The notes beneath the pieces were generated by a model that was not told the origin of the DNA, searched no databases, and was given only the letters and a program-made list of their open reading frames with translations. The position numbers were made by a program, and so were the translations under genes. Of a stretch of DNA of 64,000 nt, positions 1 through 64,000 are shown piece by piece; the first letter of the stretch is position 1, and each line of letters begins with the position of its first letter. Location of the stretch: positions 45,818,001 to 45,882,000 of the forward strand of contig NC_073391.1 in the NCBI RefSeq assembly GCF_028641065.1, written 5' to 3'. The stretch is from Leucoraja erinacea. Lineage: Eukaryota.

Positions 1-1099
1 GGAGCGCACGAGGCGACGGTTGGGTTCGCGCGGGAAGCGCGAGCGGTGGCGGTTGGGTTCGCGGGGTCTGGGGGTGAGGAGCGAGAGGGGGAAAGGTGAT
101 GGATGGTTTGAGTGGGAGGGTGATGAAGGAGGGCGGTGGAGGAACGGCAGAGAGGGAAGGGTGGTTGGAGGGGACGATGCTGCGTGCGGGAAGATGTTGG
201 GGGTGTTGTGAGGGGAAGGGTGGATGGCAACGTGAGGGGAGGGGTGGAGGGCTGAGGAAGTGGCTGGGAAATTGGGAGGTTGTGAGAGGATGTGGTTGTG
301 AAGGGAGGGGTGGATGATAGCGTGAAGGGAGGGTGGTGGGACTGTGAGGAGAGGAGAGGGGGGGGGGGAGGATTTGGGAGGTGTGAGCAAAAATACTAGA
401 GGAATACTCTGCTCTATAATCTTTGGTTGTGAGGGGAGAGGTGAGCGGACATGGTTGTGAGGATTGGGGATAATGGGAGGAGACTGTTGGAGGGACTGTT
501 GAATGCAGCGAAAAACAGGTGTGGGCCCAACAGGATAAACAGTGCGAATTGTGAAGAAAATGGACAGAAAAGTTTCTAACTGCGTACCCCATCTATATAA
601 CAGTTGCAAATGGCCAAGCTGCAGCAAGGAAGGTAAGGATGAAACGTTCCGATCCGAAACATCGCTTTATTCATTTTCTCCAGAGATGATGCCGCACTCG
701 CTGAGGTATTCCAGCATTTTTGTGTCTGTCTTCAGTATGAACATTGAATTCACCGATGTAAGGTCACAACACCCATTTCTCCCGCACCCCTCTCTGACCT
801 GTGGCCAACGTTCCTTCCCTCTGGCTTCACAATTGGCACCATTTGTTTTAATCTCTGGCCTTTATTCGAACCAACATCCCCCTCCCCCCGGTGCTCACCT
901 TCCAAGCTTTGTCCTTTTCCTCCTCTCTACCAGCCCCCGCCCCACCTACAATCAGTGGGCAGAATTGACCCAACTAGAAATCCACGGTGCCTGAGAATAC
1001 GCCTGACCAGCTGAGTTACACGAGCACTTTGTGTCTTTCTTTGGGATAACACTTTAATGTGAAGAATAAAAGTGCCCTTTACAGAGTACTAAGAAGTTT

Positions 1100-2185
1100 G
1101 TGATAAAAAATAGGCCAAAGTCAGCATGGTTTTGTGAAGGGGAGATCTTTGCCTGACGAATCTGCAAGAATTCTATGAGGATGGTAAATAGCAGGACAGA
1201 CAAAGGAGAGTCGGTGGATGTTGTTTACCGAGATTTTCAGAAAGCCTTTGATAAGGTGCCACACGTGAGGCTGCTAAGGAAGATGAAGCCATGGTATCAA
1301 AGGGCAGATACTAGCATGGTTGGCTGGATGGCAGAAGGCAAAGACTGGCAATAAAGGGGGCTTTTTCTGGTTGGCTGCCAGTGACTAGAAAAGTTCCGCA
1401 GGGGTCGGTGCTGGGGCCGCTTCTCATCACGTTGTATATTGATGATTTGGATGAGGGGATTGAAGACTTTGTGGCCAAGCTAGGTGGAGGGGCAGCTGGT
1501 GTAGAGGAAGCAGGAACTCCGCAGGACTTGGACAGGCTGGAAGAGTGGGCAGATAAAAAGTGGCAGATAGAATATAGTGCACAAAGTGTGGAGTCATGCA
1601 TTTTGGTAGTAGGAATAAAGGCGTAGATTATTTTCTAAATGAGTAATCGGTCGTAAAGAAGGCAAATATATGCCAGCATTTGTTTCAAGAGGGCTGGAAT
1701 ATGAAAACAGGGATGTATAAGGGAGGCTCTTGAATTCTCTGGCCAGGCTGCATTTGGTGAGGAATTTTGGGCAGCCTCAGAAGTCTGAAGAGGGGTCTCG
1801 ACCCGAAACGTTGCCTATTTCCTTCGCTCCATAGATGCTGCTTCACCCGCTGAGTTTCTCCAGCATTTTTGTCTACCTTTGATTTTCCACCATCTGCAGT
1901 TCCTTCTTAAACAACAGAATGAAAGGACATTCCTTTAGGATGGAGATGAGGAGGAATTTCTTTAGTCAGAGGATGATGAATCTGAAATTCTTTGCTACAA
2001 AAGGCTGTGGTGGCCAAGGCATTTGATATTTTTTACAGTAGAAATGGATTCTTGATTAGTATGGGTGTCAGTGGTTATGGTGAGAAGGAGGTTAGGAGGG
2101 TGAGATAGATCAGTCATGATCGAAATGTGGAGTAGACTTGATGGGCCGAATGGCCTAATTCTGCTCCCATCACATGACCTTATGA
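1100..2185 (+). mobile_element. Decayed CR1 LINE fragments
   Basis: VPQGSVLGPLL..YIDDLDEG translation and a CR1 3' end near 2100-2185. Confidence 0.8.
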
Positions 2186-2883
2186 CTCTCTCTGACCTAT
2201 GGCCCACCTGATTCACACCAGTTTCTCACATGTCCCTCCACCCACATTCCTTCCTCTGGCTTCACAATTGGCACCTTCTGTTTAAATCTCTTGACCTTTG
2301 TTCGAACCATCTGCCGCTCCCGTGTTCACTGATTGCCTTCCAAGCTTTGCTCTGCCCCTCCTCTCTCCCAGCTCTCTCCTCTTCCCCCCCCCCCCCCCCC
2401 CCCAATCGGTGTGCAGAATGGACCCGACCCAAAATGTCACCCATCCATGCTCTCCTGAGATACGCCTGTCCAGCTGAGTTACTCCAGCACTTTGTGTCCT
2501 TCTTTGGGATAATATAGCAGTGTGAGTGGGCGATTGATGTTCGGCGTGGAATCGGTGGGGAAAGGGACTGTTTCCATGCAGTGTCTTTCAATCGTTGAGC
2601 CGAATTGCAGGCACGTGTATAATGGGAAGTTGTGTAAACCGTGGCAAAGGAAATACAAAAATATTGCACCAGATTGATGGGAGGATATATACTGGAAGGG
2701 GCCAAATGGCCTCCCTGTGTACATTTCACGCACAGACACATTTTCGACAGAATACATTTATTAGTCACAAAGCTAGAATATTAAACTCCAGCCTTGTTAT
2801 TAACAGCCCAGTAATAGAATTAGAAACAACAGCAGAACAAACTCAGCAATGAACACCAGCAGCAACTGCAGAGTACAACTGCA

Positions 2884-3172
2884 GTCACGGTGGCGCAGCG
2901 GTTGCGTTGCTGCCTTACAGTGAATGCAGCGCCGGAGACCCGGGTTCGATCCCGATTACGGGTGCTGTCTGTACGGAGTTTGTACGTTCTCCCCGTGACC
3001 GGCATGGGTTTTTCCCCACATTCCAGACATATAAGTTTGTAGTGTAATCGGCTTGGTAAATGTAAAAATTATCCCTTGTGGGTGTAGGATAGTGTTAATG
3101 TGCGAGGATCACTGGTTGGCGAAGACCCGGTGGGCCGAAGGGCCTATTTCTGTGCTGTATCTCTAAACTAGA
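2884..3172 (+). mobile_element. tRNA-derived V-SINE (HE1-like)
   Basis: A box TGGCGCAGCGG, B box GGTTCGATCC, V-domain GGAGTTTGTACGTTCTCCCCGTG and tail GGGCCGAAGGGCCT..TCTCTAAACTA. Absent from the duplicate locus near 5405. Confidence 0.85.
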
Positions 3173-3256
3173 CCAGCAGTTACTTGTGGGCTTGCAACGG
3201 GATTCAACGACTGTGATGGTTAAACACAAAACCAAAAACTTATTAAAATTTTCCCC

Positions 3257-4306
3257 TCAGTGTGAATGTGAAATGGGAGAGGCAAATGGTTTCTCCACGG
3301 TATGAAGTCGCTGATGGGTCATCAGGTGGGAAAATCGTGTGAATCCTTTCCCACACCCAGTGCAGATGAACGGCCTCTCCCCAGTGTGAACTCTCTGGTG
3401 TCTGAGTAACGTAGATGAATGAATGAATCCCTTCCCACACTCGGAACAGGTGAACGACCTTTCCCCGGTGTGAATTTGCTGGTGTTTTATCAAGATGGTC
3501 GACCGAGTGAATCCCTTCCCACACTCAGAGCAGGTAAATGGCCTCTCCCCAGTGTGAACTAGCTGGTGGGTTTTCATGCTGGAGAACTTGGTAAATCCCT
3601 TCCCACAGGTAGAGCAGGTGAACGGCCTCTCCCCAGTATGAACTCGCTGGTGTGTCAGTAGGTCAGATGATCCAATGAATCCCTTCCCACACACAGAGCA
3701 GGTGAACGGCCTCTCCCCAGTGTGAACCCGCTGGTGTATCAGTAGCTCCGAAGATTGAATGAATCCCTTCCCACATTCAGAACAGGTGAACGGCCTCTCC
3801 CCAGTGTGAATTTGGTGGTGCCTCTTCAAATGGCATGCTTGAGTGAATCCCTTCCCACACTCGGGACAGGTAAATGGTTTCTCCTTTGTGTGAACTCGTT
3901 GGTGGGTCACCAGTTGGGAGGTATCAGTGAACCCCTGCCCACACACGGAGCAGGTGAACGGCCTCTCCCCAGTGTGAACTCGCTGGTGCCTCAGTAGCTC
4001 AGATGATCCAATGAATCCCTTCCCACACCCAGAACAGATGAACGGCCTTCCCCCGGTGTGAATTCGCTGATGTCTTTTCATGTGGATTAACTGAGCAAAT
4101 TGCTTCCCACACTCAGAACAGGTGAACGGCCTCTCCCCGGTGTGAGTTTGTCGGTGTCGATTCAGGTTGTACGTTTGAGTGAATCCCTTCCCACAATCGG
4201 GACAGACAAATGGTTTCTCCACAGGATGAACCTGCTGGTGGGGCATCAGGTGGGAAGGTTCAGTGAATCCCTGCCCATACACAGAGCTGGGGAATAATTT
4301 CTCCAT
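3257..4306 (-). CDS. C2H2 zinc-finger-only protein (ZNF-1), 11 fingers; duplicated exon with no promoter of its own
   Basis: ORF 3257..4324 has CxxC-x12-HxxxH repeats with HTGERPF linkers. First true ATG is at 4306 (agcATGg, MEKLF). Acceptor TTTTTACAG ends at 4392 and AATAAA is at 2757-2762 (minus). Confidence 0.85.
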   Translation of the reverse strand: MEKLFPSSVYGQGFTEPSHLMPHQQVHPVEKPFVCPDCGKGFTQTYNLNRHRQTHTGERPFTCSECGKQFAQLIHMKRHQRIHTGGRPFICSGCGKGFIGSSELLRHQRVHTGERPFTCSVCGQGFTDTSQLVTHQRVHTKEKPFTCPECGKGFTQACHLKRHHQIHTGERPFTCSECGKGFIQSSELLIHQRVHTGERPFTCSVCGKGFIGSSDLLTHQRVHTGERPFTCSTCGKGFTKFSSMKTHQLVHTGERPFTCSECGKGFTRSTILIKHQQIHTGERSFTCSECGKGFIHSSTLLRHQRVHTGERPFICTGCGKGFTRFSHLMTHQRLHTVEKPFASPISHSH

Positions 4307-5492
4307 GCTGTGAATGCCTCTCACACATTCAGGTGCTGGTGAACTGAATGAGTTTCAGATTCCCGGACACAAATCCTCTGCTTGTGCTACCCTGTAAAAA
4401 GAGATTACAACAAACATTAATAGGTAATGGTCAGTGTTTCACACAAAGTAATTTTAGTCTCTAATGGTGAGCACCGACATCACACAGAGACAGTGAGGCT
4501 GAAACTAAGCAGGGGGATCAAACCCTCATCTTTTCTCTGAGTTCCACATCAGAATTTGCTGACTTTCTTTCCGTCTGCAATGGAATGGGTCATTTCTGCC
4601 AATCACCTGCCTAATATTTGGCCCAGGTTTTCACTCCATCAATGACGGCAGCCTCGCCTTTTGGACAAGCCCCACATCACCACTATGAGCAACGCGACAT
4701 TTCCGTGGCTGGTGCAAGAGTTAAGTCAAGAGTGAGTCATTTGTCATTGTGACACATTTGTCATATGTCCCAAAACAGAACAATGAAATCCTTACTTGAA
4801 GTAGCACAACAGATAGTGTTTGGTAAACTGTTAGGATTGAAGGCAGATAAATCCGCAGGTCCTGCTGGTCTGCATCCCAGAGTACTCAAGGAGGTGGCCC
4901 AAGAAATTGTGGCTGCATTGGTGATCATTTTCCAATGTTCTCTCGACTCTGGATCAGTTCCTGTGGACTGGAGGGTAGCCAATGTAACTCCACTTTTTAA
5001 AGAAAGGAGGGAGAGCACTTTGTATCCTTCTTTGGGATAATATAACAATTGGCGATTGATGTTAGACGTGAAATCGGTGGGGAAAGGGACTGTTTCCATG
5101 CAGTATCTTTCAATCGTTAAGACGAGTAACGCATATGTATAATGGGAAGCTGTGTAAACCGAGGCAAAGGAAATACAAAAATATTGCAACTGATTGATGG
5201 GAGGATATATACTGGGAGGGGCCAAATGACCTCCCTGTGTACATTTCACACACAGACACATTTTCAGCAGAATACATTTATTAGTCACAAAGCTAGAATA
5301 TTAAACTCCAGCCTTGTTTTTAACAGCCAGTAATAGAATTAGAAACAACAGCAGAACAAACTTTGTCTTGGGTGTGATGAACATTAGCAGTAACCGCAGA
5401 GTCCAACACCAGTAGTCACTTGTGGGCTTGCAACTGGATTCAACGACAGTGATGGTTAAACATCGAACCAAAAACTTATTAGAATTTTCCCC

Positions 5493-7298
5493 TCAGTGTG
5501 GATGTGAACTGGGAGAGGCAAATGGTTTCTCCAAGGTGTGAACTCGCTGATGGGTCATCAGGTGGGAAAATCGTGTGAATCCTTTCCCACACCCAGTGCA
5601 GATAAACGGCCTCTCCCCAGTGTGAACTCTCTGGTGTCTGAGTAATGTAGATGAATGAATGAATCCCTTCCCACACTCGGAACAGGTGAACGACTTTTCC
5701 CCGGTGTGAATTAGCTGGTGTTTTATCAAGATGCTCGATCGAGTGAATCCCTTCCCACACTCAGAGCAGGTAAATGGCCTCTCCCCAGTGTGAACTAGCT
5801 GGTGGGTTTTCATGCTGGAGAACTTGGTAAATCCCTTCCCACAGGTAGAGCAGGTGAACGGCCTCTCCCCAGTGTGAACTCGCTGGTGTGTCAGTAGGTC
5901 AAATGATCCAATGAATCCCTTCCCACACACAGAGCAGGTGAACGGCCTCTCCCCCGTGTGAACCCGCAGATGTACCAGTAGCTCTGAAGATTGAATGAAT
6001 CCCTTCCCACACTCAGAACAGGTGAACGGCCTCTCCCCAGTGTGAATTAGCTGGTGCCTCTTCAGATGGCATGCTTGAGTGAATCCCTTCCCACACTCAG
6101 AACAGGTGAACGACCTTTCCCCGGTGTGAATTAGCTGGTGTTTCATCAAGATGGTCGACCGAGTGAATCCTTTCCCACACTCAGAGCAGGTAAATGGCCT
6201 CTCCCCAGTGTGAACTCGCTGGTGGGTTTTCATGTTGGAGACCTTGGTAAATCCCTTCCCACAAGTAGAGCAGGTGAACGGCCTCTCCCCAGAGTGAACT
6301 CGCTGGTGTGTCAGTAGGTCAGATGATCCAATGAACCCCTTCCCACACACAAAGCAGGTGAACGGCCTCTCCCCTGTGTGAACCCGCTGGTGTGTCAATA
6401 GCTCCGAAGATTGAACAAATCCCTTCCCACACTCAGAACAGGTGAACGGCCTCTCCCCAGTGTGAATTTGCTGGTGCTTCTTCAGATGCCGTGCTTGAGT
6501 GAATCCCTTCCCACACTCGGGACAGGTGAACGACCTTTCCCCGGTGTGAATTTGCTGGTGTTTCATCAAGGTGGATGACCGGGTGAATCCCTTCCCACAC
6601 TCAGAGCAGGTAAATGGCCTCTCCCCAGTGTGAACTCGCTCGTGGGTTTTCATCCTGGAGAACTTGGTAAATCCCTTTCCACAGGTAGAGCAGATGAACG
6701 GCCTTTCCTGAGTGTGAAGTCGCTGGTGTGTCAGTAGGTCAGATGATTGAATGAATCCCTTCCCACACTCAGAACAGGTGAACGGCCTCTCCCCAGTATG
6801 AATTTGCTGGTGCATCAGCAGCTCTGAAGATTGAATGAATCCCTTCCCACACTCAGAACAGGTGAACGGCCTCTCCCCTGTATGAATCTGCTGGTGCCTC
6901 TTCAGATAGCGTGTTTGCGTGAATCCCTTCCCACAATCAAGACAGGCAAATGGTTTCTCCTTAGTGTGAACTCGTTGGTGGGCCACCAGTTGGGAGGTAT
7001 CAGTGAACCCCCGCCCACACAGAGAGCAGATGAATGGCCTCTCTCCAGTGTGAACTCGCTGGTGCCTAAGTAGCTCAGATGATCCAATGAATCCCTTCCC
7101 ACACTCAGAACAGGTGAACGGCCTCTCACCGGTGTGAGTTTGTCGGTGTCGTTTCAGGTTGTAGGTTTGAGTGAATCCCTTCCCACAATCGGGACAGACA
7201 AATAGTTTCTCCACAGGATGAACCTGCTGGTGGGGCACCAGGTGGGAAGGTTCAGTGAATCCCTGCCCACACACAGAGCTGGGGAATAATTTCTCCAT
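5493..7298 (-). CDS. C2H2 zinc-finger-only protein (ZNF-2), 20 fingers
   Basis: ORF 5493..7316 with ATG at 7298 (MEKLF). Acceptor at 7384-7385, poly(A) signal at 5277-5282, and exon-1 module with donor at 10339-10340. Confidence 0.9.
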   Translation of the reverse strand: MEKLFPSSVCGQGFTEPSHLVPHQQVHPVEKLFVCPDCGKGFTQTYNLKRHRQTHTGERPFTCSECGKGFIGSSELLRHQRVHTGERPFICSLCGRGFTDTSQLVAHQRVHTKEKPFACLDCGKGFTQTRYLKRHQQIHTGERPFTCSECGKGFIQSSELLMHQQIHTGERPFTCSECGKGFIQSSDLLTHQRLHTQERPFICSTCGKGFTKFSRMKTHERVHTGERPFTCSECGKGFTRSSTLMKHQQIHTGERSFTCPECGKGFTQARHLKKHQQIHTGERPFTCSECGKGFVQSSELLTHQRVHTGERPFTCFVCGKGFIGSSDLLTHQRVHSGERPFTCSTCGKGFTKVSNMKTHQRVHTGERPFTCSECGKGFTRSTILMKHQLIHTGERSFTCSECGKGFTQACHLKRHQLIHTGERPFTCSECGKGFIQSSELLVHLRVHTGERPFTCSVCGKGFIGSFDLLTHQRVHTGERPFTCSTCGKGFTKFSSMKTHQLVHTGERPFTCSECGKGFTRSSILIKHQLIHTGEKSFTCSECGKGFIHSSTLLRHQRVHTGERPFICTGCGKGFTRFSHLMTHQRVHTLEKPFASPSSHPH

Positions 7299-7802
7299 GC
7301 TGTGAATGCCTCTCACACATTCAGGTGCTGGTGAACTGAATGCGTTTCAGATTCCCGGACACAAATCCTCTGCTTGTGCTACCCTGTAAAAAGAGATTAC
7401 AACAAACACTAATATGTAATGGTCAGTGTTTCAGACAAAGTAACTTTAGTCTCTAATGGTTTGCACTGACATCACACAGAGAGCAAGACTGAAACTAAGC
7501 AGGGGGATCAAACCCACATCTTTTCTCTGAGTTCCACATCAGAATTTGCTGACTTTCTTTCCGTCTGCAAAAGAGTGGGTAATTTCTGCCAATCACCTGC
7601 CTAATATTTGGCCCAGATTTTCACTCCATCAATGACGGCAGCCTCACCTTTTGGGCAAACCCCACATCACCACTATGAGCAACGCGACATTTCTGTGGCT
7701 GGTGCAAGAGTTAAGTCAAGAGTGAGTCATTTGTCATTGTGACACATTTGTCATATGTCCCAAAAACAGAACAATGAAATCATTACTTGAAGTAGCACAA
7801 CA

Positions 7803-8282
7803 GATAGTGTTTGGTAAACTGTTGGGGACTGAAGGCAGATAAATCCGTAGGTCCTGCTGGTCTGCATCCCAGAATACTTAAGGAGGTGGCCCTAGAAATT
7901 GTGGATGCATTGATGAATATTTTCCAATGTTCTATGGACACTGGATCAGTTCCTGTGGGCTGGAAGGTAGCTAACGTAACCCCACTTTTTAAGAAAGGAA
8001 GGTGAGAGGAAACAAAGTTAGCCTGACATCGGTAGTGGGGAAGATGCTTGAGTCAGTTATTAAAGATGTAATAGCATCGCATTTGGAAAGCAGTGACAGG
8101 TTCGGTCAAAGTCAGCATGATTGTATGACGGAGAAATCATGCTTGACTAATCTGGAATTTTTTGAGGATGTAACAAGTAGAATGGATATGGGAGAGCGAG
8201 TGGAAGTGGTGTATCTGGACTTTCAAAAATCCCATACAGGAGATTAGTGTGTAAAATTAGAATACATGGTATTGGGGGTAGA
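7803..8282 (+). mobile_element. CR1 fragment (partial duplicate at 4812-5012)
   Basis: LKADKS.GP.GLHPR.LKEVA and KSCLTNLEFFE translations. Confidence 0.82.
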
Positions 8283-8875
8283 GTGAACTGTATCCACAAA
8301 CCGTGAGTGAGTGAACTATGAGTCCAGCAGCCGTGCGTGAGTGAACTGTGTGTCCAGCAGCCGTGACTGAGTGAACTGAGTCCACAAGCCGTGATTGAGT
8401 GAACTGTGTCCACAAGCCGTGAGTGAGAGAACTGAGTTCACAAGCCGTGACTTAGTGAACTGTGAGTCCACAAGCCGTGACTGAGTGAACTGTGAGTCCA
8501 CAAGCCGTGAGAGTGAATCGCGAGTCCCCAAGCCGTGAGTGAGTGAACCGCGAGTCCACAAGCCGTGAGTGAACCACGAGTCCACAAGCCACGAGTGAAC
8601 AGCGACTCCACAAGCCGTGAGTGAGTGAACCGTGAGTCCATAAGCCATGACTGAGTGAACCGTGAGTCCACAAGCCGTGACTGAGTGAACCGTCTGTCCA
8701 CGAGCCGTGACTGAGTGAACTGAATCCACAAGTCGTGAGTGAGTGAACTGTGAGTCCAGAAGCCATGAGTGAGTGAACTGTGAGTCCAGAAGCCGTGAGT
8801 GAGTGAACTGCGAGTCCAGAACCCGTTAGTGAGTGAACTGTGAGACTAGAAGCTGTGAGTCAGTGGACTGAGTCC
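8282..8875. repeat. Minisatellite, ~27-bp unit with 23-25-bp variants
   Basis: About 22 copies of GTGAGTGAACTGTGAGTCCACAAGCCG, starting at the end of a CR1 fragment. Confidence 0.95.
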
Positions 8876-9394
8876 AGAAGCCACCTGGTGCGCGGAGGCG
8901 GCCCGGAGCGCGGAGCCTGCCCGATTGCTGCAAACTCAAGAACCTGGGAAGTGAGAGTGGGGGGATTGAGGGGGCCGGGTGCTGGCGGGGCTCACCACCC
9001 CCATCCCCCTCCCCTCGGTGGCAGGCCACAGCAGCGGTAGGCCATGGCAGCGCTCCCCCACCGGCCCCTGCCTGAAGCCGTCCCCCTCTCCCGGCTACAG
9101 AAAGCTTCCGCCAGTCCCCACCTGAAGCCTCCCCGTCCCCAGCTGCAGGAGTAGCCCAATAATCCATATGGCCCACAATATGTCCATAATAGCCCTCTGG
9201 AAACCAGTCCCTTCGGCCCACAACACCCATATTAGCCCTGCAGAAAGTCCCCACCTCCCTCCACTGGCCACCGCCTGAAGCCGTCCTCCCCCGGCTGCAG
9301 GACGCTTCCCCCTCTCCCACTGGCCCCCGACAGCCCCGCCTGATGCCGTGCCCCTCCCCAGGCTGCAGGACGCAACAAGAAAGAATGGACTCAA

Positions 9395-9814
9395 TAAATC
9401 TCTTCTTTAACGTTTAAATTGTTATATTTTAAGAATTATTCACGTTTTACGCTTTAATGAATCCCTTTTCCACTTGCCATGCCCTTCAGCTGCACCTGCG
9501 CAGTAATACCTGCGTGTTCTACATCACAATGGGAACCCAACGGGAGGGAATGGCGGCGCCGCCGGAGAGCCGCTAAGAGTGGTTTGGAGGGGGGGGTGGA
9601 GTGAGTGCGAGGGGGAGCGGAAGGCCAAGGTGCGGAGTGGGGGTTGAGGGGAGGGATCAGGGGCGTCACAACAGGAACCAGTCAGCCGTGTCTGTGCACT
9701 TGGGGGCTATGCGACAGTGGTGGAATATTGGGATTGGTGGAGAGGTGGAATATTGCGTTGGGGGACCAGGCCTTCTGTGTGAGAATGGAACCCAACGGGT
9801 CCCAATTCGTCTAG
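9395..9814 (+). mobile_element. Possible non-autonomous Helitron 3' end
   Basis: Hairpin GGAACCC-AAC-GGGTCCC followed 9 nt later by CTAG|T (9811-9815). The 5' end was not located. Confidence 0.4.
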
Positions 9815-10063
9815 TAGCTCAATATATATATGCGTATACAAAATAGACATACAAGTAAATAGTCAATGGTAGTGCAAAGGCAAAAATAATGGGCCGACGT
9901 TCTGAGCTTATTTGGAGATTGTCGCGTTTAAGAACCAGATGCTTGTGGAGAAACTACTCCTGAACCTGGACGTTACCGTTTTCAAACTCTCTGGTAGACG
10001 GGGAATCTAAGCTTGCGCTTCCAGTGATTCTCTGCCTATCGGCAGTAAATCGCCGGCGAGGTA

Positions 10064-10440
10064 TCCATGGCCGAATCTTTACCCACAACCCCACCGCGAG
10101 CCAGAAACCGGTCTATCCGTCAACGTGCTATCTTTGCGCACGCGCAGCCATGTCCGGCCGCCGTCAGCACCGTCACTGACGGGCGGGAAACTCCCTGGGG
10201 CCTGGGTGCGGAGGGAGAGGGGGAAGGACCGGCACCGTCCCCAGATGGGCGACCGTGTACCCGAGGATCGCACTGATTCTCCCCGCAGCTAGGGACCGCT
10301 CCTCAGGCAGGGACTCGGTGCTGACTGACCCTGCTCCTACCTGCCGCCGATCCTCCGGATCTTTGCTCCGGACTCTTTTGTCCACTGACCGCATGCGCGC
10401 CTTGGCCACACCACTTCCGGCTATCTGCGCATGCGCGAGA
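10064..10440 (-). promoter_or_regulatory. ZNF promoter/exon-1 module (serves ZNF-2 and possibly ZNF-1)
   Basis: Minus strand has CCGGAAGT (ETS), GCGCATGCG (NRF1-like, two copies), exon-1 sequence GGACAAAAGA..CCGGAGGATCGGCGGCAG and donor GTAGGA at 10340. Confidence 0.75.
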
Positions 10441-11329
10441 GAGAGGGGGCAGATCCGAATGAGAGACTGGACCGGCTGGGAGAAGGGGGGGTGGTGAAAG
10501 ACGTGCGTGTTTGTGTATTGCTCACAGATGTGTTTCGTTTAATATTCCGCGAGGAGCGCCAGGGTTTGCACGTTGGTTGGTTGTTTCCCCCCCCCTCCAG
10601 CCTGGGTGGAAGGATTGTCCTGCCGCTGGGGAGTTCCTGCAGAAACTGTCCAGGACATGCAGTGAAGCCGCCATAGCGAGTTCCTCTCTCCTCATCCATC
10701 TCCACATCTCTCCTCATCCATCTCCACATCTCTCTTCCCGCCGCATCGCCTTTACCTGCGGACAGGTAACGGGGAACGGGTTCCTCGGGAGTTAAGTTCA
10801 GCTGGAGTTAGCGCTTCTTCTCCGCGCTGGCTGTAGGCCTGAGGCCGCCATTGCTCCGGGTCGGTGCCCCGTCAGTCCAGGGTCACCCCGAACATCTCCA
10901 GCCGCCCCCGGGCAGGGATGGGACACTCGGGAGGCGATGGGGCCGGTAGTAAGACTACGCTCACAAATCTGTAGGAGATGGGTGCGTGATTCGCCCCTGT
11001 ATACTAATCTTGTATAACCCGGGAGGGCAGCCTTAGTGAGGTGGAACCCATACACCCAGGCTAAGGGGGTCGGGACCGTGATTCATTAGACTGTCACTGG
11101 TGAGATATCTGCATGGACCAGTGGAGAAGGGAGAACTAGTGTCGCTAACTCCAGTAGCGATTCAACAGCACTGGAGACCCAGTTCGATCCTGACTACGAA
11201 TGAAACGCAGGTCTGTATACGCAGCAGCTCAGCTGCCGAGAATGTTTATCTCCGGTGACCTATGACCAGGGCATGCGCAGTCAGAATACCAAACTCGCTT
11301 ATTAAACGCTGAAAGCTCACACAAACAAA

Positions 11330-12150
11330 ATAGACGATTATTTGTGAACAACTTTACACCTACATGTTCCGGAATATTTTTCGATCAGACTCGGGAACCA
11401 AAGACCCTTTTCATACGCCGCACCAGCGCTATCACATCCTCCTAACTATCTTATCATTGATCTCAGACGTAAGGCACAACTCAAGACTCATCTCATCTCA
11501 GGCGAACCCATATCCACCACTGACTCATTCAAATTTCTTGGCACTCATATAAGCAATAACCTCAAATGGAAAATCAATTCAGATCACATTTATAAAAAAG
11601 CCAACCAAAGACTTTTCTTTCTCTGCCAGCTCAAGAAGTTCAGAGTGAGGAAACATCTCCTAATCCGATTTTACAGAGCCATCATCCAAAGCATGCTCAC
11701 TTCATTAATAACAGTCTGGTACAGCAGTTTAGACACTCACTCCCGTAATAAACTACAGCGCATTGTCAACAAAGCATCCAAAATCATCAGCACTCCCCTC
11801 CCATCAATAGAATCACTCAATCTCAAACGGTCCGTGTCAAGGGTGAAGAAAATCATTTCTGATCCCTCCCACCCAGCTCACCACATCTTCCACCTGCTGC
11901 CGTCAGGAAGGCGCTACAGCTCACTGCCCGCCAAAACATCACGATTTAAAAACAGTTTCTATCCACATGCAATTCGAATTCTGAACACTCTATGACAACA
12001 TCACATAGCCACCTCGTGTATGTACTGTATACTGTATGTTGTTGTGTTTTTATGTTATGTTTGACGGGAATCAGCCTATTGTATAACATCCTGTACTGAA
12101 CCTGAATTCCACCAGCTTGACTGTGTAGTCATTAAATAATCTAATGTAAT
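11330..12150 (+). mobile_element. Rex1/L2-type LINE 3' fragment
   Basis: ORF 11645..11995 contains FYRAIIQS.LT..ITVWY and HPAH..F.LLPSGRRY. Confidence 0.8.
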
Positions 12151-12522
12151 CTTATTTGGTTATTGCCAATTAAGCTACTTCATATCCCCAAAGCTCCTAT
12201 TAAATCTTTCCCCATCTCACCTTGGACCGATGTCCTCTGGTTCCTGATTCCTAGCCTGCTCAATCTCTCCCTATAGCCCAGGCTCTTGAGCCCTGAGCAT
12301 GAATCTTCTCTACTCCATTTACAGCTGGGCAACATCTTTTCTATTGCATGGTGACCAAAACTGAACATAATACTCTAACTGTGGTCTCCCAAACTCCCCA
12401 AATCTGTACTCAATATAGTTCCCAGCCCTTCTTCAAACCGAATGAATGCCTGCTGGACTCCAGGCAAACCCTCTTCACATACAGTGATAATCATTATAAA
12501 TGTGTCCAGCGTTGGAGATAAA

Positions 12523-12835
12523 GTCACAGTGACGCAGCTGGTAGAGCTGCTGCCTTACAGGGCGAAGGACCCAGATTTGATCCTAACCTCGGGTCCTGTT
12601 TGTTTGGAGTTTGTACGTTTTTTCTGTGACCACATGGGTTCCCACTGGCACTCCGATTTCTCCCACATCCCAAAGACATGCGGGTTTGCAGATTAATTGG
12701 CCTCGGTAAATTCCCCTTGTACAAAGGGAGTGAATGCAAAAGTGAGATAACATAGAACACTGGTTGATCGATGGTTGCCTTGGACACCATGGGCTAAAAG
12801 GGATACTGACTATGCTATATTTTTCAATGAACTTG
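12523..12835 (+). mobile_element. Older V-SINE copy
   Basis: gtcacagtgacgcagctggtagagctgctgccttacag...ggagtttgtacgttt, similar to 2884-3172. Confidence 0.75.
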
Positions 12836-13354
12836 AGATGAATAACAGGCATGCATTTAATGGGATATTCAGTAAACAAAGGAAAAAAATACCAGAATAT
12901 TCCAACGGAGTGATCGGAGGATAAATACTGACAGACACCAGATGGGCCGAATGGTATTTCTATGTACATTCCACGCAGAGTCACAGTGTTTACAACAGAT
13001 CACATTTATTCTCAGACCCAAAATATTAAACTTCAACCCAGTTATAAAACTTACGAACAGCAGCCTACAAGCCCCAACTGTGCCCTGTGTTCATTCCTGA
13101 TTGTGATGAACACCAGCAGTAACCACAGAATCCAACAGCAGCAGTCACTTGTGGGACTTGCAACAGGATTCAGCAATTGTGACAGTTCAACACCAAACCA
13201 AAAACCTATTTAAACTATCCCCCACAGTGTGAACGCACAGGTGTGTTCACTCAGATAATCAAGTGAATCCCTTCCCCCACACTAAACAGGAGAATGCCCT
13301 TTCCCCAGATTGAATTCTCTGGTGGGTCACCTGATTAGATTTACCAGTGAAATC

Positions 13355-14566
13355 CTACCCAGAGTTGGGAGAGGCAAACGATTTTTCCACAGCGTGAACT
13401 CGCTGGTGGGTCATCAGTTGGGAAAATTGTGTGAAACCCTTCCCACACTGAGAGCAAATGATCGGCCTCTCCCCGGTGTGAATTCTCTGATGTGTTATCA
13501 TGCTGGAGAACTTGGTAAATCTCTGCCCACACTCAGTGCAAGTGAACGGCTTCTCACCAGTGTGAACTCGCTGGTGTGTCAGTAGCTCAGATGATTGAAT
13601 GAATCCCTTCCCGCACTCATAACACGTGAACGGCCTCTCTCCCCTATGAATCTGCTGGTGCCTCTTCAGATTGCATGCTCGTGTGAATCCCTTCCCACAA
13701 TCAGGACAAGCAAATGGTTTCTCCAGAGTATGAACCTGTTGGTGTGTCACCAGGTGGGAAGATTGAGTGAATCCTTGCCCACACACAGAACAGGTGAATG
13801 GCCTCTCCCCAGTGTGAACTCGCTGGTGTGTTATCATGTTGGCTAACTGAGTGAATTCCTTCCCGCACTCAGAACACGTGAACGGCTTCTCCCCAGTATG
13901 AACACGTTGATGTCTTATCATGTTGGACAATTGGGTGAATTCCTTCCCACACTCAGAGCAGGTGAAAGGCCTCTCTCCGATGTGAATTTGCTGATGAGTT
14001 ATCATGTTGGACAACTGAGTGAATTCCTTCCCACATTCAGAGCAGGAGAACGGCCTCTCCCCAGAGTGAATTTGCTGATGTGTTATCATGTTCGACAGCC
14101 GAGTGAATTCTTTCCCACACTCAGAACAGGTGAATGGCCTCTCTCCACTATGAACTCGTTGGTGTCTCAGTAGCTCAGATGGTTGAATGAATCCCTTCCC
14201 ACACTCAGAGCAGGTGAACGGCCTCTCCCCAGTGTGAATTAGCTGATGCCTCTTCAGCTGGCATGCTCGGGAGAATCCCTTCCCACAATCTAAACAGGCA
14301 AATGGTTTCTCCAGAGAGTGAACCCGTTGATGTGTAACAAGGTGGGAGGATTGAGTGAATCCTTGACCACACAGAGCGCAGGTGAACGGCCTCTCCCCAG
14401 TGTGAACTCGCTGATGCGTTATCATGTTGGACAAACGAGCAAATCCCTTCCCACACTCAGAACAGGTGAACGGCCTCTCCCCGGTGTGAATTTTCTGGTG
14501 TCTCTTCAGGCTGCATGCTTGAGTGAATCCCTTCCCACAATCAAGACATGCAAATTGTTTCTCCAT
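13355..14566 (-). CDS. C2H2 zinc-finger-only protein (ZNF-3), 14 fingers
   Basis: 403-aa ORF. Acceptor at 14771-14772 and donor at 15005-15006 define a 236-nt intron. Poly(A) signal at 13005-13010. Confidence 0.88.
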   Translation of the reverse strand: MEKQFACLDCGKGFTQACSLKRHQKIHTGERPFTCSECGKGFARLSNMITHQRVHTGERPFTCALCGQGFTQSSHLVTHQRVHSLEKPFACLDCGKGFSRACQLKRHQLIHTGERPFTCSECGKGFIQPSELLRHQRVHSGERPFTCSECGKEFTRLSNMITHQQIHSGERPFSCSECGKEFTQLSNMITHQQIHIGERPFTCSECGKEFTQLSNMIRHQRVHTGEKPFTCSECGKEFTQLANMITHQRVHTGERPFTCSVCGQGFTQSSHLVTHQQVHTLEKPFACPDCGKGFTRACNLKRHQQIHRGERPFTCYECGKGFIQSSELLTHQRVHTGEKPFTCTECGQRFTKFSSMITHQRIHTGERPIICSQCGKGFTQFSQLMTHQRVHAVEKSFASPNSG

Positions 14567-14849
14567 TACGTGAAATTTCTGGTGGCCCTCTAGATGTGAA
14601 GATCAAGTGAATCCCTACCCACACTGGTGGATAATTTCTCCATGCAGTGAACTCGAGGGCTGACACAGTGAATCCCTCCCACACATTCAGGTCCCGGTGA
14701 ACTGTCGGCACTGCAGATCTGATGGGTTGAGTTTGAGGATCATGTGCTCAAATCCTCTGCTTGTTCTACCCTGTTAAAAGATGGACAATATTAGTCACGT
14801 GCGGTTCTTTGTATCTACTTTCTGCTCGGCAGGAAATCGCCGCATGTTT

Positions 14850-15225
14850 ACCCACGGGCGGGAAATTCCCCGGGGCCCAGGTGCGGAGGGAAAGGGGGGA
14901 GGACCGGCACCGTCCTCAGGTGATGTGGACCCGAGGGCAGCCGGGGGCCGCTCCTCAGGCCGGGCCTCGGTGCTGACTGATCCCGCGCCCGGATCCCCGC
15001 TCCTACCCGCCGCCGATCCTCCGGAGTCTTTTGTCCACGGACCGCATGCGCGCCTTGGCAGCTCCTCTGGTATCTTTGGGCAGCACCACTTCCGGGGCTC
15101 TGCGCGCTTGGTATCGTCTGCAACAAAGACCCTAAGATCTTTGGTCTGCTACATAGGGCGAGTTCTGGGGCGCGGAGGTTTCTGGGCAATAAGGTCGCCA
15201 TAGAAATAATCTGAAATCACCGGCC
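14850..15225 (-). promoter_or_regulatory. ZNF promoter/exon-1 module (ZNF-3)
   Basis: Same conserved module, with donor at 15006 and ETS motif at 15088-15095. Confidence 0.78.
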
Positions 15226-15526
15226 CAGCGTTCCCCAATGTTTACCAGTGAGTCCGTGTTTTATTGCGGAGACATAGCAAGCAATGTTAAGCATGCTCCC
15301 ACAAGCAAGATACCACTGAATCTGTGTAAGAAGGAACTACAGGTGCTGGTTTAAACCGAAGATAGACCCAAAAAGCTGGAATATCTCAGCGGGACAGACA
15401 GCATCTCTGGAGAGAAGGAAAGGGTGACATTTCGGGTCGGAGCTGAAGAAGCGTCTCGACCTGAAACGTCACCCATTCCTTCTCTCCAGAGATGATGCTA
15501 GTCTCGCTGAGTGACTCCAGCTTTTT

Positions 15527-16300
15527 TTGTATAAGGCGCTGGTCAGGCCACATATGGAGGAGTACTGTGAGCAGATTTGGGCCCCATATCTGAGGAAGGC
15601 TGTGCTGGCTCTGGAGAGGGCCCAGAGGAGGTTTACAAGAATGATTAGGTTAGCATATGATGAGTGTTTGACAGCACTGGGCCTCTACTCGCTGGAGTTT
15701 AGAAGGTTGAGGAGGAACCTCATTGAACCTTACAGAACAATGAGAGCCATAGAAACAGAAATTAGGTGCAGGAGTAGGCCATTCGGCCCTTCGAGCCTGC
15801 ACCGCCATTCAATATGATCATGGCTGATCATCCAACTCAGTATCCCGTACCTGCCTTCTCTCCATACCCTGTGATCCCCTTAGCCACAAGGGCCACATCT
15901 AACTCCCTCTTAAATATAGCCAATGAACTGGCCTCGACTACCCTCTGCGGCAGACAGTTCCAGAGATTCACCACTCTCTCTGTGTGAAAAAAGTTCTTCT
16001 CATCTCGGTTTTAAAGGATTTCCCCCTTATCCTTAAGCTGTGACCCCTTGTCCTGGACTTCCCCAACATCGGGAGCAATCTTCCTGCATCTAGCCTGTCC
16101 AACCCCTTAAGAATTTTGTAAGTTTCTATAAGATCCCCTCTCAATCTCCTAAATTCTAGAGAGTATAAACCAAGTCTATCCAGTCTTTCTTCATAAGACA
16201 GTCCTGACATCCCAGGAGGCATAGATAGAGTGGATGTGGAAATTATGTTTCGACTGGTGGGAGAGTCTCGGACCAGAGGTCGTAGCTTCAGAATTAAAGC
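15527..16300. mobile_element. Nested CR1 3' fragments (young minus-strand copy at ~15749-16216 inside an older plus-strand copy)
   Basis: ORFs 15527..15817 (+) and 15968..16222 (-) both encode the CR1 ORF2 C-terminus (LGLYSLEFRRLR). Confidence 0.82.
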
Positions 16301-16361
16301 GGAGCACTAAGGCAAATAACTTGTATGTGAATACTTGGCCAATAAACTTACTTACTTACTT

Positions 16362-16680
16362 ATCTGGAGTACAGTCACACCAGCGAACTCACACTGGGGA
16401 GAGGCCATTCACATAATCTGTGTGTGGGAAGGGATTCGCTCAATCTTCCAATCTGGTGATCTATCAAGTAGTATATACTGGGGGAAAAGTTGAAATAAAC
16501 TGTTTGCTGAAGTGACTGCAGGTGTTGGACTGTGTGGTTAATGCTGCAGTTCATCATGTCTAGGGTTGCCTTGTCACTGGCCACAGTTGGGGTTTGTTTG
16601 TTTTGCCGATGTTAGTAATTGTTATAGGTGAGCTGGTGATCCATATTCTGAGTCTGTGACAAATAAATGTGTTTTGTCTG
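16362..16680 (+). pseudogene. 3' remnant of a dead ZNF gene
   Basis: About 1.5 degenerate fingers ([12 protein letters not shown] then CGKGF) followed by the family 3' UTR and TCTGTGACAAATAAATG (AATAAA at 16662-16667). Confidence 0.8.
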
Positions 16681-17519
16681 AGGTCCTTTTCTCTGTAACA
16701 CAATCAATTTAAAATGATATATAAAAAAATAATTTTCAAGGGGTACCGGGATGGAGGGGATGGTTGACAAGGGGGGTTAATGTTTATCTATTGCTTTACA
16801 ATTGTTTACTTATGTTTGGTTACTTCATATATGAAGTTTGTATGTGTATAATAGTTGTATGTATATATATGTCTGTAGGTATTATGGAAATTGCCTGGGG
16901 TAGTATTATTATTATTAATTAATTGATTTTTAAATATGGTAGAAGTGTTGGGGAAAAGGGGTGAGATTTAATAAGTTATTCTTCTTCTCACTCCTTTTCG
17001 AGCTTGTACAGACACAGAGTTGGACATTGGAAATTTGCTTTTTGTTCTTTTCATTGCTTGTAAATATTGATTGTAATGTCCAATTGTTTGATAATTTCGA
17101 TTTTGTTACTATTAATGTATTTAATGTCTTTACTTGTTCGTAATAAAATAAAATAAATAAATAAATAAATAAAATCTACTTGGAGAAGCTCACCTCATTC
17201 TTACTTCCCGCAGCACAATGTCCCTGCGAATACTGTCAGTATCACAGTGGGAGGCCATTAATATTATGAGAATATTTTCTGTTGGCAATTTTGCAAGGTA
17301 ATGTGCAGTCTTTAATATGATTAGCTTGTAACAAAAGTAAACTTGTAGCTTTTACAAAGACTTTATTTTTCATGGGGAAGCTTATTATTGCGGGTGGTAA
17401 ACTCTCTCTCCCCTTAACCCCTGTTCCTATCGACACAATTTTCTACAGCAGGATGTTTCTAACTATCGCAACTGTTGCAGAAACACAGTTTTTCGATTCA
17501 CATTTCTCGCACCTTTAAG

Positions 17520-19556
17520 TGTTTAAATGAGGCCCCTATTGGTTTTCTAAAAATCCAAATAAACAACATCCATTGTCTCTTCGTCTATTCCACTTGTTAC
17601 CTCCTCAAAATATTCCAACAAATTTGTCAGTCGAGTTCTCCCAGGTATTGCATCCAGTGCCTTCAAGGCGATTGCAGTGGGCACCCCCAGGATGCAGAGG
17701 TGGTTGGGTGGGGAGAGGGACGTTGGTTCATGGGCTGAGTTAGTGGAGGGCGACGGAGGAGGCTCGGCAGTATCTTGTCTTTTAGCTCGCTCCCTTCTTA
17801 AGCCACTCTCCCAGCCAATATCTATGGCCAACCAAGCTTATATTCACTGGAATTAAGGATGAGAGGGGATTTTGTGGAAACATAAAATTCTTAAGGGATT
17901 GGACAGGCTGAAGAAGGGTCTCGACCCGAAACGTCACCCATTCCTTCTCTCCAGAGATGCTGCCTGTCCCGCTGAGTTACTCCAGCATTTTGTGTCTACC
18001 TTAGAACCAGGGATCACAGTTTAAGAAATAAGGGGTAAACCACTTAGGACTGAGACGAGGAAAAACGTTTTCACCCAGAGAGTTGTGAATCTGTGGAATT
18101 TTCTGCCACAGAAGGCATTGGGAGTCGATTCACTGGATGTTTTCAAGAGAGGGTTAGATATAGCTCATAGGACTCACGGAATCAAGGGGTATGGTGAGAA
18201 AGCATAGAAACATAGAAAATAGGTGCAGGAGGAGGCCATTCGGCCCTTCGAGCCAGCACCGCCATTCATTGTGATCATGGCTGATCGTCCCCTATCAATA
18301 ACCCGTGCCTGCCTTCTCCCCATATCCCTTGACTCCACTAGCCCCTAGAGCTCTATCTAACTCTCTCTTAAATCCATCCAGTGACTTGGCCTCCACTGCC
18401 CTCTGTGGCAGGGAATTCCACAAATTCACAACTCTCTGGGTGAAAAAGTTTCTCCTCACCTCAGTCTTAAATTACCTCCCCTTTATTCTAAGACTTTGGC
18501 CCCTGGTTCTGGACTCGCCCAACATTGGGAACATTTTTCCTGCATCTAGCAGGAAGGGGTACTGATTTGGATGATCAGCCATGGTCATATTGAAAGGCGG
18601 TGCTGTTCCAAAGGGCCGAATGGCCTACTCCTGCATCTATTTTCTATGTTTCTATCCTCCCATTACTCTGTTGGAATATATTTGTACTTATTTTTCCCTT
18701 GTTCACTCAGCTTTCCATTGAATGCACGTCTGTTATTCATCTCAGCATGCAAACATGCCCTTTTGGCCCCTATTCTTTCTGCTTCCCATCCAGTTCCACC
18801 TACGTTTCACCCCCACATTCCTCCCACTAGGTTCCCGATCTCTGCCTTCCACTATTCCCATCTGCCAAAGATAGACACAAAATGCTGGAGTAACAGCGGG
18901 GCAGGCAGCATCTCTTTAGAGAAGGAATGGGTGACATATCGGGTCGAGACCCTTCAGAATGCTATCAGGGGAAGGGTCGGGAAAAATATTTATAGAAACA
19001 TAGAAACATAGAAACATAGAAATTAGGTGCAGGAGTAGGCCATTCGGCCCTTCGAGCCTGCACCGCCATTCAATATGATCATGGCTGATCATCCAACTCA
19101 GTATCCCGTACCTGCCTTCTCTCCATACCCCCTGATCCCCTTAGCCACAAGGGCCACATCTAACTCCCTCTTAAATATAGCCAATGAAGTGGCCTCAACT
19201 ACCCTCTGTGGCAGAGAGTTCCAGAGATTCACCACTCTTTGCGTGAAAAAAGTTCTTCTCATCTCGGTTTTAAAGGATTTCCCCTTTATCCTTAAGCTGT
19301 GACCCCTTGTCCTGGACTTCCCTAACATCGGGAACAATCTTCCTGCATCTAGCCTGTCCAACCCCTTAAGAATTTTGTAAGTTTCTATAAGATCCCCTCT
19401 CAATCTTCTAAATTCTAGAGAGTATAAACCAAGTCTATCCAGTATTTCTTCATAAGACAGTCCTGACATCCCAGGAATCAGTCTGGTGAACCGTCTCTGC
19501 ACTCCCTCTATGGCAATAATGTCCTTCCTCAGATTTGGAGACCAAAACTGTACGCA
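17520..19556. mobile_element. Stack of CR1 3' fragments and Penelope-derived short repeats
   Basis: CR1 C-terminal ORF 19098..19502 (-) with (CATAGAAA)n tails at 18203 and 18992. Confidence 0.8.
17908..17939 (+). ncRNA. Minimal hammerhead ribozyme core in a Penelope-derived repeat (representative copy)
   Basis: CTGAAGA-A-GGGTC-TC-GACCC-GAAAC-GTC-ACCC, i.e. CUGANGA box, stem II, GAAA box and GUC cleavage triplet. Confidence 0.7.
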
Positions 19557-20017
19557 GTCCCACCCCCTCTCCTGACATCAGTCTGAAGAAGGGTCTCGAC
19601 CCGAAATGTCACTCAATCCTTAACCCCACAGATGCTGCCTGACCTGCTGAGTTACTCCAGCACTTTGTGTCTACCACTGGGTTGTAAGCTATCCAATGCA
19701 AAATCAAGTCAAGTCAAGTTTATTCGTCACATACACATACGAGATGTGCAGTGAAATGAAAAGTGGCAATGCCCGCGGACTTTGTTCAAAAAAACAAACA
19801 AACAACCAGACAAACTACAAACAGAATGAAACAGAATCACATATTCTTTTACATATTGAATATTGTGGGCGGAAGGAAAAATGGAAAAAAAACAGCAATT
19901 AAAAAAAAAGCAGTAAAGTTAGTCCCTGGTGTAGTACCTCCCAATTTTCGTGTGGCTGCGGGGAGGCCCAGGGGAGAAATATCGGTTTGGGATGGGGACT
20001 TCAAGTAGTTAGGTTAC

Positions 20018-20430
20018 AGATCATTTCCATGGCGCCCTCTTTACCCAAAAACCTCCGCGCCCCAGAACTCGCCCTATGTTGCAGCCGATACCAAGCGCGC
20101 AGGCGCGGGGCCAAGGCGCGCATGCGGTCAATGGACAAAAGACCCCGGAGGATCGGCGGCGGGTAGGAGCGGGGATCCGGGCGCGGGATCAGTCAGCACC
20201 GAGGCCCGGCCTGAGGAGCGGCCCCCGGCTGCGGGGAGAATCGGTGCGGCCCCCGGCTGCGGGGAGAATCGGTGCGGTCCCCGGTGGCGTGAGCGCAGCG
20301 AATGCACGGCGGCGGATAGACCGGTTTCTCGCTCCCGGGGGCTTGTGGGCAAAGAGGCGGCCATGGGTAACACGCCGGCGCTTCACTGCCGATCCGTAGA
20401 GGGTTTTTGAGAGCGCAAACCTGGATCTCC
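20018..20430 (+). promoter_or_regulatory. ZNF promoter/exon-1 module (ZNF-4)
   Basis: CCATGGCGCC, TTTACCCAAAAACCTCCGCG, GCGCATGCG and donor at 20163. The ETS box is deleted in this copy. Confidence 0.78.
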
Positions 20431-21093
20431 CTGCCACAAGAGAGTAGCGCAGCCGCTCAGGAGAAGGGACCAGACCCGAGACATCACTTATCCATGTTCT
20501 CCAGAGATGCTGCCTTGGTCCATCACTTTTGTGACTTTCTTTGCAAACATCTGCAGTTACTTGTTGCAAGAGATCGGCGGCAGGTATGAGCGGGGATCCG
20601 GATGAAAATTAAGTTGTCTGGAACAGTAGGTAGACAAAAATGATGGAGAAACTCAGCGGGTGTGGCAGCATCTATGGAGCGAAGGAATAGGTAACGTTTC
20701 GGGTCGAGACCCTTTTTCAGACTGATGTGGGGGGTGGGGATGGTGGCGGGAAGAAGAAATGAAGAGCCGGAGAGACGCTGAGGGTGAACAGGGAAGGGGA
20801 GGGGAAAGAGGGAGGGAGAAAGCAAGGTCTACCTGAAATTGTAGAAGTCAATGTTCATACCTCAAGTGTGTAAACTACCTAAGCGAAATATGAGGTGCTG
20901 CACCTCCTTACTGCGACTTGTCTGAAACATTTATCTTTAACTATTATTTTAATTGTAACCTCTTTTTACAGGATAAAACAAGCAGAGTGTTTGTGTACCC
21001 GAATCTCAAATCTATTCAGTTCACCAGCATTTGAACGCGTGGGACGGATTCACTGTGTCAGCTGAGCCTACGAGACGCCAGAGAGTTCATAGC

Positions 21094-22893
21094 ATGGAGA
21101 CATTATCCACCAGCTCCCAGTGTGGGCAGGGATTCGCTCAATCTCCCCACCTGGTAACTCTCCAGCAAGACCAGGCTGTGGAGAGACCATTTACATGTCC
21201 TAATTGTGGGAAGGAATTCACTCAAGCGTGGAACATGAAGAGACACCAGCAAATTCACACCGGGGAAAGGCCATTCACCTGCTCTGAGTGTGGGAAGGGA
21301 TTCACTAATTCTTCCAATCTTATGGCCCACCAGCGGGTTCACACTGGGGAGAAACCGTACATCTGTCCTACCTGTGGAAAGGCATTCACTTGGTTACGGT
21401 CCCTGGTGGTCCACCAACAAGGTCCCCCTGGGGAGAAGCAATTTACCTGCTCCGACTGTGGGAAGGGATTTCACCACTTATCGGGTCTGCGGACACACCA
21501 GCGGATTCACACTGGGGAGAGGCCATTCACCTGTTCTGACTGTGGCAAGGGATTTACTCAATCATCTGGTCTACGGACACACCAGCGGATTCACACTGGG
21601 GAGAGGCCATTTATTTGTTCTGAGTGTGGCAAGGGATTTACACAATTTATTCGACTTCAGTTACACCAGCGAGTTCACACTGGGGAGAGGCCATTCACCT
21701 GTTCCGAGTGTGGGAAGGCATTTACTCAATCATCGAACCTCAGGGCACACTATCAAATTCACACTGGGGAGAAGCCATTTACCTGCTCTGAGTGTGGGAG
21801 GGGATTTACTCAATTATCTGTACTACAGAAACACCAGCGACTTCATGCTGGGGAGAGGCCGATTACCTGCTCTGAGTGTGGGAAGGGATTCATTGACTCA
21901 TCGGCTTTGCAGATACACCAGAGAATTCACATGGAGGTGGGGCCATTCACTTGTTCAGAGTGTGGGAAGGGATTCACTCATTCATCTGTATTACAGAGAC
22001 ATCACAGAATTCACACCGGAGAGAGGCCATTCACCTGTTCTGAGTGCGGGAAGGGATTCACTCAAGCAAGCAACCTGAAGAGGCACCTGCTAATTCACAC
22101 CGGGGAGAAGCCGTTCACCTGCTCTGAGTGTGGGAAGGGATTTACTGAATTATCTGGACTGCAGATACACCAGCGGATTCACACTGGGGAGAAGCCATTC
22201 GCCTGTTCGGAGTGTGGGAAGGGATTTACTGATTTATCTGGACTGCAGAAACACCAGCGGAGTCACACCGGGGAGAGGCCGTACATCTGCTCTGAGTGTG
22301 GGAAGAGATTCATTCATTCATCTGCGTTACAGAGACACTACAGAATTCACACCGAGGACAAGCCATTCACCTGTTGTGAGTGTGGGAAGGGATTCATTCA
22401 AGCATGCAACTTGAAGAGGCACCAGCTAACTCACAACGGGGAGAGGCCGTTCACCTGCTCTGCGTGTGGGAAGGGATTCACCCATTCATCTGCGTTACAG
22501 AGGCACCTCAGAACTCACACCGGGGAGAAGCCATTCACCTGCTCTGAGTGTGGGAAGGGATTCAGTCAATCATCTGCATTACTGGCTCACCAGAAGATTC
22601 ACACTGTGGATAGGCTATTCACCTGTTCTGAGTGTGGGAAGGGATTCATTCAATTATCCAAGCTACAGGCACACCAGCGAATACACATGAGGGAGATGCA
22701 ATTTATTTGTTCCGTGTGTGGGAAGGGATTTACTCAATTATCTGGGCTACAAACACACCAGCGAATTCACACTGGGGAGAGGCCGTTCACCTGCTCTGAG
22801 TGTGGGAAGGGATTCACTCAATCTTCCCACCTGGTGACCCATCAGGGAATTCACAGCGTGGATAAATCATTTGCCTCTTCCAACTGTGGGTAG
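21094..22893 (+). CDS. C2H2 zinc-finger-only protein (ZNF-4), about 20 fingers (one degenerate)
   Basis: ORF 21031..22893 with first ATG at 21094 (agcATGg). Acceptor AG at 20970-20971, donor at 20163, AATAAA at 23171-23176. Confidence 0.9.
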   Translation: METLSTSSQCGQGFAQSPHLVTLQQDQAVERPFTCPNCGKEFTQAWNMKRHQQIHTGERPFTCSECGKGFTNSSNLMAHQRVHTGEKPYICPTCGKAFTWLRSLVVHQQGPPGEKQFTCSDCGKGFHHLSGLRTHQRIHTGERPFTCSDCGKGFTQSSGLRTHQRIHTGERPFICSECGKGFTQFIRLQLHQRVHTGERPFTCSECGKAFTQSSNLRAHYQIHTGEKPFTCSECGRGFTQLSVLQKHQRLHAGERPITCSECGKGFIDSSALQIHQRIHMEVGPFTCSECGKGFTHSSVLQRHHRIHTGERPFTCSECGKGFTQASNLKRHLLIHTGEKPFTCSECGKGFTELSGLQIHQRIHTGEKPFACSECGKGFTDLSGLQKHQRSHTGERPYICSECGKRFIHSSALQRHYRIHTEDKPFTCCECGKGFIQACNLKRHQLTHNGERPFTCSACGKGFTHSSALQRHLRTHTGEKPFTCSECGKGFSQSSALLAHQKIHTVDRLFTCSECGKGFIQLSKLQAHQRIHMREMQFICSVCGKGFTQLSGLQTHQRIHTGERPFTCSECGKGFTQSSHLVTHQGIHSVDKSFASSNCG

Positions 22894-23237
22894 GATTTCA
22901 TTCGTAAATCTAACCTGATGACCCCCCAGAGAATTCATGCTGGGGAGAAGCCATTCACCTGTCTTGTGCCTGGGAACGGATTCATGTGAATATGTGGACT
23001 ATTGGCACACCAGCTCATTCACACTGAGTGGAAAATTGAAATACATTTTTTGATTTGATGTTAGTGCTGATGTTTGTTACACACACGACTGAACCCTGGT
23101 CCCTGAGCAAAGTTTGTACTGATGTCAGTAACTTGATTAACTGGACTGGAGTTCAATAACCTGAGTGATAAATAAATGTGTTATTTTGTAAACCCTGCGT
23201 TGTTCTTGATAAGCCAAATGGCCTAATTCTGCTCGTA

Positions 23238-23765
23238 ATCTGAGGAAGGACATTCTTGCCATAGAGGGAGTACAGAGAAGGTTCACCAGACTGATTCCTG
23301 GGATGTCAGGACTTTCATATGAAGAATGACTGGATAGACTCGGTTTGTACTCGCTAGAATTTAGAAGATTGAGGGGGGATCTTATAGAAACTTACAAAAT
23401 TCTTAAAGGGTTGGACAGGCTAGATGCAGGAAGATTGTTCCCGATGTTGGGGGAAGACCAGAACAAGGGGTCACAGTTTAAGGATAAGGGGGAAATCTTT
23501 TAGGACCGAGATGAGGAAAACATTTTTCACACAGAGAGAGGTGAATCTCTGGAATTCTCTGCCACAGAAGGTAGTTGAGGCCAGTTCATTGGCTATATTT
23601 AAGAGGGGGTTAGATGTGGCCCTTGTGGCTAAAGGGATCAGGGGGTATGGAGAGAAGGCAGGGATGGGATACTGAGTTGGATGATCAGCCATGATCATAT
23701 TGAATGGCAGTGCGGGCTCGAAGGGCCGAATGGCCTACTCCTGCACCTATTTTCTATGTTTCTAT
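23238..23765 (+). mobile_element. Young CR1/HER1 3' fragment
   Basis: Near-identical to the 3' part of 27125-28676. Confidence 0.88.
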
Positions 23766-23957
23766 CACTCATGATCTATGATCTTATGACATGATCTTAT
23801 GAAACCCGCAAGGTCGCAGGGAGAACATTAAAACTTGGCTGTGGGATTGCAGCAGCACCAGCTGCTGTGCCACTGTGACAACTTGTGTCCATGACATGGT
23901 GTACAATTCTTTATTTTAGTTCCCATGTAAAAGGACCAATTGGTTGTGGTCCGATGG

Positions 23958-24110
23958 CGAACGCTGAGCCGGTGATTTCAGATAACTGCCATGGCGCCTT
24001 CTTTACCCAGAAACCTCCGCGCCCCAGAACTCACCCTATGTTGCAGGCGACAACAAGCGCGCAGGCGCGGAGAGACCCCAAGCCGCGCATGCGGACAGAA
24101 GACTCCGGAG
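23958..24110 (+). promoter_or_regulatory. Truncated promoter module (ZNF-5) lacking the exon-1 donor
   Basis: The module is conserved up to GACTCCGGAG, then fuses to the intron-3' conserved block (cccaggcagaaggcgagggcttgttcc). Confidence 0.7.
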
Positions 24111-24209
24111 CCCAGGCAGAAGGCGAGGGCTTGTTCCCCCAGCCTCGCTGCCACTGTGTGGCGTCTTATTTCACCACAGAGACAAGACATATCTTGTCCG
24201 AAAAACTAT

Positions 24210-25310
24210 TTAAGGAAGAACTGCAGATGCTGGAAAAATCGAAGGTAGACAAAAATACTGGAGAAACTCAGGGGGCGGAGGCAGCATCTTTGGAGAGAAG
24301 GAAATAGGCGACGTTTCAGGTCGAGACCCTTCTTTAGGCAGAGGTGGGGGGAAAGAAAGGAAAACAAGGAAGTGGAGACAGTGGGCTTGCGAGAGAGCTG
24401 GGAAGGGGAGGGGAGGGGAAGGAGGGAGAAAGCAAGGACTACCTGAAATTGGAGAAGCCAATGTTCATACCGCTGGGGTGTAAACTACCCAAGCGAAATA
24501 TGAGGTGCTGTTCCTCCAATGTGTGCTGGGCCTCACTCTGGCAATGGCGAAGGCCCAGGAAAGAAAGGTCAGATTCAGAATGGGAGGGGGGGAGTTGAAG
24601 TGCTGAGCCACCGGGAGATCAGGTTGGTTATTGCGAACTGAGCGGAGGTGTTGGGCGAAGCGATCGCCAAGCCTGCGCTTGGTCTCACCGATGTAGAGAA
24701 GTTGACACCTGGAACAGCAGATGCAGTAGATGAGGTTGGAGGAGGTGCAGGTGAACCACGGCCTCACCTGGAAAAAGACTGGTTGGGTCCATGGATGGGG
24801 TCGAGGGGGGAGGTAAAGCGACAAGTGTAGCTTTTCCAGCGGTTGCAAGGGACAGGACCAGAGGAGGGGGTGGTTTGGGTGGGAAGGGACAAATTGACCA
24901 GGGAGTTACGGAGGGAACGGTCTCTGCTGAAAGCAGAAAGAGGAGGAGATGGGAAGATGTGGCCAGTGGTGGGATAAATTTGGAGGTGGCGAAAATATGG
25001 GAGGATTATATGTTTTATGCGACGGCTAGTATGGTGGAAGTTGAGGACAAGGGGGACCCTGTCCTTGTTACGAGTAAGGGGGATGGGGAGCCAGAGCAGA
25101 GCTGCGGGATATAGAGGTATCAGCCTCAACTATAATGGAAGAGGGGAACCCCCGTTCCTTAAAGAATGAGGACATCTCTGATGCCCTGGTCTGGAACACC
25201 TTATTCTGGGTGCAGATGGGGCATAGACTGAGAAATTGGGAGTAGGGGATAGAGTCCTTACAGGAAGCAGGGTAGGAAGAAGCGTAGCCCAGATAGTCAT
25301 GGGAGTGATC
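24210..25310 (-). mobile_element. Penelope-like element fragment (GIY-YIG endonuclease) with hammerhead-bearing terminal repeat
   Basis: ORF 24465..24848 contains FTCTSSNLIYCICCSRCQLLYIGETKRRLGDRFAQH and VAQHFN. ORF 24764..25129 contains RVPLVLNFH. Related pieces lie at 20625-20900 and 36990-37500. Confidence 0.88.
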
Positions 25311-25369
25311 TTTAACTAACTGATCTTTTACTATTAATTTGATTGGAACCTCTTTTTACAGAATAAGAC

Positions 25370-26602
25370 ATGCAGAGTATTTGTATACCAAAATCTCAAG
25401 TTTGTTCAGCTGAACAGCACCTCAACGCGTGGGAGGGATTGATTGTGTCAGCTGAGCCGACGAGGGCCAGCATGGAGAAATTGTTCACCACGTCTGAGGC
25501 AGGGCAGGGATTCAGCCAATCTTCCCACCTGGTGACTCTCCACCAAGATCACGCCGCTGTGAGTAAACCATTTGCCTGTCCAGATTGTGGGAAGGGATTC
25601 ATCCAATCATGGCACCTGAAGAGACACCAGCGGCTTCACACTGGAGAGAGACCATTCACCTGCTCGGAGTGCGGGAAAGGATTCACTAATTCATCTGCGT
25701 TGTTGAGACACCAGATGATCCACACAGGTGATAGGCCGTACACCTGCCCTGTGTGTAACAAGAAATTCCTTTATTCGGTGGCATTAGTGAACCACCAGAG
25801 AATTCACACTGGGGAGAGGCCATTCACCTGCTCTGACTGTGGCAAAGGTTTCGCTCAATCAACTGCATTAATGGCACACCAGAAGATTCACACCGGCGAG
25901 AGGCCATTCACTTGTTCTGTGTGCGGGAAGAGATTCATTCAAGCAAGTAACCTGAAGATGCACCAGCTAACTCACACCGGGGAGAGGCCATTCACCTGCG
26001 CTGAGTGTGGGAAGGGATTCAATCAACCTTCCAACCTGAGAACCCACCAGCGAATTCACAGCGTGGAGAGGCTGTTCACCTGTTGTGAGTGTGGGAAGGG
26101 ATTCATTCAAGCATGCAACCTGAAGAGGCACCAGCTAACTCACACCGGGGAGAGGCCGTTCATCTGCTCTGAGTGTGGGAAGGGTTTCACTGATTCATCT
26201 GAGTTACAGAAGCACTTCAGAATTCACACCGGGGAGAAGCCATTCACCTGCTCTGACTGTGGGAAGGGATTCAGTCAATCAACTGCATTACTATCTCACC
26301 GGAAGATTCACACTATGGACAGGCTATTCACCTGTTCTGTGTGTGGGAAGGGATTTCTATATTATTCTCGGCTACAAACACACAAGCGAATTCACACTGG
26401 GGAGAGACCGTTCATATGTTCTGCGTGTGGGAAAGCATTTACTCAAGTTTCTGGGCTAAAGATACACGAACGAATTCACACCGGGGAGAGGCCGTTCATC
26501 TGCTCTGAGTGTGGGAAGGGATTCTCTCAATCTTCGAACCTGGGGACCCATCTGCGAATTCACAGGGTGCATAAATCATTTGCCTCTTCCAACTGTGGGT
26601 AG
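25370..26602 (+). CDS. C2H2 zinc-finger-only protein (ZNF-5), 12 fingers
   Basis: 410-aa ORF. Acceptor at 25360-25361, second in-frame ATG at 25472 (MEKLF), AATAAA at 26884-26889. Confidence 0.87.
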   Translation: MQSICIPKSQVCSAEQHLNAWEGLIVSAEPTRASMEKLFTTSEAGQGFSQSSHLVTLHQDHAAVSKPFACPDCGKGFIQSWHLKRHQRLHTGERPFTCSECGKGFTNSSALLRHQMIHTGDRPYTCPVCNKKFLYSVALVNHQRIHTGERPFTCSDCGKGFAQSTALMAHQKIHTGERPFTCSVCGKRFIQASNLKMHQLTHTGERPFTCAECGKGFNQPSNLRTHQRIHSVERLFTCCECGKGFIQACNLKRHQLTHTGERPFICSECGKGFTDSSELQKHFRIHTGEKPFTCSDCGKGFSQSTALLSHRKIHTMDRLFTCSVCGKGFLYYSRLQTHKRIHTGERPFICSACGKAFTQVSGLKIHERIHTGERPFICSECGKGFSQSSNLGTHLRIHRVHKSFASSNCG

Positions 26603-27124
26603 GATTTCATTGGTAAATTTAACCTGGTGATCCACGAGATAATTAATGCTGGGGAGAAGCCATTCACCTGTTTAGTGCCTGGGAAGGGGTTCATTTGAAT
26701 ATCTGGGCTATTGGCACACCAGCTCATTCACACTGAATGGAAAGTTGAAATACGTTTTTTATTTTGATGTTAGTGCTGATGTTTGTTACACATAGGACTG
26801 AACCCTGGTCCCTGGGCAAAGTTTGTACTGATGTCAGTAACTTGATCAACTGGAATGGAGTTTAATATCCTGAGTCTGTGACAAATAAATGTGTTCTATT
26901 GTAAACCCTGTGTCGTCTGCCTGCAATGTACATGGAGAGGTTGTTCGGCCCATCTTGTCCCTGTCAGTATTTTATCTTCCACTACTCTGTTGGAATATTC
27001 TTGTATATCCTTTTTCTCTGTTTTCTCAGCTTCCTATTAAGTAAATGTCTGTTATTCATCTCTATTTGATTGGAAAACAAAACTTGGAAAGAGGCCCTTT
27101 GGCCAACCGAGTTCATGCCAACTA

Positions 27125-28676
27125 GCCGGGAAATGGTGTTAGGTAAATGGAATGGCTTAAAGGCCGATAAATCCCCAGGGCCAGATAAGTTGCATCCCAG
27201 AGTACTTAAGGAAGTAGCCGCAGAAATAGTGGATGCATTAGTGATAATTTTTCAAAACTCTTTAGATTCTGGAGTAGTTCCTGAGGACTGGAGGGTAGCT
27301 AATGTAACCCCACTTTTATAAAAGGGAGAGAGAGAGAAAACGGGGAATTACAGACCAGTTAGTCTAACATCAGTGGTGGGGAAAATTCTGGAGTCAGATA
27401 TTAAAGATGGGATAGCAGCACATTTGGAAAGTGGTGAATTCATTGGACAAAGTCAGCATGGATTTATGAAAGGTAAATCATGTCTGACGAATCTTGTAGA
27501 ATTTTTCGAGGATGTAACTAGTAGAGTGGATAAGGGAGAACCAGTGGATGTGTTATATCTGAACTTTCAGAAGGCTTTCGACAAGGTCCCACTTAAGAGA
27601 TTAGTATACAAACTTAAAGCACATGGTATTGGGGGTTCAGTATTGATGTGGATAGAGAGCTGGCTGGCAGACAGGAAGCAAAGAGTAGGAGTAAATGGGT
27701 CCTTTTCAGAATCGCAGGCAGTGACTAGTGGGGTACCGCAAGGCTCAATGCTGGGACCCCAGCTATTTACAATATATATTAATGATCTGGATGAGGGAAT
27801 TAAATGCAACATCTCCAAGTTTGCGGATGTCAAGAAGCTGGGGGCAGTGTTTAGCTGTGAGGAGGATGCCAGGAGGCTGCAAGGTGACTTGGATAGGTTG
27901 GTTGTCTGTTATCTGAATGGTGGCCGATTAGGAAAAGGGGAGATGCAACAAGACCTGGGTGTCATGGTACATCAGTCATTGAAAGTAGGCATGCAGGTGC
28001 AGCAGGCAGGGAAGAAAGCGAATGGTATGTTAGCATTCATAGCAAAAGGATTTGAGTATAAGAGCAGGGAGGTTCAACTGCAGTTGTACAGGGTCTTGGT
28101 GAGACCACACCTGGAGTATTTCGTACAGTTTTGGTCTCCTAATCTGAGGAAAGACATTCTTGCCATAGAGGGAGTACAGAGAAGGTTCACCAGACTGATT
28201 CCTGGGATGGCAGGACTTTCATATGAAGAAAGGCTGGATAGACTCGGCTTGTACAGGCTAGAATTCAGAAGATTGAGGGGGGATCTTATAGAAACGTACA
28301 AAATTCTTAAGGGGTTGGACAGGCTAGATGCAGGAAGATTATTCCCGATGTTGGGGAAGTCCAGAACTAGGGGTCACAGTTTAAGGATAAGAGGGAAGTC
28401 TTTTAGGACCAAGATGAGAAAATCATTTTTTACACAGAGAGTGGTGAATCTGTGGAATTCTCTGCCACAGAAGGTAGTTGAGGCACAGTTCATTGGCTAT
28501 ATTTAAGAGGGAGTTAGACGTGGCCCTTGTGGCTAAAGGGATCAGGGGGTATGGAGAGAAGGCAGGGATGGGATACTGAGTTGGATGATCAGCCATGATC
28601 ATATCGAATGGCGGTGCAGGCTCGAAGGGCCGAATGGCCTACTCCTGTACCTATTTTCTATGTTCTATGTCTATGT
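27125..28676 (+). mobile_element. 5'-truncated CR1/HER1 LINE with RT remnant
   Basis: ORFs 27070 and 27373..28506 contain QHGFMKGKSCLTNL, GVPQGS and FADV (catalytic FADD mutated). There is an internal deletion near 27900 and a 3' tail CCTACTCCTG..TTCTATGT. The paralog near 32925 has the empty site. Confidence 0.92.
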
Positions 28677-28944
28677 AACAATAAATCACCCATAAACACT
28701 AGTTCCATGTTATCTCTCTTTTGCTTCATACAATACACACAAACGGAATTTATAGTGACCAATTAATCTTTAAACCCATACTTCTTTGGGATGTGGATGG
28801 GAACCGGAGCACACAGAAGAGCGTTTGACGGCACTGGGCCTGTACTCGCTGGAGTTTAGAAGAATGAGGGGGGACCTCATTGACATGTATAGAATAGTGA
28901 ATGGCTTGGATATAGTGGATATGGAGAGGATGTTTCCACTAGAG

Positions 28945-29032
28945 TGATTGACTGTGTCGGCTGAGCCGACTAGCGCCAGCATGGAGAAATTATTCACCAC
29001 GTCTGCGGCAGGGCAAGGATTCAGCCAATCTC
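28945..29032 (+). pseudogene. 5' remnant of a deleted ZNF exon (paralog of the ZNF-5/7 start)
   Basis: gctgagccgac...agcATGGAGAAATTATTCACCACGTCTG...GGATTCAGCCAATCT matches 25440-25522, then joins directly to the upstream flank of the next promoter. Confidence 0.8.
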
Positions 29033-29534
29033 AACTGTTGCAAAACCCCAGCGATTTAGTTGATTTTTTTCCACACCATGAAATGATTTGATTTTCACAA
29101 ATAATTCAACGTATCGCGTGAGAGAGCTTGCCGTGTAAAATTGTCTGCTGAGACTCTTCACAATATGATCAAGTGGCTGTTTAGCCAGTGATTTCAGATC
29201 ATGTCCATGGCGCCCTCTTTACCCAGAAACCTTCGCTCCCCAGAACTCGCTCTATGTTGCAGGCGACAACAAGCGCGCAGGCGCGGAGACCCGGAAGTGA
29301 TGCGGCCAAGACGCGCATGCGGTCCGTGGACAAAAGACTCCGGAGGATCGGCGGCGGGTAGGAGCGGGGATCCGGGCGCGGGATCAGGCAACACCGAGGC
29401 CCCGGCCTGAGGAGCGGCCCCCGGCTGCGGGGAGAATCGGTGCGGCCCTCGGGGACACGGTGGCCCGTCACGTGCTGGTCCTTCTCTCCCTTCGGGCCCC
29501 GGGGAGTTTCCCGCCCATCAGTGACGCTGCTGAC
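29033..29534 (+). promoter_or_regulatory. ZNF promoter/exon-1 module (ZNF-6); continues at 30847-31030 after the transposon
   Basis: Full motif set including CCGGAAGT, with donor at 29358. Colinear with 40740-41325. Confidence 0.78.
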
Positions 29535-30846
29535 CAAAGATCTTATAGCGGAGCAAGATAGGCTACTCCTGCTAAATGCAATGGACTGACGTGTAGTACG
29601 CTATGGAGGGGGATCATGGGCATTTTCCACGCCCATTTTAGCAACCTGAGCCTACCTAACCCGACCCGACTCGCACTGTAATCAATGTTGCGGGGCAACA
29701 GTTTGTGTGGGTCAGATTCATAAATCTGTCAGTTCAAACTTCTTGTCAAGAATAAAATTTGATTCTGGTAATTGTCTTTTTTAATGTTTTTTAAATCATT
29801 TCTTTTTAAATGGCTCACAAGCCGTGTTTGAGTTGGTTTTGTAGTAACCGGAACCGACCGACTCGCAGGGTGATTGACAGGGGGGACTTTTTGTGCGTGA
29901 TTATAGGGTTAGATTCATAATTCAATTAGTTCATAATTCTGTTGATTCTTGTTAAGGAATAAAATGTTTATAAACACACATACATGAAATTATATAAATG
30001 TCTATAGCACACACAATTATATTTCTTCTAAACCAATAATGAACTTTATTTCAGACTAGACAAGGGACATTAAATAAGAAACATTGTAAATAAGAAACAT
30101 TGTCTTGGGGCACTCTCTCTCCCCGCTGCCCCGGGCCCCGCACTCTCTCTCCCCGCACTCTCTCTCCGGCCCCGGGCCCCGCCCCACACTCCTTCTCCCC
30201 GCTGCCCCGGGCCCCGCACTCCCTCTCCCCGCTGCCCCGGGCCCCGCACTCCCTCTCCCCGCTGCCCCGGGCCCCGCACTCTCTCTCCCCGCTGCCCCGG
30301 GCCCCGCACTCCCTCTCCCCGCTGCCCCGGGCCCCACACTCTCTCTCCCCGCTGCCCCGGGCCCCGCACTCTCTCTCCCCGCTGCCCCGGGCCCCGCGCT
30401 CCTCTCCCCGCTGCCCCGGCCCCACACTCTCTCTCCCCGCTGCCCCGGGTCCCGCACTCTCTCTCCCCGCTGCCCCGGGTCCCGCACTCTCTCTCCCCGC
30501 TGCCCCGGGCCCCGCACTCTCTCTCCCCGCTGCCCCGGGCCCCGCACTCTCTCTCCCCGCTGCCCCGGGCCCCGCACTCTCTCTCCCCGCTGCCCCGGGC
30601 CCCACACTCTCTCTCCCCGCTGCCCCGGGCCCCGCACTCTCTCCCCGCTGCCCCGGGCCCCACACTCCTTCTCCTCGCTGCGGATCCAATCTTTGGCCGG
30701 AAGCAAGAAGGCGGGAGCAAGATGGCGGAACAAGATGGCGGAGTCAGCTTGCTAAAATGTGTCCTGTAATTACCCATGAAACCGCCCATGAGCGTACCTC
30801 ACGTTTGCGTGAGAGTAACCTATCTTGCTTCGCTCTAAGATCTTTG
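29535..30846. mobile_element. Non-autonomous DNA transposon, P-element-like (CAAAG termini, 8-bp TSD)
   Basis: Left end CAAAGATCTTATAGCGGAGCAAGATAGG versus right-end reverse complement CAAAGATCTTAGAGCGAAGCAAGATAGG (26/28). TSD CTGCTGAC at 29527-29534 and 30847-30854. The paralog near 41220 has the empty site. No transposase ORF. Confidence 0.88.
30110..30675. repeat. GC-rich ~30-bp minisatellite inside the P-like element
   Basis: About 19 copies of CACTCTCTCTCCCCGCTGCCCCGGGCCCCG. This explains the repetitive ORFs in five frames. Confidence 0.95.
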
Positions 30847-31471
30847 CTGCTGACGGCGGCCTAACCAGGCGACGCATGCGCAACGATTGCACGGTGACGG
30901 ATAGACCGGTTTCTGGCTCGCGGGGTGTTGTGGGTAAAGACAGGGCCATTGTTCACACACCGGCGATTCACTGCCGATCCGCAGAGGGTGTGCGGCAGCG
31001 CAAACATGGATTCCCTGGCCCCCAAAGGGTCTGATCGGTCGTTACAAGGAACTGCGGATGCGTCTGAAGGGAAAAAGACAAAAAATCTATATTTTTTAAA
31101 AGGGCTATTCTCAATTTTGGGGGGCGTCCATTACCAGGGACCACAGTCTCAAACACACTTTTTCACCCAGAGAGTTGTGAATTTGTGGAATCCTTTGCCA
31201 CAGAAGGCAGTGGAGGCCAATAAGAGAGTTCGGTATTCAAAAAAACACAAGGAATCATGGGAGTTGTCAACAGTCATTCCTCGCTGTCACGGAGTGGTGA
31301 CATATTTCACCATAGAGACAAAAATCACCTTGCCTGAAACACTGATCTTTACTTATTAATTTTATTGTAATTTCTTTTTACAGGATGGAACAGGCAGAGC
31401 ATTTGTTTACGGGATTCTCAAACGGAGTCACTGTGTCAACTTAGCCGACCAGACACCAGATAGTTCACAGC

Positions 31472-32251
31472 ATGGATAAATTATTCACCAGCTCGCAGTG
31501 TGGGCAGGGATTCACTCAATCTTCCCACCAGCAAGATGAAACTGTGGTGAAACCACTTGCCTGTTCCGATTGTGGGAATGGATCCACTCAAGCAAGCCAT
31601 CTGAAGGGACACCAGCAAATTCACACTGGGGAGAGGCCATTCACCTGCTTCGAGTGTGCAAAGAAATTCACTAATTCTTCCAGTCTGGTGGCCCACCAAC
31701 GGATTCACACTGGAAAGAAACCATTTCCCTGTCCCGATTGTGGGAAGGCATTCACTCGAGCAAACAACCTCCAAAGGCACCAGCAAATCCACACTGGAGA
31801 GAGGCCGTTCATATGTTCTGAGTGCGGGAAGGGATTCATTCAATCCGCTGAGCTACTGAGACACCAGCATGTTCACACTGGGGACAGGCCATTCACCTGT
31901 TGTGAGTGTGGCAAGGGATTCATTCAATCTTCCCACCTGGGGACCCATCAGCGAATTCACAGCGTGAAGAGACTGTTCACCTGTTGTGAGTGTGGGAAGG
32001 GATTCATTCAAGCATGCAACCTGAAGAGGCACCAGCTAACTCACACCGGGGAGAAGCCATTCACCTGCTCTGAGTGTGGGAAAAGATTCACTGATTCATC
32101 TGAGTTACAGAGGCACTTCAGAATTCACACTGGGGAGAAGCCATTCACCTGCTCTGAGTGTGGGAAGGGATTCAGTCAATCTTCCAACCTGCAGACCCAT
32201 CTGCGAATTCACAGCGTGGATAAATCATTTGCCTCTTCCAACTGTGGGTAA
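31472..32251 (+). CDS. C2H2 zinc-finger-only protein (ZNF-6), 8 fingers
   Basis: 259-aa ORF. Acceptor at 31382-31383, donor at 29358, AATAAA at 32689-32694. Confidence 0.85.
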   Translation: MDKLFTSSQCGQGFTQSSHQQDETVVKPLACSDCGNGSTQASHLKGHQQIHTGERPFTCFECAKKFTNSSSLVAHQRIHTGKKPFPCPDCGKAFTRANNLQRHQQIHTGERPFICSECGKGFIQSAELLRHQHVHTGDRPFTCCECGKGFIQSSHLGTHQRIHSVKRLFTCCECGKGFIQACNLKRHQLTHTGEKPFTCSECGKRFTDSSELQRHFRIHTGEKPFTCSECGKGFSQSSNLQTHLRIHSVDKSFASSNCG

Positions 32252-34529
32252 GATTTCATTGGTAAATCTAACCTGGTGATCCACGAGATAATTAATGCTG
32301 GGGAGAAGCCATTCACCTGTCTTGTGCCTGGGAAGGGATTCATTTGAATATCTGGGCTATTGGCGCACACACTGAGTGGAAAGTTGAAATACATTTTTTG
32401 TTTTCATGTTAGTGCTGATGTTTGTTACACATAGGACTGAACCATGGTCCTTGGGCAAAGTTTGTACTGATGTCAGTAACTTGGTTTACTGGACTGGAGT
32501 TTAATATCTGTGACAAATCAAGATCAAGAGAGTTTATTGTCATGTGTCCCAGATAGGACAATAAAATTCTTGCTTTGCTTCAGCACAACAGAATATTGGA
32601 GGCATAAATAAATACAGAATAGATCAGTGTGTCCATATACCACATATTGGTTAACTGGACTGGAGTTTAATATCCTGAGTCTGTGACAAATAAATGTGTT
32701 CTATTGTAAACCCTGTGTCGTCTGTCTGCAATGTACATGGAGAGGTTTTTCGGCCCATCTGGTCCCTGTCAGTATTTTATCTTCCACCACTCTGTTGGAA
32801 TATTTTTGTATTTCTTTGTCCTCTGTTTTCTCAATTTCCCATTAAGTAAATGTCTGTTATTCATCTCAATTTGATTGAAAGACAAAACTTGGAAAGAGGC
32901 CCTTTGGCCCACCGAGTTCATGCCAACTATAGATCACCCATAAACACTAGTTCCATGTTATCTCTCTTTTGCTTCAAATATCTTTATTGTCATTTCCTGA
33001 GTATTCACATACCCAGAGGAAACAAAAAAAAACGTTGCTCAACCAGTGTCCATTCAGTGTGCATTAAAAATAAATAGAAATAAAAATACATATATCATGA
33101 ACAAATTTAACACTCTACTAAACATTCAACAGGCGTTCCGATCGGCAGCGGCACAACAGTGGCTCTGCTGCAGTGTGTCCAGTATATGGTTGGTAGTGAA
33201 TGGCTTGGCAAAGTCCGTTTATGTCTTATAGCCTGCGGGAAGAAGCTGTGGAGAGAGTCTAGAGCTAATGCTCCTAGTCTCCCAGATGGCAGGAGGAGAA
33301 TTGTGATGAAATAGGTGGTAGGGGAATTTCTGATGGGTGAATCTGCTGATAATCTCTTCATTGCCACAGAAAGGGAGTGAAGCACATGTCCTGTGGGCGG
33401 TCTTCAAGGTAAAGAGATAGATTGAAAGGTCTCTTTTGCCCTTCCAATCCCTTATCTCTCTTTTGCTTCAAATCCCTTCATACGTATGGAATTTACAGAG
33501 ACCTTTTACATTAATCTTTAAACCCATACTTCTTAGGGATGTGGAAAGTAACCGTAGCATAATAGAGGAGGGTTTTACGGCACTGGGCCTGTACTCGCTG
33601 GAGTTTTGAAGAATGAGAGGGAATCTCATTGAAATATATAGATTAGTGAATGGCTTGGATAGAGTGATGTGGATAGGATGTTTCCACTAGGTGGGAGAGT
33701 CTAGAACTAGAGGTCATAGTCTCAGAATTAAAGGAAATTCTTTTAGGAAATAGTTAAGGAGGAATTTCTGTAGTGGTGAATCTGTGGAATTCATTGCCAC
33801 AGAAAGCAATGAAGGCCATGTCAGTGGATATATTTAAGGTAAAGAGATAGATTGAAAGGTCTCAACCCTAAACGTCACCCATGAACTTCTCTCCAGAGAC
33901 CTGCTGTCCCGCTGAGTTACTCCAGAGATTCACCTATCTTTGATAAATTGTTGATTGGTATCATGGCACAGGTTTTAAAGGCAGGAGAATGGGGTTATCC
34001 TAGAAACATAGACCCTGGGTGCAGAAGACCATTCGGCCCATCGAGCCTGCAATCCATTCAATATGATCTAGCTGATCATCCCCTTAAGTATCCCGTACCT
34101 TTCTATAAGATCCCCTCTCAATCTCCTAAATTCTAGAGAGTATAAACCAAGTCTATCCAGTCTTCCTTCATAAGACAGTCCTGACATCCCAGGAATCAGT
34201 CTGGTGAACCTTCTTCTATGGCAATAATGTCCTTCCTCAGATTTGGAGACCAAAACTGTACGCAATACTTGAGAGGGAAAGGTAGATTGGCTATGATTGA
34301 TTAGTGGAGTAGACTCGATGGGCAGATTTCTGCTCTAAGAACCTATGACCAGGCGTTATGGGGAGAATTCTGTCAGTGGATAGATTAATGATTAGTTCAG
34401 GTATCAGAGGTTATGGGGAGAATGGGGTTAGGAGGGAGAGATTGATCAGCCATGATTGAATGAGAGTGGACTTGATAAGACAAATGGCCTAATTTTCCTC
34501 CTATCACTCATGATCTATGATCTTATGAC

Positions 34530-35780
34530 ATGTTCATTGATTTCAGATCTGCCTTCAACACTGTCATCCCCGCTAGCTTGATCACCAAACTCAGCGGACT
34601 TGGCATCCACCTCCCTCTGCAATTGGACACTGGATTTCCTCACCAACAGACCACAGTCTGTTAGGGTCAACAACCTCACCTCCTCCACTATAACACTGAA
34701 CACGCGTGCCACAGGGCTGTGTGCTCAGCCCTCTCCTCTACTCCCTCTTCACCCATGACTGCATCCCTAAGAATGGCTCCAACGCCATCATTAAATTTGC
34801 CGACGACACCACGGTTGTAGGACTGATCAGTGACAACGACGAGTCAGCCTACAGGGAGGAGGTCCAGCACCTGACAACCTGGTGTGAAAAAATGAAATGA
34901 AATGATTCAATTTATTGTCATTGTCAGTGTACAGTACAGAGACAACGAAATGCATTTTTAGCATCTCCCTTGAAAGGGAGACACAGGGCGTCGCGGTGTG
35001 CCCGCGCCTGCCGCTGTGCCAACAATAACCTCATCCTCAACTCCAAGAAGACAAAGGAAATTATTGTTGACTTCAGGAAGAACAGAGGGGGCAGACATAC
35101 TCCCCATCCATATAAACGGGACTGAGGTGGAGCGCGTCTCCAACTACAAATTGCTCGGGGTACACATCTCGGAGGATCTGTCCTGGTCCTTCAACACCTC
35201 CAAGCTGATCAAAAAGGCGCAGCAGCGCCTTTACTTCCTGAGGAGGCTCAAGAAAGCTCACCTGTCCCCCCTCACCTGTCCCCCCAGATCCTGACCAACT
35301 TTTGCCGCTGTACCATCGAAAGCACCCTGACCACCTGCTTCATGGTATGGTACAGCAGTTGCACCGTAGCGGACAGGAAGGCACTGCAACGGGTGGTGAA
35401 AACTGCACAGTACATCATCGGTGCTCCCGCTCCCTGCCATGGATGCCCTCCACCGAAAACGGTGTCTGAGACGGGCCGGGAAGATCATCAAATACCCCTC
35501 CCACCCTAACCATGGACTGTTTGCCCTCCTCCCATCAGGGAGGCGGTACAGGAGCCTCAGGTCTCGTACTAGTAGGATGAGGAACAGCTTCTACAACAAC
35601 ACTATCACATTGCTGAACTCGGAGTCCCGCCGATAGATTTGTCCAGTCTCTCCGTCCACATTGTTTGCTTATTCTGTATTTTTATTTCTATATTGCACTA
35701 TTACTACGGACTGACGCTAAACTGCATTTCGTTGTACCCATACTTGTATCTGTGCAATGACAATAAAGTTGAATTGAATG
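34530..35780 (+). mobile_element. Rex1/L2-type LINE fragment with RT motifs
   Basis: [35 protein letters not shown] and LLPSGRRYR, with frameshifts. 3' tail AATAAAGTTGAATTGAA. Confidence 0.88.
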
Positions 35781-35919
35781 ATCTTATGAAACCCGCAAGG
35801 TCACAGGGAGAGCATTAAAACTTACCTGTGGTTTTGCAGCAGCACCAGCAGCTGTGCCACTGTGACAACTTGTGTCCATGCCCTGGTTTATAATTCTTTC
35901 GTTTATTTCCCATGAAAAG

Positions 35920-36690
35920 ACGGCGAATGCTGAGCCGGTGATTTCAGATAATTTCCATCAAAGATTATAGAGCAGTGGTTCCCAACCTTTTTTTGGCCAT
36001 GCCCCATCTAAACACCTCTAAAATCCTGATGCCCCCCCCCCCCCCATGTGTTTATATAATTCTTTCATTTAAAAAGTCAAAATTCTGAAACATAAACTAC
36101 ATGGAAAAAAAAAATACGGCGACCCAGCTGAGTCCGCTCAATTGCCCCCCTTATTTGCAGATCATTTGAGAACCACTGTTATAGAGGATCTTTGATTTCC
36201 ATGGCGCCTTCTTTACCCAGAAACCTCCGCGCGCTGGAACTCGCCCTATGTTGCAGGCGACACCAAGCGCGCAGGCGCCGTGCGGCCAAGGCGATCATGC
36301 GGTCCGTGGACAAAAGACTCCGGAGGATCGGCGGCGGGTAGGAGCGGGGATCCGGGCGCGGGATCAGTCAGCACCGAGGCCCCGGCCTGAGGAGCGGCCC
36401 CCGGCTGCGGGGAGAATCGGTGCGGTCCCCGGCGGCGTGAGCGCATCGAATGCACGGTGACGGATGTTCTGAAGGAGGGTCTCGACCCGAAACGTCGCCA
36501 ATTCCTTCGCCCAATAAAATGCACCTCCAGCATGTTGTGTCTACCGTCGATTTTACCGGCATCTGCAGTTCTTTCTTAAACGGTGACGGATAGACCGGTT
36601 TCTCGCTCCCGGGGGCTTGTGGGCAAAGAGGCGGCCATTGCTTCATTGCCGAACCGCAGAGCGTTTTTTGGAGCGCAAAGCTGGATCTCC
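35920..36690 (+). promoter_or_regulatory. ZNF promoter/exon-1 module (ZNF-7)
   Basis: Conserved module interrupted at 35959-36194. Donor at 36338. Confidence 0.76.
35973..36178. mobile_element. hAT (Charlie-type) MITE
   Basis: Ends CAGTGGTTCCCAA...TTGAGAACCACTG with 8-bp TSD TTATAGAG at 35965-35972 and 36179-36186. Confidence 0.88.
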
Positions 36691-37548
36691 CTGCTCACTG
36701 GAGACTGGTCAGTAGATGTAAGTCAGTAGATGTAAGAAAATGCACAAAGCGTTGGAGTAATGCAGCCGGTCGGACGACCCTGGCGGCGTGAATTCATCGA
36801 ATGCACGGATTGACCGGTGAGAGGAAGGGTCCGACCCGAACAATCACCTATTCATGTTCTCCAGGGATGCTGCCTGACCCGTTGCGTAAATCCTGCACTT
36901 GGTGACTTTGTTTGGTAAACAAGCATCTGCCGTTCTTTGTTCTCCCTAAAGACTCCGGAGGGTCGGCGGTAAGTATGAGCGGGGTCCGCGGGCGGGAGTG
37001 GGAAGATGTGGCGGGATCCCTTTGGAGGTGGCAAAAATGTGGGAGGATTATATGTTTTATGCGACGGAAGTTGAGGACAAGGGGGACTCTGTCCTTGTTA
37101 CGAGTAGAGGGGAGGGGGAGGATGGGGAGTGATAGCGGAGCTGCAGGATAAAGAAGTACTCTGGTGAGAGCCTCATCTATAATAGAAGAGGGGAAACCCC
37201 GTTCCCTAAAGAATTAGGCCCTGGTCTGAAACATCTCATTCTGGATGCAGGTGCAGTGTAGACGGAGGAATTGGGAGTAGGGGATAGAGTCCTTACAGGA
37301 AGCAGGGTGGGAAGAAATGTATAAGAAGGAACTGCAGATGCTGGAAAATCGAAGGTACAAAAAAAAGCTGGAGAAACTCAGCGGGTGCATCTAAGGAGTG
37401 AAGGAAATAGGCAACTCAGACCGAAACCCTTCTTCAGTCTGAGTTTCTCCAGCTTTTTTCTGTACCTGGGAAGAAGTGTAGTCCAGATAGCCATGGGAGT
37501 GATATTTAACTGTTACTTTTATTGGATCCTCTTTTTACAGGATAAGAC

Positions 37549-38526
37549 ATGCAGAGTATTTGTGAACCAAAATCTCAAGTTTGTTCAGCTGAACAGCACC
37601 TCAACGCGTGGGAGGGATTGATTGTGTCAGCTGAGCCGACGAGGGCCAGCATGGAGAAATTGTTCACCACGTCTGAGGCAGGGCAGGGATTCAGCCAATC
37701 TTCCCACCTGGTGACTCTCCACCAAGATCACGCTGTGAGTAAACCATTTGCCTGTCCAGATTGTGGGAAGGGATTCACTCAATCCTGGCACCTGAAGAGA
37801 CACCAGCGGCTTCACACTGGAGAGAGACCATTCACCTGCTCGGAGTGCGGGAAGGGATTCACTAATTCATCTGCATTGTTGAGACACCAGATGATCCACA
37901 CAGGTGATAGGCCGTACACCTGCCCTGTGTGTAACAAGGGATTCCTTCATTCGGTGGCATTAGTGAACCACCAGAGAATTCACACTGGGGAGAGGCCATT
38001 CGCCTGTTCTGATTGTGGGAAAGGATTCGCTCAATCAACTGCATTAATGGCACACCAGAAGATTCACACCGGCGAGAGGCCATTCACTTGTTCTGTGTGC
38101 GGGAAGGGATTCATTCAAACAAGTAACCTGAAGAGGCACCTGCTACTTCACACTGGGGAGAGGCCATTCACCTGTTCTCAGTGTGGGAAGGGATTTACTC
38201 ATTCATCTGCGTTGTTAAGACACCAGATGGTTCACACCGGAGAGAGGCCACACACCTGCTCTGTGTGTAGCAAGCGATTCTTTCATTCAGTTGCATTAGC
38301 GAACCACCAGAGAACTCACACTGGAGAGAGGCCATTCACCTGCTCTTATTGTGGCAAGCGATTCACTCAGTCGACCAGCATGATAACACATCAGAGAATT
38401 CACACCGGAGAGAAGCCGTTCACCTGCTCTGAGTGTGGGAAAGGATTTGGACGATCTTACACCCTGAAGACCCACCAGCGAGTTCACGCTGTGGAGCAAC
38501 CATTTGCTTCTCCCAACTGTGGATAG
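37549..38526 (+). CDS. C2H2 zinc-finger-only protein (ZNF-7), 9 fingers
   Basis: 325-aa ORF. Acceptor at 37539-37540, donor at 36338, AATAAA at 39253-39258. Confidence 0.88.
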   Translation: MQSICEPKSQVCSAEQHLNAWEGLIVSAEPTRASMEKLFTTSEAGQGFSQSSHLVTLHQDHAVSKPFACPDCGKGFTQSWHLKRHQRLHTGERPFTCSECGKGFTNSSALLRHQMIHTGDRPYTCPVCNKGFLHSVALVNHQRIHTGERPFACSDCGKGFAQSTALMAHQKIHTGERPFTCSVCGKGFIQTSNLKRHLLLHTGERPFTCSQCGKGFTHSSALLRHQMVHTGERPHTCSVCSKRFFHSVALANHQRTHTGERPFTCSYCGKRFTQSTSMITHQRIHTGEKPFTCSECGKGFGRSYTLKTHQRVHAVEQPFASPNCG

Positions 38527-39554
38527 CGTTTCACTGATGAATGTAAACTGGTGAAACACCAGATATTTAACAATGGAGCCATGGCATTCACTTGTTTCGT
38601 GTGTGCGAAGGGTTCCACTTGATTATTTGAGATATTGACAAACCAACTCGTTTACATGGTGAGAGTGGGGGAGGTGGGTAGTCATAGAACGATACAGAGT
38701 GGAAACATGCCCTTAACCTGACTCGCCCTCACCAGCCAACATGTCCCAGCTACATTAGTCCCACCTGCCTGCGTTTGGTCCATATCCCTCCCAACCTGTC
38801 CTATCCATGTATCTGTCTAACAGTTTCTGATTACGTTGGGATAGTCCCAGCCTCAACTACCTCCTCTGGCAGCTTGTTCCATACACCCACCACCCTTTGT
38901 GTGAATAAGTTATCCCTCAGATTCCTATTAAACATTTTCCCCTTCACCTAAACCGATATCCTCTGGTCCTCGATTCACCTAAACCGGGCAAGAGACTCTG
39001 TACTTTTACCCAATCTATTCCTCTCATGATTTTATACATGGAGGGGCAGTAAAAATACGTTTCTGGTTTGGTGTTTAACCTTCGTAGTTTCTGAATCCAG
39101 CTGTAAGTCCACAGAGTGTTCGACTCTGAAGTTACTGCCAATATTCATCACATCCAGGACCAAATCTTGGTCACCGGGCACATTTTGGGCATGTTCTGCT
39201 GTTGTTAGTAATTCATTTAACTGCTGTGATTTAATATCTTGGATCTGTGACAAATAAATGAGTTATGTTGTGAAACCCGTGTTTCTCTGCATGCAATGTA
39301 CATAGAGAGGCCATTTGTTACATCTGGTCACCGCCAGTCTTTCTACTGTGATGACTCCTCTTATGTTTACAATGTCCTTGTATTTCTTTGTCCTCTGGGA
39401 AGTGGAGGTGATAACTGTCATCGGTTCATGAGTTTGATAAGTGTAATGATTTTCACAAGTTATCGACCGACCACATAGTTTATGAGAAGTTGCTGTGTTA
39501 CATTATATGCCCCCTCTCCGCCTAAAATTACAAAGTGGCCGTTAGTTATTGGGG

Positions 39555-39900
39555 ATCGCTGAGCCGGTGATTTCAGATCATTTTCACGGTGCCCCTCCTT
39601 AACCAGAAACCTCCAGGTCTTAGAACTCGTCCTATGTTGGACAGTGCTAGCTCCTCCTGAACCTGTTTCTTTATGATAATATGCCCTGAGTGTTAAATGG
39701 CATTACCATTGCCGAGCTACCATTAACCAGGGGCAGGCAGTACCTATCCCAGACATGGATTACATGGTGATGGATTGACTGCTCTCTGCCTCGCAGAGAG
39801 TTCTGGATAAATCGGCAGCCATGGGTATCACACCGGCCCTTCACTCCGACAAATACAGAGTGCGTTTGGAATTGCAAACACGGAACTCCACCAGCAACTC
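39555..39900 (+). pseudogene. Decayed (CpG-depleted) orphan promoter module
   Basis: gctgagccggtgatttcagatcatttt..ccagaaacctcc..agaactcgtcctatgttg and, further on, ggcagccatgggtatcacaccggcccttcact match both flanks of the module. Exon 1 is missing. Confidence 0.6.
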
Positions 39901-40739
39901 TGATGAGTAGATACCAGGAATGGCGGGTGCTGGATTACCAAAAAAAAAACACAAAGTGCTGGAGTAACGCATTCAGTCATACGAAAGGTCCTGAATCTAG
40001 ACATCACCAAAGATGTCTCGCTAGAATTTAGAAGATTGAGGGGGGATCTTATAGAAACTTACAAAATTCTTAAGGGGATGGACAGGCTAGATACAGGAAG
40101 ATTATTCCCGATGTTGGGGAAGTCCAGAACAAGGGGTACAGTTTAAGGGGGAAATCTTTTACTCTTTTAGGACCTAGATGAGAAAAAAAATTTCACACAG
40201 AGAGTGGCGAATCTCTGGAATTCTCTGTCAAAGAAGGTAGTTGAGGCCAGTTCATTGGCTATATTTAAGAGGGAGTTAGATGTGGCTAAAGGGATCAGGG
40301 GGTATGGAGAGAAGGCTGGTACAGGATACTGAGTTGGATGATCAGCCATGATCATATTGAATGGCGGTGCAGACTCGAATGGCCTACTCCTGCACCTAAT
40401 TTCTATGTTTCCATGTTGATATACCTATTAAATTACTCCAGCGTCTTGTATCTTTATTCCCCCCAGAGTATGATCACCCACCCGTGATGTCCAATGGCAT
40501 TACAGTTGTGGAGTTTACTGCCATCAATCTGGGAAAGATTGAAAATGCGAATCATAAAAACTGTCTCGACCTTTAATCACCTTTCCTTCAATACAATAAT
40601 GTTCTCCAGATTTATAACACACGTTTTCCTAGGTCTGAAGAAGGGACTCGACCCAAAACTCACCTATTCCTTCGCTCCATAGATACTGCCTCACTCGCTA
40701 AGTTTCTCCAGCATTTTTGTCTACAATCTATTTTCATAG

Positions 40740-41325
40740 GATCACAACTGTTGCAAAACCACAGCGATTTACTTGAAATTTTCCACCCCGTGAAATGATT
40801 TGATTTTCACAAATAATTCAACATATCGCTTGAGAGAGCTTACCGTGTAAAATTGTCTGCTGAGACGCCCCAAAATAAGATCAAGTGGCCGTTTCGGTCA
40901 AAGGCTGAGATTAGTAATTTCAGATCATGTCCATGGCGCCTTTCTTACCCAGAAACCTCAGCGCCCCAGAAATCTCCCTATGTTGCAGGCGATACCAAGC
41001 GCGCAGGCGCGGAAACCCGGAAGTGGTGCGGTCAAGGCACGCATGCGGACAAAAGACTCCGGAGGATCGGCGGCGGGTAGGAGCGGGGATCCGGGCGCGG
41101 GATCAGTCAGCACCGAGGCCCCGGCCTGAGGAGCGGCCCCCGGCTGCGGGGAGAATCGGTGCGGCCCCCGGGGACACGGTGGCCCGTCACCTGCCGGTCC
41201 TTCCCGATCATCAGTGACGCTGCTGACGGCGGCCGAACCAGGCGACGCATGCGCAAGGATTGCACGGTGACGGATAGACCGGTTTCTGGCTCGCGGGGTG
41301 TTGTGGGTAAAGACAGGGCCATTGG
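40740..41325 (+). promoter_or_regulatory. ZNF promoter/exon-1 module (ZNF-8)
   Basis: Full motif set, donor at 41077. Confidence 0.78.
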
Positions 41326-42370
41326 GCCCAGGTCTCCGGTGCTGTAGTTTGCTGCAGGGCCGTCCCCATCCCCTCTAGGGTCTCCTGTCCGTGGTGGTCC
41401 TGGACTGGCAGGGGAGGTGCTTGCTCCGGACTGACGGGGCACGCTGGCTGTGGGCCTTGAGATCCGGTGTGAGATCCGGTAGGCGGCGCGACTCTGGTCA
41501 GCAGCGGCCTCTGCAGCCTGTCCGCGTTTTTATTTTTTGTCTCTGTGTGGACAATGTAGTTTTTTGTGATTTTATGTTGGGGTGTGTGTGTGGGGGGGGG
41601 GGGGTGGGGTTATTGGGAGGGAGGGGGGGCCACTTTTGAATCTCTCCCTGCACTGGAGACCCAACTTTTTCTCGTCGGGTCTCAGTTGTCGTTGGGGCCG
41701 CAACGAGGAGCGGCCTCCAACAGGAAGAGACCGGGGACTCTGGTGATACGACTCACCGTCGCCGTCGCGGAGCTGGCCGAGACCGGAGCGGGTGGAGCGG
41801 TGGAGGAGCGCTGCTGCTGCTGCTGCTGCTGCTGCCGATTCGGAGGCTGCTGCTGCGGGTCTGTGGACGGCGGCACCGGGAGCCCGCGGATTCCTGGAGG
41901 GAGACCGCTTTTCGGGGCTCCTGCAACGGCGACTTCTCCCGCCCGAGTTGCGGGGTCGAAGAGCTCCTGGAGCGGGGCCTAACACCACTGCCCCGCGCGG
42001 CTTGGAATGGCCGCGGGACTCTGCGAGCGCACACCGGGGTCTTTAACACCAAGACCCGGTGTGCGACCTCGCACCACACGGCGTGGCTTTAATGGCCGCG
42101 GGACAATCGCCATCGCCAGCCGGGGGCTTTGACTTTGACTGACATGTGTAACGGGGGGGGGGGGTTTCATCCATGGGGGGGGGGGCCCAGAGTGCAGTGG
42201 AGAGATAAGTTTTTTTTGGCCTTCCATCACAGCTATGTGATGGATGTTTATGTAAAATGTAATTATGTTGTGTCTGGGGTCTATTTGTGTGTAATGTATG
42301 GCTGCAGAAACGGCATTTCATTTGGACCTCCAGGGGTCCAAATGACAATTAAATAGACTATTGACTATTG
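41326..42370 (+). mobile_element. GC-rich non-coding retroposon-like insertion with a (CTG)n tract
   Basis: Absent from the paralogous intron near 30950. Ends in AATGACAATTAAATAGACTATTGACTATT, a LINE-like repetitive tail. About 9 CTG units at 41811-41836. Confidence 0.55.
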
Positions 42371-42705
42371 GGTAGCCACTCCTCCGGGCCAGTGTCCTGT
42401 CAGTCCGGAGCTGTCGGTTGGCCCAGTGGGATGGGCAGAGTTGGTCTGGAGTTGGAGCTTCTCTGTGCTGACTCTCCATATTCTCCAGAGATGCTGCCTA
42501 ATCGCTGCGATACTTCAGCAGTTTGTCTAATGAAGACAGAAAGTTGGCGAATTTGATGTTGAGCCCAGCCAGAAGATGAGGGCTTGTTCACCCAGCTTAC
42601 TCTTAGTCTCGCTGTCACTGCATATTTCACCACAGAGACAAAAATCACCTTGTCTGAAACACTGATCTTTACCTATTTAATTTTATTGTAACTTCTTTTT
42701 ACAGG

Positions 42706-44070
42706 ATGGAACAGGCAGAGCATTTGTTAACGGGATTCTCAAACGGAGTCACTGTGTCAACTGAGCCGACCAGACGCCAGATAGTTCACAGCATGGATAA
42801 ATTATTCACCAGCTCGCAGTGTGGGCAGGGATTCACTCAATCTTCCCACCAGGTGGCCCACCAGCAAGATGAAACTGTGGTGAAACCACTTGCCTGTTCC
42901 GATTGTGGGAATGGATCCACTCAAGCAAGCCATCTGAAGGGACACCAGCAAATTCACACCTGCTTCGAGTGTGCAAAGAGGTTCACTAATTCTTCCAGTC
43001 TGGTGGCCCACCAACGGATTCACACTGGAGAGAAACCATTTGCCTGTCCCGATTGTAGGAAGTCATTCTCTCGAGCAAACAACCTCCAAATGCACCAGCG
43101 ACTCCACACCGGAGAGAGGCCGTTCATATGTTCTGAGTGCGGGAAGGGATACATTCAATCCACTGATCTACTGAGGCACCAGCAGGTTCACACTCGGGAC
43201 AGGCCGTTCACCTGTTGTGAGTGTGGGAAGGGATTCATTCATGCATACCACCTGAAGAGGCACCAGCTAACTCACACCAGGGAGAGGCCATTCACCTGCT
43301 CTGAGGGTGGGAAGGGATTCACTCAATCTTCCACCCTGGAGACCCATCAACGAATTCACAGCGTGGAGGGACTGTTCACCTGTTGTGAGTGTGGGAAGGG
43401 ATTCAATCAATCCACTCAGCTACTGAGACACCAGCAGGTTCACAATGGGGACAGGCCGTTCACCTGTTCTAAGTGTGGGAAGGGATTCACTCGCTTATCC
43501 AGCATGACAATCCACCAGAGAATTCACACCGGGGAGGGACTGTTCACCTGTTGTGAGTGTGGGAAGGGATTTACTCTAGCAAGCAGACTGAAGAGGCACC
43601 AGCTAACTCACAGTGGGGTGAGGCCATTCATCTGCTCTGAGTGTGGGAAAGGATTCGCCAATTCATCTCAGTTACTGAGGCACTTCAGTATTCACACCGA
43701 AGAGAAGCCATTCACCTGCTCTGCGTGTGGGATGGGATTCAGACAATCAAATGCATTACTGGCTCACCAGAAGATTCACACTCTGGACAGGCTATTCACC
43801 TGTTCTGTGTGTGGGAAGGGATTTCAATATTTTTCATGGCTACAAACACACAAGCGAATTCACACTGGGGAGAGACCGTTCACGTGTTCTGTGTGTGGGA
43901 AGGGATATCCTAAATTATGTGGGCTAAAGATACACGAACGAATTCACACCGGGGAGAGGCCGTTCATCTGCTCTGGGTGTGGGAAGGGATTCGCTCATTC
44001 TTCCAACCTGCGGACCCATCTCCGAATTCACAGGGTGCGTAAATCATTTGCCTCTTCCAACTGTGGGTAG
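42706..44070 (+). CDS. C2H2 zinc-finger-only protein (ZNF-8), 14 finger units (one is CSEG, degenerate)
   Basis: 454-aa ORF. Acceptor at 42703-42704, donor at 41077, AATAAA at 44352-44357. The GERPFT linker is deleted in frame between fingers 1 and 2. Confidence 0.87.
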   Translation: MEQAEHLLTGFSNGVTVSTEPTRRQIVHSMDKLFTSSQCGQGFTQSSHQVAHQQDETVVKPLACSDCGNGSTQASHLKGHQQIHTCFECAKRFTNSSSLVAHQRIHTGEKPFACPDCRKSFSRANNLQMHQRLHTGERPFICSECGKGYIQSTDLLRHQQVHTRDRPFTCCECGKGFIHAYHLKRHQLTHTRERPFTCSEGGKGFTQSSTLETHQRIHSVEGLFTCCECGKGFNQSTQLLRHQQVHNGDRPFTCSKCGKGFTRLSSMTIHQRIHTGEGLFTCCECGKGFTLASRLKRHQLTHSGVRPFICSECGKGFANSSQLLRHFSIHTEEKPFTCSACGMGFRQSNALLAHQKIHTLDRLFTCSVCGKGFQYFSWLQTHKRIHTGERPFTCSVCGKGYPKLCGLKIHERIHTGERPFICSGCGKGFAHSSNLRTHLRIHRVRKSFASSNCG

Positions 44071-45625
44071 GATTTCATTGGTAAATCTAACCTGGTGACC
44101 AACCAGAGAATTAATGCTGGGGAGAAGCCATTCACCTGTCTTGTGCCTTGGAAGGGATGCATTTGAATATCTGGGCTATTGGCACACCAGCTGTTTCACA
44201 CTGAGTGGAAAGTTGAAATACATTTTTTATTTTGATGTCAGTGCTGATGTTTGTCACACATAGGACTGAACCCTGGTCCCTGGGCAAAGTTTGTACTGAT
44301 GTCAGTAACTTGATTAACTGGACTGGAATTTAATATCCTGAGTCTGTGACAAATAAATGTGTTCTGTTGTAAACCCTGTGTCATCTGCCTGCAAAGTACA
44401 TGGGGAGGTTGTTCGGCCCATCTGGTCCCTGCCAGTATTTTATCTTCCACCACTCAGTTGGAATATTCTTGTATATCCTTTATCTCTGTTTTCTCAGCTT
44501 CCTATTAAGTAAATGTCTGTTATTCATCTCTATTTGATTGGAAAATAAAACTTGGAAAGAGGCCCTTTGGCTCACCGAGTTCAGGCCTACTATAGATCAC
44601 CCATAAACGATAAACTAATTCCATGTTATCTCTCCTTTGCGTCCAATGTCTACATACAAAGGGAATTTATAGTGACCAATTAATATTTAATCCCATACTT
44701 CTTCGGGATGTGGAAGGGAACCGGAGGACACAGAGGAGCGTTTGACAGCACTGGGCCTCTTCTCGCTGAAGTTTAGAAGAATGAGGGGGGACTTCAATGC
44801 AACGTCCAGAATAGTGAGAGGCTTGGATAGAGTGGATGTGGAGATAGGTAGATTGACGGGTCTTGACGCGAAACGTCACACATTCCCTCTCCGGGGATGC
44901 TGCTTGTCCCACTGAGTTATTCCAGCTTTTTGTGTCTATCTTAGATAGTTTGTTGATTAGTATGGGTGTCACATATTATAGGTAGAAGGCAGGAGAATGG
45001 GGTTAGGAGGGAGAGATCAGCCATGACAGAGTTCATTTGTTAGGCCAAATGGCATAGTACTGCTCCTATCACTCATGATCTTGCGAAACCTGCAAGGGAA
45101 TCAAAACTTGGCTCTGTGCGATGTTGTACCACTGTGACAACTATTCACGCCTTGATTTGTAATAGTTTAGCTTTGAGATACAGCAAGGAAACAGGCCCTT
45201 CGGCCCACCGAGACCGCACCGACCAGCGATCCCCGCACTAACACTATCCGGGCACTAACTCGTACAAACTCCGTACACCCACTGCGGACAATGGACAAAG
45301 GACATTTATTGTCACATACACCTATTAGTGTAGTGAAATTTGAGTTGCCATTTGCGCACACCAATAATAATAAAACACAACATTAAAGAATTTAACATAA
45401 AAACATCCCCCCACAATGGTTCCCACTGTGAGAGAAGGCAGCAAAGTCCAGTCCTCTTCCTCTTGTTCACCCATGGTCGGGCCTATTGAGGCCTCCGCAG
45501 TCACCGCGGCGGCGGCCCGATGTTTCAGACCCTCTCGCCGGATGATGGAGCTCCGGTATCCGAAGAACACTCTCAGCGGCTTGGAGTGTCTGGAACGGAT
45601 GCTTGCTACCAGAGACCGCTGCGGC

Positions 45626-46160
45626 TGAGGAAGGACATTAAATGATTGCCATAGAGGGAGTGCAGAGACGGTTCACCAGACTGATTCCTGGGATGTCAGT
45701 ACTGTCTTATGAAGAAAGACTGGATAGACTTGGTTTATACTCTCTAGAATTTAGAAGATTGAGAGGGGATCTTATAGAAACTTACAAAATTCTTAAGGGG
45801 TTGTTGGACAGGCTAGATGCAGGAAGATTGTTCCCGATGTTAGGGAAGTCCAGGACAAGGGGTCACAGCTTAAGGATAAAGGGAAATCCTTTAAAACCGA
45901 GATGAGAAGAACTTTTTTCACGCAGAGAGTGGTGAATCTCTGGAACTCTCTGCCACAGAGGGTAGTTGAGGCCAGTTCATTGGCTATATTTCAGAGGGAG
46001 TTAGATGTGGCCCTTGTGGCTAAGGGGATCAGGGGGTATGGAGAGAAGGCAGGTACGGGATACTGAGTTGGATGATCAGCCATGGACCATATTGAATGGC
46101 GGTGCAGGCTCGAAGGGCCGAATGGCCTACTCCTGCACCTAATTTCTATGTTTCTATGTT
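45626..46160 (+). mobile_element. Young CR1 3' fragment inserted in a GC-rich repeat
   Basis: ORF 45642..45905. Flanked by a duplicated taccagagaccgc..ggct at about 45607 and 46160. Confidence 0.85.
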
Positions 46161-46374
46161 ACCAGAGACCGCGGCTCCCGAAGTCCACAGGCCGCGCTGG
46201 TCGGAGCTCCAACACTGGCGATCGCTGCGAAAGATCCCAGGCTCCGCGGATGTTTAATTAATTAAATGATTAAGAAAGAACTGCAGTGTTGGTGCTGGTA
46301 AAATCAAACGTAGACGCAAAATGTTGGAGAAACTCACCGGGTGAGGCAGCATCTATGGAGCGAAGGAAATTGGG

Positions 46375-46715
46375 GAACGCCGAGTCGGTGATTTCATGTC
46401 ACTTCCATGGCGCCCTCTTTACCCAGAAACCTCCGCGCCCCATAATTCGCCCTATGTTGCAGGCCAGATACCCAGCGCGCAGGCGCGGTGAGACCCGGAA
46501 GTGGGTGCGGCCAAGGCGCGCATGCGGTCCGTGGACAAAAGACTCCGGAGGATCGGCGGCGGGTAGGAGCGGGGATCCGGGCGCGGGATCAGTCAGCACC
46601 GAGGCCCCGGCCTGAGGAGCGGCCCCCGGCTGCGGGGAGAATCGGTGCGGCCCGTTAGTGACGTACCTGGCGGCGGATGGCCCTGGTGGCGCATGCGCAT
46701 CGGCTGCACGATGAC
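46375..46715 (+). promoter_or_regulatory. ZNF promoter/exon-1 module (ZNF-9)
   Basis: Full motif set, donor at 46563. Confidence 0.78.
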
Positions 46716-46734
46716 GTTTTTGCCTCAATAAACA

Positions 46735-47392
46735 ATAGGTGCAGGAGTAGGCCATTCGGCCCTTCGAGCCAGCACCGCCATTCAATGTGATCATGGCTGA
46801 TCAGCCCCAATCAGTACCCCGTTCCTGCCTTCTCCCCATATCCCCTGACTCCACTATTTTTAAGAGCCCTATCTAGCTCTCTCTTGAAAGCATCCAGAGA
46901 ATCTGCCTCCACCGCCCTCTGAGGCAGAGAATTCCACAGACTCACCACTCTCTGTGAGAAAACGTGTTTCCTCGTCTCCGTTCTAAATGGCTTACACCTT
47001 ATTCTTAAACTGTGTGTGGCCCCTGGTTCTGGACTCCCTCAACATTGGGAACATGTTTCCTGCCTCTAGCGTATCCAAACCCTTAATAATCTTATATACT
47101 CCAATCAGATCCCCTCCCATCCTTCTAAATTACAGAGTATACAGGCTCAGCCGCTCCAACCTATCAACATAGGACAGTCCCGCCATCCCAGGAATTAAAC
47201 CTTTGCTGCACTCCCTCAACGCAAGAATGTCCTTCCTCAAGTTTGGAGACCAAAACTGCACACAATACTCCAGGTGTGGTCTCACTCGGGTCCTGTACAA
47301 CTGCAGGAGGACCTCTTTGCTCCTATACTCAACTCCTATTGTTATGAAGGATAACAAGCCACTCGCTTTCTTCATTGCCTGCTGTACCTGCA
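46735..47392 (-). mobile_element. CR1 3' fragment
   Basis: ORF 47130..47438 contains VRPHLEYCVQFWSP. Confidence 0.85.
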
Positions 47393-47971
47393 TGAGGGGT
47401 GGTGGGTAAAGAGGCAGCCATGGGTAACATTCCGGCACTTCACTGCCGATTCACAGAGCATGTTTGGAAGCGCTGACCTCTACCTCCCTGCCCTCCAGAG
47501 GGTCTGATCCGGAGATACAAAGTATTATCGATGCTGGCTTACAAAAATGTGACAGACAGTGCTAGAGATGCTGCCTGACCCGCTGTATTGCAGACAGAAA
47601 TAAGTCAGCAAATTTGACTTTGAGCCCAGGCCGAAAATGAGGGCTTGTTCCCCCTATTTACTTTTGGCCGCACCGTTGCAGTGCGATGGTGTGTCTTAGC
47701 ATAGAAACACAAATTGCCTCGTCTAAAACACTGATCTTTACCTATTAATGTTTAAGTAAATGAGTCTGAAGAATTGCCTTGACCCAAAACGTCACCCTTT
47801 CCTTCTCTCCATAGATGTTGCTGTTCCGCTGAGTTACTCCAGCTTTTTGTGTCTATTTGGTGTTTATTGTAAACTATTTTTACAGGAACAAGCAGTGGAT
47901 TTGTGAAAGGGAACCTCAAACTGGTTCAGTTCATCAGTACCCGAGTGCGATTCACTCAACCTTCGCACCTG

Positions 47972-49918
47972 ATGGCCCACCAGCAAGTTCTCGCTGTGGA
48001 GAAACCATTTGTCTCTCCCGATTGTGGGAAAGGATTCACTCAAGCAAACAACCTGAAGAAACACCAGCAAATTCACACCGGAGAGAGGCCGTTCGTCTGT
48101 TCTGAGTGTGGGAAGGGATTCATTCACCCATCTCAGCTGCTGATACACCAGCGAGTGCACACCGGAGAGAGGCCATTCATCTGTTCTGAGTGCGGGAAGG
48201 GATTCATTCAATCATCTGAGCTGCGGATACACCAGCGAGTTCACACCGGGGAGAGGCCATTCACCTGCTCAGAGTGTGGGAATGGATTCACTAAGTCTTC
48301 CAGTCTGGTGATCCACCAACGGATTCATACTGGAAATAAACCATTTGCCTGTCCCGATTGTGGGAAAGCATTCACTCAAGCTGGCCATCTGAGGAGGCAC
48401 CAGCTAATTCACACCGGGGAGAAGCCCTACACCTGCTCTGAATGTGGGAAGGGATTTACTCGTTTCTCCTACATGATAACACATCAGCAAAGTCACAGCG
48501 GTGAGAGGCCATTCACTTGCTCTGATTGTGGGAAGGGTTTTATTTCTGCCGCTGTCTTAATGAAACACCAGCTAATTCACACAGGGGAGAGGCCATTCAC
48601 CTGCTCTGAATGCGGGAAGGGGTTCACTGAATCGTATATGTTAGTGAGACACCAGAGAATGCACACCGAGGAGAGGCCGCTTACCTGTTTCGAGTGTGGG
48701 AAAGGATTTATATATTTATCTCAGCTACAGTCACATCAGCGAATTCACACTGGGGTGAGGCCGTTCACTTGTTCTGTGTGTGGGAAGGGATTCACTGGGT
48801 TGTTGCACCTTCAAAGACATGAGCGAGTTCACACTGGAAAGAAACCATTTGCCTGTCGTGATTGTGGGAAGGCTTTCACTCAATCTAGCCATCTGATGAG
48901 GCACCAGAAAATTCATACAGGGGAGAGGCCGCACACCTGTTCTGAGTGCGGGAAGGGATTCATTCAATCATCTGAGCTGCGGATACACCAGCGAGTTCAC
49001 ACCGGGGAGAGGCCGTTCACCTGCTCAGAGTGTGGGATTGGATTCACTAAGTCTTCCAGTCTGGTGATCCACCAACGGATTCACACTGGAAATAAACCAT
49101 TTGCCTGTCCCGATTGTGGGAAAGCATTCACTCAAGTTGGCCATCTAAGGAGGCACCAGCTAATCCACAGCGGGGAGAGGCCGTACACCTGCTCTGAGTG
49201 TGGGAAGGGATTTACTCAGTTGTCCTCCATGATAACACATCAGCACAGTCACAGCGGTGAGAGGCCATTCACTTGCTCTGATTGTGGGAAGGGTTTCATT
49301 TCTGCCGCTGCCTTAATGAGACATCAGCGAATTCACACAGGGGAGAGGCCATTCACCTGCTCTGAATGCGGGAAGGGGTTCACTGAATCGCACATGTTAG
49401 TGAAACACCAGAGAATACACACCGGGGAGAGGCCGTTTGCCTGTTTCGAGTGTGGGAAGGGATTTATACGTTTATCTCAGCTACAGTCACACCTGCGAAT
49501 TCATACTGGGGAGAGGCCGTTCACTTGTTCTGTGTGTGGGAAGGGATTCACTGTGGTGTCCGACCTTAAAAGACATGAGCGAGTTCACACTGGAAAGAAA
49601 CCATTTGCCTGTCCCGATTGTGGGAAGGCATTCACTCAATCTAGCCATCTGATGAGGCACCAGCTAATTCATATTTGGAAGAGGCCGTCCACTTGTTCTG
49701 TGTGTGAGAAGGGATTTAGTCAACTACATGAGCAACAATCACACCAGCAAATTCACACTGGGGAGAGGCCGTTCACTTGTTCGGTATGTGGGAAGGGATT
49801 CACTAACTCTACCAATTTGGTGGCCCCCCAGCGGGTGCACACTGGGGAGAAACCGTTCATCTGTCCTACCTATGGAAAGGGATTCACTCAGTTACCCTCC
49901 TTAGTAAAACACCAATGA
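47972..49918 (+). CDS. C2H2 zinc-finger-only protein (ZNF-9), about 20 intact fingers of 23 units
   Basis: ORF 47903..49918 with first ATG at 47972. Acceptor at 47884-47885, donor at 46563, AATAAA at 50147-50152. Confidence 0.87.
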
Positions 49919-51379
49919 GTTCACACTGTGGAGAAAGTTTAAATGAGCTGTCTGTCCACTGTTTAATCATCACAGTTGTTAAATCCAATTTCAAGTACAC
50001 AATTGTCTGTTGGTGTTCAACTCTGGTTTCTGCTGCTGCTCATCACCTCCAGGGCTGAGCCCTGGTGACTGGGCACAGTTATGGTTTTGCTGATGTTAAG
50101 AATTGCTATAGCTGAGCTGGAGGGTTAATATTCTGGGTCTGTGACAAATAAATGAGTTATATATATATATGCCATTTATTGTCACTATACATGTACAGTG
50201 AAACTGAAAGCTGCTCGTACTCAGTGCATACATACAATTTTACACAAAAAACAAGAAACAGAAAAACAAAACAGAAGGGAGATGGGGGGGGGGAAATAGG
50301 TGCACAAATTCTACGGCGCTACATACATATATACATATATACAGATGGAAGTCCGTGTTGGGCGGTGTAGTCAGTGCATGTGTGGATTTGAATTTATGGT
50401 AGATATAATTCTCGGGAAGCAGCTATTCCTGAGTCTGTTTGTCCTGGATTTGATGCACCTATAGCGCCTTCCAGAGGGCAGCAGGTCGAACAGTCCAAAC
50501 GCAGGATGGGAGCTGTCTTTGGTGATCTTCTTTGCCCTGCTAAGGCAGCGGGAGGTGTAGATGTCCATCAGGGAGGGGAGAGGGCAACCAATGACCAGTT
50601 ATGTTGTAAACCATGTATCACAGGTCCTTTAGTCTGTCTGCAACGCACTCAACACGCGTGGAGAGGCCGTTCGGCCCAGCTGCTCCCTGCCACTGTTTCT
50701 TTAATATTTTTAGCTTGTAACAAAAATAATTTTGTTGCAATTACATAGACTTTATCTATGAAAGAGCTCTGTGTAGTGGCCATTTGGCTTATTTTGTGTG
50801 TCATTAATTATGGCATATGTCTTTAAATTTTAGACTGCCCGTTATTATGTGGGTGGGATTTATTACGTATTCTAGGGCGTGTTTTATGGAGAAGCTTAAT
50901 TTTTTTGTTTAGTTTTGTACTCACATGGGAAGGTTAACTCTTCGACCATGTGACGTTTAACCGAGACACGAGGAGTTTTCTAATGTTTAAGCGATATGCT
51001 GGAGTTTGACGAAGGTTAAAGTGTACGAGTCAGAGTATAAGGTTGGATGTATAGCTTATTGTTTTTCTTCAACAAGAAAGAAACTATTAATCAAAAGACT
51101 GTGTTATGAAGATTTATCTGTGAAGAAGCTCTGAAGGTCTCATTGAGAGCTTACATGCGTATTACGACATTCTTGGAGAGGTAGTAATCTCTTGAACTAT
51201 ACAAAAATCTGCTACTATACTCTGGGAAGGATTGATATTGCAAATGGGTTAAGGGGAGAAGGCTGCAGAATGGAGTTGAGGGGGGGGGGGGGGGGGGAAT
51301 AGATCAGCCATGATTTAATGGTCCCTTAACTACCTTTCCCTCGACACAATAATGTTCAAGTCTTGCTCACGTTTTCTTA

Positions 51380-51910
51380 GGATCAAAACTGTTGCAGAAC
51401 CACGGCAGTTTTTGTTAAAATTTCCCACGCCATGAAATGTTTTGACTTTCACCAATAAGTCAACATATCGCTTGTATGCTGAGACTCCACACAAGAGAAT
51501 CGAGTGGCTGTTTGGGAAACGCAGAGCCATTAATATCCGAACAGTTCCATGGCGCCCATCTTACCCAGAAACCTCCGCGCCGCAGAACTCGCCCTATGTT
51601 GAAGGCGATACCGAGCGCGCAGGCGCGGAGAGCCCGGAAGTGGTGCGGCCAAGGCGCGCATGCGGTCCGCGGAAAAAAGACTCCGGAGGATCGGCGGCGG
51701 GTAGGAGCGGGGATCCGGGCGCGGGATCAGTCAGCACCGAGGCCCCGGCCTGAGGAGCGGCCCCCGGTTGCGGGGAGAATCGGTGCGGTCCCCGGGGACA
51801 CGGTGCTGGCGGCATCTGGCCCTGGTGGCGCATGCGCATCGGCTGCACGATGACGCATAGACCGGTTTCTGCCTCATTAGGGGTTGTGGGTAAAGAGGCG
51901 GCCATTGATA
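51380..51910 (+). promoter_or_regulatory. ZNF promoter/exon-1 module (ZNF-10)
   Basis: Full motif set, donor at 51701. Confidence 0.78.
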
Positions 51911-52204
51911 GTCGACCGGCTGTTTGTCCCCCCAAATCATCCCGCGGGCCAGTAGTTTGACAGCCCTGCTTTAAACCAATACCCTCTAGTTCTTGAATCA
52001 CATATCCCGGGAAAAAGACCATGCATTCACCTTATATTCCCCTCATGGGTTTTACTCACCACTAAAACAATCTTTGCTTTATTTTGAACTTCCAGCACCT
52101 GCAGATTTTTGAGCGTGAAGAAATTTATGATCAGCGTGAGACCGCGATAATTTTGTGAAATGCGTGACTGTCACACTCAATGCGTGAGAGTTAGCAGCCC
52201 TGTC

Positions 52205-52765
52205 ATAGGTTTCAATAAGATATCCTCTCATCCTTCAAAATTCCAGAGTATACAAGCCCAGCCGCTCCATTCTATCAATATATGCCAGTCCCGCCATCCT
52301 GGGAATTAATCTCATGAACCTACGCTGCAGTCCCTCAATAGCAAGAATGTCCTTCCTTAAATTTGGAGACCAAAACTGCACACAATACTCCAGGTGTGGT
52401 CTCACTAGGGCCCTGTACAATAGCAGAAGGACCTCTTTGCTCCTATACTCAACTCCTGTTGCTATGAAGGCCAAAATGCCATTCACTTTCTTCCCTGCCT
52501 GCTGTACCTGCATGCTTACTTTCGGTGACTGATGAATAAGGACACCCAGATCTCGTTGTACTTCCCCTTTTCCCAACGCCACCATTCAGATCATAATCTG
52601 CCTTCCAGTTTTTACCACCAAAGTGGATAACCTCACATTTATCCACATTAAACTGCATCTGCCCACTCACCCAACCTGTCAAAGTCACCCTGCATCCTCA
52701 TAGCATCTTCCTCACAGTTCCCCCTGCCACCCAGCTTTGTGTCATCTGCAAATTTGCTAATGTTT
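52205..52765 (-). mobile_element. CR1 fragment
   Basis: ORFs 52235..52585 and 52449..52688 (QMQFNVDKCEVIHFG). Confidence 0.85.
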
Positions 52766-53028
52766 TTACTTTTGTGTCTCAGCATAGAGACATGAATTGC
52801 TTCGTCTAAAACACTGATCTTTGCCTATTAATGTTTAAGTAAATGAGTCTGAAGCGGTGCCTTGACCCAAAACATCACCCATTCCTTGTCTCCATAGATG
52901 CTGCCTGTCCTGCTGAGTTACCCCAGCTTTTTGTGTTTCTATAATATTTATTGTAAACTCTTTTTACAGGAACAAGCAGTGGATTTGTGAAAGGGAATCT
53001 CAAACTGGTTCAGTTCATCAGTACCTGA

Positions 53029-53787
53029 ATGCGATTCACTCAACCTTCTCACCTGATGGCCCACCAGCAAGTTCTCGCTGTGGAGAAACCATTTGTCTGT
53101 CCCGATTGTGGGAAAGGATTCACTCAAGCAAGCAACCTGAAGAGGCACCAGCATATTCACACCGGGGCGAGGCCGTTCATCTGTTCTGAGTGCGGGAAGG
53201 GATTCACTCGTATGTCCAATATGATAACACATATGAGAGTTCACACTGGGGAGAGGCCGTTCACTTGTTCCGAGTGTGGGCAAGGATTCACTCAGTTAGC
53301 CAACATGATAACCCACCAGCGAGTCCACACTGGGGAGAGGCCGTTCACCTGCGCTGTGTGTGGGCAAGGATTCACTCAATCTCCCCACCTGGTGACACAT
53401 CAACGGATTCACACTCAGGAGAAGCCATTTGCCTGTCCTGATTGTGGGAAAGACTTCTCCCGTGCATGCCAGCTGAAGAGGCACCAGCAAGTCCACACCG
53501 GAGAGAGGCCGTTCATCTGTTCTGATTGCGGGAAGGGATTCATTCAATCATCTGACCTACTGAGACACCAGCAGGTTCACACTGGGGAGAGGCCGTTCGC
53601 CTGTTCTGAGTGTGGGAAGGAATTCACTCGTTTGTTCAACATGATTATGCACCAGAGAATTCACACCGGGGAGAGACTGTTCATCTGTTCTCAGTGTGGG
53701 AAGGGATTCACACAATTTTCCCACCTGGTGACCCACCAGCAGGTTCACGCCATGGAGAAACCAGAGGCCTCTCCCAACTGTGGGTAG
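53029..53787 (+). CDS. C2H2 zinc-finger-only protein (ZNF-10), 8 fingers
   Basis: 252-aa ORF. Acceptor at 52968-52969, donor at 51701. The conserved poly(A) element was not found downstream. Confidence 0.83.
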   Translation: MRFTQPSHLMAHQQVLAVEKPFVCPDCGKGFTQASNLKRHQHIHTGARPFICSECGKGFTRMSNMITHMRVHTGERPFTCSECGQGFTQLANMITHQRVHTGERPFTCAVCGQGFTQSPHLVTHQRIHTQEKPFACPDCGKDFSRACQLKRHQQVHTGERPFICSDCGKGFIQSSDLLRHQQVHTGERPFACSECGKEFTRLFNMIMHQRIHTGERLFICSQCGKGFTQFSHLVTHQQVHAMEKPEASPNCG

Positions 53788-55999
53788 GAGGGTAGGCCTC
53801 ACTTGTACATTTTAACCTGCCGACCAACGAGAGATTTCACACAGGGGAGAGGGCATTCACCTGGTTAGTGTGTGGGAATTGACTGAATTATCTGAACAAT
53901 CAACACATCAGCACAAGGTCACTGGGCACAGTTGGGGTCCTTCAAACCATTATCTTTCAGTTGTTAAAAAGATCTTTATTTTATGTTCTATGGGAAGAAA
54001 GACGTTGAAAGTTTACATACAAGGAATTTGCCTTGGTGCTTTGCTCGCAAAAGGATAAAACACGATACACAGTCAATTAAAAATAAAACATTATAATTGA
54101 AACGTGAAAATAAAGTACCAGAGTGGCGGCACTGCCTTAGTAGCTGCGGCTCGCCTGCAGTCCGTCTATTTTTTCTTTTCTTTTGTCCTGTTTTAGTTCA
54201 TTTTAGTTGATTAGTTGATTAGGCTGTGGGGGGGGGGGGGGGGAGAAAAACATATTTTTGGTCTCTTCCTTCGGGGGGATGCGATATTTTCTTGTCGTAT
54301 CCTCCGTCTGCGCTGAGGCCTAACGGTGGCGGAGCTGGCCCGACTCGGAGCTGTGGCGGTCCGGCTTCCGGCGGCGGCGGGCCCGTGGAATATCGGGGCT
54401 CGCCTCAGCGGCGTTCCGAGACAAAGACTTTAAGCTTTTGCCTCCGGCTTCAGTGAGGAGGTGCCTCGGCCGCGGGCCCAGTGGTGGATGTTAAATTTGG
54501 AATTGTATGTTGGATCGCCTCAGTGCAGAGGGACTGCAAGGCAAGGAATTTTGAGACAAAAAGGATACTTTGACTTTTGAAAAAGAGGCTTTTGGCTGTT
54601 GAGTAGACCTACTGCTCGTGGAAAAAAAGTTGTTTTTATATCTGGTTGTGGTGACTTTGATAGTCCAGAGTCGCCTCCCAGAGGGAAGTACTTCAAAGAG
54701 TTTGTGGCCAGGGTGGGAGGGATATGTTTTACCCACTCATTTCCTGGCATTGCAGTATACAGTTCGTTAATGGGGGAAGGTTGCACAAAATTCTCAGTTC
54801 AGAAGCGAATGGTATGTTCTGAATTTGACAATAAAGGGAGGTACTTTTGACTTTTGAAACACCTGGAGTATTGCGTGCTTTTGGCTGTTGAGTAGACCTA
54901 CTGCTCGTGAAAGGAAGTTTCACCAGAAAAGGACTGTCTTATGAAGTTGTTTTTATATCTCTAGAATTTAGGAGATTGAGAGGGGATCTTATAGAAACTT
55001 ACAAAATTCTTAAGGGGTTGGACAGGCTAGATGCTTGGGAAGTCCAGGACAAGGGGGATAAGGGGGATCAAAACCGAGATGAGGATCTTTTTTTCCACAC
55101 TCTCTGGAACTCCTGCCACAGAGGGTTTGCAGTGTACAAGAGGGAGTTAGATGTTAATGTGGGGGGATCAGAGGGTTGCAGAGAAGGCAGGTACGGGACA
55201 TTCTCAGCCATGATCGGCGGTACAGGCTCGAAGGCGAATGGCCTACTCCTGCCGGTGTTATGCTTGGGGACTGAGCCAAACCAGACCATAATGGAGAAGG
55301 TGAGGACAGACTCTATGATGGTAGCGTAAAACTGGACCATCATTGTCTGTGACAGGATGTGTTTCCTCAGCTGCTGCAGGATGTATATCCTCTGTTGTGC
55401 ATTTCTGACTGTGGAGCAACAGAAGATAACTAAAAAGGCAATATGGGTAGAAAGGATGAAGTACGAAGGTAAGCTAGCCAAGAATATAAAAGGAGGATAG
55501 TACAAGCTTCTTTGGGCATGTGAAGAGGAAAAAATTAGTTAAGACCATAGTTGGACCCTTCAAGACTGAAAAAAGTGAATTTATTATGAGGAACAAGGAA
55601 ATGGCAGACGAGTTGAACAGGTACTTTGGATCTGTCTTCACTAAGGAAGACACAAACAATCATCCTGATGTACTAGTGGCCAGAGGATCTAGGGTGACGG
55701 AGGAACTGAAAGAAATTCACATTAGACAGGAAATAGTGTTGGGTGGACTGAAGGCTGATAAATCCCCAGGGCTTGATGGTCTGCATCCCAGGGTTCTTAT
55801 GGATTATGGCCCCAGAAATCATGGATGCATTTGTGATCATTTTCTAATCTATCTATACTATTTCTAAAGTCTCATCTTGACCACTTCCTGTCTACGTTGT
55901 AAATACATTTTAGAAAAACACTACCATATATCGCTATGATTTTTTTCGCATCTTACTCACCGTCCTCCTCTCCGCCATTGCCTGACGCACGTGTTTTCT

Positions 56000-56830
56000 T
56001 TGGATCACAATTGTTGCAGAACCACAATATTACAGTTCAAAATTCTCACCCCTTCGATGTGTTTTAATTTGCACAAATAAGTCATCGTGTCGCTTGAGGG
56101 GGCTAGCTGTGTTAAATTGTCTCCCGGGTCTCCGCACAAAAAGACCAAGTGGCTGCCGTCCGTTGGGAAACAGTTGAGCCGGTGATTTCAGATTATTTCC
56201 ATGGCGTCGTTTTTACCCAGAAACATCCGCGCTTCAGAACTCGCCCTATGTTGCAGGCGATACCAAGCGCGCAGGCGCGGAGAGACCCAAGGCGCGCATG
56301 CGGTCCGTGGACAAAAGACTCCGGAGGATCGGCGGCGGGTAGGAGCGGGGATCCGGGCGCGGGATCAGTCAGCACCGAGGCCCCGGCCTGAGGAGCGGCC
56401 CCCGGCTGCGGGGAGAATCGGTGCGGACCCCGGGGATTCACTGCCGAACCGCAGAGCGTTTTGAGGATCTCGCTGCCGTCTGGAGAGTCTGATCAGTGGA
56501 GGCGAGGAACTGCAGATGCTGCTTTACAACAAAGTGCAGGAGGAACGCAGCCGGTGCAGAGACGCTGCCTGAACCGCTGCCTCAGTCCTGCAATGTGCGA
56601 CTTACTTTGGTATAAAACCAACACCTGCAGTTCCTTTATTGCTTCAAAAGACTCCGGGGGGTCGGCGGCGGGTGGGAGCGGGGATCCGGGCGCGGGATCA
56701 GTCAGGGCCGAGGCCCCGGCCCCCGTCTGCGGGGAGAATCGGTGGCCTGGTGCATCGACGGCACCGTGCACGGATAGACACGTTTCTGGCTCGCTGTGGA
56801 CGCTGGGTAAAATAGCGGCCATGGATAGTC
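56000..56830 (+). promoter_or_regulatory. ZNF promoter/exon-1 module with duplicated exon-1 end (upstream of ZNF-11)
   Basis: Donor at 56339. A second copy of caaaagactccgg..ggcggcgg|gtggga lies at about 56645-56745. Confidence 0.72.
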
Positions 56831-57239
56831 GAGTCAAGTCACTTTTATTCATACAGCACATTTAAAAAACAACTCTCGTTGGCCAAAGTGCTTTACATTG
56901 GTGGAGGTACTAACGTTATACAACAGTGGTTCATAAATTTAAGTATATACATAAATACATACATATAGCCCTCACTCAGAGGACGTCAAGAAAGTCTTGA
57001 GATAAAGATGAGTTTTAAGTCTCGACTTAAAGGAGTCGATGGAGGGGGCAGTACTGATGGGAAGAGGGATGCTGTTCCACAGTCTGGGAGCTGCAACCGC
57101 AAAGGCACAGTCGCATATAGCACATCAGCGCTTCACTGTGGATCCAAAGAGGGTATTTGGATTCCTTTTCTACCAGAGAGTGATCAGTGCATACGAGGAC
57201 GTGCTGATACTGGTTTACTCAAAGCCTGAGTCTAGCAGT

Positions 57240-60200
57240 TGAGAGGTCATGTTGCAGTTGTATAAGACTTTGCCGAGACCGCATTGTGCTCGGTTCTGGG
57301 CACCATGTTATAGGAAAGATATTGTCAAGCTTGAAAGGGTTCAGAGAAGATTTACGAGGATGTTTCCAGGACTAGAGGGTCAGAGCTAAAGTAAGCTGGG
57401 TCTCTATTCCTTTGATTCGCACGAGGATGACGGGTGATCTTATAGAGGTGTATAAAATCATGAGAGGAATAAATCGGGTAGATGCACAGAATCTCTTGCT
57501 TGGGGAATCGAGGACCACAGGTTCAAGGTGAAGGGGAAAAGATTTAATAGGAATCTGAGAGGTACCTTTTCACACAAAGGGTGGAGGGTGAATGGAACAA
57601 GCTGCCAGAGGAGTTAGTTGAAGCTGGGACTATCCCAACATTTAAGAGGCAGTTAGACGGGTACAAAGATAGGATGGATTTGGAGGGATATGGACCAAAT
57701 GCTGGTAGGTGGGACTAGTGTAGCTGGAACATGTTGGCCAGTGTGGGCAAGTTGAGCGAAGGGCCTGTTTCCACACTGTATCACTGTACGACTAAAAAGG
57801 ATACAGCGTATCGGAATAACATTTGGTCAGAAGAAGGGCACCTACTGTCCACTGGGCCCACCACAGTCAATGAACAGACAGAAGATGGCATGTTCCCCCA
57901 GCTAACTTTCAGCCTGGCTGTTACAGTGTGATGTCATATTTCCAGACTGATTCCTGGGATGTCAGGACTTTCATATGAAGAAAGACTGGATAGACTCGGC
58001 TTGTACTCGCTAGAATTTAGAAGATTGAGGGGGGAATCTTATAGAAACTTACAAAATTCTTAAGGGGTTGGACAGGCTAGATGCAGGAAGATTGTTCCCG
58101 ATGTTGGGGAAGTCCAGAACAAGGGGTCATAGTTTAAGGATAAGGGGGAAATCTTTTAGGACTGAGATGAGGAAAACATCTCTGGAATTCCCTGCCACAG
58201 AAGGTAGTTGAGGCCAGTTCATTGGCTATATTTAAGAGGGAATTAGATGTGGCCCTTGTGGCTAAAGGGATCAGGGGGTATGGAGAGATGGCAGGTTCAG
58301 GATACTGAGTTGGATGATCAGCCTTGATCATATTGAATGGCGGTGCAGGCTCGAAGGGCCGAATGGCCTACTCCTGCACCTATTTTCTATGTTTCACCAG
58401 AGATACAAAAATTACCTTGTCTGAAACAATGATCTTTACCTATTAATGGTTAGTAATCTAGTACCAAGTGTAACGAGAGGGAGAAAGTAGAACTCAAAGC
58501 AGGCAATAATAGAAACACAAGCAGCTCTGAGGCAAACAGACATTGTTGGTAGGGTGCAGCAAGGGCTAAACACAGGGAAACCAGTGTGGAATAATGCAGG
58601 TCCAACAGAAAGGAGGAGATTGTAGTCCAGGTACATTGTCAAGAGTGTTTTATTGTCATATGTCCCAGATAGGGCAATGAAATTCTTACTTGCTGTAGCA
58701 CAACAGAGTATGTAAACATAGTACATAATGGGAGAAGAAAAAAAAGTTCAGTGTGTGTATACACATGCCCACATCATTCATGTAACTTATAAAACTCTGG
58801 ATGTTCGCTTGTGCGGATCCTTGCTTGTTTGCTTGAACTTTTTCTTTGATTTACATCTCCTCGAAAACCCGATGCGGTAACGGTGAAATGTTTACACATT
58901 CCGGTAGAGATTTACCTGATGATTTCAAAAATCCCATCCTCTGTAAATTTGATTCATTATTTCCCGAGTTTTTTACTAACATTGTTCATAAAATTGGGGG
59001 TAGATTATCTCAATGGGATTAGGTTAGGTAAGGGGGAGGTACAGAGACACCTGGGTGTCCTTGTACACCGGTCACTGAAAGGTGCAGGTACAGCAGGCAG
59101 TGAAGAAAGCTAATGGAATGTTGGCCTTCATAACAAGAGGATTTCAGTATAGGAGTAAAGAGGTTCTTCTGCAGTTGTGTAGGGCTCTGGTGAGACCACA
59201 TCTGGAGTATTGTGTACAGTTTTTGTCTCCTAATTTGAGGAAGGACATCCTTGTGATTGAGGCAGTGCAGCGTAGGTTCACGGGATTTGTCTCTGGGATG
59301 GCGGGACTGTCATATGAGGAAAGATTGAAAAGACTAGGCTTGTATTCACTGGAGTTAAGAAGGATGAGGGGGGAATTTTACAGAAACATATACAATTATA
59401 AAAGGGCTGGATTAGCTGGATGCAGGAAGAATGTTCCCAATATTGGGCGAGTCCAGAACCAGGGGCCACAGTCTTAGAATAAAGGGGAGGCCATTTAAGG
59501 CTGAGTTGAGAAAACACTTTTTCACCCAGAGAGTTGTGAATTTATGGAATTCCCTGCCACAGAGGGCAGTGGAGGCCAAGTCACTGGATGGATTTAAGAG
59601 AGAGTTAGATAGAACTCTAGGGGCCGGTGGAATCAGGGGATATGGGGAGACGGCAGGCACGGGTTATTGATTGGGGTTGATCACAATGAATGACGGTACT
59701 GGCTCGAAGGGCCAAATGGCCTCATCCTGCACCTATTTTCTATGTTTCAATAAAGGAGATGTTAGTGGCAGCAGAGCAAGGCAGTGGGCGCATTAGGTGG
59801 AGAAGAAATTGTGTCAGCTGGTGACGGAAAGGAAATGTATGTTGCCTGGGTTTCAACAACTAAGTTACAGAGATAGGTTGAATAAGTTAGGTCTTTATTC
59901 TCTGGAGCGCAGAAGGTTAAGGGGGGGGGACTTGATAGAAGTCTTTAAAATGATGAGAGGGATAGACAGAGTTGATGTGGACAATCTTTTCCCTTTGAGA
60001 ATAGGGAAGATTCAAACAAGAGGACATGACTTCAGAATTAATGGACAGAGGTTTAGGGGTAACATGAGGGGGAACTTCTTTACTCAGAGAGTGGTAGCGG
60101 TGTGGAATGAGCTTCCAGTGGAAGTGGTGGAGGCAGGTTCATTGGTATAATTTAAAAATAAATTGGATAGGCATATGGATGAGAAGGGAATGGAGGGTTA

Positions 60201-60310
60201 TGGTATGAGTGCAGGAAGGTGGGACTAAGGGAAAAAAAGTTGTTCGGCACGGACTTGTAGGGCCAAGATGGCCTGTTTCCGTGCTGTAATTGTTATATGG
60301 TTATATGGTA
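57240..60310 (+). mobile_element. Four CR1 3' fragments of different subfamilies (~57240-57790, 57943-58395, 58997-59748, 59836-60310)
   Basis: Repeated LGLYSLE.RR.RG and FFTQRVV..WN.LP translations and CR1 tails. Confidence 0.82.
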
Positions 60311-60982
60311 TGAGATGCAGATGGTGTGTTTCTTTCCGGTTGTTTTATTTGCGGTTGATATTTGTGGCGTTAAGAGTTCGATGGTGGGTGAGGTTAAGTG
60401 AAAAACCGGATGAGAGTGTTTCGCATTTGTTTGACCGATTTAATCGTCTACAGTTTCATTTATTTAGCAGATACTGATACTTGAAAAGGAGGCGTAGTCC
60501 TCTTTCTTACGGTTTGGCTTTCTTCCCAACTAATCGTTCAAGCGCTTTTGGTTGCAACATGCGCCTTCATTTAGTTCAACAAAGAAACTAACAAGTTACT
60601 AAAGGTTTTCAAGAAGGAACTGCAGATGCTGGAAAATCGAAGGTACACAAAAAATGCTGGAGAAACTCAGCGGGTGCAGCAGCATCTATGGAGCGAGGGA
60701 AATAGGCAACGTTTCGGGCCGAAACCCATCTTCAGACTAAAGTTACTTAAGGTGGTGCCGTCAGGTACTGAGGGGGGTGGTTTTAGGATGCCAGAACTAA
60801 CTGCAGAGGTATTGTGAGCCTAACTGAACTTAGTGTTTTAATTGCAATTGTGACCTCTTTCTACAGGGTAGAACAAGCAGAGGATTTGTGCACCAGAATC
60901 TCAACGTGTCCAGTTCACCAGCCACCTGCTGGGGCGGATTGACAGATTCGGCTGAGCCAGCGAGACGCCAGAGGGTTACTGC

Positions 60983-62728
60983 ATGGAGAAATTATTCACC
61001 AGCTCCGAGTGTGGGCAGGGATTCACGCCCAGCTCTGACAGCGGCCAGGGATTCACGCAATCCTCCCACATGGTCCGCCAAGTGCAGCAACAGGCTTTGG
61101 GGAAGCCATTTACCTGTCCCGACTGTGGGAAGGGATTCACTCAAGCCTACAACCTGAAGACGCACCGGCGAACTCACACCGGGGAGAGGCCGTTCACCTG
61201 CGCCGAGTGCGGGAAGGGATTCACCAACTCCTCCGGCCTGGTGGCCCACCAGCGGATCCACACCGGGGAGAAGCCGTTCATGTGTCCCACCTGCGGGAAG
61301 GGCTTCATCCGCTTGCACTCCCTGGAGATCCACCAACAGGTGCACCCTGGGGAGAAGCCGTTCACCTGCTCGGACTGCGGGAAGGGATTTGTCCAGTTGT
61401 CTGGGCTGCAGACACACCAGCGGATCCACACCGGAGAGAGGGCATTCACCTGCTCTGAGTGTGGCAAGGGGTTCACCCACTCCTCCAGGCTGCTGATCCA
61501 CCAGCGGATTCACACCGGGGAGAGACCCTTCACTTGTTCTGAGTGCGGGAAGGGATTCATTCAATTGTCGACTCTCCGGTCCCACTTCCAAATTCACACC
61601 GGGGAGAGGCCGTTCACCTGCTCCGTGTGCGGCAAGGGCTTCATCCAATCGTCAAACCTCAGGTCACACTATCAAATACACACCGGGGAGAGGCCATTCA
61701 TCTGCTCTGAGTGTGGCAAGGGATTTTCACGATTGTGCTCGCTGCAGTTGCACCAGCGACTTCACACTGGGGAGAAGCCATTTACCTGCCCCGAGTGCGG
61801 GAAGGGGTTTATTCAATTGTCGAGTCTCACCTCGCACTACCGGACACACACCGGGGAGAGGCCTTTCATCTGCTCCGTGTGCGGGAAGGGCTTTTTTCAA
61901 TTGTCGAACCTCCGATCGCACTATCAAATCCACTTTGGGGAGAAATCTTTCCCCTGTTCCGTGTGTGGGAAGAGATTTCACCACTTGTCCGGCCTACAGA
62001 AACACCAGCGGATTCACACCGGGGAGAGGCCGTTCACCTGCTCCGAGTGCGGCAAGGGATTCACTCAATTATCTATACTGCAGAAGCACCGGCGGCTTCA
62101 CACTGGGGAGAAGCCATTCACCTGCTCTCAGTGTGGGAAGGGATTCGTTGACTCACCTGCTTTGCAGATACACCAGAGAGTTCATACGGGGGAGCGACCA
62201 TTCACCTGTTCTGAGTGTGGGAAGGGATTCACTCAATCGTCGACTTTACTGGGGCATCTGAAGATTCACACGGGAGAGAAGCCATTCACCTGCTCCGAAT
62301 GCGGGAAGGGATTCACTCAAGCCGGCAACCTGAAGAGGCACGAGCGGATTCACACCGGGGAGAAGCCGTTCACCTGCTCTGAGTGCGGGAAGGGATTCAC
62401 TCATTCATCGGCGGTATTGAGACACCAGAGAACTCACACTGGGGAGAGGCCATTCGTCTGCTCTGATTGTGGCAAGGGATTCACTCAATTGTCCAGCATG
62501 TTAATACATCAGCGCATTCACACTGGAGAGAGGCCGTTCACCTGCTCTGAGTGCGGGAAGGGCTTCATTCATTCATCGGCGTTACTGAGACACCAGAGAA
62601 TTCACACTGGGGAGAGGCCGTTCACCTGCTCTGATTGTGGGAAAGAATTCAGACAATCTCACACCCTGAAGATCCACCAGCGAGTTCACGCTGTGGAGAA
62701 ATCATTTGCCTCTCCCAACTGTGGGTAG
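60983..62728 (+). CDS. C2H2 zinc-finger-only protein (ZNF-11), 19 fingers
   Basis: 581-aa ORF. Acceptor at 60865-60866, nearest donor at 56339, AATAAA at 63008-63013. Confidence 0.9.
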   Translation: MEKLFTSSECGQGFTPSSDSGQGFTQSSHMVRQVQQQALGKPFTCPDCGKGFTQAYNLKTHRRTHTGERPFTCAECGKGFTNSSGLVAHQRIHTGEKPFMCPTCGKGFIRLHSLEIHQQVHPGEKPFTCSDCGKGFVQLSGLQTHQRIHTGERAFTCSECGKGFTHSSRLLIHQRIHTGERPFTCSECGKGFIQLSTLRSHFQIHTGERPFTCSVCGKGFIQSSNLRSHYQIHTGERPFICSECGKGFSRLCSLQLHQRLHTGEKPFTCPECGKGFIQLSSLTSHYRTHTGERPFICSVCGKGFFQLSNLRSHYQIHFGEKSFPCSVCGKRFHHLSGLQKHQRIHTGERPFTCSECGKGFTQLSILQKHRRLHTGEKPFTCSQCGKGFVDSPALQIHQRVHTGERPFTCSECGKGFTQSSTLLGHLKIHTGEKPFTCSECGKGFTQAGNLKRHERIHTGEKPFTCSECGKGFTHSSAVLRHQRTHTGERPFVCSDCGKGFTQLSSMLIHQRIHTGERPFTCSECGKGFIHSSALLRHQRIHTGERPFTCSDCGKEFRQSHTLKIHQRVHAVEKSFASPNCG

Positions 62729-63344
62729 GGCTGCACTGATAACGTTCAAATTGGTGACCCACCATAGAATTCACACTGGGGAGAGTGGCATTCACCTGTC
62801 TACTGTGTGGCAAGGGATTCACTTGATTATCTGAGCAGTTCACACACCAGCTCGTTCACGATTGGGGAGGGGGTGAGGGGGGTAGTGGAGTTTAATGAAG
62901 TGTTTGATTTGGTGTTTAGCCATTGCCCAGGGGCGCAGTTGGGATTTGTTCTGCAATTGTTTGTAATGCCTATAACTGCTAGAATTTAATGTCTTGGATC
63001 TGTGACAAATAAATTGTTAACCCTGTATCTCTCTGCATGGCGATGTATATAGAGAGGTCATTCGGTCTTTCCCCTCTGATGATTCTTATGGATTATTCTT
63101 GTGTTTCTTCTTCCTTTGTTTAGTCCGGGAAGGGTGGGTGAAAACTGTCTTTGGTTAATGAGTCTGATAGTTCAAATGTAGCTGTATCTCTAAACTAAGC
63201 TCTCCCTCCACACCCAGTCATCTGCCCTGAGCATCAAGTGGGGTGAACCATCATCGAGCTCGCCATCATCAGATGTAACTGTCCCAGTCAGCGCATGCGC
63301 ATGATTGCTCAGTGACGGCTTGACTGCTTTCAGGTTCTGGGTAA

Positions 63345-63903
63345 ACATAGAAACATAGAAATTAGGTGCAGGAGTAGGCCATTCGGCCCTTCGAGCATGC
63401 ACCGCCATTCAATATGATCATGGCTGATCATCTAACTCAGTATCCTGTACCTGCCTTCTCTCCATACCCCCTGATCCCCTTAGCCACAAGGGCCACATCT
63501 AACTCCCTCTTAAATATAGCCAATGAACTGTGCCTCGACTACCCTCTGTGGCAGAGAGTTCCAGAGATTCACCACTCTCTGTGTGAAAAAAGTTCTCATC
63601 TCGGTTTAAAGGATTTCCCCCTTATCCTTAAGCTGTGACCCCTTGTCCTGGACTTCCCTAACATCGGGAACAATCTTCCTGCATCTAGCCTGTCCAACCC
63701 CTTAAGAATTTTGTAAGTTTCTATAAGATCCCCTCTCAATCTCCTAAATTCTAGAGAGTATAAACCAAGTCTATCCAGTCTTTCTTCATAAGACAGTCCT
63801 GACATCCCAGGAATCAGTCTGGTGAACCGTCTCTGCACTCCCTCTATGGCAATAATGTCCTTCCTCAGATTTGGAGACCAAAACTGTACGCAATACTCCA
63901 GGT
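63345..63903 (-). mobile_element. Young CR1/HER1 3' fragment
   Basis: ORF 63596..63949 and (CATAGAAA)2 tail. Confidence 0.88.
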
Positions 63904-64000
63904 AAAGATGGGAGTCCATGAGTATCACACCGACCCTTCCCTGCCACAAACGCTGAGCATGTTTGGAACCGCAAACACGAATTGCCTTGCTGACCCACCA

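What the first reader, a model, noticed from the sequence alone, without database searches (positions are those of the whole stretch)
380..36202. Five P-element-type excision footprints, four of them inside ZNF promoters
Seen: tiny inserts made only of the terminal bases of the CAAAGAT... element, flanked by ~8-bp duplications. Four are absent from paralogous promoters: 10360-10365 (tctttg between ctccgga and ctccggac), 15065-15078 (ctctggtatctttg; ggcagctc/ggcagcac), 15124-15143 (caaagaccctaagatctttg; gtctgcaa/gtctgcta) and 35959-36194 (caaagattatagag+gatctttg; atttccat twice, later hit by a hAT MITE). The fifth is 388-425 (caaaaatactagagg..ctctataatctttg; ggtgtgag/gttgtgag). Known: Drosophila P transposase makes 17-nt staggered cuts, so end-joining leaves up to ~17 nt of each TIR plus the TSD, and P elements prefer promoters. 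Inference: a vertebrate P-like family repeatedly jumped into and out of these open promoters, changing the spacing between NRF1, ETS and other motifs.
Basis: partly seen in the sequence, partly recalled or inferred. Interest (0 to 1): 0.82.

Follow-up and report, generated by a model that had tools for sequence, protein, structure and literature searches.

The report
Transposon excision scars in ZNF promoters
Several zinc-finger gene promoters in this (reportedly skate) genome carry tiny scars, made only of the end bases of a jumping gene plus the 8-base target duplication, which show that the element repeatedly jumped in and out; the cutting pattern looks like that of the fruit-fly P element, but the enzyme family could not be checked here.

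Summary
All five inserts are in the sequence as described. A complete 1312-bp non-autonomous member of the family lies at 29535-30846, with a 34-nt TIR and an exact 8-bp TSD.

In an alignment of 9 paralogous CpG-island ZNF promoters, each promoter insert is private to one paralogue. The full element also sits in such a promoter.

Four scars are solid: 388-425, 15065-15078, 15124-15143 and 35959-36194. The last carries a nested MITE. The 6-nt one at 10360 could equally be a decayed 15-bp tandem duplication.

Stubs keep 0-14 nt per end; site 1 keeps 14+10+14. No copy of intermediate size exists in the window. Five of 6 family insertions lie in 6.4% of the window.

My reading is excision footprints of a cut-and-paste family that leaves long TIR stubs, as P elements do and hAT elements do not. 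P-superfamily membership is untested.

The scan had already noted the same phenomenon in other windows of this genome, including two follow-up reports. I found no paper describing it.

The parts
380..433 (.). S1: TSD GGTGTGAG / GTTGTGAG around a 38-nt remnant (388-425). It consists of a 14-nt left stub CAAAAATACTAGAG, 10 central nt, and a 14-nt right stub (reverse complement CAAAGATTATAGAG). It lies in G-rich non-promoter DNA.
10353..10373 (.). S2: 13 extra bases relative to 8 paralogues. They can be read as a 6-nt stub TCTTTG plus a 7-8-bp TSD. Equally, they can be read as a decayed tandem duplication of the local 15-mer, seen in promoter orientation as CAAAAGA+CTCCGGAG.
   Evidence: contigs of two other organism labels span it without a 13-nt deletion
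15057..15086 (.). S3a: TSD GGCAGCTC / GGCAGCAC around a one-sided 14-nt stub (15065-15078, reverse complement CAAAGATACCAGAG). The other element end is lost completely, exactly at the TSD boundary.
   Evidence: present, with G>A at 15069, in contigs of another organism label
15116..15151 (.). S3b: TSD GTCTGCAA / GTCTGCTA around a 20-nt remnant (15124-15143). It has 6 nt of one end (CAAAGA) and 12-14 nt of the other (reverse complement CAAAGATCTTAGGG).
35951..36202 (.). S4: exact TSD ATTTCCAT on both sides of a 22-nt remnant, made of 14 nt CAAAGATTATAGAG plus 8 nt GATCTTTG. The remnant was later split by a 206-bp MITE (35973-36178, ends CAGTGGTTC...GAACCACTG) with its own exact TSD TTATAGAG.
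29527..30854 (.). Full non-autonomous family member, 29535-30846 (1312 bp). It has a 34-nt TIR (91%), a further 61-nt subterminal inverted repeat (70%), an exact TSD CTGCTGAC, and a 30-bp minisatellite at about 30110-30660. It is inserted in a ZNF promoter paralogue; the paralogue at about 41210-41230 is the empty site.
10090..10460 (-). Promoter-like CpG island, paralogue A10 (GC 0.66, CpG o/e 0.90). It lies upstream of minus-strand C2H2 ORFs.
14850..15240 (-). Promoter-like CpG island, paralogue B15 (GC 0.64, CpG o/e 0.81). It lies upstream of the minus-strand C2H2 ORF 13355-14566.
36195..36650 (+). Promoter-like CpG island, paralogue F36 (GC 0.63, CpG o/e 1.12). It lies upstream of the C2H2 ORF 37549-38526. 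S4 sits at its upstream edge, with paralogous sequence on both sides.

Best explanation
The tiny inserts are donor-site scars of a cut-and-paste DNA transposon family. The family has TIRs starting CAAAGAT, up to 34 nt long, and makes an 8-bp TSD.

Copies inserted into the open, CpG-rich promoters of tandemly duplicated C2H2 zinc-finger genes after those promoters had duplicated. This is shown: each insert is private to one paralogue.

The elements were then cut out by transposase, and the break was closed by end joining (inferred). Both TSD copies were kept, together with 0-14 nt of each element end (shown). S1 additionally has 10 nt that look like filler.

For that many end bases to stay at the donor, the strand that is not transferred must be cut well inside the TIR, at least 14 nt in. 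That is the geometry of P-element transposase, which makes a 17-nt stagger. It is not the geometry of hAT, MULE or Transib enzymes, which make a hairpin on the flank (inferred).

The family is therefore most likely P-like in mechanism and probably in ancestry. Ancestry was not tested.

The net effect is small, fixed indels of +13 to +30 bp. These shift the spacing of NRF1-like and ETS-like motifs in individual paralogues.
For: - Element ends abut the TSDs exactly at every junction.
- Inserts are private to 1 of 9 aligned paralogues, and an empty site exists for the full element.
- There are seven 14-nt TIR-end matches against 0.45 expected, and 3 TSD-flanked CAAAG..CTTTG pairs against 0.22 expected.
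- Sizes are 6, 14, 20, 22 and 38 nt versus 1312 bp, with nothing between.
- S3a, and S2 if it is real, have lost one end exactly at the TSD boundary. A transposase cut does this; random deletion does not.
- Five of the 8 ends scored (S2 left out, and the missing end of S3a counted as 0 nt) are 14 nt long. The S3b stub matches the full element's TIR for only 12 of its 14 nt.
- Five of 6 insertions lie in promoter CpG islands that make up 6.4% of the window, binomial 6e-6.
- P transposase makes a 17-nt stagger and prefers promoters (passages of PMC7776569, and of PMC10983969).
- hAT, MULE and Transib enzymes form the hairpin on flanking DNA (passages of PMC5499845).
- The scars are old and fixed. 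Contigs from other organism labels carry S2 and S3a.
Against: - No transposase, THAP signature or autonomous copy is in the window, so nothing links CAAAGAT TIRs to a P transposase. No scan note that I could retrieve makes that link either.
- CAAAG fits the hAT terminal consensus YARNG (recalled).
- Four of the 6 TSDs fit nTnnnnAn. The target pattern GT....AC is shared by P (ATRGTCCGGACWAT), Hermes and hobo.
- hAT elements also favour open chromatin (recalled).
- S1 is 38 nt, more than 2x17.
- S2 may be a tandem duplication.
- The sample is only five sites. Selection against large promoter inserts could enrich for tiny remnants whatever the mechanism.
- No allele or species with a filled site was seen. 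However, only 15 of 573 joints were listed, and two of the three other-organism runs had no contig over S3a.
Confidence: 0.6

Rival explanations
1. The family is hAT, or another superfamily with an 8-bp TSD. On this view the tiny remnants are extreme internal-deletion derivatives made by interrupted gap repair after excision (synthesis-dependent repair from the sister copy, joined at microhomology). Selection then kept only the smallest ones in promoters.
For: - CAAAG fits YARNG (recalled).
- The TSD is 8 bp, and 4 of 6 TSDs fit nTnnnnAn.
- hAT non-autonomous families are far commoner in vertebrates than P (recalled).
- A hAT-like MITE hit the same promoter.
- There is no P transposase in the window.
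Against: - Both breakpoints would have to fall within 19 nt or less of the ends of an element of at least 1.3 kb, in 4-5 independent events. No intermediate sizes are present.
- One-sided remnants end exactly at the TSD boundary.
- hAT cleavage leaves no element bases at the donor.
Confidence: 0.2
2. Loss without transposase. On this view the long inverted repeats of a small MITE (34-nt TIR plus 61-nt subterminal repeat) formed hairpins. These were cut or skipped during replication, deleting the interior and leaving short palindromic stubs.
For: The full copy has long inverted ends. S1, S3b and S4 are near-palindromic. The TIR contains the palindrome AAGATCTT.
Against: S3a (14+0) and S2 (6+0) are not palindromic, and they have lost one end exactly at the TSD junction. 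Slippage deletions should end at short direct repeats, not at the element boundary.
Confidence: 0.1
3. Chance resemblance or ordinary small indels and duplications, with no transposon involved. This is a serious option only for S2.
For: - S2's 13 extra bases closely resemble the preceding local 15-mer: 13 matches with 2 one-base gaps.
- The crude 7-mer control gave only P=0.023.
- Three other CAAAG/CTTTG-ended candidates (35044, 37005, 54547) look like chance.
Against: - Seven 14-nt TIR matches were found against 0.45 expected.
- Three TSD-flanked pairs were found against 0.22 expected.
- The inserts are exact private indels in the paralogue alignment.
- A bona fide full element with the same ends lies in the same promoter family.
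Confidence: 0.05

Closest known systems
Drosophila melanogaster P-element excision footprints (17-nt staggered donor cleavage, repair by end joining)
   Same: Both have an 8-bp TSD, kept on both sides of the scar. Both leave remnants made only of terminal TIR bases, often asymmetric. Both insert preferentially at promoters (passages of PMC7776569). The targets here resemble the P target motif; for example, GTCCGGAG at S2 against GTCCGGAC.
   Different: These are germline-fixed fossils in a vertebrate rather than laboratory events. The TIR sequence is unrelated. The longest clear stub here is 14 nt, not 17, and S1 totals 38 nt, which exceeds 34. The transposase is unknown.
Zebrafish Pdre2 / THAP9 P-like elements
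   Same: They are a vertebrate cut-and-paste family with an 8-bp TSD, short TIRs starting with CA, subterminal inverted repeats and internally deleted copies (passages of PMC10983969, and of PMC7776569).
   Different: The Pdre2 TIR is 13 bp (CATACCTGTCAAC), unlike the 34-nt TIR here. The passages I read describe no genomic footprints or promoter scars. The host here is a cartilaginous fish according to the scan's notes.
hAT elements (Hermes, hobo, Ac/Ds, Tol2)
   Same: They share the 8-bp TSD and the target pattern GT....AC / nTnnnnAn. The TIR start fits YARNG (recalled). They commonly occur as MITEs.
   Different: hAT transposases make a hairpin on the flanking DNA, so footprints alter the TSD junction and carry no TIR bases (passages of PMC5499845). 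Here up to 14 TIR bases per end remain.
Tc1/mariner canonical footprints
   Same: The scars consist of terminal element bases left by a staggered cut, flanked by the TSD.
   Different: Those footprints keep only 2-3 nt per end, and the TSD is TA (recalled). Here 6-14 nt per end remain and the TSD is 8 bp.

Membership tests
P-element superfamily | 8-bp target site duplication | tested here: met
   The TSD is exact at the full element and at S4. There is 1 mismatch in 8 at S1, S3a and S3b.
P-element superfamily | Terminal inverted repeats with subterminal inverted repeats | tested here: met
   The TIR is 34 nt and 91% complementary. A further 61-nt inverted repeat is 70% complementary.
P-element superfamily | Autonomous copies with the same TIRs encode a THAP-domain, RNase-H-fold transposase with a GTP-binding insertion | not testable with these tools
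   No transposase was found among the 17 long ORFs scanned: 11 are C2H2 arrays, 1 is an RT and 5 have no family. A metagenome scan for the TIR gave 0 hits.
P-element superfamily | Donor footprints keep both TSD copies plus up to about 17 nt of each TIR | tested here: met
   S3a keeps 14+0 nt, S3b 14(12)+6 and S4 14+8. S1 keeps 14+10+14 = 38 nt, which exceeds 34 unless the middle is filler. S2 (6+0) is ambiguous. This is indirect: cleavage itself was not observed.
P-element superfamily | Palindromic GC-rich target motif (ATRGTCCGGACWAT in Drosophila) | tested here: inconclusive
   By eye, about 46 of 84 positions over 6 sites match, against about 24 expected. The same sites fit Hermes GTGNNCAC about equally well, at about 20 of 36 (motifs; counted by hand, not by a script).
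hAT superfamily | 8-bp TSD with nTnnnnAn, and TIR ends YARNG | tested here: met
   Four of 6 TSDs have T2 and A7. CAAAG fits YARNG; that consensus is recalled, not taken from a call.
hAT superfamily | Excision by a hairpin on flanking DNA, so footprints carry no element bases | tested here: not met
   The remnants keep 6-14 TIR bases per end. The mechanism is taken from passages of PMC5499845.
Internally deleted non-autonomous copies (MITE-like) | Both ends are retained, and sizes are spread continuously | tested here: not met
   S3a, and S2 if real, lack one end. Sizes are 6-38 nt and then 1312 bp, with none between, among 572 pairs tested. The sample is small.

The most novel reading that the evidence does not exclude
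These scars would be germline fossils of a vertebrate P-superfamily transposase that, like the fly enzyme, cuts the non-transferred strand 14-19 nt inside the TIR. The cleavage stagger of an extinct or uncharacterised vertebrate transposase could then be read directly from genome sequence. Repeated insertion and excision at CpG-island promoters would be a distinct, recurrent source of small spacing changes between transcription-factor motifs in an expanding ZNF gene cluster.
Probability: 0.45. Interest if true: 0.7.

Novelty: new member of a known kind. Interest (0 to 1): 0.5.

Why it matters
If the P assignment holds, the long staggered cut that sets P transposase apart from other DDE enzymes is conserved from flies to cartilaginous fish. 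It could also be measured without biochemistry, from the per-end length cap of fossil footprints.

The finding also shows a concrete way in which transposons remodel promoters without staying there. Each visit leaves 13-30 extra bases between NRF1-like and ETS-like sites in one paralogue of a fast-evolving ZNF cluster.

The phenomenon was already noted by this scan in other windows of the same genome. This window therefore adds a clean paralogue-controlled example, with empty, filled and scarred sites in one gene family, rather than a first sighting.

Tried and rejected
- Generic scan for 8-bp flanking repeats around 5-45-nt inserts. It returned 3646 candidates dominated by minisatellites and was not useful as a statistic. 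It printed 7 CAAAG/CTTTG-ended candidates: 4 are the named sites, and 3 (35044, 37005, 54547) look like chance.
- Per-7-mer control. It gave only P=0.023, and I dropped it as too noisy.
- Search for other short inserts with inverted ends and a TSD. It gave 2 in the window: S3b, and one at 20383 that looks like chance.
- THAP regular expression over six frames: nothing found.
- Pfam on 17 ORFs: no transposase.
- Search for further copies of the nested MITE. It gave 2 matches, which are its own two ends, against 2.86 expected, so there is no second copy here.
- Reads. They were dominated by repeats and paralogue cross-mapping. Of 10919 RNA reads laid, 9781 were only 90-95% alike, and no begin or end places were reported. 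I therefore have no TSS evidence and saw no filled or empty allele. Only 15 of 573 joints were listed, so absence is not shown.
- Scan-notes look-up by sequence: blank, which means nothing.
- Metagenome scan for the 28-nt TIR: 0 hits. I did not use the second scan that was allowed.
- Paper searches for P-type footprints in vertebrates or cartilaginous fish, and for the TIR letters. No relevant paper was found. One search hit only primers in unrelated papers.
TE libraries in the supplements of skate or shark genome papers could name this family.
- I considered direct insertion of TIR-only micro-elements. I rejected it because one-sided stubs cannot transpose.
- I considered templated filler at a random break. 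I rejected it because it would not make an 8-bp TSD.

Full report
**The observation**

The five inserts are in the sequence at the stated places.

- S1: an 8-mer GGTGTGAG / GTTGTGAG flanks a 38-nt insert at 388-425.
- S2: 7 to 8 bases CTCCGGA(C) flank TCTTTG at 10360-10365.
- S3a: GGCAGCTC / GGCAGCAC flank a 14-nt insert at 15065-15078.
- S3b: GTCTGCAA / GTCTGCTA flank a 20-nt insert at 15124-15143.
- S4: exact ATTTCCAT copies at 35951-35958 and 36195-36202 flank CAAAGATTATAGAG ... GATCTTTG.

In S4, a 206-bp MITE (35973-36178) lies between exact TTATAGAG copies. The pre-MITE remnant was therefore 22 nt.

**The parent family**

The window holds one complete member of the family, at 29535-30846 (1312 bp).

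- Its TIRs are 34 nt long and 91% complementary, starting CAAAGATCTTA.
- A further 61-nt subterminal inverted repeat is 70% complementary.
- The TSD CTGCTGAC is exact.
- It carries a 30-bp minisatellite and has no coding capacity that Pfam recognises.

**Control from paralogues**

A self-BLAST found about ten copies of one promoter-like region. I aligned nine of them and left out a partial copy at 23955-24110.

In the MAFFT alignment, S2, S3a, S3b, S4 and the full element are each present in exactly 1 of the 9 sequences. The indel boundaries are the ones the TSDs predict. The paralogue near 41210-41230 is an empty site for the full element.

**Are these promoters?**

- The regions are CpG islands: GC 0.62-0.67 and CpG o/e 0.81-1.12, against 0.49 and 0.53 for the whole window.
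- They carry NRF1-like CGCATGCG and ETS-like CCGGAAGT motifs. The motif names are recalled.
- Each lies 0.4-4 kb upstream of a C2H2 zinc-finger ORF in the right orientation.
- Of 17 long ORFs scanned, 11 are C2H2 arrays, 1 is a reverse transcriptase and 5 have no family.
- A transcription start was not shown. The RNA run laid gave mostly 90-95% cross-mapping reads and no start sites.

**Chance**

- The 14-mer CAAAGATNNTAGAG with at most one mismatch occurs 7 times, all at these sites. The expectation is 0.45, and 0 of 100 shuffles reach 7. I derived the pattern from these same sites, so this test is partly circular.
- Of 572 CAAAG...CTTTG pairs 10-8000 bp apart, 3 have an 8-bp flanking repeat with at most one mismatch, against 0.22 expected. 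They are S3b, S4 and the full element.
- Only 2 inserts of 10-60 nt in the window combine a TSD with perfectly inverted 5-nt ends: S3b, and a likely chance case at 20383.
- Two cruder tests were weak because minisatellites inflate the background (P=0.023).

**S2 is ambiguous**

In promoter orientation, 8 paralogues read ...CAAAAGA CTCCGGAG GATC.... Paralogue A10 reads ...CAAAAGA GTCCGGAG CAAAGA TCCGGAG GATC....

This can be read in two ways:
- a 6-nt TIR stub with a 7-8-bp TSD; or
- a tandem duplication of the 15-mer, followed by two 1-nt deletions and one substitution.

I cannot decide between them.

**Anatomy of the scars**

| Site | Bases kept per end |
|---|---|
| S1 | 14 + 10 unmatched + 14 (or 19 + 19) |
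| S2 | 6 + 0 |
| S3a | 14 + 0 |
| S3b | 14 (12 matching the full element's TIR) + 6 |
| S4 | 14 + 8 |

- Leaving S2 out and counting S3a's missing end as 0 nt, 5 of the 8 ends are 14 nt long. The S3b stub counts as 14 by position, but only 12 of those match the full element's TIR.
- The central 10 nt of S1 contain a copy of AATACT from its own left stub. They could be templated filler, but this is speculation.
- No copy between 39 and 1311 bp exists in the window.
- In S3a one element end is lost exactly at the TSD boundary while the TSD is kept. A transposase cut at the element end produces this; random deletion does not.

**Location**

By my delimitation the promoter paralogues total 4082 bp, 6.4% of the window. 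Five of the 6 family insertions lie in them (binomial 6e-6). Without S2 it is 4 of 5 (8e-5).

S4 sits at the upstream edge of its paralogue. I counted it as inside because paralogous sequence flanks it on both sides. A second, unrelated MITE also hit that site, which fits open chromatin.

**Age**

Runs carrying other coded organism labels hold this stretch.

- A contig of X7 (10205-10489; 5 differences, 8 gap letters) and one of X9 (10166-10525; 9 differences, 9 gap letters) span S2 without a 13-nt deletion.
- Two contigs of X3 cover 15069 inside S3a, with G>A.
- X7 and X9 had no contig over that place.
- No joint at the sites was among the 15 of 573 joints listed.

At least S2 and S3a therefore predate the split of these labels. 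No filled or empty allele was seen, but absence is not shown.

**Mechanism**

The exact element/TSD junctions, the private indels and the bimodal sizes make excision scars the best reading. I put this at about 0.8.

The retention of up to 14 TIR bases needs a cut deep inside the TIR.

- P transposase cuts with a 17-nt stagger and favours promoters. I read passages of PMC7776569 and PMC10983969.
- hAT, MULE and Transib enzymes form a hairpin on the flank, so no element bases stay. I read passages of PMC5499845.

That argues for a P-like mechanism.

**Membership of the P superfamily is a separate question and was not testable**

- There is no transposase or THAP signature in the window.
- A metagenome scan for the TIR gave 0 hits.
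- CAAAG fits the hAT end consensus (recalled).
- The targets (GT....A.) fit the P motif ATRGTCCGGACWAT and the hAT motifs of Hermes and hobo equally well (passages of PMC2577343; my count was by hand).

I put P membership at about 0.55.

**Earlier notes and literature**

The scan's notes call this genome a skate. They list many first-reader notes of the same kind and two follow-up reports that also concluded P-type scars. One note reports a bounded P element with a THAP transposase elsewhere in the genome.

None of the notes I could retrieve ties CAAAGAT ends to that transposase. I treated these notes as leads only.

Six paper searches found no description of such footprints in a vertebrate genome.

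**Verdict**

The excision-scar reading and the promoter bias are supported in this window. The P-type label is plausible but unproven. The case is a new member of a known kind, and this scan has already seen it elsewhere in the same genome.

Noticed in passing
window 35973-36178: A 206-bp MITE with ends CAGTGGTTCCCAA...TTGAGAACCACTG and an exact 8-bp TSD TTATAGAG is inserted inside the older 22-nt scar. It is hAT-like by its ends and TSD; that consensus is recalled. There is no second copy in the window.
   Followed up: partly
window 30110-30660: A 30-bp minisatellite of about 18 units (unit close to CCCGCTGCCCCGGGCCCCGCACTCTCTCTC) makes up 40% of the 1312-bp element. It resembles the promoter's own GGCCCCCGGCTGCGGGGAGA segment in inverted orientation (pairs I3-I20).
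   Followed up: no
window 30697-30741, and TIR positions 19-28 at both ends: A motif GCAAGA(T/A)GGCGG is repeated three times in tandem about 105-150 bp from the right end. A related GCAAGATAGG lies inside each TIR. These could be transposase-binding sites. The motif also looks like a YY1 site (recalled).
   Followed up: no
window 30683-30695: An internal CCAATCTTTGGCC lies at the border of the minisatellite. It could be the decayed end of an older nested copy, but no matching left end or TSD was found.
   Followed up: partly
window 27373-28506: This ORF has a reverse-transcriptase domain (RVT_1, E=8e-18). It is a LINE fragment between ZNF genes.
   Followed up: no
window 56480-56760: Promoter paralogue J56 carries about 280 bp of private sequence, including a second partial copy of the GGAGGATCGGCGG...GGGATCAGTCAG block. 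It is an internal duplication or another insertion.
   Followed up: no
window 15323-15500: This is an extremely high-copy repeat. Summed contig depth was in the millions in all three DNA runs, and RNA read depth was about 1200 per strand. It is probably a SINE-like element shared by all organism labels.
   Followed up: no
window 15069: In contigs of another organism label the S3a stub reads with A instead of G. That brings it closer to the S1 left stub, so the stub sequence has drifted since the scar formed.
   Followed up: no

Follow-up and report, generated by a model that had tools for sequence, protein, structure and literature searches.

A probable young, lineage-specific cluster of finger-only C2H2 genes without an upstream effector exon in Leucoraja erinacea

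Introduction

Do the clustered zinc-finger genes at this locus encode fingers and nothing else, and what keeps and diversifies such genes? KRAB-domain families are reported to have been lost from, or never present in, cartilaginous fishes (PMC8455134, PMC11603059). Large chondrichthyan finger repertoires are already counted in print: five rows of Supplemental Data 1 of PMC10547256 give 315 to 1223 open reading frames (ORFs) with at least five fingers in chondrichthyan assemblies. A preliminary description of the locus read it as an amplified cassette whose genes may recognize transposons without an N-terminal effector domain. Here, the 64,000-nucleotide stretch of DNA that was analysed is referred to as the window.

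Results

Eleven ORFs made of fingers

The window contains 11 intact ORFs, all of them finger genes, and no array is interrupted by a stop or a frameshift (Z1 to Z11; Table 1). They encode 153 canonical Cx2Cx12Hx3H C2H2 fingers, 8 to 20 per ORF, covering 78 to 97% of each ORF, which bears out the 11 finger-only ORFs described before. PF00096 and PF13465 were present in 11/11, and every ORF combines Cx2Cx12Hx3H fingers with TGEKP-type linkers, as in the tandem poly-C2H2 class. The wide variation described at the base-contacting helix positions was also seen, with 109 distinct fingerprints at -1, 2, 3 and 6 among the 153 fingers. The family to which the cluster belongs probably has hundreds of members, the window holding one cluster of them.

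Table 1. Coordinates of the finger genes and their associated elements in the window
Gene	Feature	Position	Strand	Details
Z1	ORF	3257..4306	-	349 aa, 11 fingers; acceptor 4391; without its own exon-1 module
Z2	ORF	5493..7298	-	601 aa, 20 fingers, internal 5-finger repeats; acceptor 7383
Z2	Promoter/exon-1 module	10253..10438	-	most divergent module; predicted donor after 10341
Z3	ORF	13355..14566	-	403 aa, 14 fingers; acceptor 14770; start is a later linker-derived Met
Z3	Module	14923..15215	-	predicted donor after 15007; intron 236 bp
Z4	Module	20016..20251	+	predicted donor after 20162
Z4	ORF	21094..22893	+	599 aa, 19 fingers; acceptor 20972; leader is a decayed finger, frameshifted
Z5	Truncated module	23977..24110	+	promoter boxes retained, donor deleted, fused to intron-end sequence
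Z5	ORF	25370..26602	+	410 aa, 12 fingers; acceptor 25362; mosaic, 5' Z7-like, 3' Z6/Z8-like
Z6	Module	29193..29461	+	predicted donor after 29357
Z6	ORF	31472..32251	+	259 aa, 8 fingers; acceptor 31384; leader with short in-frame upstream ORF
Z7	Module	36190..36437	+	predicted donor after 36337
Z7	ORF	37549..38526	+	325 aa, 9 fingers; acceptor 37541
Z8	Module	40919..41180	+	predicted donor after 41076
Z8	Exon-1/donor core (example)	41031..41136	+	-45 to +60 around donor
Z8	ORF	42706..44070	+	454 aa, 13 fingers; acceptor 42705; finger frame open there, phase 2
Z9	Module	46393..46659	+	predicted donor after 46562
Z9	ORF	47972..49918	+	648 aa, 20 canonical fingers, 9-finger internal duplication; acceptor 47886; frame open, phase 1
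Z10	Module	51536..51804	+	predicted donor after 51700
Z10	ORF	53029..53787	+	252 aa, 8 fingers; acceptor 52970; without conserved poly(A) block
Z11	Module	56187..56439	+	predicted donor after 56338
Z11	ORF	60983..62728	+	581 aa, 19 fingers; acceptor 60867
Z11	3' block	62854..63076	+	contains AATAAA
	3' blocks homologous to that of Z11	2684-2919, 5204-5443, 12938-13170	-
	3' blocks homologous to that of Z11	23017-23203, 26726-26964, 32543-32769, 39094-39334, 44195-44432, 49981-50227	+

Gene anatomy

The claim that each gene has a promoter and an exon 1 with a donor held for 9/11 genes, which carry one complete module each, oriented toward the gene; Z1 has none, the module of Z5 ends before the donor, and the donor of Z2 reads CAG|GTAGGA. 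Z1 is a 93% identical tandem copy of the intron end and exon 2 of Z2, and may use the exon 1 of Z2 or be silent. The exon-1/donor core (approximately 100 bp) is 95 to 100% identical among eight genes (Z3, Z4 and Z6 to Z11); the acceptor regions of the same eight are mostly 65 to 80% identical. CpG observed/expected ratios were 0.80 to 1.12 in the modules versus 0.48 in the rest. All six ETS boxes of the window and 21 of its 26 NRF1-type boxes lie at most 330 bp from a donor, as sequence matches to consensus strings. The modules resemble, by the concentration of such consensus matches, CpG-island promoters of the GABP/NRF1/YY1/ZNF143 kind, a motif set reported as enriched in human bidirectional promoters (PMC3082894). 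No Rfam match to a structured RNA was found in the window, and the core folded no better than its shuffles (z=+1.16). An imperfect inverted repeat flanks the Z4 module, and its arms resemble paired factor-binding boxes.

As for splicing, which is predicted here, GT and AG were present at all seven junctions listed previously (15007/14770, 20162/20972, 29357/31384, 36337/37541, 41076/42705, 46562/47886 and 51700/52970), and two were added, 10341/7383 (Z2) and 56338/60867 (Z11). The module donor agrees with the splice consensus at only 6/9 positions, and 5 of the 14 matches to GGGTAGGA are stop-codon contexts, not donors. The acceptor TTTTACAG, ascribed earlier to every gene, is exact in 9/11 and inexact in the other two, and a strong main acceptor is kept in 11/11. 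Likewise, the 3' motif TCTGTGACAAATAAAT (10 matches versus 0.06 expected by chance) is exact in 6/11 rather than in all genes, within a wider poly(A) block present in 10/11 and missing in Z10. The introns had been called transposon filled, which does not fit the short intron of Z3 or the mid-part of the Z8 intron, single-copy in the window.

The start Met occupies the glycine position of a finger linker, that of an old finger, and the ORF is bordered upstream and downstream by decayed fingers; hence, the proteins consist only of fingers and finger remnants. Finger remnants are also present in the untranslated regions. Aligned with the finger consensus, the leader scored above all 300 shuffles in two of the four genes tested, and not in Z5 and Z11. 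A language-model look-up of the decayed N-terminal finger returned C2H2 clusters only, a model-based lead, and searching with the Z8 leader for homologues yielded no relative. A Met at the linker position also occurs in two Heterodontus proteins.

Selection on the fingers

Contact residues are the fastest-evolving class. Their dN/dS was 0.99 (about 0.7 to 1.4) in 48 collinear pairs, 1.06 to 1.10 (p 0.3 to 0.5) on all-site trees and 0.98 to 0.99 with a separate synonymous rate for contact codons, the unbiased settings together giving 0.98 to 1.10. Linkers evolved at 0.33 to 0.48 and, with TGE[KR]P exact in 89/139 internal linkers and at most one mismatch in 124/139, their near invariance had been overstated. 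Other scaffold positions gave 0.49 to 0.71 and structural residues 0.05 to 0.07, a value very low partly by construction because a finger had to have its C and H intact to enter the count. Contacts and linkers differed at p<1e-16. Contact residues are far above linkers and not above neutral, and the fold and linkers are kept by selection. A greedy nearest-finger estimate of dN/dS was discarded, its pairing being a source of bias.

These values bear on the proposal that the cluster is an arms-race repertoire that recognizes and silences transposons without an effector domain, its contacts being under positive selection. The high rank of the contacts agrees with it, as does the correlation, reported across animals irrespective of accessory domain, between finger-gene number and retroelement content (PMC10547256). 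Contact dN/dS reached 1.32 (p=0.002), and 1.47 at positions -1 and 3, only when contact codons were left out of tree building, a biased setting, and the excess was gone once these codons were given a separate synonymous rate. There was marginal support (p=0.046) for a mixture model that includes a positive class, and a mean near 1 may conceal mixed selected and constrained sites. Nevertheless, that class was not enriched in contacts (1/192, versus 6/1152), and 18 of the 48 duplicate pairs retained the same fingerprint. The positive selection anticipated at the contacts was not recovered; the arms-race reading is not supported by these data, and we regard it as rather unlikely.

A contact dN/dS of about 1 would also suit a mostly neutral amplification, in which the 84-bp repeat arrays and the shared module drive unequal crossing-over, copies arise and are lost and selection only purges misfolded or truncated products. 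Dead-copy debris (16352-16677, ~28940-29032 and 39492-39900), the lack of a promoter at Z1 and the lack of a donor at Z5 point the same way. However, all 11 long ORFs are uninterrupted, purifying selection acts on the linkers and on the scaffold outside the contacts and the promoters are still CpG islands, so we consider this explanation quite improbable.

Search for an upstream effector exon

In 9/11 genes a stop closes the finger frame at the conserved acceptor, and the two with an open frame differ in phase (Z8, phase 2; Z9, phase 1). Neither KRAB, SCAN, BTB and zf-AD nor a SET domain of the PRDM9-like type was matched in the 370 upstream sense-strand stop-free stretches, a Pfam scan covering those of at least 36 aa and thus larger than FiNZ-sized exons. 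PF01352 was absent from the 11 ORFs (for nine of them, among the best 25 families), and SCAN, BTB and zf-AD were absent from the families listed. A hidden coding exon 1 was rejected because the phase in which the module ATGs arrive at the donor is not constant; for the conserved ATG of the CCATGGCG box it is 0, 1 or 2, with stops in 2/8. The frame from the exon-1 ATG, said before to stop early in exon 2, does so in Z3 and Z4 (ATG at -41), but in Z9 the spliced frame is open into the fingers. By frame logic rather than a FiNZ profile, no coding first exon with an acidic 28-aa domain was recognized, and the N-terminal segments of 30 to 44 aa have only three acidic residues. Sub-threshold matches were taken as chance, among them those of module frames to a bee-venom peptide family (14 to 18 bits against a cut-off of 25). 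The decayed N-terminal finger was discarded as a cryptic effector, its dN/dS of 0.70 being indistinguishable from 1 (p=0.14, eight sequences). With the frame closed in 9/11 and the upstream stretches devoid of KRAB, SCAN and BTB, the absence of an N-terminal effector exon is supported more strongly than in the preliminary description.

Overlooked small N-terminal exons are described as a recognised source of apparently domain-free finger genes (PMC2604467), and a short or distant coding exon might join a secondary acceptor before the start Met, making a FiNZ-like two-exon gene. An AG|CATG abutting that Met indeed has an open frame and a common phase (phase 2) in 7/11 genes. However, this AG is missing in Z3, Z9, Z10 and Z11, the region upstream is purine-rich with a poor pyrimidine tract (0.31 to 0.44 versus 0.62 to 0.75) and the strong upstream acceptor is never lost. 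Moreover, the intronic sequence common to most genes is limited to the module downstream arm, the pre-acceptor block and repeats, and the Z3 intron has only 236 bp. Such an exon is very improbable.

Separate histories of modules and exons

Block duplication and recombination have visibly reshuffled the finger arrays, leaving mosaics and internal repeats, and the 5' and 3' trees mutually reject each other (the 3' distances of Z2 and Z9, not positionally homologous to the others, were not relied on). The cassettes were not copied cleanly as whole units; the histories of modules, 5' ends and 3' ends differ. Of the single cassette described for all genes, the tandem amplification of a promoter-plus-exon unit stands, with the full module in nine genes. 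Module distances are star-like, 7 to 12% among Z4 and Z6 to Z11 versus mostly 18 to 26% for exon-2 starts; in the recent pairs Z6/Z8 and Z9/Z10 the modules are the more divergent (binomial p<1e-3). These distances, and the inverted repeat at Z4, would be accounted for if the module were a mobile or often-copied element placed independently before finger exons and younger than them, but each full module occurs once per gene in gene orientation, its homology fades gradually at both ends without abrupt termini, the inverted arms were found in one of five regions searched and resemble paired factor-binding boxes, the exon-2 tree is not rejected by the module alignment (AU p=0.19) and conversion or unequal crossing-over accounts for these distances as well, which makes this reading highly unlikely.

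Discussion

We conclude that the finger-only C2H2 genes at this locus probably form a young, lineage-specific cluster that evolves by birth and death. In sequence, a complete gene shows a CpG-island promoter followed by a short non-coding exon 1, a single intron and a single coding exon, with splicing and expression as predicted features. Translation starts at the linker-position Met to give fingers and finger remnants, and new specificities come from finger-block duplication, recombination between neighbours and approximately neutral contact change. From what is known of the family, sequence-specific DNA binding is the most likely activity of the proteins; repeats are perhaps their likeliest targets, a tentative view drawn from other expanded finger families. 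Any effect would presumably run through site occupancy or cofactors held by the fingers, not a KRAB-type domain. ZNF512 and ZNF512B are not known to carry KRAB and are conserved, low-copy proteins with dispersed fingers. Both are described as finger proteins on repeats that recruit SUV39H (PMC13537249), and they are, by analogy, a possible model for silencing by finger-only proteins.

Finger style bears out the chondrichthyan character of the cluster: among 231 named proteins, chondrichthyan ones took ranks 1 to 3 and four of the top five, led by a Hemitrygon protein at 81%, and the other four ranked 10, 18, 48 and 58. Only eight chondrichthyan proteins are among the matches listed, because tetrapod proteins dominated the whole-protein searches, and PF01352 was found in none of these eight, several of which are fused gene models. 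None of 10 proteins looked up was present in the protein collection, and a profile search, which ranked long multi-finger proteins by finger count, was uninformative on relatives. No description of this finger-only family was found in the literature outside subscription journals.

The cluster shares with tetrapod KRAB clusters, as characterized in PMC2604467 and PMC2443715, the tandem arrangement, a single finger exon, TGEKP-type linkers, variable -1/2/3/6 positions and gain and loss of finger blocks. In contrast, it has no KRAB exon, the fingers being unreachable from an upstream exon at the main acceptor in 9/11 genes, and no counterpart of the strong positive selection at KRAB-cluster contact sites was detected. 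KRAB proteins repress through TRIM28; the TRIM genes of the host lie outside the window. The cyprinid FiNZ genes of zebrafish chromosome 4 also form a lineage-specific cluster with a two-exon layout and a 5' region alike among paralogues; one morpholino is reported to fit 447/684 of them (PMC10547256), and a 5' UTR morpholino more than 200 (PMC11620358). Their first coding exon, however, is an acidic 28-aa domain, whereas exon 1 here has no consistent frame. PRDM9-like genes differ by their upstream PR/SET domain and by a homogeneous finger array, the fingers here having many distinct fingerprints. Finally, domain-free poly-zinc-finger predictions occur in every species surveyed in PMC2604467, where, in the account given, the annotation gap is left open, whereas here the gene anatomy argues that the absence is real.

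A broader proposal is that sharks and rays run a large finger-only recognition system that silences or stabilises repeats via finger-bound cofactors, the core being a selected family-wide switch that also supplies homology for reshuffling promoters and arrays. We hold it to be improbable and speculative; if it were true, a single antisense reagent on the core could knock down the whole family. The shared core in any case makes family-wide knock-down directly testable. Considered without its targets, this would be a well-documented example of a familiar kind of cluster. It is also a concrete case, with respect to the mis-annotation question raised in PMC2604467, where anatomy says that the effector is really absent. 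If repeats are silenced by these proteins, repression must run through the fingers, and the cluster would bear on finger-based repeat control before KRAB.

Cluster anatomy

Eleven long open reading frames made only of C2H2 fingers (Z1 to Z11) lie in the window, three on the minus and eight on the plus strand. They hold 153 canonical fingers (8 to 20 per gene), with 109 distinct fingerprints, that is, combinations of residues at the base-contacting helix positions -1, 2, 3, and 6. The preliminary description placed every gene in the same cassette, with nearly invariant linkers and introns filled with transposable elements, and each of these claims holds in part. All 11 genes retain a conserved acceptor block, and ten of them an AATAAA-containing poly(A) block, but the exact strings proposed recur in nine genes at the acceptor and in six at the 3' end. 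The full promoter/exon-1 module, always oriented towards its own gene, accompanies nine of the eleven. Z1 is without it and is a tandem duplicate of the intron end and exon 2 of Z2 (93% identity over the 711 bp 5' of the ORF); in Z5, a deletion fused the promoter to intron-end sequence, with loss of the donor. Of 139 linkers, 89 are exact and 124 deviate at no more than one position. The fraction of each intron middle occupied by repeats that have another copy in the window lies between 0 and 0.93.

Rearrangement is evident from a 9-finger internal duplication in Z9, 5-finger repeats in Z2, and the mosaic Z5, whose 5' end is Z7-like and whose 3' end resembles Z6/Z8. Eight ORFs (Z3 to Z8, Z10, and Z11) share an identical 12-amino-acid tail at the beginning of a decayed finger, the stop occupying the position of the lysine that follows CG. 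The surrounding debris includes a non-LTR set with a 394-amino-acid reverse-transcriptase frame and numerous 3' fragments, some of them 95 to 97% mutually identical, which indicates recent activity.

Coordinates of debris, mobile elements, and accessory features around the finger genes
Feature	Position	Strand	Location	Details
Insertion, 1.3 kb	29537-30846		Z6 module, downstream arm	terminal inverted repeats, 8-bp target duplication; resembles hAT-type DNA transposons
GC-rich tandem array, 30 bp	30151-30681		inside the Z6-module insertion	along with YY1-like boxes
Remnant, 20 bp	~15123-15145	minus	Z3 module	both termini as in the Z6-module insertion, flanked by 8-bp repeats; probably a footprint or mini-copy of that element
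Orphan 3' end of a deleted finger gene	16352-16677	plus		finger remnants, poly(A) block
Z5/Z7-type exon-2 start fragment	~28940-29032		upstream edge of Z6 module	joined directly
Decayed module	39492-39900		~1.2 kb 5' of Z8 module	both outer arms, without core
Non-LTR retrotransposon fragments	27322-28503, 34700-35291			copies near 15730-16217, 18990-19556, 23232-23765, 45625-46160, 63343-63903
Minisatellite, 30 bp	8281-8882		Z2 intron	~21 copies
GC-rich, CpG-rich stretch	41330-42350		Z8 intron	GCT run; no second copy within the window
Partial second core copies	20572-20601, 36947-36997, 56645-56744		introns of Z4, Z7, Z11, respectively	two longer ones ~84% identical to the primary core
Imperfect inverted repeat (73%)	20027-20077 / 20316-20366		brackets Z4 module	suggests a symmetric, possibly bidirectional promoter
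Donor-like GGGTAGGA	25270-25277		Z5, 90 bp 5' of acceptor	could stand in for the deleted donor

Evidence for the absence of an N-terminal effector

Four lines of evidence indicate that an effector is genuinely missing from Z1 to Z11, as the preliminary description had proposed in denying a hidden N-terminal exon. An upstream coding exon can join the finger frame solely via an acceptor. At the conserved acceptor, this frame is closed by stops in 9/11 genes and the two open genes require differing phases, an argument independent of the nature of the upstream exon. Likewise, no KRAB, SCAN, BTB, or zf-AD match was found in 370 stop-free sense-strand stretches of at least 36 amino acids between the genes, where the sole matches above the curated cut-off were fragments of retrotransposon type and a single low-complexity repeat. 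Moreover, the ATGs of exon 1 reach the donor in phases that are inconsistent between genes. Finally, judged by their sequence, the non-finger parts of the proteins are finger debris: in Z3 and Z4, alignment of the leader with the finger consensus outscores every shuffle (in Z5 and Z11 it does not), the start methionine occupies the glycine position of a finger linker, and decayed fingers extend beyond most stop codons. Such a start within a linker was seen in 2/8 chondrichthyan and 1/223 other named proteins. There are three loopholes: an AG immediately 5' of the start methionine, without a pyrimidine tract, leaves the frame open and in a single phase in 7/11 genes; the spliced frame of Z9 is open from ATGs 5' of the promoter boxes; and an effector exon could be shorter than 36 amino acids.

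Selection on the fingers

Codon models that we fitted to a tree of the full set of 153 fingers gave dN/dS values of 0.05 for structural residues (in part an effect of how the fingers were selected), 0.33 to 0.39 for linkers, and about 0.5 for the other scaffold. Contact residues gave 1.06 to 1.10, far above linkers (p<1e-16) and not different from 1 (p 0.3 to 0.5). A tree built without contact codons raised the contact value to 1.32 (p=0.002), a design that biases contact changes upward; with the contact codons' own synonymous rate it fell to 0.99. The same value, 0.99 (profile range ~0.7 to 1.4), came from 48 collinear duplicate pairs. A mixture model reached marginal significance (p=0.046), its selected sites not being enriched at contact positions; the estimates have limited power, and the trees are blurred by recombination. 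The pattern therefore indicates that the proteins are kept by selection, positive selection on specificity not being demonstrated.

The promoter module and its core

The module copies are CpG islands (observed/expected 0.80 to 1.12 vs 0.48 elsewhere) and concentrate boxes that, by consensus patterns, we take to be NRF1-, ETS-, ZNF143-, and YY1-like. The same motif set is described for human bidirectional promoters (PMC3082894). Four GT dinucleotides are aligned in most copies; the donor proposed earlier alone is present in 9/9 and has the best consensus fit (6/9 positions), making it our best guess for the predicted exon-1 donor.

The core, about 100 bp across this donor including 60 intronic bases, is 95 to 100% identical among Z3, Z4, and Z6 to Z11, an unexpected contrast with their acceptor regions, which are mostly 65 to 80% identical. 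No unusual RNA structure of the core was found. Stray core fragments have decayed to ~84%, a hint that the primary copies may be under selection. A comparable shared 5' region is reported for zebrafish chromosome-4 finger genes (PMC11620358, PMC10547256). The wider modules are 7 to 12% apart with a star-like tree, and in the recent pairs Z6/Z8 and Z9/Z10 they diverge more than the exon-2 starts; module and exon histories therefore differ, suggesting conversion or unequal crossing-over. The module alignment, too uninformative here, does not reject the exon-2 tree (AU p=0.19).

Relatives and proposed mode of action

Among 231 named proteins (nine unnamed entries left out), the most similar fingers were those of Hemitrygon (81%), Heterodontus, and Scyliorhinus, which identifies the host as a cartilaginous fish and most probably a batoid. 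A look-up in the protein collection returned none of the ten proteins searched (all except Z9). Z1 to Z11 resemble KRAB- or FiNZ-type clusters in layout and turnover, but belong to neither class. KRAB families are reported absent from chondrichthyans (PMC8455134), large chondrichthyan finger repertoires have been counted (315 to 1223 ORFs each in five of the assemblies; PMC10547256), and domain-free finger genes are known generally (PMC2604467). No description of the gene anatomy of this family appeared among the literature listings searched.

The cluster is real, and its function is a proposal. A shared housekeeping-type promoter would most likely drive a two-exon transcript whose sole product is the finger array. 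These arrays probably bind DNA, with family-wide variety arising through recombination and relaxed contact-residue change. By analogy, repeats would be the likeliest targets, because across animals finger-gene number tracks retroelement load irrespective of accessory domain (PMC10547256). Any silencing would require site occupancy or cofactors bound by the fingers, as reported for ZNF512/512B with SUV39H (PMC13537249). New here are the evidence of true effector absence, the origin of the start codon in a finger linker, and the near-invariance of the exon-1 core.
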